Shown piece after piece: positions 1-64,000 of a DNA stretch of 64,000 bases. Source of the stretch: Hamiltosporidium tvaerminnensis FI-OER-3-3 (taxonomy: Eukaryota > Fungi > Microsporidia); NCBI GenBank assembly GCA_022605425.2, contig CM061256.1, positions 186,001 to 250,000 of the forward strand, given 5' to 3'. How positions within the stretch are numbered: the stretch's first letter is position 1; each line of letters opens with the position of its first letter. Below the pieces are notes generated by a model, which searched no databases, was not told the origin of the DNA, and saw nothing but the letters and a program-made list of their open reading frames with translations. Both the position numbers and the translations under genes were made by a program.

Positions 1-1488
1 AACAAATTTTTCTAGAAATTTAATTCTATCCAAATCATTTCCCTCAACAATACATTTCTCAATAACATTACTAGCAAATTTATGAGTACTAAGTTCATAT
101 GAGTTATTAATAACACGTTCCATAATAATACTCCTCTCCCCATTTCTCCCATGTTCTATCAAATGTTGAATTACATAATTTCCATACTGATTCTCTATCA
201 AATCTTCTGTATTTTCTAAAATAAGATTTATCATTTTAGAACATTCATTATTAATACTGAATTCAAATAATCTTTGTATAACCCTACATCCATACCTATG
301 CTTAGCAAGTTTACATGCGTGCTGTTCAAATTCTTTTATAACGAAATCTCTATTTTCTACTTTTTCTACACATTTTTGAACAACATGGTTACCATTTTGA
401 TCTTCAATTAATCCTAAAATATTTCCTTTTAATTCTTCCACAATATCATCCAAAGGACTGATCATATCCAATACTTTTTGAATAACTCTGCATCCATACA
501 TGTGTAATGAAAGTGATACAATTCTTCCTTTCAATCGTTGTAGTATTTCTTGTCTTTGTCTGTTGACACACAAATCAAATAATTTTTGGATGACATAATT
601 TCCAAATAGATCGGTTGTAAGTTCTAAAACTGCTTCTTCTATTTGAGAAAGAAACCAAATTCTTTCTATTTCTGTTCCTTCTTCAAGTCGTTTTTGTATA
701 AAACGAGAACCTTCTTGATCTCTGCTTAGATCTATACAAAAAGTTTTGGCAAGAAAATCTTGATCAAAATTGTAGAGAAATTCTGTATTTTTATTGAAGG
801 GTGAATCTTGAGTTGAGGAAGTTTTAATACCAAATTTTAAAATATCTTCTTTAAAACCAAGATAAAGTGGTTTTAGAAGTGAATCCTCTTGTGCTTGTAG
901 TGGTGCTTTATAAGTCTCATCAGAAAAAATACTGGCTAAAATTGGAGTTGGAGATTCAAATCCCATGGCATTTCCTATGGGTGTTGTAGTACGAGAAGGT
1001 CCTTTATATTCACTACTTTTTTCTGAATACGGATGGTCTTCATCTATTCGGTCCAAAAGACTTGGGGCATGTGTTTTTCGTATAGAAATCGTATTTACCG
1101 TTTCTGATAGTAAAGGTGCTTTACTAGAAGTACTACTGAATGCTCCTCGAACCAGACTAGCATTACTGTTATCGCCATACGGAAACGAACTTTGTCCCAA
1201 CATATAAAAATTTGGTGGCGGTAATCTCGGTTCATTACGACTGTTTCTCCTATAATAAGCAGCATAATTTATCTCATTGTTAAGTTCCTCCAAATTTATA
1301 TGTTCATCCTCTACAAGCATTTTCTCTACGGGTGGTGCAGACGTACACCTCGTATTGAAACTCTCATTGTATAACCGATTAGTAACACGAAAAACATTAT
1401 TTTCAAAATCTGTGTCATTTTCACCATTTTTATTATCATTTTTTTGTTTAAATTTATTGATGAAGCTTTTTCTTTTATCAAAACTCAT
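1..1488 (-). CDS. Pumilio/PUF-family RNA-binding protein (3' end runs off the window)
   Basis: Manual translation from ATG at 1488 (MSFDKRKSF...) gives successive PUF repeats: DQEGSRFIQKRLE, DLFGNYVIQKLF, HMYGCRVIQKVL, DQNGNHVVQKCVE, HRYGCRVIQRLFE, NQYGNYVIQHLIE, HKFASNVIEKCI. It is absent from the ORF track because there is no stop in the window. A CCCC motif lies ~20 nt upstream (1509-1512). Confidence 0.95.
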   Translation of the reverse strand, partial: MSFDKRKSFINKFKQKNDNKNGENDTDFENNVFRVTNRLYNESFNTRCTSAPPVEKMLVEDEHINLEELNNEINYAAYYRRNSRNEPRLPPPNFYMLGQSSFPYGDNSNASLVRGAFSSTSSKAPLLSETVNTISIRKTHAPSLLDRIDEDHPYSEKSSEYKGPSRTTTPIGNAMGFESPTPILASIFSDETYKAPLQAQEDSLLKPLYLGFKEDILKFGIKTSSTQDSPFNKNTEFLYNFDQDFLAKTFCIDLSRDQEGSRFIQKRLEEGTEIERIWFLSQIEEAVLELTTDLFGNYVIQKLFDLCVNRQRQEILQRLKGRIVSLSLHMYGCRVIQKVLDMISPLDDIVEELKGNILGLIEDQNGNHVVQKCVEKVENRDFVIKEFEQHACKLAKHRYGCRVIQRLFEFSINNECSKMINLILENTEDLIENQYGNYVIQHLIEHGRNGERSIIMERVINNSYELSTHKFASNVIEKCIVEGNDLDRIKFLEKFV

Positions 1489-2274
1489 CGTATATTTTTT
1501 CTTTCAAAGGGGTGTTTTTCTCTTAAATATTTTTTTTTCTTTAAAAATCATATTCGAGAAAAAAAAATCATTATCAGTGAATTATTATTGCTTTATTAAA
1601 AAAAGGAGAATATAAAAATTATTCTTTATTTGGAAATAAAGGAGACATTTTGTGATAAAAAAAAATCTTTAGATTGGTCGAATTCCTTATTTTGTTTATT
1701 TCTAATTATGTTTGGATTGTTTTGTTCGTAACAGAATTTTATTTGTCATTTGAAATGTTTGAATTTATTTATTTCATAAATAATTTTAATTTGAAATAAA
1801 TACAATAATTTCTTTTATTTAGTAAGATTACAGATAAAATAGTGTTAAATAGAAATATTAAGAATAAGAAGTTTTTAAGAAGAAATAATTGGTTATTTAA
1901 TTTTTTTAAAACAAATTCTCCCCTTTTAAAACGTTTCCTCTTCTTTTGTTACGATTTAGTTGTAACGAAATTTAAAAATATTTTCCTTTAAAAATAAATA
2001 ATACCTTCACAATAAATCATAACCATGAAAAGCATTTCCTTAACCTTTAGAATGCATTTCCTTAACTTTTAAAAAGAATTTCATCTCCTTTAAAAAGCAT
2101 TTCCTTAACCTTTAATATGCATTGCCTCACTTTTAAAAAGAATTTCATTTGATTGAAATTTAAAATTATTTATTCTAAATTATCAATAAATTCATGAATT
2201 AATAAAAATAATCAAAATACAAAAAAGGAAATTAAAAAAATAAAATGTAACAAATTTTGAATTTTTATTAAATA

Positions 2275-2615
2275 TAAAAGAATAGAAACTTAAAACTGTA
2301 AATTATAAAAGATAAGATATAAAATTAAAGCAGTAAATTATAAAAGAATAGAAACTTAAAACTGTAAATTATAAAAGATAAGATATAAAATTAAAGCAGT
2401 AAATTATAAAAGAATAGAAACTTAAAACTGTAAATGATAAAAAATAAGATATAAAATTTAAGTAGTATATCATAAACATAAGATATAAAATAAAGAAATT
2501 TAGGTAGAAAATTATATAGCTAAGATATAAAATTAAAGCAGTAAATTTTAAAGCTAAGATAAAAAATTAAAGTAGTAAATTATAAACATAAGACATAAAA
2601 TAAAGAAATTTAAAG
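2275..2615. repeat. AT-rich tandem minisatellite (~33/67-bp units)
   Basis: Repeated TAAAAGAATAGAAACTTAAAACTGTAAATTA / TAAAAGATAAGATATAAAATTAAAGCAGTAAATTA units, degenerating rightward. Confidence 0.85.
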
Positions 2616-2752
2616 AAGTTTTAATCAAATATAAATTTCGTTTGGTAAAAGAAAGACAACATACAAGAAATAAGAAAAATCACTTTTTTTTAAACAAATC
2701 TTCCAATACAGATTAAAAACAAAAGTAACAAAAAAATATTTTTAAAAAAACA

Positions 2753-2902
2753 AGGAGATGGCGCGAACGCCTTTCTCCCAACCAAAAAATAATGTAGTTG
2801 ACACGCCTTTCGGATATCACAACGTTTTAAGGGACTCTAAAGTGCATTGAGTAGAATTTAAAACGTGGAAAAGGTTTTGTACCTTTTCACTACAAGGTAA
2901 GT
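2753..2902 (-). ncRNA. U1: U1 spliceosomal snRNA
   Basis: The minus strand begins ACUUACCU (5' splice-site recognition sequence) directly after CCCCC. Helix H UGUAGU/ACUACA closes a 4-way junction. SL-I AAAAGGU/ACCUUUU; SL-II CGUUUUAA/UUAAAACG with loop AAUGCAC (U1A-type AUUGCAC); SL-III with a GAAA tetraloop; Sm site AUUUUUUG; SL-IV GGAGA..GGCG-UUCG-CGCC..UCUCC. Confidence 0.92.
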
Positions 2903-3190
2903 GGGGGTGAAAGATTAAGAAAATATTTAAAGGAAATATTGGGGAGTGAAAAATTAAAGGAAATATTCGTAGAAAATATCTAAGCGAATATTGGGAGTAA
3001 ATCTTTGAAGAAAAATTAAAGAAAATTATTTAAAGAAAATTATTTAAAGGAATATTTAAAGGAAATATTGGGAGTGAAAGATTAAAAGAAAAATTAAAGA
3101 AAATATTTAAAGAAAATTATTTAAAGGAATATTTAAAAGAATATTGGGAGTAAATCTTTGAAGAAAAATTAAAGAAAATATTTAAAGAAA
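2903..3190 (-). repeat. Degenerate repeats upstream of U1 carrying multiple CCC promoter-like motifs
   Basis: The plus strand repeats ATATTGGG(G)AGT(G/A)AA and AAAGAAAATTATTTAAAGG several times, giving ACTCCCAATAT on the U1 strand. Confidence 0.6.
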
Positions 3191-3214
3191 CAGGTAAAGA
3201 ATTTTATTTAATAA

Positions 3215-3372
3215 AATTCTGGGTTAAAATAATTTTAACATTTTTATATGTTTTCTTCTACTTCTTTAACCACTTTTGTCTCTTCTTCCAAATCCGACTC
3301 TTTATTTATGTTATTGGTCGGTTCCTCTAAAGTGGTTCCTCCTTGTGAAATAAAGGGTGCTTTATTTTTCGG
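3215..3372 (-). mobile_element. 3'-terminal fragment of R4/Dong-type LINE
   Basis: Matches the 3' end of the elements at 18245 and 47241 (TTCTGGGTTAAAAT...TATATGTTTTCTTCTAC...TCTTCCAAATCCGACTC). Confidence 0.85.
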
Positions 3373-3725
3373 TTTACTTAATAAATAAAATATTCTTAAT
3401 AAATAAAATATTTTTATCAAAGAATATTAAAATCAGAAATAAACAATAAAAATAATTCAGTTGTAATTAAAAGTATTAAATAAAACTAAAATAAAAATTT
3501 ATTACCAAATAAATAAAAATTTAAACTTTAAAAAGTACGAACTAGAAATTTATTTAATAAAATTAGAAAAAGTATTAAACATACAAACTACTGGAATATA
3601 CACTTCTAAAATACTAAAACACCAAAGTACTAGAATACTAAAATACTAAATACTAAAGTAGTAAAACACAAAACACAAAAACACTAAACCAAAGTACTAA
3701 ACTTACTTTATATTTATTGATATAT

Positions 3726-3917
3726 CTATTCATTTTTACTTTCATCTTCTTCAAAAACAGATATAAAATTACAAATGTCTGGTAATGGTAATTCACTAAT
3801 AGTTGGTTTCTTAATAGGTTTTAAACCAGAATATTTTTGTCCTAAATTATCTAAGGAAATAGAAATATCTTTATTACTTAAATTATCTTCTTCTTCTTTT
3901 AAATGATTATAAGACAT
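3726..3917 (-). CDS. Hypothetical small protein (63 aa)
   Basis: ATG-initiated ORF with a CCC motif just upstream (AATCACCCTTTATATG) and AATAAA just after the stop. No recognisable domain. Confidence 0.55.
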   Translation of the reverse strand: MSYNHLKEEEDNLSNKDISISLDNLGQKYSGLKPIKKPTISELPLPDICNFISVFEEDESKNE

Positions 3918-4770
3918 ATAAAGGGTGATTTTGATAATAGGTATTAGTTAAAGGGGTGTAAAATATAATGAAATATTTAAAGGGTAATAAGACATATAAA
4001 GGGTGATTTTGATAATAGGTATTAGTTAAAGGGGTGTAAAATATAATGAAATATTTAAAGGGTAATAAGACATATAAAGGGTGATTTTGATAATAGGTAT
4101 TAGTTAAAGGGGTGTAAAATATAATGAAATATTTAAAGGGTAATAAGACATATAAAGGGTGATTTTGATAATAGGTATTAGTTAAAGGGGTGTAAAATAT
4201 AATGAAATATTTAAAGGGTAATAAGACATATAAAGGGTGATTTTGATAAGTAGTAATAGGTTAAAGGGGTGTAAAATATAATGAAATATTTAAAGGGTAA
4301 TAAGACATATAAAGGGTGATTTTGATAAGTAGTAATAGGTTAAAGGGGTGTAGAATATAATGAAATATTTAAAGGGTAATAAGACATATAAAGGGTGATT
4401 TTGATAATAGGTATTAGTTAAAGGGGTGTAGAATATAATGAAATATTTAAAGGGTAATAAGACATATAAAGGGTGATTTTGATAATAGGTATTAGTTAAA
4501 GGGGTGTAAAATATAAAGAAATATTTAAAGGGTAATAAGACATATAAAGGGTGATTTTGATAATAGGTATTAGTTAAAGGGGTGTAGAATATAATGAAAT
4601 ATTTAAAGGGTAATAAGACATATAAAGGGTGATTTTGATAATAGGTATTAGTTAAAGGGGTGTAAAATATAAAGAAATATTTAAAGGGTAATAAGACATA
4701 TAAAGGGTGATTTTGATAATAGGTATTAGTTAAAGGGGTGTAGAATATAATGAAATATTTAAAGGGTAAT
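3909..4770. repeat. 78-bp tandem repeat x11 containing the CCC motif and first codons of the 63-aa gene
   Basis: AAGACAT (minus-strand ATGTCTT) recurs with its ATG at 3917, 3995, 4073, 4151, 4229, 4308, 4387, 4465, 4543, 4621 and 4699. Two units are 79 bp. Confidence 0.95.
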
Positions 4771-4947
4771 AAATTAAAGGAATTTAAATTTTATTTTACT
4801 ATAACTATTAAAAAATTTAGAGGGCTTTTAAAATATAAAAGAGATTTAAATATATCTTTAAAAACAAATTTAAATTATTAAATAGAATAAGATTTAACTA
4901 GAACTAAGAACAATTAGTATAATTATATCTCTACCGATCAAATTCAA

Positions 4948-4964
4948 GCCTCCATAGCGCAGTA

Positions 4965-4995
<31 letters not shown>

Positions 4996-5021
4996 CGTTG
5001 GTTCGAATCCGACTGGAGGCG
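4948..5021 (+). tRNA. tRNA-Asn (GTT)
   Basis: Acceptor stem GCCTCCA/TGGAGGC, anticodon loop CTGTTAA, T-arm GGTTCGAATCC, and a Pol III terminator TTTTT at 5026-5030. Confidence 0.97.
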
Positions 5022-6177
5022 ATTCTTTTTACAACTTTAATTAAATTATGATTCTTTATAATGAAGTATGATTCTTTAATAATTTGTATATTTTAAATTA
5101 CTCTTATACATAAAAATTATCTTTTACATATAAAATTATTCTTTACTTTTAAAACCTAGTATATTTTAATTTCTAACTACTCTTATGATTTAAAAGTTGA
5201 ATATATGTTTAACTTACATTTATATTCTAAGATAACTAAATTTATAACAATGATATTTAAAAATAAGTGTTAGATTATTTTAAAATGTAATTCTTTAACA
5301 TTCAAGAAATATATTTTACTAAGATAAATCTTAATTTATTTATTTTATTTTTATATATTTTATATGTATAATCTTTAAATTAGTAATAATATACAACTTT
5401 TTACAAAATTGAATTGTATCATATCTATATTAATACGATAATTAATTTGATATTATGAAGACATTAAAAAAAATTGGTTTCTTTCTTTAAACTTAAATAA
5501 AAAAAACCTGTATTTTTTTCGAAGGTTTATAACTTATAACTATAAATGTAAAATATTTAAAAGTGAATCATGTTTCTTTTATTTTTAATGTTTTTCATTC
5601 TATTGAATTTATGTCTCTTTTAGGATTAACATTTATGTCCGTTCATTTACACATTAAAGTTAATGAATTTTAACATGTGTTCGTTTAAACGTTATTTATA
5701 TTTTACTATTCGATGTATTGAATATACCATTTTTTAAAATTTGTTATATCTTATAAATTCATTGAAGTCTTTTTTTAGCTCTCATATGACTTCTACTATG
5801 ACATTATTATTCACTCTTCAATCAACATAAAAAACTTGAAAATGATTTTTAAGTTTTCAAAACAGAATACATGACTCTATTCACAATAGAAATATCCATT
5901 ACATGTCTTAACATTTGAAGAAAAATCCTCAAATGAGATATTATAGATTTATTTAAAATTGATTTCAATATATAAATATTATACTGTTTTTTATTTATTT
6001 TTAAAAATTCGAAGCGAGTCCTGTGAAATAATAATTCTTAGTATTACTAAGTGGTTATGTACTTAATAAAATATCCTTAATATCTTAAATAGTTTTCCAT
6101 TAATTTATTTCTGATTCTATACTTTACTATTTATTACCACCTACTCTTACTTACAGATCTCATTCTCTAATATCTTT

Positions 6178-6874
6178 AATGGAGAGAGTATATTGATTTA
6201 AAAAACTTTCTGCTTGGCAATGAGTGTGTGAAACTGGTGTGAGGTCATTGTTTGAATTTTTGGTGGGAATAAAACCACACTACATCTTTGGTTGTTCCAT
6301 GGGAGATGTCATGAATAGGAAAGGTCTAAGAAATGGAGAAACTTTTTCTAAAAATTTATTTGTAGTTTTTTATGTAAACAATTGCAGACCACATCTAAAT
6401 CCGTAGGTAATTGCTCTATAAAAGCATGGAAACCTAGCCTTGCTCACTCGGGCTAGAAGACTTAGCACCCGGGAAATATAAAAATAAAAACCATTTAAAG
6501 CCAGGAATGCTAAGTAGCAGGTTATACCTGTTGGTGTGACATTGCACTGTCTAGGTGGACCCATGTAGTCTCTGAAATATATCTTAGCAAGAAGTTTATT
6601 GGGTTCAGAAAGTGTAGAGTAAGTGAGAATGCTGCATAGTCTCAGGGGAGCCTAGGGGGGGGCTTTGGCCTTCGATCATACTCCATGCAACGAACATTAA
6701 CGAACTCCGGGCAACTGCCTCGCCTATTAATTAGGTTCTACACACCTGGTAGATGAAAGGCTTTGGGACGTAGGTATCGCAGGGGTTACCGATGGAGTGT
6801 TGGGGTATCAGTTATTTATGTTAAACCTAGAACTGCGGTAATGTCATGAAAACAAATATAACACTTGCCACTAT
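6178..6874 (+). mobile_element. Unclassified ~700-bp dispersed repeat, copy A
   Basis: Colinear high similarity to 45098-45806 and to the reverse complement of 31175-31888 and 60588-61287. No conserved ORF. Confidence 0.85.
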
Positions 6875-7139
6875 TGTAAAAAAATAGTATATTTTTAAAT
6901 ATATTTCTTCTAAATAAATACATATAAGTCGTTTCCTATCCTTTTCATTGTTTGATTTCTTATTTCTATACTTTGTTAAATTGATCTATCTTATATCTTT
7001 TTGAATATCTTATTTCCTTCTTAGATATTTAAAGGATATCTTTGTTAAATATTATTTTCATTTATTACAAGGGTTTAAATAAAGGATATTTAATTAGTTA
7101 AATTTAATTTAAATAACTAAGGTAAATTTAAAATATATT

Positions 7140-8064
7140 CTTTTGGATAACACCCATTAATACATAATAAATATGTTCTTTTGTTTAACACCCCCTTTAA
7201 ACACAATATATATATATTCTCTTGTATAAAATCCCTTTAAACACAATATATATGTTCTTTTGTTTAACACCCCCTTTAAACACAATATATATGTTCTTTT
7301 GTTTAACACCCCCTTAATACATTAAAAACATATCACTTGTATAAAACCCCTTTAAACACAATATATATGTTCTTTTGTTTAACACCCCCTTTATACATTA
7401 AAAACATATCAGTTGTATAAAACCCCTTTAATACATATATCATACTTATACTTTAAAACCCTTTTATAATAACAAAACATTTATTAATCTTTAACCCCTA
7501 ATCCCTAATAGTAAACTTACTATACTCTAATACCCTTTATAATGCTACTATACACTAACACCCTTTATATTACTACCCTATATAGTTTAACACCCTTTAT
7601 ACGATACTTCAGACTCTATATACCATAACACCCCTTATAATCATCTATACTTTTACTAACACCCTCTAACCCTACTATAACCATACCCTTTACACAACTA
7701 CTACTATACACTAACACCCTTATAACAACTACCCCTCCACCATACCCTTTACATTACTACCACCATACACATACCCCTTATAATACTACCACTCCACCAT
7801 ACCCTTTATACTACCTATATAACTACTACCAATATAACTAACACCCTTATAACTACTACTATACTCTAACACCCTTATAACTACTACCCCTCCACCATAC
7901 CCTTTATAATACCAATATAACTAACACCCTCTAACCCTACTATAACCATACCCTTTACACCACTACTACTATACTCTAACACCCTTATAACTACCACTAT
8001 AACCATACCCTTTACACCACTACTACTATACTCCAACACCCTTATAATACTACCACCCTACCCT
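7140..8064. repeat. C-rich (AACACCC/ATACCC core) degenerate minisatellites downstream of the Myb gene
   Basis: Repeated TAACACCCCCTTTAAACACAATATATATG and ACTACTATACTCTAACACCCTTATA units. Confidence 0.85.
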
Positions 8065-10098
8065 TTATATCCCATACCTCCGTCTTAAAGAACTATTATA
8101 ATGATTCTTTATAGAATTATCAGTTCTTCCAGGCAATTTCTTAGATATTTCACTCCATCTATTACCAATCTTCTTATGATAATGCATAATAACCTCTTCT
8201 TCTTGTAAACTAAAAGGTCCTTTCTTAATATCAGGATTTAAATGATTATGCCATCTTTCTCTACACTGCTTACCTACCCTTGTCTTCATCATTTTAGCTA
8301 TAAAAGACCAATTCTTAGGTTTGTATTTTTTTATAAGTAAAAGTAATTTGTTATCTTCTTCTTCTGACCAAGGACCCTTGGTTATTATTGGTAGTATGTC
8401 ACTCTCTGAACATAAAGGGGTGTCTACACTTGTACAAGACTTAGTATCTTCTAATACAGAGATTGTATTTGATATGTTACTGTTATTTGATATTTTACTG
8501 TTACTTGGCTCATAACACCTGTCCATATACATACTACCTCTTCTTATATAGTTAACACCCCTCTTATCTTCTACTCCTACCCAACTACTTCTTCTACCGT
8601 TATATGACTGTTGGTTACCAGTAGAGATAAAGGGGTGTTGAGTATTAGCATAAGTATCCTTATAAGTATCGTTATTATTAACACCCTGTTGTTTACTAGT
8701 ACTGTTACTAAAGGGGTGTTGAGTATTAGCATAAGTATCCTTATAGGTATCGTTATTATTAACACCCTGTTGTTTACTAGTACTGTTACTAAAGGGGTGT
8801 TGAGTATTAGCATAAGTATCCTTATAGGTATCGTTATTATTAACACCCTGTTGTTTACTAGTACTGTTACTAAAGGGGTGTTGAGTATCAATACAACCAT
8901 CCTTATAACTAACTCCCTCTAAATTATACTCCTTATCCTTATAACCATCAGACAATCCATCCTTATCACTATCCTTATATCCCTTATAATCGCTATCCTT
9001 AACACCCTTATATCCCTTATCTTTATTATTAATACCCCCTTTCATATCAATATCCCACTTATCACTCTTAGAATAAAACATTTTATCTTCCCATTCACTT
9101 TTACTTAAATAAGATATACTCTTATCACTAACACCCTTATAATCCTTATAATTATTTATACTATAATTAACACTACCACTTCTCTGTCTATTAACACCCC
9201 TATAGTTACAGTAGTTAGTCATTCTATAACCAACACCCTGTTGATTACTAGTAGAGTTGTTAAAGGGATGTTGTTTATCATTACTATTATTAACACCCTG
9301 TTGTTTATCAGTAGTATTACTAACACCCCTATAATTACTATCCATATTACTAACACCCCTATATTTACTATCAATATTACTAACACCCCTATAATTACTA
9401 TCCATGTCACTAACACCCTCTAATCCACTACCTCTCTTACTAACACCCCTATAATCATACTCCATATTACTAACACCCTCTAATCCACTACCTCTCTTAC
9501 TAACACCCCTATAATCATACTCCATGTCACTAACACCCCTATACCCTTCACTACCCTTTATTCCCCTATAACCCTCTACTCTTCCATAACCCCTTATCTC
9601 AGTCACTGATTTACTTCTCTTTTCCTTAAAAGACCCACTTAAAGTTACCAGTATTTTAGCTATAGACTTCTCAAAACTAGTTAAATGTTCATAATATTTA
9701 GTATTATAACACCCATTCTTATTATCAGTAAATACAGTCTTAGATAAATAAAGAGAAGGATTTTCTGAATCTCTGATAGAATCTCTCATAAGATTTCTAG
9801 GTATTTGTTTAGTGTTATCCTTGAATGATTCTTTATCATCTTTACTATCTCTAATACTATAACTATCTTTACTACTATTACTACTATTACAATCTTTACT
9901 ACTATTACTATCTCTAATACTATTACCATCTTTACTACCATTACCATCTTTACTACTATTACCATCTTTACTACCATTACTACTATTACTACTCTCCATA
10001 CTCTCACATACTTCCTCTACACACACCTCCTTACTCAACCCTACACTCATACTCTTACCTTCTCTCTCTTCTTCTACTTGCATTTCTCTTTTATGCAT
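8065..10098 (-). CDS. R2R3 Myb-domain transcription factor with repeat-expanded N-terminal region
   Basis: C-terminal KGPWSEEED...KNWSFIAK..RVGKQCRERWHNHLNPDIKKGPFS.EEE...IGNRWSEISKKLPGRTDNSIKNHYNS. CCC motif upstream (TTTAACCCATTTAAAAATG). Confidence 0.95.
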   Translation of the reverse strand: MHKREMQVEEEREGKSMSVGLSKEVCVEEVCESMESSNSSNGSKDGNSSKDGNGSKDGNSIRDSNSSKDCNSSNSSKDSYSIRDSKDDKESFKDNTKQIPRNLMRDSIRDSENPSLYLSKTVFTDNKNGCYNTKYYEHLTSFEKSIAKILVTLSGSFKEKRSKSVTEIRGYGRVEGYRGIKGSEGYRGVSDMEYDYRGVSKRGSGLEGVSNMEYDYRGVSKRGSGLEGVSDMDSNYRGVSNIDSKYRGVSNMDSNYRGVSNTTDKQQGVNNSNDKQHPFNNSTSNQQGVGYRMTNYCNYRGVNRQRSGSVNYSINNYKDYKGVSDKSISYLSKSEWEDKMFYSKSDKWDIDMKGGINNKDKGYKGVKDSDYKGYKDSDKDGLSDGYKDKEYNLEGVSYKDGCIDTQHPFSNSTSKQQGVNNNDTYKDTYANTQHPFSNSTSKQQGVNNNDTYKDTYANTQHPFSNSTSKQQGVNNNDTYKDTYANTQHPFISTGNQQSYNGRRSSWVGVEDKRGVNYIRRGSMYMDRCYEPSNSKISNNSNISNTISVLEDTKSCTSVDTPLCSESDILPIITKGPWSEEEDNKLLLLIKKYKPKNWSFIAKMMKTRVGKQCRERWHNHLNPDIKKGPFSLQEEEVIMHYHKKIGNRWSEISKKLPGRTDNSIKNHYNSSLRRRYGI

Positions 10099-10339
10099 TT
10101 TTAAATGGGTTAAACTTTTTATTTGTATCTTATTTATGCTAATTTAACAAATAAGGAAATTAAAAAAGTGTAGAAAGTATTTTGCATAAATAATTGTTGT
10201 TTATGCGTTTTAAGATAAATTAAATAATTTAAAAAAATAAATTAAAATAAGTTTTTGTATTTTTATATTTTCTTTAGTATATCTCTATGTATTCTCTTAG
10301 TATAGTGTTAGTATTTCTCTATGTAATTATTTATTTATT

Positions 10340-10945
10340 ATATAGTATTATCTTAGTATTTATTCTTTGTATTATCTTAGTATTTATTCTTTGTATTATC
10401 TTAGTATTTATTCTTAGTAATTATCTTGTTATTTATTCTTAGTAATTATCTTAGTATTTATTCTTAGTATTATCTTAGTATTTATTCTTAGTATTTATTC
10501 TTAGTATTTATTCTTAGTATTTATTCTTAGTATTATCTTAGTATTTATTCTTTGTATTATCTTAGTATTTATTCTTAGTATTATCTTAGTAATTATCTTA
10601 GTATTTATTCTTAGTATTTATTCTTAGTAATTATCTTAGTATTTATTCTTAGTATTATCTTAGTATTTATTCTTAGTAATTATCTTGTTATTTATTCTTA
10701 GTAATTATCTTAGTATTTATTCTTAGTATTATCTTAGTATTTATTCTTAGTATTTATTCTTAGTATTATCTTAGTATTTATTCTTAGTATTTATTCTTAG
10801 TATTTATTCTTAGTATTATCTTAGTATTTATTCTTTGTATTATCTTAGTATTTATTCTTAGTATTATCTTAGTAATTATCTTAGTATTTATTCTTAGTAT
10901 TTATTCTTAGTAATTATCTTAGTATTTATTCTTAGTATTATCTAA
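10340..10945. repeat. Compound 11/13-bp satellite (TATTTATTCTTAG / TATTATCTTAG / TAATTATCTTAG)
   Basis: Dozens of alternating units upstream of the Myb gene. Confidence 0.95.
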
Positions 10946-11984
10946 CTCTCTTCTTTCTATTATCTTACTCTCCTCTTACTACCAACTAACAGTAACAACA
11001 ACCGTAACAACTACCAACTACCAGTAACAGTATATGACTCATACGTTTTTATTTATAAATTTACATTCAAAGTAATTTTAATAATTAATTTTAATAAATA
11101 AGAATTACGTAATAATAAGTAATAAGGTAGATATATATTACTAAGATTTATCTAATTAAATACTCGTATACTATCTAATACTCATCTACCTACCTATTTA
11201 CCTACCTACTTATATTACTATAGATTTATTTCTTATAATTTACCTTTTTATCTTGGAAAAAGAAAAAGTAAATTAAAGAAGAAAAAAAATAATTCATAAA
11301 TCTAATAATAACATATAGAATAATACTACTAGTGTTTTAATTCATAAAATCTAATAATACTAGATATTTAATGATCTAATAACATATAGAATAACAATAA
11401 AATAATACTAATATTGTAATTCATAAAATCTAATAATAATAGATATTTAATAATATAATAACATATAGAATATCAATAAAATAATACTAATATTGTAATT
11501 CATAAGATTCTAATAATTTTAATTTATTTGTAGAATTCTAGTGTAAGTAATATAAATAATTAATATGAAAAATGAATTATATGAGTAATATGATATTGTA
11601 ATATCTACTTATATAAATGTCTAAATTATTTAGATTATTTATTATTTAGTTTATTTATTATTAAGATCATTTGGTTTATTTAGTTCTCATCTTGTCTACT
11701 TATATAAATATTTAAATCTTTAAATCTTATATCAATAGATTATTTAGATTATTTAATTGTTAGTTCTTATCTTGTCTACTTATATAAATATTTAAATATT
11801 TAAATTTTTAAATCTTATATTTTTTTTGTTTATGCTGATTGCTATATCATTGTATATTAAATATATCTTAAAATGCATAAAAGAATTAATAATATAATAA
11901 AAAAAATATTGAGGTTAAAATATAAAGAGTATAAAGAGTATATAAAGTATTATATTATATTTAAACAAAGTGTTAAGGTATTTA

Positions 11985-12195
11985 GATTATATAGAATATA
12001 TAAAATATAAAGATTATAAAGAGTATATAGAATATATAGAATATATAGAATATATAGAATATATAGATTATATAGATTATATAGAGTATGAAGAATATAT
12101 AGAATGTATAGATTATATAGATTATATAGATTATATAGAATTAAAGAATATATAGAATATATAGAATATATAGATTATATAGAGTATAAAGAGTA
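11985..12195. repeat. 9-bp tandem repeat (TATATAGAA/T)
   Basis: Directly visible. It generates the spurious YIE/YID ORF 11970-12155. Confidence 0.9.
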
Positions 12196-13684
12196 TTGTA
12201 AGACTTATAACTATTATATCCAAATATCCTCTTATCTCATATTTTTAAAAAATCTATTTATTTATTTTTTAATATAAAAAAATATATTATTTTTTTCTTA
12301 ATTATGACTTTTTTTTGATTTTGTTACAAATTAGATAAATTAATTTATTTTTTTTTTATTTCCTTAAAATTTATATTGAATTTTTTAATTTCCTTAAAAT
12401 TTATATTGAATTTTTTTTTTTTAAAAAAATATTTCTTTTAAATATACTATATATGGAAATATTTTTGAAAGAAATTTTTAAAAAATCAAAATATTTTTTT
12501 TTGTGATTTTTTAAGGAAATATTTTTTAGAGATATTTTTTAGGTGATTTTTTAAGGAAATATTTTTTAAAGATATTTAAGGTGATTTTTGAGGATATGTT
12601 TAAGATGATATTTTTAGAGATATTTAAGGTGATTTTTTTAGTGATGAGGTTTTAAAAAATAAAATCAGAATTGATTTGAGAATTTTGAACTTAAAAAAAT
12701 GATAAAAATATTATTTTTTATGATTTTTTCAAATCAAAAATTAAGGAATTCAATAAAAAATAATAATATCAAATAAAAAAAAATAAAGTAAAAATGAAAA
12801 TTAAGAAAATCAAATAAAAAAAAATAAAGGAAAAATTAAAAAAAATAAAGTAAAAATGAAAAATAAGAAAATCAAATAAAAAAAAAATAAAGTAAAAATG
12901 AAAATTAAGAAAATCAAATAAAAAAAAAATAAAAAAAAAATAAAGTAAAAAATAAGGAATTAAAATATGGAAAAGATATTTTGATTAAAAACAGTAAAGA
13001 ATAAAAATATAAAGAAAAATGAAATGTAAAATGAAAGAGTAAGGAAAATATATTTTGATTTAAAAAGTAAAGAATAAAAAAATGAAGAAATATGAGAAAA
13101 TAGTGAATTAGATAACAGAATTATAATGAAAATTAAAAATAAATATTTATTAAATATTATCTACTTTGTATTATATTAACTTACTATTAATTATTTTATA
13201 ATTATATATAAAGACTACTATTCTATATTTAAAGAAAACTTTGGTTTCTCATAATATTTCATTTGTAAAATTGTTCTTAATTATAATGTTTAATGATACA
13301 TAATCTCTTTATTGTTATGTGAATTTGTACTAATCTACTTAATGTTGAGTATCTGTTCTTATTATTTTCATTGGTATTTATTTTTAAATCAGTATGAATT
13401 ATCAAATAAACAATAATATTTGTTTTCTTATTATGAACTAGTTGTATTTTATTTTATATTCAAAGATTTCTAAGATGAACTTTACTCTATTTAGTTTGTA
13501 TGCTATTTCAGTAATGGAATACAAAAATACTTTTTTTGTGCATATGATACATCTTATTATACAGCAATAAGGGATTCTTATTCAATTTAATTCTTAAAAT
13601 GTTAGATGAAACTTGTAAATTTTAACTTAGAAGTAGATAAAAGATGGCTTATTATAATGTATATACTTGATTAGTATTAGCATG

Positions 13685-14370
13685 ATGGAGAGTGAATAAT
13701 TACATAAAAAACTATCTGCTCAGCAATGATTAATGGAAATTAGATGAAAACTATTGTTTATATTCTTAGATGTTGTATGGGAAGTCGTATACATGAAGAA
13801 AAGGTTTAAAAACATGATATTTTTTTCGACAAATCTTATTTGTAGTTTTTTATGTAACTAGAATGGAAACATGACAATGTATGTAGGTAATTGCTCTAGA
13901 AAAGCTTGGAAGCCTAAGCCTTTCTAACTTGGGGTAGAAGATTTATCGCTTGCAAGATATGAAAAACATATACTTTTGAAGCCAAAAAAAGCCAATTATT
14001 AGGATATACGTGTTGGTATAGCATTGCATTTTCTAGCTGAAGCTTATGTAGGTCGCCAAAATATATTTTAGACAGAAATGTTTTGTATGCTGAAAGAGTA
14101 GAGTAAGTTAAAATGCTGTTTAGTCTTGGGAAGCCACAGATGAGCTTTAACCTACGATCACAAACCATGCAACGAACATTAACGAACACTTGGCAATTTC
14201 CTCTCCAATTAATTGAGTTCCACACACCTTTTAGATGTAAGCCTTTGAGATATAAACATCGTAAGAAATACGGATGAAGTGTTAAAAAATAATTATTTAT
14301 GTTAAACCTAGAACAGCGTTAATGCCATGAAAACAAATATAAAATCCTTCTGTTATAAAAAGATGTGATA
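13685..14370 (+). mobile_element. Unclassified ~700-bp dispersed repeat, copy B (diverged)
   Basis: Shares blocks TTTGTAGTTTTTTATGTAAC, GTAGGTAATTGC, CCATGCAACGAACATTAACGAAC and ATTTATGTTAAACCTAGAAC with the other copies. Confidence 0.8.
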
Positions 14371-14789
14371 TATACGTCTCAAATATTTTAAAATACCCTT
14401 TTTTTTATTTCCCTTTCTCTGTTTATATATTAAATACTATGCTCATAATATATACTTATAAGTTTCATCACTTAATTAAAAGTAAAAACTAAATTCAAAA
14501 TATCTTATAATCTCATTATATGTCTACATATTCTTTCAAATCTTCTTTTCTAATACTTTATAGTTCTTATAATCTATCACTCTTAATAATATTCGTCTGT
14601 TCAATAAATATTTAATAAGGGTTCTATTTACTTAATTTTAAACTTTATAACCATTAAATATCATTATAAGTATATTTAATAAGACTATTACAATAATATG
14701 TATCACTATAGTATTATAAGTATATTACTATATAGTACATATTACTTTAATATCTTATAATTACCAACACATATACTTCTAGTATTCTA

Positions 14790-15300
14790 CTTCCTTATAC
14801 TTACTTACAAATATACCTCTTATAACTAACACCCTTATAATTACCTCCATATCCCATATATTTAACACTCTTTATTATACTTCTAATATTCTAACATCCT
14901 TATAATTACCACCATATCCCATATATTTAACACTCTTATACTTACAAATATACCTCTTATAACTAATACCCTTATAATTACCTCCATACCCCATATATTT
15001 AACACCCTTTATTATACTTACAAATATACCTCTTATAACTAATACCCTTATAATTACCTCCATATCCCATATATTTAACACTCTTATACTTACAAATATA
15101 CCTCTTATAACTAACACCCTTATAATTACCTCCATATCCCATTAATTAACACCCTTTATTATACTTCTAATATTCTAACATCTTTATAACTACAAACACA
15201 TATACTTCTATCATTAACACCCTTATACCATCATAATATATACCTCTTGTAATTAACACCCTTTACCCAACATTCTTGTAATTAACACCCCCCCTTGTAC
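14790..15300. repeat. C-rich minisatellites (TAACACCCTT core) upstream of the TBC gene
   Basis: Repeated ATACTTACAAATATACCTCTTATAACTAA(C/T)ACCCTTATAATTACCTCCATATCCCATATATTTAACAC. Confidence 0.9.
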
Positions 15301-15365
15301 TGATTTCTTTCTTGAAACACCAAATATTAAAAAAAACAGTAAAAAAAACCAAAAAAACAAACAAA

Positions 15366-16583
15366 ATGAAAAACCAACAAAAAAAAGAAGAAAGAAGAGA
15401 AAACAACAGCAGGAAAACAAAAGAATGTAAAGAAACTTTAAAAGAAACAGCTAGAGAAATAAATTCTGTAGCAACGAATTATGGAGACACAAGAAATTCT
15501 GGAGAATCAAGAAATTCTGTAGCAACGAATTATGGAGACACAAGAAATTCTGGAGAAACGAATTTTGTAGCAACGAATTCCAAGGAAATAAATTCTAAAA
15601 CTACAACTGATATACTCACCAATACCACATCCCTCTCCACCGATGACACTACTACTAATGACGAGACCAGAAAAATGTACGTCTCACCCAACAAACCACT
15701 CCCCTCTCTCCCTACTGACATATACGGTTTCCTCACCTCCACACCCACCCACACCACCTACGACACAGAACTTACCCGTAAATGGCATACTTACCTCAAA
15801 GACAACAACCTCCGCAAAATTTCAAAACTAGTTTTCCGTGGCATACCACTCTTCCTGAAATACAAAACCTGGTCCTTATTTGTAAACCCCCATCCCATCG
15901 ACACATACCCCCTCCTACACACACACCCATGCGGCTACGAATACCAGATACACGTAGACGTACAAAGAACATTCCGCCGCCACATCCTATTCACCGACAG
16001 TTACGGTATAGGCCAATCCAGATTATTCAACATACTCTGTGCATTTGCCACCTACACACCACAAATAGGATATTGTCAAGGAATGTCAAGTTTCACATCA
16101 ATACTTCTAATGTATTTTCCCGAGAAGCAAGCATTTGAAATGTTAACATCAATAATATCCAACAACAATTTACATTCACTTTTTGACAAAACCTTATCTA
16201 AATTAAATTTAATATTAGAAATACAAATATATATTTTTAAAAAAAATATACCAAACATATATAAACACATGTCTTATAATAAAATAGAACCTTCTTTATA
16301 TATATATGGATGGTATCTTACTTTATTTACAAGATTTCCTATACAATTAGTTTTAAGAATTTGGGATATTTTTTTATTTTATGGATTTCCTATTCTTCTT
16401 GTCAGTGCCAGTTCTATATTAAAAGAACATGAAATACTTATTTTGGAAAGTCAAGAAGAACAATTGATAGAAGTTGTTAATAAAATTGAAGGATTAAGTT
16501 TTAATGTAGAAAGAGTTATTAAGAATTTGAAAGTATTTATAAAGCAATTAGACATGAGTGAGATAAGAAGGAAATTAGGGTAA
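15366..16583 (+). CDS. TBC-domain Rab GTPase-activating protein
   Basis: RGIP...QIHVDVQRTF (IxxDxxR arginine finger), GYCQGM (glutamine finger), W.LTLF...LVLRIWD. The first ATG is at 15366; the track start at 15312 is TTG. Confidence 0.95.
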   Translation: MKNQQKKEERRENNSRKTKECKETLKETAREINSVATNYGDTRNSGESRNSVATNYGDTRNSGETNFVATNSKEINSKTTTDILTNTTSLSTDDTTTNDETRKMYVSPNKPLPSLPTDIYGFLTSTPTHTTYDTELTRKWHTYLKDNNLRKISKLVFRGIPLFLKYKTWSLFVNPHPIDTYPLLHTHPCGYEYQIHVDVQRTFRRHILFTDSYGIGQSRLFNILCAFATYTPQIGYCQGMSSFTSILLMYFPEKQAFEMLTSIISNNNLHSLFDKTLSKLNLILEIQIYIFKKNIPNIYKHMSYNKIEPSLYIYGWYLTLFTRFPIQLVLRIWDIFLFYGFPILLVSASSILKEHEILILESQEEQLIEVVNKIEGLSFNVERVIKNLKVFIKQLDMSEIRRKLG

Positions 16584-16864
16584 AGTATGGTAATATTAGT
16601 GTGTTAGTGTGTTAGTGTTAGATATATGTTAGATATTAGGGTTAGATATTAGTGCTATTAGATATTCTATTAGATATCATTATTAGATATTATTATTAGA
16701 TTTTGTAATAGTAGTATTATTAGTATTATGTTAGATATTAGTAATATGTATGTTATTATTGGTGTTATTAGTGTTAGATATTAAATATTAGATATTATTA
16801 GATTGTAGAGGATAATAAATAAAACATTAAAATAATAATTTTATTAGTATAATTATAAGTAATA

Positions 16865-17300
16865 ATAGGGTGTTAACAATAGTATAGATTATTATAAGGG
16901 TGTTAACAATAGTATAGATTATTATAAGGGTGTTAATTATGTATATAATACTATAAGGGTGTTAATTATGTATATAATACTATAAGGGTGTTAACAATAG
17001 TATAGATTATTATAAGGGTGTTAATTATGTATATAATACTAACACAGTGTTAATCATATATCTAATACTAACAGGGTGTTAATCATATATCTAATACTAA
17101 CACGGTGTTAATCATATATATAACATAGTAACATATCCCACTATAATACTAACAATACTAAATATCCTTATAATACTAAAAATACTAACATATCCTACTA
17201 TAATACTAACATATTCTAACATATACCATACTATAATACCAATATACCATACTAACCCTATCCCATACTATACTACCAACATACCATACTAACATATCCC
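16865..17300. repeat. 29-bp AAGGGTGTTAA repeats switching to C-rich repeats
   Basis: TATAAGGGTGTTAA(C/T) units at 16865-17040, palindromic TAACAC-N-GTGTTA at 17040-17110, then ATACTAAC/ATACCA repeats. Confidence 0.85.
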
Positions 17301-17401
17301 ACATATACTAACACTACTATATCTCTTACATTGTATTATATCTTCTCTTACAGTTTCATATCACATCCTTTTAAACATCCACACAAAAAACAACATAAAA
17401 A

Positions 17402-18115
17402 ATGCATTCAAAAAACAAAATAGGAAAAATATTAAAATTATTCTTTACATTCCTACAGTCCTTATTATTTATAACAGGAATATCTATATCACTTATATTT
17501 ATAACCCTTTATATTAAAGAACATAGATTGTTAGAAATACCTTTTAAATTACTTATATATGTTATTGTTATAGGGGTGTTATTTATAAGTATATCAGTAA
17601 CAGGAATAATAATATCAACAGCTAGTAGTAGTAGTAGGAGGAGGAGGGGGGAAGTTAGGGGTGAGGGTAATAGTAATAAAGATAATAGTATAGATAATAG
17701 TAATAAAGATACTAAGGATAAAGACACTAAGGATAAAAATATAAATACCACACACAACACACATGTTCTTAATACCCTTTATGTTATATTGTCTTTAACA
17801 CTACTAAACATATTACTAATAAACATAATAAAACATAACAAATCTATAAGTAAAATAAGAGGGTATGCAAGTGGTAGGTGGAATAGGTTAAGTGAGAGAC
17901 AAAAGGTTTTTATACAGAATAGGTTAGAGTGTTGTGGTTATAGTAATAGTAGTGATAGGGTTGGTGGTAAAGGGTGTGTTAGTAGTGTAGGGTGTGGTGA
18001 TAGGTTTGTTAAGATTGGAGAGAGTGTTAAGCTTGCTGTACAGAGAATATGGGTTAGTGTGTTCTTTATAGTGTCAATGAGTTTAGCCATACTAGCAATA
18101 CTAAAGATGAAGTAG
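17402..18115 (+). CDS. Tetraspanin-like membrane protein
   Basis: Four hydrophobic segments and IQNRLECCG...C...GC in the large loop between TM3 and TM4. Confidence 0.85.
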   Translation: MHSKNKIGKILKLFFTFLQSLLFITGISISLIFITLYIKEHRLLEIPFKLLIYVIVIGVLFISISVTGIIISTASSSSRRRRGEVRGEGNSNKDNSIDNSNKDTKDKDTKDKNINTTHNTHVLNTLYVILSLTLLNILLINIIKHNKSISKIRGYASGRWNRLSERQKVFIQNRLECCGYSNSSDRVGGKGCVSSVGCGDRFVKIGESVKLAVQRIWVSVFFIVSMSLAILAILKMK

Positions 18116-18244
18116 TAGAAGTGATATAGGGATAGTGTTAGGTATTATATTAGGGTTAGGGTTAGATGGTTTGATTGTTTAGATAAATATGGTTAGGGGT
18201 AGTATTGTTTATATAAATAGGGTTAATATTCTTTATATTATTTA

Positions 18245-21200
18245 ATAAAATTCTGGGTTAAAATATTTTTATGATTTTATATGTTTTCTTCTACCACTTG
18301 AACCACTGCTGTCTATTCTTCCAACTCCAACTCTTCATTTGATTTAGTTGTTGGTTCTTTTGCTGTGGTTATGCAATCCTAAATAAGGGGTAAAATATTT
18401 TCTGTATTTTCCGTTTTAACACCATCTTCCTCTCTCTTCTCTTCTTTTAAAGGGGGTGTTGGTTCCTCATGCATCTCTGCTCTCATAATAACACCCATTG
18501 ACCCTCTCTCTGCACTCTCTTCGGCATTTAGTCCTGACTCAAGTCCTCTTCGTCGATCAAAGGAAATTGTTTCGACTGTCTTCTTAAGTACTAAGGACTG
18601 AATGTATGCCTCTACATTCAGGAATATTTCTAGTCTTTTAATATGAGATTTATGGTATTTTGTCACAATACCGTCCCAGGTCATCACATAAGGGATTATC
18701 TCAACACTACACTTATAAATAAGGCCCAACTCATTGGCTAGCAGGTCATACTTCCTAAGTTTTTCAGTTTCAACTATTTGAAGTGAATCTTGGGAAGTGA
18801 TTCCTACTTCAATGAGTGTTATCTTATTCTTCTTCTTATCCAAAATAAATATGTCCGGTCTGTTATTCCGAATTTTAACATCAGTTTTAATTCAGGTGTC
18901 CACTCTTATCTCTGCATACTCATTATCAAGAATTTCTTGAACTGAGTGGCTCCTTATTCGTTTTGAGGACTTAAACTTATATCTATTTAAGAGAAGTAGG
19001 TGTAGGCATTTAACCACTTCATTATGCCGTCTGGTATAGTCATGGCCTAGCATTTTTTCACATATAGTTGCTAAATGATCTACAGTCTTACCAGACTTCC
19101 CGCAATGTTGACACACACCATCTGCTCCCCAGAATACATTTCTATCCTGGATATAGCAGAACACAGCTTCATTTCGTGGCCTAATATTTCCTCTCTTTAA
19201 CCATCTTGAAGAGTCACTAACACTCACAAGCTCATTTTTTCTTGCATTATATAACTTTGAATGAAGTTTTCGTTTTTCTATTTCGTTATATAGTTTTGCA
19301 AGTTGAGTTTCTTCTAAACTTTTCTTAGTGACTTCTTCTACTAACCTGTACTTTACTTTTAAGAAGCCTTTTATTAGTGCAAGATGGGTTTTATTATTAT
19401 TCTCCACCTTGAAGATTGTTGCTCATCTAGTGTATATTTCTTTACTTTTTTCCAGACAATCCAAGAGTTGCAGAAGCATATGTTCGCTTCGCAACTCAAC
19501 ACTATGTAGGCCTCTTCCAAGTTCTGTTCTAGGAAGGTATAGACGCTCTTTACATCCTGGGCGGAGATGTATTTTATTCTTCACCAACACCGCACGCACT
19601 GCATCATCTAGCTTAGAGAAGTCAGCCGGTTCAAGTCGAAGTACTCCTATGTGATAGTTGATTGACGATATCGCATGTTGATTGATTGCAGAAAATAAAT
19701 TTTTTGCATTTAATCTAGTGTGACAAAGTCTTTCAACTCTTGATATAGGTTTACTTTGTACTTCTTCAAATGAGCTACGTGTTGGAATTCCTCTGCTATC
19801 TTCTATTATTCCTAAATATTTGTAAACACTAACACCTTCTAGAAGAGTAGCAGTATCTTCACAACACGTATCATTTGTGGCTGACTTCTCTTTGTTAATC
19901 TCTAACCCAATCACCTCTAAAAATTCCTTTTCCTCGCCTGTCATAGCACTCAATGTCGAACTGTCTTTAGCAAGGAGCTTTTAGATCCTTAATAAAAAAG
20001 AGATGATTAGTAGAATGGGATTCTGCATCTGTTTGTACTGTCACTTTTGTGTATTTTTCATTAAGCTTTCGGCTCAATGGGTCTATACACAACGCAAACA
20101 AGAATATTGACAAATTATCTCCCTACAGAATCCCTCTCTTAATCTTCTGCGTATGATTTTTTTTGGTTCTACTCATATATCAATTTTTCATTTTGATATA
20201 ATTACCTTATAAATTTCAGGATCCAATCAGGTAAATTAAAGTTATCAATGCATTGAGTTAAATAAGCATGATCTATTAAATCATAAGCTTTTTTAACATC
20301 AATCCATGTTACCTTAAGATTATTTCCATACTCTTTATTTAAGGCAATATTCAGTAGAGCCTGCTCTTTCGCTCCCTGCACACCTCTTACCGCCCCTAAT
20401 TGGTTCTCTGCAAGATACCCTCGCCTTTCCACTTCAATTTGAACAACTTTCGTTACGCACTTTGTCGTTAACTTATAGAGGTTTGACATACAAGTGATTG
20501 GCCTGTAGTCAGAGCCTCTTCGTGGAATTCCTTTCGGTATCAAATACGTAAGCCCGCAGTAAAATCAATCAGCTTGAGGTGTTCCTTCTAAACATATAAC
20601 TTTCACAATATCATAAAGATATTTGTGAAGAGTTGTAAGTTTCTTAATGAAAAAATTGTAAATATCATCAATTCCAGCAGCGATCCAATTGAGAAGCCAA
20701 TTAATGATATTTACAAGTTCATCAAGTGAAGGAAACGTGGTCGAATGATTATCTGATGCAAATGGAATCAAATAATCATCATACGTGAAAGTGTCATCAT
20801 TTTTGTTCCACATTGTAGATCAAAAACTTACAATTTCATCACGATTAACCACATGCTCGGACTCCACACGCTCAGATAACCCACGATAAAATCGTTTTTG
20901 AAAAAACTCAAACATACGATTCTCTTTTCGGAATTGCTTCCTACTTTCATGCATCGTAATTTTTTTCTCGTACACATTAAAACCTCATTCTTCTTAACTA
21001 AAGCCTCAGAAAGATCAGTTACGCTGCTCAAGTTTAAATTAAACTCTCGCATGATTTTCTTAAGGCTCTTCGTTTCCGAAGTGGAGAGCTTTTCCTGCTT
21101 ACGAGCCTTCTCGAGAAGATCTTTGAAAAGTACTAACTTAGAAATTTTACTTTCTATGTTTTCCTTCCAAGCGGATCTAGGCTTCTCCTTACGTGTTTCC

Positions 21201-21900
21201 TCGTCATATCCTTTCTGGGCCGCCTGGATAATTCTAGCTGCATCACTAACATTCTTAGGCACATGAGATTCAGCATATTTACCAGTGATTTGATTTATGA
21301 GTTCCAAAACTTTACTTTCAACCAATTCACTTGGAAGTTTTCTAGTTCGGACCACTACATTCTCGATTTCCTTCTCAGAGAGTTCCTTGATTTTACACAA
21401 GAACTTTTCTCTTAGGTTCATATAGAGTGTAGTGTCAGTTAAGGAACATGCATGGCTCGGCGAGACAAGTGGCGAATTTACGTCGCTCTCCATTCTCTTC
21501 CTGCCTTATTTCCCTTTCTGCCTCATTATGTGTTAATTTTTTTACCACATCGATATTAAAAGTTCGACCAAATTTCCCATTATAGTACCTAAGAATTGCA
21601 AACCAGCCATTTCTAGGCATTCTCTCAAACCTTTTTTGCACTGCTGACATAGTAGATATAGGCCATTCCTGCTCTATGGCTGTGACAGAGTCAAGTATTG
21701 AATGCAATACCATTAGTCAATTTCCTTCTGGAATGGCAGGTGCATTGAGGTTTTCATTGTGTTGGCTGGTTCACACGCAGAAGAATCGGGACCGGAAGAA
21801 TGAGGTGTGGAATCGAGCAGGTTGACTGGAGTAAATGAAACGTAGTGCTCGATGGGAAGTGGGTGTTATTACGGATGGTCGGTTGTGGTGGAAGTGTCTC
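18245..21900 (-). mobile_element. Near-full-length non-LTR retrotransposon, RLE type (R4/Dong-like), inactivated
   Basis: RT motifs YRPITC, WIDVKKAYD, GIL*GD, YKYLG; CCHC knuckle CQHC..DH...C; RRHN; PD...IEV...K restriction-like endonuclease. Broken by several stops and frameshifts, with the catalytic DD region altered (ATTAAGGAT). The 5' boundary is approximate. Confidence 0.92.
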
Positions 21901-22310
21901 GGATATAGTCACTACATCTCTATCACATGTTTTTGTCTCTTTTAAACTAATTTCCGAGTTGTTTACAACCTTTATTTCTTCATTTTTTATATTTTCGCTG
22001 TCAACTTTTTTTCTTCTACCCATTGTCTTATTATATAGATAAAAATAAAAGGTAATAAAATATAAAAATAAACCTACTTTAATCTTATCCCTTACTATCT
22101 CTTACTACCTCTTATACTTACTATCTCTTACTACAACTTATCCTTACTATCTCTTATTTCTACTAACTACTTACTATCTCTTACTACCTCTTATCCTTAC
22201 TACTTATTATCCCTGCTAACTACTAACCACTTCTACTACTTACTAACCCCCTCCTACCTACTACTACTTACTACTAACACCCTCTACTACCTACTAACAC
22301 CCCGCCCAAA

Positions 22311-23489
22311 CTACCCAACAATCTTTTTCTCTTTATATACTTTTACTTCTGTTGGTGGCATACCTTCTAACACTTTATATTCTTCTTTAATCTTTTCATC
22401 AATTTCTTGTATTTGTTTATTAAGTCTTAACATATTAGGTTCAATTTTTTTTTCAAATTCTTCTTTTTTTTTAAACAATTCTTCTATGCATCTATCTATA
22501 TCTTGATAATTCTTAGGAAGATTAACTTGTACTTGATTAAGCAATGATATAAGACTAATAGGCATAGTAAAAGTTTGATGAGAAATTGGTATTTTTTTTA
22601 CTGCTTCTATTATACTATTAAAATTATCAGAATCTAATTTATATTTCTCTTCTATTAAATTATTACGTTGTATTTCATATTCTTTAATACGTATTTTTAT
22701 ATGTTTTTTTGATTCTTCGATTTCTGTTTGTTTTTTTATTTCTTGTAAATGCTTTTCGTATATTTCTTGCTTTTTTCTTATTTCTTCGTTTTGTTCTTTT
22801 CTTTTTGACATTAAATCTTTTTTCTTTTTGTTAAGGTCTTCTATCTTGTTTTCATAGTCAATTATAGAATTTGATTTTGTTTTTCCTTGGGTTTTTAGTT
22901 TTTCAAGTTCGGTTTTTATGCTTAAAATTTGTTCTTTTTCTGTTTTTATTTGAGTTTGAATTTCGTTTAATTCTTTGTTAAGTTTTTCAAGTTTTTCTTC
23001 GTATTTGGATAATTCTTCTTCTTTGGTTTTTATTGTGCCGAAACTGCGTTTTTTACGGGATATTTCTGAGAGTTGGCTGGCTATCATTTTTTCTTCTTGT
23101 GCTGTCACTTTCTTCTTAAGAAGGTGAGATTTTAAATCACTTTCTTGTTTCTCGAGCTGTGAGAAATTGTCGATGTGCAGTTTCTTCTTTTCTGAATGCA
23201 TCTCGTTTTTTAAGGAAGTGTAGGTAGGAAGAATTTCTTGCTTTTTTGATATTAAAGTGTTACGAATACTTAATGTTGCCTTATGGTCAGTTTCTAGTTG
23301 GTCTTTCTTCTGATATAACTGTGTACGAGGTGAATTCTCACGTTGAAGTGCTATTTCTGTAGATACTTTGCTTTCATAGTCTTTTACTGTTTCAACTATG
23401 CTGTTTATTTCACTGTTTATGCGTGAAATAGCGTCGAGATGTTCTTTTATGCCAGGGACACGTCTTCGTTGTTGTGTATTTTCAGTCAT
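22311..23489 (-). CDS. Coiled-coil protein, Bfr1 / proton-pump-interactor-like
   Basis: Long heptad coiled coil. The segments 'EEKMIASQLSEISRKKRSF' and 'FTMPISLISLLNQVQVNLP...DIDRCIEEL..KK' resemble my recollection of fungal Bfr1 motifs. CCC motif upstream. Confidence 0.65.
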   Translation of the reverse strand: MTENTQQRRRVPGIKEHLDAISRINSEINSIVETVKDYESKVSTEIALQRENSPRTQLYQKKDQLETDHKATLSIRNTLISKKQEILPTYTSLKNEMHSEKKKLHIDNFSQLEKQESDLKSHLLKKKVTAQEEKMIASQLSEISRKKRSFGTIKTKEEELSKYEEKLEKLNKELNEIQTQIKTEKEQILSIKTELEKLKTQGKTKSNSIIDYENKIEDLNKKKKDLMSKRKEQNEEIRKKQEIYEKHLQEIKKQTEIEESKKHIKIRIKEYEIQRNNLIEEKYKLDSDNFNSIIEAVKKIPISHQTFTMPISLISLLNQVQVNLPKNYQDIDRCIEELFKKKEEFEKKIEPNMLRLNKQIQEIDEKIKEEYKVLEGMPPTEVKVYKEKKIVG

Positions 23490-23589
23490 AAAAATGGAGG
23501 GTCGTAAAAAATAATATTTACATAAATTTTTAAAGGAGAAAAAAATGGGTCTTTTAATTTAAATGGAAGGTCTCAATTAAGAAAATAAT

Positions 23590-24110
23590 ATGAAAAAGGA
23601 GAATATAATAATTAAAAGAGAAAGGAAATAGAAGGGTAAAGTAATCGTTATTTAATAAGTAAAATGAGAATGTAATATAAGAATGATAATTAAATAAATA
23701 GAATGGAAGGGTAAAGTAATCGTTATATAATAAGTAAAAGGAGAATATAATAATTAAAAGAGAATGGGAGGAAGGGTAAAGTAATCGTTATATAATAAGT
23801 AAAAGGAGAATATAATAATTAAAAGAGAAAGGGAAGAAGGGTAATGTGGATGGAATATAAAAGAAAAAGGAGAATGTAATAATTGAAAGAGAAAGGAAAT
23901 GCAAGGGTAATATAATAAGTAAAAGGAGAATATAATATAAGAATGATAATTAAATAAATAGAATGGAAGGGTAATAAATAAGGAAAGGTGGGTAAGTATA
24001 ATAAGAAAAAGGAGAATGTAATAATATAAAGGAAAACAAGAATGAAGGGTAATATAAAAAGGAGAAGTAAAGGTAATATACTAGAAATATAAGTAAAAGG
24101 AGAATACAGT
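23590..24110. repeat. G-rich degenerate minisatellite upstream of the coiled-coil gene
   Basis: Repeated GAAGGGTAAAGTAATCGTTATATAATAAGTAAAAGGAGAATATAATAATT. Confidence 0.85.
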
Positions 24111-24477
24111 AGACTAATGTATATCTAAATAAAATATATTTTTAAGAAAAGGAAACACATGAATAACTTAATGGAATAAAAATATTTATATAAAATCAAA
24201 TACTAGTCTGTCTTTAATCAGGTATTTATTTATTTACTTAAGTTCTTTAAGTAAATAAAAATCCTTTTTAAAATACGAATTATTGACTATGGTTATATCA
24301 TATGAAAGCAGATTTATTGGTTTTTTTTGCTTGGCTTAGCCCTATCTTATTATGTCTTATCATATTAAACTCAAGTTTTTATGTTGTATGTGACGCTTAG
24401 TTACTTGTATGGTATTCGGTAATACTTTTTATTGAGTTACATCTAATTCTGTTTTTATTTAAAACTATTTTCAATCA

Positions 24478-24630
24478 AAAGAAATTGTTTCGACTGTCTT
24501 CTTAATATAATATACCTATTCTTATATATTTATAGGTATTTGAAGTCTTTTAAGTTATATCTTATGTTATTTTGTCACAATAACATCCCGGGTTTTACAT
24601 AAGGGATTATATCAACACTACACTTATAAT
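24478..24630 (-). mobile_element. Degenerate internal fragment of the R4/Dong-type LINE
   Basis: GAAATTGTTTCGACTGTCTTCTTAA...TTGTCACAATA...ACATAAGGGATTAT.TCAACACTACACTTATAA matches 18563-18718. Confidence 0.8.
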
Positions 24631-25605
24631 TAATATTTTAAAATATTGATAATTAAATTCTTAATTATTGATATTTAGAGCAAATATTTATAAATGGATA
24701 ATTTATATATCCGTAAATTTTCTTAATAAGTTTGTTATTTAATATTTAAATATCGGATTTAGTCATAAATTACTTTATTAGGTGATTTTCATTTCGTTTT
24801 ATAGGGTTATTTTAGTATAATTGTTATCAAGAATCTTAAAAAAATGACTCATCATTATTTCTGATAATATAAATCTGTAATAAAGTTTCAATATGTTTAT
24901 TACTCTTTGTACTGTCTGATGTGGAAATGCTCACTCTGTTTATTACTCCTTGTATTGTCTGATGTGAAAATGCTCAATCTGTTTCACGCTTAGTTATACC
25001 AACTGCAATACTGATATTCTAATGTTTCTATAATATTAATACTCTGTTATTTATTTAAGAATATATTTTATATTTGATTTGAAAGATGTGTGCGTTGAAA
25101 ATGGATTTAAATTTAATTCCTTTGGTAATTTAAAGAGATTTGAAGTATCTATTTAAAATTTTTCTAACTTTATTTATCTTAGAATAAATATTTTGTTTCT
25201 GTTTTTTTGCAATAAATTTATTTTTGTATTTATTTTAAGTTTTACTTTGGTATTCACAATTAAATATATTGTAAGAATTAAAAAAATTGGTATATCGTTA
25301 TATCAGCATCAAAATGCGATTGCAAAAATAGTGATTTACATTCTTTTATTTGTTTCATCGGGTATATAAACTTATACTAAAAGAAATTGTCCCGAATATA
25401 GCTTAAATATGAACGTATAATTCATATAAGTTATATTTATTTGTTTTAAGTTTAAATATATATAATTTAGAATTATGAAAAAACAATATTAAAGTGTAAT
25501 TCTAAACAATAGAACTATAAAAAAATATTAAATTTCAGCACTAATATGTGTGTCTATGAACTTCATTTCATGAAAACCAGGGTTATTGTACCAAAAACGT
25601 ACCAG

Positions 25606-25800
25606 TACTACTACAAATTTGCACCATAGCTCTTAAGAGACCAAGCTTCCTTAACGATTTTTCAAATTTATATTATTTTGTTTCTGTTTTGTAACAATAT
25701 GGTTTTTTGAGATAAGAGGTTAGCTCTATGTTCAACCCTCCTTCTTATCTGGGCTTGAAATCGACAGAGCAGTAATCCTCGTATCTCCGGTAGTTATCCA
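25606..25800 (-). mobile_element. SINE family 2 (RTE-type tail, twister-like head), copy 1
   Basis: Homologous to 54008-54428. Minus-strand (TAG)n tail; head contains CAAGCCCAGATAAGAAGGAGGGTTG. Confidence 0.7.
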
Positions 25801-27307
25801 GAACATAACAATTTTAAATGTAAATTAGTACTTAAGTCACACAATTGTGTTTAAATAAGATTAATTTAAAGTTCTAAGTATTTTAAAATCACTGTCTTGT
25901 TTAAATGTTAGTTAACTTTTTATTATGAATTATAACAACAATTATCGGTAATAAAAAAAATTTTGTGGATAACTCTTTAATCATTGGTCTTTCTCGGATG
26001 ACACACGAACTAATAAAGTTTTGTGTAAAAAGTACAAAAAAAATGACGGATCTACTAAACTCTTCCATTTGCTCAGAATATTATGTTTCATGATAGTATT
26101 AGAAAAAAAATTACTATCAAAAATTCAAATTGTAAATTGTAATGTTAAATTGAAACAAATATTTATTGTAAAATCAATTTAAATATAAAAGGAATACAGA
26201 TTGCAATCGTTTACGGTGCTTAATTTATATTAGGGCTTGAAATATATAATAAATGCCTTAAAATAAAGTATAATATATATCAAAAATATAAGATATAAAT
26301 TATATATTAAATTTGTTTTTTTAACCAGAAAACCGATGCATACGCAGTTAAAAATTCTAATTATTGTGTATAAGATTGGTAATAAGCATTTGATACCCGA
26401 GCTTATCTTTTATGTGTTTATATTTTAGATGATCTTGGGCATTTTGGAATTCTTAAGTACAAAAAAGATTTTAGTTCCATCTTATTATACTTAAATGAAA
26501 ATAGATATGTCGAATTAGAACTATCATTGCATATGATTTTATGAATCTATTGGATATAGTTAAACATAAATCTTAGAAACTTTAACTAAAAGCTTCTGTT
26601 CTTCCATTATTACTAATAAAATAATATTACATAAGAATAGATTTATATTTCAAGGTGGAAATGTCATATAATATTTAAAAATATAAATGAAAAATGCTTC
26701 TTCCAGCAATAAATTTATCGAATTTTTAGCGTTCATATTTAATAAAAAAAATAAAAGTTTTTTCTTTTTCTATTTTTGGTTTATTAACATATTTACTTTA
26801 AAAATATTTTTTCTAATCGACAAATATGACTTAATAAAAAGATATATCATAATGTAAACACCATAGTGGCTATATTTAGTCAATAAAAGGGTATTTTATA
26901 TTGATTTACGCATAGAGAATATTTTTTAAAAATTATATGACAGGTTGATTTACACAATAAAAAAGAGATATTATTTTATATGTACAGCGTTTTAACAGAA
27001 AAAAGATTGGAATTAATTAAATTGGTTATTTTAGTAGAAAAAAATCAAAGAGAATATGATTAAGAAAGAATTTAAAGCATGTCTATTAGATTTTATTGTA
27101 TAAGTCATTTTTGTTATAATTTGCAATAGAATACACTAAAAAACATATATTAAGTAGAAAAGAAGATATTATGACAATATAACGACTTATTAATCACCAT
27201 AGAGTACAAAAAAGACGATAAAAAGATTTTTTATGATTAAATATTTCTACTTTTTAAAAAAATATCAATCTATTTATATATTTCTTAATGAATATTTCCC
27301 CTACAGA

Positions 27308-29659
27308 ATGAATGCATTTAATTCAAAATTATTTCATCGTTTAATTTATATATTATATTTCTTAATTAGAATAAATAATATAGCAACTCGAAAATTTACT
27401 TTTATCTTCAGAACAAACGAAGATTCGCAAATTTTATTTTATGAGATGGAAAAGAATGAAAAAAATGAGGAAGAAGAAGCAGATGAAGAATTTGAAGAAG
27501 ATTACGAAATTAAAATATTACATGGATATGAGAATAACTACTATGATATTTCAAAACCTTTTTTTATCTATTCTAAAGAAAACTTAGTAAATTTTGAAAT
27601 ATTAGACTCAATCCTGCCTATGAATACATCGAAAAATGAACATAAAAGTGGAATTATAGAGTGTAGATATCAATTATCATGTTTTTTAAGATTGACCAGA
27701 GACGTGACCGAAGTCACAAATAATTTGAATATACAACAGTTTAAATATATTCTGATGACTTTGAAATTTTTAAAGGCAGTAGAAAATAAAAATATTACAA
27801 AGCTGCTACAAGTTTTAATTTTTAATAACTTTTTTTATCAAAAAGACTATAAATTAAGAAATTATAATCTTCATCTTATTCAAATTTTAAATTCTAGTTT
27901 CTTTACACAGATAGATTTCCATCTTAAAAAGAATATAATGTCAAGTTTCCTTAATAGCTTAATGATTAGATATGATTTTTACGACGAAAATTTAATTATT
28001 TTTAAAAATTCCAAAGAACTTTTTGATTATTCTATGTTTAGCGAGCATATTCCCTATAAAAATTTAATGATAAACAATTTTGATGCATTTTGTAGTGTAG
28101 AAAATATTTTAAGAGACTCCAATGTTCTAATTATATTTCAAATTCTATTAAAAGAAATAAATATAAAATCACTTATTCTAAACAATTTCTTTCGACATTT
28201 AAATCCTGATGAAAATTTCGCTTTTTTGATTTCTAAAATAGAAATCTTTAAAGCCTTTACTATTTCGAATTATAAAATCCCTGCTAGTCCGTTTTTTCTA
28301 TTCTGTCTCATAGTATCTATTAATAATAATATAGAATATTTAAGATTAGAAAATATTTCGTATTGTAGATTAAATCTTAGAGGTTTATTGGAAGGAAAAA
28401 AACTTAAAGGATTAATCTTATCTAAGATAGGTTTAACCGAAAATGCTTCACTGATTAATGAGTCTAGAAATGTATATGAAACAATAGAATATATTGATAT
28501 TCAAGGCGTTTTTCTAAACCACTCTATTTGGCATGAAATATTTCAATCTACGAATTCCAGTAAAATTATACTTCATTTTAATAATTCTGATATAGAAGAA
28601 ATCTTTATAAACAATCTTAAAAAATTTGAAATCCAGAAGAATAGTGTTTTGTACTTGGAAATAAAATTCAATTCCAATACTCTACCGAGAGGATTTTGTA
28701 ATTCTTTAATACATTTTAAGAATTTAAAAACTTTAAAACTTGATGGATATATAATATATGAAGATACAGAATCTCTTTTATATAAAGCAATATATTATAT
28801 GAAGGAATTGGAATGCCTTGTGTTGTGCCAGAATTGTCGAAATACAAAACCATACATTTTCTTGCTTCAAAACTCAAAAATTGATTGTTTGGATATACAA
28901 AGCACATCTAATAATAACGATGCTATAATGATTGAGTTTTTTAGACTTCATAAGTCAATGACAAGAATTTCTATTAAAGATGCCAAAGTTAGTTCATTAT
29001 GTTTAAAAGAAATATTCAAACAAAAAAATTTAATACATTTGTGTTTAGATATTGATATTCTGCCGCCTCAGGTGGATCAGGAATCTCTGACTTTCAAGTC
29101 AAAAAATATTCATAACCTAGATTTATGTAATAATACTTTGAAATATATTGAAGGGGTAGATATACTTTCTAAACTATATCGTGTACACACCTTGCGTATA
29201 TCTAAATGCAATCCACCACCAGGTTACCTCTCGAAATTAAATAAAAAATGTAATTCATACGTAAAAATACTTACATATGAATACGGTATTTTAGATTTTG
29301 ATGATCTAAATAGAATTGGAAAACTCGGAAATCTGTTGAAGCTAAATTTACTTGGCTGTAAATTCTCTGGTTGCAGTTTTTTCGATCTAGTAACTAGTTG
29401 CAAATTTTTTAAGAGTCTAAAAACGATAAATCTTTTGAATTCAAATATTAAAATGAAAGATTTTCAATGTATGAAACGATTTAAGAAACTTAAAAGGGCA
29501 GTGTTTAGCTTTACGGAATTTAATTTACTAACTTTGAAAAATTCTTTGGCTTCTTTACAGATATGTAAATTAAAATTTCATACTATGTTGGAAGATTCTA
29601 ATTACAATGAATTTTGCTTATATCTTAATGAAAGCAATATTTATATACTCCGAGGGTAA
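27308..29659 (+). CDS. Lineage-expanded LRR-like protein with hydrophobic N-terminus
   Basis: C-terminal LxxLxLxx repeats (LKTLKLDG, IHNLDLCNN, LLKLNLLGC, LKTINLLNS). Paralogous to 49924-52278. Start placed at MNAF (27308) because CCCC precedes it and the paralog begins MNSF; the track uses 27233. Confidence 0.8.
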   Translation: MNAFNSKLFHRLIYILYFLIRINNIATRKFTFIFRTNEDSQILFYEMEKNEKNEEEEADEEFEEDYEIKILHGYENNYYDISKPFFIYSKENLVNFEILDSILPMNTSKNEHKSGIIECRYQLSCFLRLTRDVTEVTNNLNIQQFKYILMTLKFLKAVENKNITKLLQVLIFNNFFYQKDYKLRNYNLHLIQILNSSFFTQIDFHLKKNIMSSFLNSLMIRYDFYDENLIIFKNSKELFDYSMFSEHIPYKNLMINNFDAFCSVENILRDSNVLIIFQILLKEINIKSLILNNFFRHLNPDENFAFLISKIEIFKAFTISNYKIPASPFFLFCLIVSINNNIEYLRLENISYCRLNLRGLLEGKKLKGLILSKIGLTENASLINESRNVYETIEYIDIQGVFLNHSIWHEIFQSTNSSKIILHFNNSDIEEIFINNLKKFEIQKNSVLYLEIKFNSNTLPRGFCNSLIHFKNLKTLKLDGYIIYEDTESLLYKAIYYMKELECLVLCQNCRNTKPYIFLLQNSKIDCLDIQSTSNNNDAIMIEFFRLHKSMTRISIKDAKVSSLCLKEIFKQKNLIHLCLDIDILPPQVDQESLTFKSKNIHNLDLCNNTLKYIEGVDILSKLYRVHTLRISKCNPPPGYLSKLNKKCNSYVKILTYEYGILDFDDLNRIGKLGNLLKLNLLGCKFSGCSFFDLVTSCKFFKSLKTINLLNSNIKMKDFQCMKRFKKLKRAVFSFTEFNLLTLKNSLASLQICKLKFHTMLEDSNYNEFCLYLNESNIYILRG

Positions 29660-31174
29660 TGCGATAATTCGATTTATTATTACTGATGAGGAAGTGATAT
29701 TTTTGTAATTAAAAATATTTAAATAAACTTTAATAAATTAAAATTCAATATAAGATAGTTATATATTACACAATTTTTTTTTCTTAAAAACTTAATTTTA
29801 GATATTAAGTAAAATATAAAAGATTTATGTTTGTTAAATTTTAATTTTGCACTTTGACTTTTGCATGGCACTTATTTTGTCTAACTCGTTAAGGACGAAG
29901 TATAAAATAAATTGGTTTATAAACTATTGTAGTACAACGACAGACACTATAACAGAAAAAAATTTCTACTTTAATGAACAAAAGTAAAATAACTTCAATA
30001 ATAAGTAAATTTGTATTTGTCACTGCAGACAATTTTTTTAATGAAAATAATTTAAACAGTTTCTAAATTCTGTAAAAACAGAATTTATGATTTTATACAA
30101 ATTTAATACAAGGAATCTATTATCGAATTATTTTAATTTATTAAGAATATCTAATTAAAGAATAGTAGCAATTTAGAATGATATACACTAACATTCAAAT
30201 AACCGTAGTCAAAAAACCCATCGTATATTTTTCATGATTTCAATTTAAAACTTTTACATTTTAAATAGTTAAAATTTTTTAAGAAATACTTTTGGTCTCG
30301 GCAGATTTTGCTGTATTTATATGCATAGTCTTGCAATTTAAACAAATCAAAAATATTTTTCTTCGCCAGACAAGTAATCATTAGTTCTTCCATAGTTTTC
30401 TTTTAGAAATGGATCTTTGGATTCATAATATAGATTAAAATATTTTTATATCTAATAATTTGGTTTTATGATTCGGCATTTATTTTCGATTCAGCCTATT
30501 TATGAAAATAGCTATTTAATTCAATAATCAGTAGATTGAATTGCGTCGAAATAACTTCTTTTTGCTGTATATAATAAGCATTTTCAGTAAATAATACATA
30601 GAAAGCGTAGAAACTTATTAATCTAAGAAATAAAATCGCCGTACATAATCTAATATCTGCTATTTATTTGATTTACTTTTAGAAAAGGTATAGTATTTTA
30701 TACAGAGTCATAAATTATTTAAAGATTTTACTAGCATAATAATTCGTAAATGTAGGAATCTATTTCGAACGCCATTATAGGGAACTAAAATTTCATTATC
30801 TTAGATTTTGGTGTTATGACATAATTCAAACAATCTACTCCTGTTAAGTAAATATTTCCATTTTACGTATTTAAGAGTAATTGAATCTAGTTCTGATATA
30901 CCAAAGAGATATAATTTAGCGGTTTGTGATAATTTTGCTCGGTTAGGTATATTTAATTGATTGAATTTTAAAAAAAATCTAAAATGATTAAAATAAGAGA
31001 ACTTGAAAAATTGATATCGATGTTGTCTGGTGTGTCTTGTATAAATATCTTAAAAATAAAATTTTCGCAAAATATTTTGAAATCAATAGGCCAAGAAATC
31101 ATTGAATTTATCTCTAACATACAAAATGTACTTTTAATGAGAATATAAATATCTGTTATACTTTATTTAAAGTA

Positions 31175-31888
31175 CACATCTTTTTAAAATAGTGGCAAGT
31201 GTTATATTTGTTTTTATGACATTAACGCAGTTTTAGGTTTAACATAAGTGACTGCTACCCCAACACTCTATCGGTAACCCCTGCGATACCTACATCCCAA
31301 AGCCTTTCATCTACCAGGTGTGTAGAACCTAATTAATAGGCGAGGCAGTTGCCCGGAGTTCGTTAATGTCCGTTGCATGGAGTGTGATCGAAGGCTGAAG
31401 CCTCCCCTAGGCTCCCCTAAGACTATGCAGCATTCCCACTTGTTCTACACTTCCTGAACCCAATAAACTTCTAGCTAAGATATATTTCAGAGATTTACAT
31501 GGGGTCCACCTAGACAGTGCAATGTCATACCAACAGGTATAACCTGCTAGTTAGCTTTCCTGGCTTTAAATGGTTGTTTGTTTTGTATCTCTCAGGCGCT
31601 AAGTCTTCTAACCCGAGTGAGCAAGGCTAGGTTTCCATGCTTTTACATGGCAATTACCTACATGTTCAGCTGCGGTCTGCAATCTGGCTACATAAAAAAC
31701 TAAAAATAAATTTGTAGAAAAAGTTTCTCCATTTCTTAGACCTATTCTCCTCATAACAACTCCCATGGAACAACCGAAGATGTAGTGTAGTTGTATTTCC
31801 ACCAAAAATCAAACAATGACCTCGCACCAGTTTCACACACTCATTGCCAAGCAGAAAGTTTTTTGTGTCGTTATCCTCCCTCCACTAT
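31175..31888 (-). mobile_element. Unclassified ~700-bp dispersed repeat, copy C
   Basis: Reverse complement of copy D. Ends ATAGTGG (31189) ... CCACTAT (31888). Confidence 0.88.
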
Positions 31889-34800
31889 AAACATCAGTTA
31901 TATATATTTATAAAAAAATATATACATATGTTATAAGATTACTAATAGCAATGTTTGAAACTTTAAGTTTAGTTGGTAATTTATTGGTGGAATTTAAATT
32001 TTTAATGAGACTGCATTTGAAATGATCAAAAATATATAGATATTTTATTTTTAATTTAAGAAAAAAATAGACTGCAAAGAACAAAATAGGCTAAAGTATC
32101 AATCAAAACAAGTGATTAAAAAAATATCACACACTTACACCTATTTATCAGCAATTTCTTTTACAACAAAACAAACCTTCCACCTAGCTAAAACCGAAAT
32201 AAACACCCGTTACGAGCCTATGATATTTTTTTTGCCAACATATTCTATCATTCATCGGCTTTTAATACATAAATAAAGAATATGGAAACCCTAACTTGTC
32301 ATATAGATTTTATAAAAAAAAATAAGCAAAAAAAACCAGCCGAAAAGGCTTATTACATAACAGGCAATAAGTAGAAATGGCTTTCCGATAATAATCATTT
32401 GCTGTATACAAAAAGTTTTTAAAAACAAGACATAGTTATAAAGAAATCACAAAGAAAATCAAGTTCACATGTGCCTTTATTTTAAAAAGAGAAACACACG
32501 ATGAACTGTAAACTTGAATGAGTCAAAAATAAGGTTCATATTAACGATAAATTGCCAGCTTTACCCTGGTTACCTTGGTTTGATTAGAACGGTTAGCATA
32601 TAACTTTAAGGGATAGAAATTGAAGCGATTTAAAAAATATCTTTGAATGAAAATCGAAAAAAAAATGTTCAAAGCAGAACTGTGCTAAATGACAGGCTAG
32701 ACATAAAATGCGGTAAAATACTAATATTTTGTCGAAATTTATCCAATTTCTTACAAACACTAAAGATTTAAATATATTGACAGTATTGTACAGCAGAAAA
32801 CTTATGCCTTGGCGTTCTACCGATAGAGATTATCCTAGTTCCGCCCGAAAGGACACTTAGTAAATAAAAATGCTTGGAGGAACTTAAAAAGACAGCGTTT
32901 GCAAGCTTTTTTTCCCTAGAAAAGCCAATAAAGCATAACCGAAAAACCTAGAAGTCGCCTTGTAAAAGTTTAAATCAAACACCCAAAAACAATCTTTTTG
33001 CGGTTCTAGCCTTGAAGAATAAGTCTTTGGATTTTTTTAGAAAAAATTAGATCAATAGAAAAGGAAGCAACTTGATAAACTGCTTATATTTTCACCTATA
33101 ATAAGGTCAACTTAATGTAGGTTCTCTGAGTATTTCATATTAAGCATCTGGATAATTGTGAAGTTATTGGGGATTTTGATCGAAAATGTAGGAAAATAAT
33201 ATCGACTAGTCAAATATATATACCATGATGAGATTTATGGGAATATTTTAAGCCATGGATTCTTAGATTGATTATTATATAAATATAATAAACTAGCTTA
33301 CCTACCGCGCATTTCCTCGACAATAAAAGAAAGTAAATTCAAGTTTAAAAAAATAGAAACATACATTAGTTTATTTATTTAAACAATATTTATTTTCGTT
33401 TGATATCAAACACTAATATTCTTTGTTTCTGTTTTGGTATCTAAAAGAAAAAACTAGAAGAAATTTTCACAAAAAAAGTGCTACATGGAGTTGTCATATG
33501 AGAAGCACAATTCAAGCAAATCTATTTTACACACTGCAGCGTTTATCTGTATGTTTTATTGACTTTTTAAAAGTGTGTTGTAAGGACACTTACTTATTCA
33601 AAGGGATTACCTTTTAGAACTTTGAAATGAATGGGAACAGTAAATTCTCATTAATACTAGATGTATATCCGTAAAAATATTTACTGAATTACACTTGCAC
33701 ATAACACCTATCCTATTTTTCCGTATCACCAACACCCTTTAATACATTACAATCTATATTAACAACCGGTTAACCCATCACAAATTTACCAGCACCCTTT
33801 AGACCAAACTTTCATATTACCATCCTTCAAGATACTACGCTATTTATAAGCACCATTCAAATTTAATCAACCCTATTAATACCTTCTATAAAAATTCCAG
33901 CATAGATTTTTTAGTTTATTCTACCTTTGTGATGAGATTATACCTTTATCTTAAAAAATAACAACCTTCATTTACAGTCTGTAAACACACACACACAAAG
34001 ATATACACATACATACATTTATTTATATATGTAGATTATATCCCTATATGGAAACTGATAGAATTAATCGTATAAATTGATTTTTTTATAAATTAAATTT
34101 GGAGCATACGCAATAATATTTTTAATGAGATAAGAATTAGGAAAAACATATCAAGATATTCACTTCTACCAAAAGAAAAAAATAGACTCTAAAAGGCACG
34201 CTAAATAATACACCGATTGCAGAAAAATACTTACATAATAAGCCCATAAAATTTAGCGAAAATCATATGGCAAAACTGTCTAAAATTCTATGAAAATAAA
34301 CAGTCGCAAGAGTTTAAGCAAAATTTTCAGTAAGATCTATGCAGCAGCTATAAAAAATGGTTCAAAATATAACACAATATAAAATGTAAAAAGTCATTAT
34401 CGAACGACGTTTTATGTTGTAAAAATAAAATGATTTAAGATTTACTGCGATCTTTATGAAAAATTTCATTTTAATTTTCTTGATTTAAAATCTAAGGTTA
34501 TTATAGCAACAATTTAATATTGCAGATTTATTACTCAATAAAGTCAAATCAAATCACAAGGGAAACCTTCAAAAGTTATATAAGCGAAGAAATTGAAATT
34601 AAGTTTACTTTTAGTGCTATGATAGATTCTCTGGGCAGCAATAACAGGGATAATGCGCCAAATCGGTAATAGATACGATACTTGTTCTAACCAAACCCAT
34701 TTTTTATGTGTATTGGTCATTATAAGCTTATTTTTATAACGTTTCAGGGTCTAGACTCGGTAACAAAGGAAGTAAAATCCTTTTTTATATATGTTTAAGG

Positions 34801-36040
34801 ATAGACAAAAGGAAATCAATAATAAATATTGGATATACCGGCATAACTGCAACCTTTCTAAAGTGTTGACAAGGAATAATACTTTGAAATAATAGCTCAT
34901 GATATATGGTAATCTACGAGCGGTTTAAGTAGGAAAGTAAAAGAAATGCTAGAACTAAGAGCAGACAAAAATTTAGAAGAAATCAAATACAATATTGTCA
35001 TTTTTTTACAAGAAAAGAACATACATTGTTATTATGGGGTTATTTTGGAGCAATTCATGTCGAAGCGTTTAATTTCGCCGAGTCTGTGATAAAGTTTTTA
35101 AATGTGAATGATAAAGAATATAACTCGATTTAATATCAAAAGATTGCTTTTTATACATAGATTGAAATTTTAAAAAATCATGTACAGTTTTTTTATGTGA
35201 AGCTAAAATATTCTTTTTACTCTTGGGTTTTATGGCAGTAAAGAAAGAAATATCAAACATAAAAAACAATATCAATGTTATAAAATCAAAATAAAGAGCT
35301 GCTTCTAAAGGGAAATATTTGATCCAGCTAGATATAGAATAGAAACAAATATCATTCAGAAGCATTTAAAAAGGCTATACTAGCACAGTTATATAACAAT
35401 ATGAAGAAAAAGAGCAGCAAAAGAAGCCATATTATGTAAGAATATATTTGATTTGTTCATTTTATTGCTATTATAAGTATCTTTGAAGCCTGATCCTTGC
35501 TTTTAAAAGCGAAAATGATTAAACATTTAATTTAAAATAATTTTTAAGATTGATATATGAACCGAAAATATATAAGAAGCTGAATATAAAGAGCGGTCAA
35601 ATTAAATTGCAAAATGAAAACATAACTTAACAAAAAAAATACAGGAAGTAATTATAATCAAAATTTTTTGAAAAAAATATGTTAAGCTCAATAGTATTGT
35701 AAACAAACTTAATTTTCAGATATTCTTTTGCCATTTATTAGAAATTCTTATCCAAATTATTTACAATTTTTTAAAAAAATTCAAAAGATAATTTAAATTC
35801 AAAGTATATTTTAAAGCTGCCTCAACCATATAAATATTTATAGCCGAACCAAGGTGTATTTTATTATATAATAGTAATAGATAACATTTTTATGTCTAAT
35901 TTAAAGACCGGCATATATTTATAAGAATGTTTAATTTGGAACAAATTTAAAAACAACTATCTGAAAGTATTATTTAATTAGAAACTGGCAACCGTAATCT
36001 AAAAAAATATTTTTTTTAGCAAACATAAAAGCATTTTTTT

Positions 36041-36367
36041 TTGAATTTAGAGGTGCAAATTTCTTTTGTTTTTATTATAATTTTATGGTTTGTTATAAAA
36101 GTGTTATCTATGAACCAAAATAATCAAGCAATGATAGTAAAAAACCTTGTCGATAACTTAAAAAATATGCCAAGTAGAGAATTGTTAGGTTCATATACAA
36201 TAACAAGATTGGATGACTTGATATACAGTCCAAATACTATTGATGACATAAATGAAAACGATTTCGTAACAAAAACAATAGAAACTGCAAGAAAATAAGA
36301 TGAAAAAAAGAAGAAGAAAATGAATCAAAAAATTATAAAGCGAATATTTTATGGACTTGAACAATAA
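36041..36367 (+). pseudogene. Probable small secreted-protein pseudogene
   Basis: Signal-like FVFIIILWFVIKVLS, but the start is TTG. An in-frame TAA at 36296 is followed by a continuing open frame (DEKKKKKMNQKIIKRIFYGLEQ*). Confidence 0.45.
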
Positions 36368-37049
36368 AACGACAATAATATTTTTTTATCTATTTTTTGC
36401 CTTAATCTGTTTTATTATATTACTTGGCTTTGATTGTGGATTTTAAAAATTTTCGAATTTATAAAACATAAACCAATGATACACTAGCGTTCTAATCGCA
36501 ATTTAGAAATTATGTATAAAGAAGAAAACTTCTTCTGCATTATAGTAAAATAAAATAACTTATACCGATCAAAACTTTAGAGAATAGAAATTTCCTAAGC
36601 TGAAATTTAATGTATATTAAAAATTAAATGTAGATTGGTTCTTTAAATATCGGTTTTCAATTTAAATTTATATTCTAATGAGTAATTACTCTACTTAAAA
36701 AAATTCTGCCTTAAAATGCCTTTTGACCGGTTTAAAAAAAATAACCTTATACTAGTATACTTTCTCTTCAAATAGGACACTTTATTTATTTTCATTTCTT
36801 CTGATGTAGTTTTCCTATCCTAAATGACGGATTTTTATTTGTTATTTTGAGATGTTCCACACTATCTTCATTGCATATTGCTCTATTAAAACGATTTTGG
36901 TTACCCATGCATTTCGGCTTTTTATAATACACATTAAAGTTCTTTTTTAACTAATTCAGAAATCCTTCTAACAGAATTTCCCCTGATCGATCAGGAATTT
37001 TTTTCGACTATTTCCTTTATATTATCGACTGCTGTTTGATTCTACATCC

Positions 37050-37560
37050 ATCGGTTTTTTCAGTCTTTTAAGATACATATTATGGTATTTGTCATAATAG
37101 CATCCAAGGTTATCATATAAGGTATTATCTCAACAATACACTTATAAATAAGACCTAAAACATTTGCGAATGGGTCATATTTTTTAAGTTTTTCTGTCTA
37201 AACTGTTTGGATTAAATTCTGTAACGTAATTTCTACCTTAAGGATAGTTATCTGATCCACCCTTTTTTCAAAATAAAAAAACTTAGTCTAAAATTTCAAA
37301 TTTTAACAAAAGTTTGTATTCTAGTGCTCACCCTGATTCCGGTATATTCGTTATCAAAAATTTCTTGAGAAAATTATATTCTTATTCGTTTTAAAGACTT
37401 AGATTTGTATCTAATTAGTAAGAGTTAATGTGCATTGTGCCATTTTATTATGCTGTAGGGTGAAGACATGCACGAGAATTTTAATATAGAAGCATTAAAT
37501 AATCTACCGCTTTAAAATGACTGGGACTGTATTGAAAGTTTACTTCTGTACCAATATAAT
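37050..37560 (-). mobile_element. Degenerate R4/Dong-type LINE fragment (endonuclease region)
   Basis: TATGGTATTTGTCA...ATTATCTCAACA.TACACTTATAAATAAG...GGTCATA...TTATCAA.AATTTCTTGA aligns with ~18640-19130. Confidence 0.8.
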
Positions 37561-38566
37561 ATTGATAATCGCATGAAATATTTTTTTTGTGAAATATACA
37601 ATATAATGTGTATTATAATCCATGCTTGTAATTTTGTAAAATAGTAGACACTACCTTAATTTTTTTTTATTTTAAAATTGTTTTCTGAGGATTAATGTCC
37701 TATTTTAAGACGAATCACCTCTCACATTACATTATGTCAGCTTAAAAACTTTAACCTCGACATAAGTTATAATAAGATTATCACAAATGCTTAATGATAT
37801 GCGGATCTTAGAATAATTATGTTTATACCTTTTTAGAGTAACGGAAATGCTTTCTTCTTAGAGTAAATTTAATTCTTTTGCACGAATTAAAGAATTTTTT
37901 TGAGCTAAATAACTTCAACGTTTTTTTTACAAAATCAAAAAAATGAAATTTAGAAAATAAATAAAAAAATCATATTAAGAAAAATTTGAAACTTACAACA
38001 CCATAAAAAAAGGGTATAATTTTAATTTATTTTTATTTTATTTCATTGCTTTGTACCTTCTTTCTGATGTTTCTATTTCGTTTAATATAACACTTTTCTA
38101 TATTATACTAAAAATATAAAAAATAAGAGCTAAGTTACCAACGCTCGCTTTCTATTTAAAGCTTAAAAATATTTTTAACCTTTGTATTTGTATGTATTTA
38201 CCCGGTTTTACAATCAGACAAGCAAGTATAATAATGATAACCGAGGGGGACTGAATGAAATATCAATAAAAATTATATAAATTTTTAGTAAGAAAATCTT
38301 CTAAAAACTAGCTTATAGAATATTAGAGTCTGAGGGAAACCGGAGATAAAAAATTTTGCTTTTAATTACAAAAAGACATATGTAGGGTATAGCCAATGGC
38401 ATATTAATTAGAGCTTTTTATTTTTTGACAGGAAGAAAGGATATAATACGATACATTTAACAATCAAAGCTTCTTTATATTAGAAATTAACATTGAAACG
38501 TGTATAATGTTTTCTTTCTGGTAACATGTAAACCTCGTGCAATTTATATTTTAAAAAATATCACGA

Positions 38567-38801
38567 TTCCCCATCATCCGAGAGCAGAATTGGCTTGCAG
38601 TATTCTCTGCTTGTCATAAGAGGCAACTAAAAGGAACAGATCCACCGTGTTTGGGTTAGGCGTAGGGCTAACAACCCACTTTTTAAACCATCTTGTTACC
38701 AAACTCGATAAGTAAACAAACCCCTAGAAAAAGACCGGATGGCGGTTTACTAAGGGAGACCAAGGCTCGCACAGGGCTGTAGTGCCAAAAATGAAAGAAT
38801 G
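38567..38801 (+). mobile_element. SINE family 1 (RTE-derived), copy 1
   Basis: GCAGAATTG..GTATTCTCTGCTTGTC.TAAGAGGC.ACTAAAAG...GGCGTAGGGCTAACAACCCAC...CAAGGCTCGCACAGGGCTGTAGTGCCA plus an ATGAA tail (RTE-like 3' end). Imperfect TSD AAAAATATCACGA / AAAAACATCACAA. Confidence 0.8.
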
Positions 38802-40689
38802 AAAAACATCACAAATAATTTAAATTGTATCTTTGAAAATTTAAAATTTTTTATTCAAGAACATCGATTTATAAAATTTAAACATAATAATACGGGTTTT
38901 ACATCAAATGATATTTTGAAATCTGAACATAATTTGAATATACTATAGACATGTGTTTTCTTAGCTATATTCATTAAATATACTTTCTATTGTTTATAAA
39001 AAAAAGACTTGGCTTAATCTCCTGCTTTGAAAGTATACTACACCTTTTATTTTTCAGCCTTGTAAATTTTATTTGTAATACTAAAATTTTTAACCTGCCA
39101 GTAAAATTTTGTCGCTGAAACATAACACCCCCAGAACTTTCATTAATTTTTTTATAGAGTAGCGAAATATTCAAGCATTTAATATTAAAAATATATAGGA
39201 TTAATTTTTTTTGCTATAACCATAAAATTTGAATTAATCATGTTAGTACAAAAAATCTGATTATTGTTTTGATCAAAATTTTATAACTCTAATATTATAT
39301 CAATTGGCTTAGCAGCTGAAATCTATATATAAATATTTTTCATAAGAATTAAATACATTTACATTCTTTCGTTTACAAAATAAATATAAAACACGATACT
39401 TTTGAAATAAAATTATATATTTGGATTTATTAAAGTGTTATATATAATATTTCTTTTGAAATTATTTGATACTTACGAAAAAACTTTCATGAATAAATTG
39501 CAGCTGCATATTTGAATAATAATTAAAGAAAAAATTCTCATATTCAAAAACAACATAACACCTAGAAAAATAAGTTCTAAAATATACATAAAATTTAAAA
39601 TATTCTCAAAGTATTAACGTCTCAAGAGAATAATTGTATTTATTAAGGAATAAACAATATATTTAACTGAACAAGCGATCCTGAATTCTGCCTTATGATT
39701 TTCGCATAGATCATTAGGGTTTTCAAATTTTTTCGTCCTTAAATGTATATAAGTCATTTTGAAATTAAATTCATTATTTTTTTAATAAAATTTGAATTGA
39801 ATTATTTAAGACAAAATAGAGAAAAATCACGGTTTATTTTTTTATACATAAACAGAATCAACCGTATCTTCCTAATTACCTTTACATACCAACTTAAGTT
39901 TTTAAGTGAACGATTCCAACAACCATTGAAATCTAATTTATATTAAAAAGACCTAAGCTAAGCCCCAAGTCAAAATTTAGAAGATGTGTCTAATATAAGC
40001 CGGTCAAATAAATGGGAAAGCCTTGAAATGACGTAGGTTAAAATGGAGGTATATAGAGCTAGTCTCGAATGAATCTTAAATATTTGGAATGAATTTAAAA
40101 ATATTTCCTTTTAGAAAATGTATTTTCAACAAAAACATTTCTAATAAATGTCGTATTTTATCGAGTTCAACCCTGTCCACAAATAAAAAAAAGCTGTAAT
40201 AAAATGCCATCGCCTTAGCCTTAAACTAATATTTAAAATTAAAATTTAAAATTTTTCATCGTTTCAATTAGATTCTCATATTCTATATGCTTGTTTTAGG
40301 AAGAATTTCTTACTAAAAATTTACATAAATTTTGTTGTTATTTTATTCTGTCCCTCCGTTGTTCTTGATTGCATCCCCTTGTTAAATTGGGGTAAATGCT
40401 GCTAATATATTTGATAAAAAAAATATGTGTTTTTGTAGACCTTTTTTAGCGCGTATTTTAGTAACCTAGGTCTTTTTTCTTAATTTTTTTTATAATTTTT
40501 ATACTTTTTATAATTTTTATATTTTAAAACTTTGATAAAAATACAAAAGAGTGCGTTTCAAAGGAAAATTAAAAAAAACCAGCGAGTAGAAAAATATATA
40601 AAAAAATGGAATGAAAGAAAAATACATTGAATTCCAAAGTGTTTCTATTTAGGTGGTAATTTTTCTTAATTTGATTTTTTTTGATGGAT

Positions 40690-43600
40690 TACTTTCTTAT
40701 TCCAGTTCTCTTGTAACTCTCAGTGTTGAGAATCAACAAATAGAAAATCAAAATATTCTGTAGCTGGTCAATGCCTTGGCATTTTCCTGGAATATTTCTT
40801 TTTAGGGGAAGGCCGATTTCAATGAGTCAAAAAATTTCAGTCTTGGTCTTCATCTTGGTCGTTAGCTCTTGCGCCTTGCTATAGATGTTCGTTATAGGAC
40901 TTGTAAATTTTGCATTCTGCTCATATGTCTGAACAAGAACAATTTTTTCCTATCCATTTTACCTAATAACGAGTCCGTTTGACACACTGCGTGATCGTCT
41001 GCTTTCTGATTCGATCTCTTCTATTTTTCCTTAGCATAAGTCTCAAGAATCTCATTTTAGTGCCTTGTATTCTGCTACATCTGTTTAATGAGAGGGTTCA
41101 TGATTCACAACTATATGGCAGAGAAGGAACATAAATGGCGAAGTAGTATACCGCCGTTTTTAATAATTTTTTTTTCTTGCCTAAAAATGCTATATTAATT
41201 GCTTATACAATCTTCTAGTGGCCGATATTCTGGCGTTAAAATCTTTATCAGGTCTTCCATCGGAACTTATAGTTGTTCCAAGGTATTTAACACTTCAACT
41301 TGTTTTAAAGAGATTTTTCAAATCCAATAAAGGGCTTCGTGTAGTTTTTAAGTATTTAATTTTTCTGTTTTGGTTTTATCTATCCTCAATTTTCTTTTTC
41401 TTAGCTCTACATTTATAATTTCTAGATTTTCTTGCAAATCTTGTTGTAAGTTGTAAAGCAAAACTAGTTTATCGGCCTATGTTAATACTGTCAACTCAAT
41501 CGCGGCCTTGGATCAATTTCTTACCTTAAAATGTGTAGTTCTGTGTTTGCATTTCATTATTATATCGTATATAAAAATGATAAATAAAAAAATCTGAGTA
41601 TTTCTCCTTATCATACACCAGAAAATTTGATAAATTCCTCTGGAGCTGATTTCCCAGTTCTAACATAGTTTCTGCAGGTCTTATAGAAGTTTTGTTTTCG
41701 TTTGAAAATAATATTTTCTACGCCTCTTTTGAGTGAAGCCAGCCAAATCTAAGACCACTGCGCACTATAAAATGATTTCTCTGGATTTAAGAAGCAGGTG
41801 TGAATTTCATTACCATTATAGATTATCTTCTCTGTCAACTTCCGTATTGTAAAAATTAGATCCTAGGTGCGTCGTTTGTTTCAGAACTCACATCGCCCTT
41901 CTTCCAAAAGATATTATACCTGCCTCTTGGATCTTTCTGTCCGTATCCTTAAGTATATTTTTCCAGGAAGACTTTGTAAGGCCATTCCAGGTGGTTCTGA
42001 CAACTTCTGTCATCTCGTTCTTGTATATTTGAAGCTATTAGAGCTACTTTCCAGTCTCTCGGTATAGAGGCTTGCCTCCAAGCTATTCATATAACATTTA
42101 AAACGAGGTTTCATCTCTTTTTTCAAATATTTAAAATTCGAAAGCTATAGCATCATGCCTTGAAGCTTTACCAATCTTCATCTTTCTAAAGCTTCCCTAA
42201 ATTCAGTCTCGGTTATTTAATCCTGTTTTCTTTATTTTTAGACTTATTATCATTGTTGTTAATCCCTGATTTACGATCTTTTAAACTGGAATTTAACAAT
42301 TCGTGAAAGTATTCTCTTTTCTTTGCCATAACCCGTTTTTCATATCCTAAAAGTTCCCTTTCTTTGCTTAGGACAAATTTTAAAGGACAGTCTTTGGTAT
42401 TTCTCATTTCGTAAAACCTAGTATATGAGTTTTTGATTTTCTGATAAATTTTCTTCCAAAAACCATCCGAACTCATCCCAGGCTTGCTTTTTTCGCTTAT
42501 CTGACCAAGTTCTTAACTTTGCTTCGTTGGTTTTTGTAATCTAAATAATTCTCCTCTGATCTGTTCCTGAATATTCATTCAAACTAGTCTTCTTTTCTTT
42601 AATTTCTGTATTTATAAATTCAAACCACCATCTTGTCGGCTTGAAATTTTTTCCATTAGATTTATATTTCCCACAGACTGCTTCTGCTATATTCAGTATT
42701 GTTGTCTCAAAGAAACCACAGGCCTTTTTCAGGTCCTATACTTTAGCTTTTTACTTAAAGATTTTACTTTTTCACTGATCAGATCTTTGAAACGGGTTAG
42801 GTTCTCTTTTATGTTTAATTCAGCGATTGTTATTTTTTTTTGTGATTTTTTATATTTCTGCATTTCTTCTTCTTTCTGTCTTTTTGTATATAGTATAGTT
42901 TTATCAGAACTAGTAAATGATAGTCGCTTCAATTTCCGAGCCTCTCATTACCCTAGAGTCTCTGCATTTTTTATGGTCACTTCTTTTTACCATTATGTAA
43001 TCGATTATAGACTTTTCGTTTCTTGAAGGTCCGGCTCTAGTAAATTCATGCATCTCTTTGTGTAAGAAGGTTGTGTTGGCAGAAATCATGTCATTCGCTA
43101 TAAAATTTTGTACCAACTTAGTTCCTTATTATTTCAGAATCTTTCCCCGAATATGCCTATCACTCTTTCTGTATTTTCTTGTTTGTTACCTACTCTGCCA
43201 CTGAAGTCTTATAGTATCATAAAATTTATTTTGATTTTATTAATTTTAGCATAGAACAGTTCATAAAATCCCACCTAAATCTCTTTCGATTCGTCCTCAT
43301 TTGATGCATAGACTACCACCAGAGTTATATCGAATTTATTTTCTTTTATTTTTAAACTCATTATTCTTTCATATATAAAATTTCACTCACATATGTTATT
43401 CACTTCGTTTCTATGAATCAGAAATCAAACTCCGGCTTTTCTTTTTGACTTGTTGGAACACCGGAATACAAAGAAGAAAACCATTTTTGATATTTTCGGT
43501 ACACTTTTCTTTCTTTTTGGTTTCAGTCAATGCGAGATATTATTATTTTGTTTCGCTTAATAAATCAACAAGTTCTTCTGTTTTTCACATTAAGCCTCTT

Positions 43601-43890
43601 AGATTCCATGTTTAATGGATTATAGTTTTTTTGATGCCAAGTCATTAGTTTTCTTTTTATTTCGTTTTGTTCGTATTTATTTCTTTTTCTCTGTTAAATT
43701 TCAGGATTACAGGGGATTTGCCCGTAGATCCCTAGCTTCGTGAAAGGAATGCCTTCTGAAGCTCAAACCTGCAATTCATTGGTAGTATTGTGCCACCGTA
43801 AGTGGGTACCTACTCCCGCGGCGAAGAGGTGACTACCAGGAATTACCCGGGTAGGTTCAAAGTAGATGTCTTTGGATTCCTTTGATCCAA
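40690..43890 (-). mobile_element. Decayed APE-endonuclease/RT LINE (RTE clade-like)
   Basis: Minus-strand remnants TWNLRGL (~43600), ALTETKK, VVVYAS, DFSGRVG and SIIDYIMV (APE domain); RT region fragments including a degraded ADD-like site (~41475) and KYLG (~41280). Many stops and frameshifts. Boundaries are approximate. Confidence 0.8.
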
Positions 43891-44387
43891 GAGGCTTTTT
43901 GATAAATCAGAATTTTTTTAATTATGTTTTAATTATTTTCTTTACCTTTTTTTACTCTTTTTAAATAATTTTCAATATATTTTTTAATTTTTTTTTAATT
44001 CATTTGAAAAATTTTGCGTTCAAATTTTACTTTTTTATATAAATCCTTTAATCTCAAACAAAATAATCTTTCCATCGCTAAAAGTCGTTTCCCATCAATA
44101 AAAAAAAACACAATTACAATTTTTTGAAATCAATTTCATTGTGCAGATGTAATAACCTGCTGATTTTACTTTTAGCAAGAGCAAAATTCAGTAGGGGGAA
44201 CAAAATAGCGGGTGTGGAGTGTTTTTTTAAGATACGACAATAATTGTTCACAATTTATTTATAATAGAAAACTATCAATTAAAGAAATTACGGAATAAAT
44301 TCAATTTGAAACGTTTTTTAATCAAAAATAAATTAAAATAATTGCGATAAAAGTATAAAAAGACAGAGTATCTAATAATTATAATAA

Positions 44388-44698
44388 ATGAAAATGTTTT
44401 TTTCTATAGCTTATTGTTCTTACGTATTAAATTCTGTTGAGAGAAACCAAGGAAAGGATATAATAGAAACACATAAAACACTTGAATTGTTTGTAAATGA
44501 ACCAAGTAAAGATTTATTGAATTTGTAATGACACATCGATTAAAGAATTATATGGATAATCTAAAAGCTAGAAATACACATAATGATCAAGATTTAATAC
44601 CTAAAAATACAGGAGAGGCTAAAAAATACAAGCCGAATCAAAAAGTAAAGGTGAAAGTTGATCCAGGAATACTACATCGGTATTTTTTTAACATCTAA
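44388..44698 (+). pseudogene. Probable small secreted-protein pseudogene, possible paralog of 36041-36367
   Basis: ATG plus a hydrophobic start, frameshifted in a T-run. NEPSKDLL resembles NMPSRELL, and the C-terminal ILHRYFF resembles IIKRIFY. Confidence 0.35.
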
Positions 44699-45097
44699 AA
44701 AACACATCCTTTTAATATTTTATTTCTTGTACTTCGGGTTTTCTAAAAATCATCGAAATATTATATTTAAAATTGTTTACTCTGTAGAAAATATTTTAAT
44801 CCACGAGATTAATTCAGAATAAAAGAGTTTATTTTGAATTATATGGTTTTTTTTAAGAAATGCAAAAAATTGTAAATAAAAAGAGATGTGTTAATTTCTT
44901 TTAAAATAAATTATATAAACAAATGTGAAAAAATAATTCATTATATTAAGTTTACAAATGTTTTTCGCTGAAAGCATTTAAAAACAACAATTTTAGCACA
45001 AAATACATTGTATTTTAATATTAAAACACTCACACAAATAAAAAACTGGTTAATTTTATGAATTAATTATAAAAATATATGTTTTTTGACTATTTTT

Positions 45098-45806
45098 GTG
45101 GAGGGAGGATAACCACATAAAAAACTTTCTGCTTGGCAATGAGTGTCTAAAACTGGTGTGAGGTCATTATTTGGATTTTTGGTAGGAATAAAACCACACT
45201 ACATCTTAGGTTGTTCCATGGGAGTTGTTATGAAGGGGAGAGGTCTGAGAAATGGTGAAACTTTTTCTACAAATTTATTTGTAGTTTTTTATGTAACCAG
45301 ATTGCAGACCGCAGCTAAACTTGTAGGTAATTGCCATGTAAAAGCATGGAAACCTAGCCTTGCTCACTCGGGTTAGAAAACTTGGCGCCTGGGAGATATA
45401 AAACGAAAAACCATTTAAAGCCAGGAAGCTATGTAGCAGGTTATACCTGTTGGTATGAGATTGCACTGTCTAGGTGGACCCATGTAAGTCTTTGAAATAT
45501 ATCTTAGCTAGAAGTTTTTTGGGTTCAGAAAGTGTAGAGTAAGTGGGAATGCTGCATAGTCTTGGGGGAGCCCAGGGGGGCTTCGGCCTTCGATCACACT
45601 CCATGCAACGGACATTAACGAACTCCGGGCAACTGCCTCGCCTATTAATTAGGTTCTACACACCTGGTAGATGAAAGGCTTTGGGACCTAGGTATCGCAG
45701 GGGTTACCGATGGAGTGTTGGGGTAGCAGTCATTTATGTTAAACCTAGAACTGCGTTAATGTCATAAAAACAAATATAACACTTGCCACTATTTTAAAAA
45801 GATGTG
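45098..45806 (+). mobile_element. Unclassified ~700-bp dispersed repeat, copy D
   Basis: Well-preserved copy with GGC-TTCG-GCC, CTACAAAT-TT-ATTTGTAG and AGCAGGT-TAT-ACCTGTT hairpins. Confidence 0.88.
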
Positions 45807-47240
45807 ATATTTTTAAATAAAGTGAATATTTATTTTGGATAATACATACACAACGCTTCTGGATTTAGATTAAAAAAATATATGGAAAGATCTAAATATA
45901 TAACCAAAAAAAGAACCAATTTATACATAAACTTGAAATTATTTATGTTCGAAGGAAGGCAAAACAATAAAAAAGATTTGAATGTTCTATTTTATTATAA
46001 TTAATGTATAAGTTTCGCATAAAAATTTAAGGAGATTTTGATAATGATATAATGTTATTTATGCAAAATGAAAGCAATCTAAATATTAAATATATTAGAA
46101 ATAATTATTTTTTAAAAAAATCAAGCTTGTATTATAACTTTATGACGTCTTTTCTAAGAATTTGGTATAATATATGACGAAGAAAGAAAATACCCGTCGA
46201 TTCTAATGCCAAAGGAAAAAGCTCTAATTCCTAAAAAAATCGCATGTTTTATTAAAAACTTTATAAAAGTTTTCAAATTTTACTAATTCGTATACTTTCA
46301 CAACAATATTACCAATATGCAAAGCAATAGTTTATTATTTCTGGGAAATCGATTTTAGAATCGATATAAACTTATTTATATCTTACCGTATCAAATATTA
46401 AATTAAAATTTTTACAATTTTATATGTTCTTTTATATTCTTTCGATATCTATGATAGATTATATTAAGCCACAAATGTCTTCTTTATTAGATTTGATGAA
46501 TAAAAATGCATGGAATTTTTTTATTATCGAATTTAAATCATTCAGTAGGTTCATTTAATATTCTATGATCTCATAGAAATTGTATTTTTCTAATTTTCAA
46601 TTAAAACATTTAAAATCAGAAATTTCCAAAGAAACATAGGTGTATTTGTGCTTTTAAATACTAAAAGTACACAAATATATGTCAAGACACTATATTGATA
46701 TAAGAAAAAAAATAGCTCAAGACAAAATATATTTGGTGTGAGAAAAGAAATCTTTAAATAAGACAACGTAAAATAAGGAGAAAGACGAATATCCACGATA
46801 TACCTATTTAATCTACATGTCAATTACTAAGGAAGATTTAAACACTCTTATAAATACTTATTTTACTTTCAATTTTAGATAAAACTGCGAAATTATAATT
46901 TTTTTTCTTAATCAAAAAATTTTTCAAATTTAAAAGCCGGAAGAAATTAAAAAGAGAAAGGTTATACAGTGTAAAAAAAAGAAACAAAAAACCTGCTTTC
47001 TTGTTCAACTATAATCTATCATAACATAATATGAATTCATTAATTATCTTAACCCTATATTTTAAAAAGAAAGCAAGATTGAATGACAATGAAATTAAAT
47101 AAAAAAACTTTCTTACAAAATTAATATGTAGATTAAATGTGTTGTTATAACTCGAGTTAAACTTTATAAAGGAAATCCGATAATTTAAATTTTTCTTGGG
47201 TATTTGCAATTATTTATGACCTTTTAATGCCCAAAGTAAA

Positions 47241-47933
47241 ATATTTATTAGATAAATTTCTGGGTTAAAATCGTTTTACGATTTTTATGCATTTTCTTCT
47301 ACCTCTTTTACAACAGTTGATTCTTCTTCCAAATCCGACTCTTCAATTATATTTATCGTCGGTTCCTCCAACGTGGTTCCTTTTTCTGAAATATGGAATA
47401 TATTATTTTTCTTATTTTCTGTTTTAACACCATCTTCCTCTCTACTTGCTTCTTTTAAAGAAGGTGTTGTTTCCTCATGCATCTCAGCTGTCATAATAAC
47501 ACACATTGACGCTCTCTCCATGCTCTCTTCGGCATTTGGTTCCGACTCAAGTCCTTTTTGTCGATCAAAAAAAATTGTTTCGACTGTCTTCTTAAGTACT
47601 ATAGACTGAATGTATCTCCTACATTCTTGGGTATTTCTAGTCTTTTAATATGAGATTAATGATATTTTGTCACAATACCGTCCCAGGTCATTACATAAGA
47701 GATTATCTCAACACTACACTTACAAATAAGACTCAAATCATTGGCTAGCAGGTCATACTTCCTAAGTTTTTTTGTTTCAACTATTTGAAGTGAATCCTGG
47801 GAAGTGATTCCTACTTCAATGAGTGTTATTTTATTCTTCTTCTTATCTAAAATAAATATGACGAGTCCGTTATTCCGAATTTTAACATCAGTTTTCATTC
47901 TGATGTCCACCTTTATCTCTGCATACTCATTAT
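47241..47933 (-). mobile_element. 5'-truncated R4/Dong-type LINE copy with 11-bp TSD
   Basis: Near-identical to 18245-18927. Flanked by CCCAAAGTAAA at 47230-47240 and 47934-47944. Confidence 0.9.
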
Positions 47934-49169
47934 CCCAAAGTAAATAAAAATATATTAGAATCATATAGATCGGCTTGAAAAATTTAGGTATTTGGTTCTC
48001 TGAGGCTTTAACCAATCTTTTAAGTATTACTTAAAATTATAACATAGAAAATTGGCAGGTTTTTAATTCTTTGGTTTTACATGAACCAACTTAAATCAGA
48101 CCAAAGAAAAATTTTATCTTTACACTGCATTTTTCAAAAAATTCTTATTAAAGTTAGGATTTATAAAAGTCTGCACAGTTCCAAACGATTTATAAGTAAA
48201 TAAATTGTTAGCAAAGAATGATACCTCGATCTAAAGGTCTATCCGAGTTCGAACTGTGCGAATAAATATAATCTCAGGTTTGAATTGGGCTAAAACATCG
48301 ACTTATAAGCTAGTAAGCTAGTAATCTTTCAAAATGACGTAATACGGAGAAAATAAAAGTTTCATTGATAGTCGATGTTTTCATATGTTTATTGTACATT
48401 ACAAATCATAAAAGTTGAATCGTTAAAACTCCTGTATAATCGGCTTACATCTAATGAAAAGTTGTTAAAGATACTTTAGTACTAATATAAATGACATCAG
48501 AATAAAGTGTTTAAGAATCGTCATCTATATTCGCACAATCAATATAAATTTATATAAAAGCTATTTTTAAGTCATATTGTAAATGCTTATTTGATATTTG
48601 ATACCTGTAAATAAAATAATATACCAGAACAGAAGCTGATAGATATTACAAAAACGAGTCTAAAGAAATTATTATAGAAAAAAAAATTATGCTATTGACA
48701 TTGAAATCAACTGCTATGAAAGAGTTTATTTTAAAATCATAGAACATAGGAACTAGAGTTATGCTGTAACTGATGCCTATAATTTAAAAAATACAATGCT
48801 ACAATTTTTTTTAGTAAATATAATTGCGCATCAATTGTGAATCAAAAGATTAAATTTATCCGAAACTTTTAATATCTAAAAATTAGAATTAAGTATACAA
48901 TTGAGGTTTAAAAGAGAATGGAAACAATTTTTATTCATGGAAAATAAAAAATTGAGTAGAAATATACCAGGTCAGGTTTGAAAAAAAACGAAACATAAAA
49001 CAAATATTTTGTGAACAAAAAATTTATTAGGCTCATTTAAATACCAATAGCTAAAAGTAACGTTACTAACTTACTTATAGTCCTCTTTTACCTCTCGGTG
49101 TTGAGGATGAACAAATGAAAAACTTTCATTTGTTTCTTTTAATCCGTTGTAACTCGAAATTATAGCGGA

Positions 49170-49287
49170 TTGGCCTAAGGATCTATTGTGTTTTATATCA
49201 TACAAATTGGCTACAATGATCTTAAACTATTTAAATACACTCATTTCCAAGCAGAAAATTTTTAATGTGGTTATCTTTCCTTTACCT
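49170..49287 (-). mobile_element. End fragment of the ~700-bp repeat
   Basis: ACACTCATTTCCAAGCAGAAAATTTTTAATGTGGTTATC matches 31838-31875. Confidence 0.7.
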
Positions 49288-49923
49288 GAAGGTAGTGTTA
49301 ACTTTAAAAAAATTTAAGGCAAAAATTTTAAATAGCTAATAGATGCTTCACAAAATATTTTTTTCAAGCATACATGAACAATAAAACAAATAATATGAAT
49401 GAAAATATCATTAAGGCGGTTTAAAATCGCTGTGAAAATGCCGTAATGGCATCAATATGTAATTTATTGTGAAATATCTGTATAAAACGATTTTTTTGGT
49501 TATGATGTAAATAAAAAAAAGTTGAAAATTTCATTAATCATCTTATATTAGCTTTTTAGAATAAATTGATTTAATATCTTTAAATCTAAATAGAAAGATC
49601 TTAAGTTTTTCTGATTGAATACATACTTTGATAATCAATGCATCAGAATTTCATTTGTAACTGGAAATATTTTTTTATGGTTTTTACGATACGAAAAATT
49701 ACTTTTATATGAAATTTACTCGAACGAAGAAAATTAACGATATAAATTTTTTTAAAATACTAAAACTCAAGATATAATCAATCTTTGGCATGGAAAAGGT
49801 AAAGTGATGTTCAATTAAACATTGGAGATCGAATTTAAGTAAAATTTAACTGTTTATTTTTCCACACACTCGATGCCTAATTAAAAAAATCAAAAGTAAA
49901 TACGAGTAAATTAAAAATATATA

Positions 49924-61424: not shown

Positions 61425-62683
61425 ATGAAGAAGTCTGTAAATTTGGTTTCCACATTATTTTTGTTTTTAGTAAAAGCGCATTTATACACTTTAAAAAACT
61501 TCGATAAGGATATGGAGAAAAAATTGAAGGAAACATATATTATGTCTGAACGAACATTACAGAATTTTTCCGACTCCGACTTTTATGATATTAAACTTGA
61601 TGAGTGCCGCCTAACATCGGAAATTAATGAGCTAATTTATCAATTTATAATTTCATCAACCTCTAGAAATTTTAAAATATTTTTAGACTTCGATTCTAAA
61701 CCCCAAAGAGCAGAAAAAATTCCTGATGCTTTGTATTTTTATGGTCTTAAAAAACAAAAACAGAATAATTTGGCTTTTGAGATAAATTATATTTGTGAGG
61801 TAAAAGACAATCATTCTGTTTATAATAAAAAACATTTTGTTTTTCCAAATAAAATTTTGAGCCATGTTACGAATCTATTACTTAATGTTACCTTAATATT
61901 TCGAAAATTTTACACATGCTTCTTCAGTTTTGGTGGTATTTCTCGTAGATATAGTTCCGGTAACTATAGATTTATGATATTTGATTCAAATTTCAAGTTT
62001 AAAAACATTGTTGGGCTACCTATGAAAAAATTAGAGCCACAGATGGATTTTCTGTTCGCAGGGACAAGGCTGTAACTGGAACAAAATTGAAATTAAACGG
62101 AAAACTACCAAAATTTCAGAACATAAATGACTACAATTCGGTTTTAAAAGAAAAAATCGATCTATTTTCGACACTTAAAAAAAATTATTTGATAAAAGCT
62201 TATTGGAGATTCAAAAGTAGGGTAGCCGAAAATAAAAATCAAAAAATTAATACAGAAGTATATTATTTTCAATTAGAAGCATTTTATTCGAATTGTATTC
62301 AAGAGTTGAATAAATCAACAGACCTGGATTTCATTAATCTAATTTCAAAAAAAGTTTATTCAATAGAATATAAATCACATTGTGAAGGATCTTTTGATTC
62401 TACTCATTATAATAGAGAGATTACCATTTATTTTAGTTGGCATCATATGCGAAGTTATTTTCGATTTTATCGTGAAGAAAACTCTACGAAATATATTTTC
62501 AAATCTTCTCTTTTTGACCATTTTGAATTGTTTGAAATGATTGTTGATGGATATCTGAACATAACTGATGTAAAAGATAAAGTTAAAAAAAATATAATAT
62601 TAAAAAAGGGATTAATTATCGATAGGTATGAAAATATTTGCCATGAGTTTTTAAATGAGCTTTGTTGTCGAATGGGTATGTAA
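61425..62683 (+). pseudogene. Secreted hypothetical protein split by one frameshift (pseudogene or homopolymer error)
   Basis: Signal-peptide-like MKKSVNLVSTLFLFLVKA. The second frame is open from ~62003, overlaps the end of ORF1 (stop at 62075) and continues to 62683; its track start is TTG. Confidence 0.6.
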
Positions 62684-63877
62684 ATAAACGAGTTTATTAA
62701 ATATTTTTTCTTTCTAATTTGTACATTGAATTTAATTCCTAATTCACATTTGGAAAGGCTAGCTAGCGATGCATTTGAGAATTATCTTCATAATAAGTAT
62801 TTGCTTAAAAATCTTGTAACTAAAATCAAAAAATACATTTTTTAAGAATATCTGTAGTTACAATAATTATTTTGTAGCTGATTGATTGGATAATAGTTTA
62901 AGCGCTGATGTTTCATTTTATGTTCGAAAAAGACAGTTTGCTAATAATCGATACATAATTTTTCTTATAGTAATTGTTTTAAATCGATTTACATCAAGTT
63001 TATAAAAACAAAAAATTATGTGCAACTCTAAGAAAAATTAATTAAGTCTTATGTTACACTATCAATCAATTTTTTAGTTGAGCAGTATAAAGGGAAATAA
63101 AATAGTTATTTACGAGAATTAAGCATAATTTAATTCCTCTTGTTACACAAGTATTTGGACTTTTTAATAATTTTTTTATTTAACTCTAGACATACCTTGA
63201 GCTTAACATGATTAAATAGCGAATTAAATTCTCTAAAGGTATTCAGGTTGCTAGTTATTTTGGATTTAAATAAATTCTAAGGTTTCATATTAAATGAGTT
63301 AAAATGTACATCTTGGTATTTTTTATGTAAAATCTGTTTATTACTATTTCAAACCTCTGTGATTCTACAAATTAAAATTGATACTTAAGCATAGTCTTGA
63401 TGAAATTTGATACTTAATCAATAAAAAATAAATCTGAATAATTTTTAAAATACTCACTTGTTTTTTATGAGCATTTACGAATGTATTTTTATGATTTATT
63501 AGATCTAAGTTTTTTTTTCTGTATTTCGTTTCATATTTAACAATCAAAATATGTAATTAAGAAATTCTTACTTTTAAATACGTATTTTTAATTTTTTAAT
63601 GAATATATTTTTTTATTAGGAATTAGTAATATATTTTTATTTTTGTTATAGATTTTAAATCCTTTCTAAATTTTTTTAATTAAACATCTATAAAATGCTA
63701 TAATTTTAACCAAAAAATATAACAAAAGAAGTAAATTTCTATTATTTTAACATTAAATAACTTTTAAGTGTTGTTTTTACTGATCTTTATTCTAGTTCTA
63801 AAACCGATAAGCTTCTGATCGATTCTACTGAAATTATAATGCAGAATCTCATATTGATGTATTTATCTAAATAGATT

Positions 63878-64000
63878 TTCCCTAACAATGCTAGGAACAG
63901 AATTGGCTTAGAGTATTCTTTGCTTGTCGTAGGAGGCGACTAAAAGTGACTGATCTTCAAGTTTGGAATTGGGCGTAGGGCTAACAACCTACCCTCTAAA
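63878..64000 (+). mobile_element. SINE family 1, copy 3 (cut by the window end)
   Basis: CAGAATTGGCTT..AGTATTCTTTGCTTGTCGTAGGAGGCGACTAAAAG...GGGCGTAGGGCTAACAACC. Confidence 0.8.

Follow-up and report, generated by a model that had tools for sequence, protein, structure and literature searches.

The closest described counterpart of the locus reported here is a strand bias at gene ends in unicellular fungi, where the coding strand is C-biased at 5' ends and G-biased at 3' ends, the bias reaches promoters, 3' UTRs and fourfold-degenerate sites, and many genes but not all are affected (33% in C. albicans; McLean & Tirosh 2011, PMC3315797). This bias shows no AT-skew flip and is stronger in AT-rich genomes; the main text of that study does not mention microsporidia, and whether the cause is mutational or adaptive is debated in the literature. 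Microsporidia have a CCC-like core promoter motif, a CCC run in A/T-rich context, single-copy and set in intergenic spacers that are very short, and transcriptional overrun as well as both-strand (antisense) transcription is documented in this group (Peyretaillade et al. 2009, PMC2803860). Two further systems are minisatellite/VNTR families, i.e. dispersed head-to-tail arrays with differing units and a common G-rich core, and telomeric or interstitial repeats, the plant telo-box and yeast Tbf1 sites, in which a G-rich motif lies near genes; the telomere repeat of Hamiltosporidium tvaerminnensis is (TTAGGG)n (PMC10542269).

We analysed CM061256.1:186001-250000 (64 kb; "the window" denotes this whole stretch), which is chromosome-internal nuclear DNA on a 676,572-bp chromosome of this microsporidian; the TBC ORF shows 100% identity to H. 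tvaerminnensis proteins. Special to this locus are gene flanks made of minisatellites of one dispersed family, with a CACCC-type core in opposite orientation at the two gene ends, and the clustering of six polar genes in one 22-kb repeat-rich island. We document the anatomy, statistics, common ancestry and copy-number turnover of the arrays and their absence in more distant relatives. The most probable explanation (probability roughly 0.65) is an extreme form of the fungal gene-end strand bias combined with lineage-specific minisatellite expansion around a CCC-type box; no telomere link of the arrays is detectable.

Table 1. Genes and repeat arrays in the window (positions count from its first letter)
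Feature	Position	Strand	Remarks
U1 snRNA gene	2752..2904	-	Rfam RF00003, full-length match, E = 1e-13, 57 bits (below the RF00003 gathering score of 69.5)
Array, 77/38-bp units	2903..3190	.	+ strand G-rich, G 68 / C 12
8-bp array	3606..3688	.	3' flank of small62; G > C in small62 sense
small62, 63-codon ORF	3726..3917	-	From ORF list; unannotated, candidate gene only
78-bp x 11.2 array	3898..4772	.	small62 5' flank; units 97% identical
Arrays, 38/39-bp and 28/57-bp units	7131..8067	.	From Myb stop codon onward
Myb gene, 677 aa	8065..10098	-	N-terminal ~560 aa are coding arrays
Myb coding arrays	8628-8888; 9285-9543; 9838-9993	-	81-bp; 30-bp; 18/27/36-bp units
72-bp array of two ~36-bp subunits	14790..15300	.	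TBC 5' flank
RabGAP-TBC gene	15366..16583	+	
TBC 3' flank	16590..17123	.	GT-rich 12/13-bp arrays 16590-16800, then 29/30-bp GGGTGTTA array 16867-17123
C-rich arrays, 21/27/37-bp units	17113..17301	.	5' flank of tetraspanin-like gene
Tetraspanin-like membrane protein gene, 237 aa	17402..18115	+	Syntenic tetraspanin in A. contejeani
G-rich 3' flank of tetraspanin-like gene	18120..18230	.	TTAGGG x 2.5 at 18150-18164
26/53-bp array + two GGGTGTTA copies	22083..22310	.	From coiled-coil gene stop codon; G-rich in coiled-coil sense
Conserved coiled-coil protein gene, 392 aa	22311..23489	-	
65/75-bp array	23590..24110	.	Coiled-coil gene 5' flank; C-rich in coiled-coil sense
G-poor TAF5 5' flank	56951..57184	.	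No tandem array; GAGCCC immediately 5' of ATG
TAF5 (TFIID subunit 5) gene	57185..58930	+	CDS skew flips sign mid-gene
30/33-bp x 8.4 GGGTGTTA array	58942..59198	.	Begins 12 nt past TAF5 stop

In array-flanked genes the coding strand is C-rich upstream and G-rich downstream, and the arrays are almost without G or without C. The arrays listed by an earlier, sequence-only reading of this DNA are all where it placed them, with strong skew and with the unit lengths it gave (29/30, 33, 78 and 81 bp). For example, 3901-4850 holds G 213 / C 14 and 7151-8150 G 25 / C 288, while the first 300 nt past the Myb stop, in Myb sense, have G 111 / C 0. That the arrays are C-rich to the left and G-rich to the right regardless of gene strand, as had been emphasised, carries no information, because such a pattern is its own reverse complement and equals a coding strand that is C-rich 5' and G-rich 3'. 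Of the arrays said to bracket core genes, 2903-3190 is the 5' flank of the U1 snRNA gene (C-rich in U1 sense), and 3898-4772 flanks a 63-codon ORF whose exact protein was not found in the protein collection.

Polarity was scored in coding sense for 28 genes from the window and from 143 kb of seven other chromosome regions (18 genes); the comparison loci were picked via retrotransposon copies, and repeat-rich regions are thus over-represented. Five window genes have a sense-strand 5' flank skew of -0.69 to -0.86, with Myb only weakly skewed at -0.29, in line with the remark that its right flank is skew-neutral. The 3' flank skew is +0.78 to +1.00 in four window genes and +0.33 in a fifth, TM237, which has a retrotransposon insertion about 115 nt past its stop. 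Sec24 and RPS26, on two other chromosomes, have the same polarity. Altogether 8/28 genes are polar, both flanks being polar in the same eight, and their pooled 150-nt flanks give -0.79 upstream and +0.82 downstream compared with -0.11 and 0.00 for the 20 other genes. Among strongly skewed 150-nt flanks, 16 are concordant with gene orientation and one, at a WW-domain gene in L011, is discordant (p = 0.0003). Neither random orientation nor a lack of G-rich excess on 3' sides, the outcomes the sequence-only reading had named against itself, was found, since the gene-linked polarity is non-random and the 3' sides are enriched in G. The rule is not general, however: polarity is absent in 4 other window ORFs and in 16/18 genes of the seven other regions. 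Polar genes are clustered (6/6 in the 22-kb repeat-rich island vs 3/22 elsewhere, p = 0.0002); bias alone leaves this clustering unexplained, and likewise the spread of one array family to loci 42 kb apart.

The likeness to the fungal bias (PMC3315797) extends from promoters and 3' UTRs to synonymous sites. Third-codon-position skew over the four CDS quarters runs -0.36/-0.82/-0.62/+0.54 in TBC and -0.20/+0.59/+0.87/+0.87 in Sec24, there is no AT-skew flip, and here too only a part of the genes is affected. Unlike the published bias, that seen here has a microsporidian host and extreme flanks (0-8 C or 1-6 G per 150-300 nt), resides in tandem arrays that have a core in common, and belongs to genes clustered in an island.

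The GGGTGTTA/TAACACCC motif occurs 59 times in the window against 0.97 expected, and 0/100 shuffles attained 59. The motif runs through a gene besides flanking genes, because 17/59 copies lie within the Myb CDS (RGVS repeats; the 81-bp array and one 30-bp array are coding), oriented as in the Myb 3' arrays, which lack C in Myb sense and hold 14 GGGTGTTA copies. The exact GGGTGTTA 8-mer is mainly a G-strand motif, on the 3' side or in coding sense. An AACACCC/GGGTGTT or ACCC/GGGT core had been assigned to most arrays; a specific core longer than CCC does exist, but among the 5' arrays the exact complement of GGGTGTTA occurs only in that of TBC, which is almost without G and contains TAACACCCTTATAA, the remaining 5' arrays having the variants CACCCTTT, ATATCCC and TTACCCTT. 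Aligned over the full unit, 30-bp units from the arrays in the Myb CDS, the TBC 3' flank and the TAF5 3' flank score 36-49 (best scores of 100 shuffles, 22-26), and between 5' and 3' arrays a match appears only if orientation relative to the gene is reversed. As judged from these alignments, many arrays form one dispersed family of common ancestry, its unit being ~30 bp long and its core TATAAAGGGTGTTAAT. Reverse-complemented, this core is a CACCC-type CCC box, and the core family sits in opposite orientation at gene 5' and 3' ends.

The sequence-only reading saw in the arrays a telomere-like motif seeded around genes, in the polarity of telomere-capped molecules, by an undescribed process such as telomerase-like healing of breaks. 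As it noted, TTAGGGTTAGGG is present (at 18150), a 2.5-copy TTAGGG run in a G-rich 3' flank that lies beside a retrotransposon end and is kept in H. magnivora, and on either side the G-rich strand runs outward from the gene in the 5' to 3' direction. However, the telomere repeat compared, (TTAGGG)n, differs from GGGTGTTA and occurs in the 64 kb as 17 hexamers (10 + 7) with no longer run, the 26-81 bp units are unlike a short-template product, the position is chromosome-internal, arrays also lie within coding sequence, and no telomerase signature was seen at the arrays. The polarity is reverse-complement symmetric and is accounted for by the gene-end bias published for unicellular fungi (PMC3315797). 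We regard telomere-like seeding as extremely improbable.

Comparison with relatives shows repeat turnover. In H. magnivora the same arrays lie at matching places, and because the differences are whole-unit indels, the arrays of the sister species would differ by slippage or unequal exchange, which speaks against an undescribed seeding process, as does a 5' array that repeats promoter box and start codon together: every unit of the 78-bp array copies the CCC-type box of small62 along with its ATG and first codons. A coding unit is also polymorphic, one H. tvaerminnensis strain lacking a 27-aa unit of Myb. The arrays thus resemble minisatellites in their head-to-tail units, their presence in coding and non-coding DNA and their copy-number differences between sister species and strains; unlike in such families, the arrays here gather around start and stop codons, and their orientation goes with the polarity of the neighbouring gene. 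The Myb-TBC-tetraspanin and TBC-coiled-coil synteny is kept in A. contejeani and G. vavrai, respectively (in G. vavrai the coiled-coil ortholog, at 30% identity and E = 1e-39, adjoins TBC; Myb ortholog of A. contejeani only 239 aa vs 677 aa), and in these loci neither arrays nor motif were found and the baseline bias is weak.

Two structural readings are that the brackets are arms of a foldback-type or inverted-repeat mobile element, or that the skew switches mark an origin or recombination hotspot per gene, as also proposed earlier for each gene island. Homologous arrays are inverted on the two sides of TBC; relative to TBC, both Myb and tetraspanin lie in opposite orientations in A. contejeani and H. 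tvaerminnensis; and tandem repeats make up 28.6% of the island's length. Against this, the arms have only the core or one subunit in common, no terminal duplications were seen, the supposed loops are syntenic housekeeping genes without arrays in relatives, the skew sign switches every 1.4-7 kb, invariably within a gene, a spacing much too close for origins, and third-codon gradients are also present without arrays (G. vavrai TBC and RNase P p30). We consider both readings highly unlikely.

The array core is best compared with the microsporidian CCC motif. Of 29 genes, 62% have CCC within the 40 nt before the ATG, as a run in A/T-rich context a few to ~35 nt away from it, vs 9.7% of background windows; for CAC(C)nTT the figures are 13.8% and 0.8%. 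The known motif (PMC2803860) recurs in variant form as the array core (CACCCTTTATA / TAACACCCTTATAA) and here, unlike there, is present in 5-20 copies over 200-900 bp and, as identical sequence, also inverted past stop codons. CACCCCC lies directly 5' of the U1 snRNA start (ACUUACCU), a CACCCTTTAT box adjoins the small62 ATG, and the core complement forms the proximal promoter boxes of the array-less PUF, Sec24 and mRNA capping enzyme genes.

Rap1 sites (ACACCC) and KLF sites (CACCC) resemble the array core. It may be a binding site for a Myb/Reb1/Rap1-like protein, a candidate also named by the sequence-only reading as a Rap1/Myb-type protein, or for a CACCC-reading C2H2 zinc finger, with functional arrays, the 5' ones being multiplied promoters and the 3' ones polar roadblocks or insulators, such that inward-pointing sites at both ends would confine transcription in a genome prone to read-through. 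This is a possibility that we hold to be unlikely in all its parts. In its favour, the core is common to arrays of differing unit length, its complement equals promoter boxes of array-less genes, overrun and both-strand transcription are on record (PMC2803860), and in the TAF5 3' array of two species TAAAGGGTGTTAAT is unvaried in 10/10 units, with variable spacers, when another part of the unit serves as anchor. Units within one array are recent copies, however, so that this invariance is weak evidence, and most sampled conserved genes, as well as the relatives, do without such arrays.

The 3' arrays might instead be inverted CCC-box promoter arrays firing antisense transcripts into the gene, a polar gene being a convergent sense/antisense unit whose arrays, if co-transcribed, would give a hairpin with complementary ends. 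Each 3' core is indeed the exact reverse complement of a box of the working promoter type (CACCCTTTATA, immediately 5' of the small62 ATG, vs ATATAAAGGGTG, past the Myb and TAF5 stops), polarity of both flanks goes together, and antisense transcription is reported (PMC2803860). But the 5' array of a gene shows no greater complementarity to the 3' array of that gene than to arrays of other genes, and the Sec24 and RPS26 3' flanks are G-rich without the motif; both the antisense promoters and the hairpin are improbable to us.

The 3' arrays begin at the stop codon, and A[AT]TAAA is first met at +129 to +580 in array genes vs +8 to +66 in others; in TAF5 the array is closely followed by the first canonical poly(A) signals. 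R-loop-prone pausing and termination has been proposed for mammalian G-skewed terminators, and the G-rich, C-free arrays (downstream; upstream in antisense) could be elements of this kind, as any polymerase that runs out of a polar gene, on either side, would make G-rich, C-free RNA and the arrays stop just ahead of the poly(A) signals. R-loops are usually nucleated by clustered G runs, however, from which arrays with GGG runs ~26-30 nt apart and only ~25% G are far removed, and most genes lack such arrays; this explanation is very unlikely.

Under the preferred reading, bias plus minisatellite expansion, a subset of genes has a coding strand rich in C and poor in G near the start, the CCC-type core promoter box included, and rich in G and poor in C near and past the stop. 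In the Hamiltosporidium lineage tandem duplication would have enlarged the flanks, and some low-complexity coding stretches, into minisatellites, each placed in, and homogenising to, the local bias, the family thereby becoming C-oriented 5' and G-oriented 3' of genes. Along one strand this gives TAACACCC...gene...GGGTGTTA. The 5' arrays may represent multiplied promoter/leader units, probably tolerated because a G-free leader cannot hold an AUG; the 329-668 nt ahead of TBC, the tetraspanin-like gene and TAF5 contain no ATG. The 3' arrays would be the 3' UTR or terminator zone between stop codon and first canonical poly(A) signal, and array orientation may be filtered by a transcription-linked bias. 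Against this reading, the published fungal bias is modest on average, while the flanks here are almost without one base and a 12-14-nt core is retained in units that otherwise vary, which accords equally with a functional site and with homogenisation.

We report that a minority of Hamiltosporidium tvaerminnensis genes have a coding strand that is C-rich upstream and G-rich downstream. For the genes encoding a RabGAP-TBC protein (TBC), a tetraspanin-like protein, a conserved coiled-coil protein and TAF5, the sense GC skew of the 300 nt upstream varies between -0.69 and -0.86 and that of the 300 nt downstream between +0.78 and +0.88; the downstream skew of the tetraspanin-like gene is only +0.33, owing to a retrotransposon located ~120 nt beyond its stop codon, and the values for the Myb gene are -0.29 and +1.00. 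For comparison we used seven 20-kb regions (143 kb in total) from other H. tvaerminnensis chromosomes, which were reached via retrotransposon copies and are biased towards transposon-rich DNA. Most conserved genes in these regions have ordinary flanks, e.g. those for mRNA capping enzyme, RNase P p30, a ubiquitin-conjugating enzyme, the large subunit of ribonucleotide reductase, a CPSF_A-domain protein (PF03178), an eIF-5/eIF-2B-domain protein (PF01873) and glutathione peroxidase, and two genes are polar, Sec24 (2 G and 70 C in the 300 nt upstream, skew +0.58 downstream) and RPS26 (a 65-bp C-rich array 115-345 nt upstream), the latter unannotated since a short intron directly follows its ATG. 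Among 28 sampled genes, the pooled 150-nt flanks of eight polar genes have skews of -0.79 upstream and +0.82 downstream vs -0.11 and 0.00 for the 20 others, and strongly skewed flanks are concordant in 16 cases and discordant in one (p = 0.0003); the polarity is therefore genuine and gene-linked. The discordant case is a WW-domain gene (17750-18862 of the comparison region L011), which is G-rich in the sense direction in its 5' flank and the first half of its CDS and carries a coding 12/24/36-bp array.

Polar genes cluster, with six of six in the repeat-rich island at 2-24 kb of the window vs three of 22 elsewhere (p = 0.0002), and tandem arrays cover 28.6% of this island vs 0.4% of 24-57 kb; in the comparison regions L002-L005 their share is 0-1.3%. 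The sequence-only reading had described the arrays as C-rich to the left and G-rich to the right of genes regardless of gene strand. This pattern is present; being its own reverse complement, it restates the C-rich upstream and G-rich downstream sides of the coding strand and carries no information beyond that polarity. As a rule it fails for four other window ORFs, and two of the right-hand arrays are 5' flanks of minus-strand genes (U1 and a 63-codon ORF).

Features of the window, with related features of the comparison regions (coordinates without a prefix are those of the window; L002-L005 and L011 are regions of other H. tvaerminnensis chromosomes)
Feature	Position	Strand	Remarks
PUF gene	1-1491	-	runs off left edge
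U1 snRNA gene	2752-2904	-	Rfam 57 bits, cut-off 69.5, E = 1e-13, full model
63-codon ORF	3726-3917	-	
tRNA-Asn gene	within window		
Myb gene	8065-10098	-	677 aa
RabGAP-TBC gene	15366-16583	+	
Tetraspanin-like gene	17402-18115	+	
RVT_1 retrotransposon, degenerate	about 18235-22050	-	broken into at least 8 ORF pieces
Conserved coiled-coil gene	22311-23489	-	
TAF5 gene	57185-58930	+	
PWWP gene	within window		
216-codon ORF	within window		
Paralogous ORFs of ~780-810 codons	27233-29659 (+), 49924-52278 (-), L004 6590-8908 (-)		
Retrotransposon fragments	3201-3337, 24471-24633, 36987-37507, 47245-47934; also L002-L005		
~720-bp GC-rich dispersed repeat	6150-6900, 13822-14342, 31166-31887, 45099-45818, 60575-61264; also L002-L005		
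RPS26 gene	L011 20036-20393	+	exon 2 searched alone (L011:20070-20390)

H. tvaerminnensis is a microsporidian parasite of Daphnia, and the protein search returned H. tvaerminnensis proteins 100% identical to the TBC ORF (423 codons) and an H. magnivora protein with 97% identity; a Plasmodium-like origin, considered at first for the AT-richness, the Myb gene and the repeats, was thereby rejected. The U1 snRNA gene is unannotated and scores under the curated Rfam cut-off; it has the 5' end ACUUACCU, an Sm-like site and a terminal stem. The three ORFs of ~780-810 codons share 23-35% identity, have no Pfam domain and in no case have polar flanks; they form a lineage-specific multi-copy family.

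The skew extends to synonymous positions, measured here as third codon positions and not strictly fourfold-degenerate sites, and protein composition does therefore not explain the bias. From the first to the last quarter of the CDS, the third-codon skew is -0.36, -0.82, -0.62 and +0.54 in TBC, -0.31, -0.38, -0.14 and +0.83 in the coiled-coil gene, and -0.20, +0.59, +0.87 and +0.87 in Sec24; TAF5 also follows the gradient, as do RNase P p30 and Gurleya vavrai TBC, which lack arrays. Codon usage in TBC switches along the gene, from mainly C-ending codons in quarters one to three (GC3 at most 0.55) to mainly A/T- and G-ending codons in the fourth (GC3 0.13). The AT skew does not flip and, with C-to-T deamination examined as the sole cause, the pooled G-rich strand of the arrays has A > T and the first 200 nt after stop codons T > A.

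A coding strand that is C-biased at its 5' end and G-biased at its 3' end has been described in unicellular fungi, where it reaches promoters, 3' UTRs and fourfold-degenerate sites of many genes, with exceptions, and has a greater magnitude in AT-rich genomes (PMC3315797); the polarity, which had suggested an undescribed process, is a known phenomenon. The Hamiltosporidium polar genes share with the fungal skew both its extension into the flanks and its effect on synonymous positions. Phase-specific transcription-coupled mutation or C-avoidance tied to CTP supply were offered as possible causes, and microsporidia are absent from the main text of that study (PMC3315797).

Tandem Repeats Finder reported all the arrays noted from the sequence, at the same places and with the same unit lengths, and a sliding-window scan showed them to be almost devoid of one base (25 G and 288 C in 7151-8150; 213 G and 14 C in 3901-4850). 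Their units of 26-81 bp have the core GGGTGTTA, found in 59 copies vs 0.97 expected, and the G run typically stands in (T/A)TAAAGGGTGTTA(A/G); the named telomere-motif run is likewise present as 2.5 copies of TTAGGG at 18150. The sequence-level description was correct, and the observation is real and striking. The motif is not confined to gene flanks: 17 copies are within the Myb CDS, specifying RGVS as AGGGGTGTTAGT and oriented like the array past the Myb stop codon, and the motif therefore runs through this gene. The 3' arrays begin at the stop codon or at most 12 nt from it, and the first A[AT]TAAA, the poly(A) signal reported for H. tvaerminnensis (PMC10542269), is found just past the G-rich stretch, at +129 to +580 in array genes vs +8 to +66 in genes without arrays. 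Upstream of three genes the ATG-free stretch is 329-668 nt long. In the 5.3-kb region separating the divergently transcribed Myb and TBC genes, 10262-12965 contains several further arrays without the core, with units of 74/283 bp, of 79 bp and of 9 bp (x 24), and T-rich followed by A-rich units. Most have little GC skew, 12501-12750 being G-rich; tandem duplication is therefore a general tendency of the island.

Many arrays are members of a single family. Units of 30 bp from the Myb CDS, the TBC 3' array and the TAF5 3' array (42 kb away) align over their full length with scores of 36-49 (best of 100 shuffles, 22-26), the 72-bp unit upstream of TBC comprises two subunits of the same kind, and 5' arrays resemble 3' arrays solely after inversion relative to their genes. 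An inverted duplication at each gene, i.e. gene-specific complementarity of the 5' and 3' sides, was not supported. Foldback or inverted-repeat transposons enclosing the genes would lack their defining features here, as the arms have just the core or one subunit in common and the enclosed genes are syntenic in relatives without arrays. A metagenome scan for three spaced GGGTGTTA copies gave at least 120 unrelated tandem repeats (GC 0.33-0.69), among which no homolog of the 30-bp unit was found (best score 36 of 120).

Around TBC, the tetraspanin-like gene and TAF5, H. magnivora carries the same arrays in corresponding places; they differ from those of H. tvaerminnensis mainly by insertions and deletions of whole units, and a Myb coding unit of 27 aa is missing from one H. 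tvaerminnensis strain. With tandem units of 10-100 bp and whole-unit copy-number variation among close relatives, as in minisatellites (VNTRs), the arrays are inherited minisatellites. Arrays and motif are absent at the syntenic loci of Astathelohania contejeani and G. vavrai, where synteny (Myb-TBC-tetraspanin / TBC-coiled-coil) is kept, and the arrays are lineage-specific. The proteins of these relatives are shorter (Myb 239 vs 677 aa, TBC 311 vs 405 aa, tetraspanin 193 vs 237 aa). They show a weak baseline bias, in that the ~150 nt upstream of the ATG are C-rich and G-poor with CACC/ACCC words and the TBC 3' end is G-rich. The extra ~440 aa of Myb relative to A. contejeani are repeat-derived, and older Myb models (P0175 and P0176) run past the stop codon into the 3' arrays. 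With TBC as reference, Myb and the tetraspanin gene each point the opposite way in the two genera, in an otherwise identical order (A. contejeani region L007 vs window 8-18 kb); these rearrangements are single-gene inversions.

The core had been read as telomere-like and the polarity as that of telomere-capped molecules, with telomerase-like healing of breaks as one candidate source. The telomere repeat of the species is (TTAGGG)n (PMC10542269), from which both the core and the 26-81-bp units differ, and the polarity argument is symmetric by construction. The position of an annotated protein places the window at CM061256.1:186001-250000 on a chromosome of 676,572 bp (assembly GCA_022605425.2), and the locus is therefore chromosome-internal. 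Telomere-derived repeats or telomerase healing are not supported, given just 17 TTAGGG hexamers in 64 kb with the one short run, the long units, and arrays at orthologous, syntenic positions in H. magnivora; this is not a new telomere-like process. A replication origin at each gene, which would place a skew switch there, also lacks its defining features: the skew changes sign at intervals of 1.4-7 kb, in each case within a gene, and the reverse change falls in intergenic spacers, e.g. at ~17110.

The complement of the array core is probably a form of the CCC promoter box that Peyretaillade et al. (PMC2803860) described in microsporidia. Of 29 genes, 62% have CCC in the 40 nt preceding the ATG and 13.8% have CAC(C)nTT, vs 9.7% and 0.8% of background windows, so the sampled genes share with the known box its position just before the start codon. 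Single boxes before start codons are AACACCCCTTT (PUF), CACCCCTTAAAT (Sec24) and ACACCTTTAAT (capping enzyme), CACCCCC abuts the U1 5' end on its upstream side, and each copy of the 78-bp unit 5' of the 63-codon ORF repeats the box, the ATG and the first codons.

We consider it probable (roughly 0.65) that the arrays represent a repeat-amplified, exaggerated variant of the fungal gene-end GC skew together with the microsporidian CCC box. Hamiltosporidium genes would carry the fungal polarity plus the box, the boundary sequences of some genes would have grown into minisatellites in the Hamiltosporidium lineage, and arrays in the G-depleting (5') or C-depleting (3') regime would survive only when oriented to match that regime, to which they would homogenise, so that one family appears as TAACACCC...gene...GGGTGTTA. 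The 5' arrays would be multiplied promoter/leader units, perhaps tolerated since no AUG can occur in a G-free leader, and the 3' arrays expansions of the 3' UTR or terminator. This explanation does not account for the clustering in the island, the reach of the family to distant loci or the strict conservation of the core. Core conservation is suggestive of a binding site for a Myb, Rap1, Reb1 or zinc-finger protein, and arrays of such a putative site might act as multiplied promoters, polar roadblocks, antisense promoters or R-loop terminators, functional readings that even taken together we find unlikely. One form of them appears improbable to us: CACCC/GGGTGTTA would be a true cis-element, and inward-pointing arrays at both ends of selected genes would make up a polar insulator or convergent-promoter cassette (multiplied starts at the 5' side; a roadblock, terminator or antisense start at the 3' side) spread to neighbouring genes by local copying, which would account for the 22-kb island.

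The retrotransposon copies on several chromosomes are 86-91% identical, and the 3' end of the element comes, in convergent orientation, ~120-130 nt beyond the stop codons of two genes, the tetraspanin-like gene in the window and RNase P p30 in L004. Its assignment to the R2-type restriction-like-endonuclease elements is tentative at most, as neither Pfam nor PDB sequences gave support for it. The protein search was limited to proteins 0.55-1.75 times the query length, and for the retrotransposon it therefore gave only fragment-sized gene models. Copies of the ~720-bp repeat are 75-91% identical within the window and 67-91% when those of L002-L005 are counted; the repeat lacks coding potential and belongs to no Rfam family, and its copy at 6150-6900 was considered as a structural RNA, for which Rfam gave a chance-level snoRNA match only. 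In L002 two copies stand back to back, inverted, beside a retrotransposon end.

Large-genome microsporidia serve to ask how reduced genomes re-expand, and this locus shows a route besides transposons, viz. tandem duplication of gene boundaries (promoter box, leader and 3' UTR) and of low-complexity coding stretches (Myb, from 239 to 677 aa; TBC, from 311 to 405 aa). It also extends the still unexplained fungal 5'-C/3'-G polarity to a microsporidian, and flanks nearly free of G or of C, with a copy number that varies between strains and sister species, offer unusually clean test cases for mutational vs adaptive causes. Published Iso-Seq data could show whether the multiplied CCC boxes change transcript starts or ends. 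In practice short-read assemblies break at the arrays, and gene predictors are led to read through them, as in the models of Myb (786 and 842 aa), TAF5 (637 aa) and TBC (500 aa).
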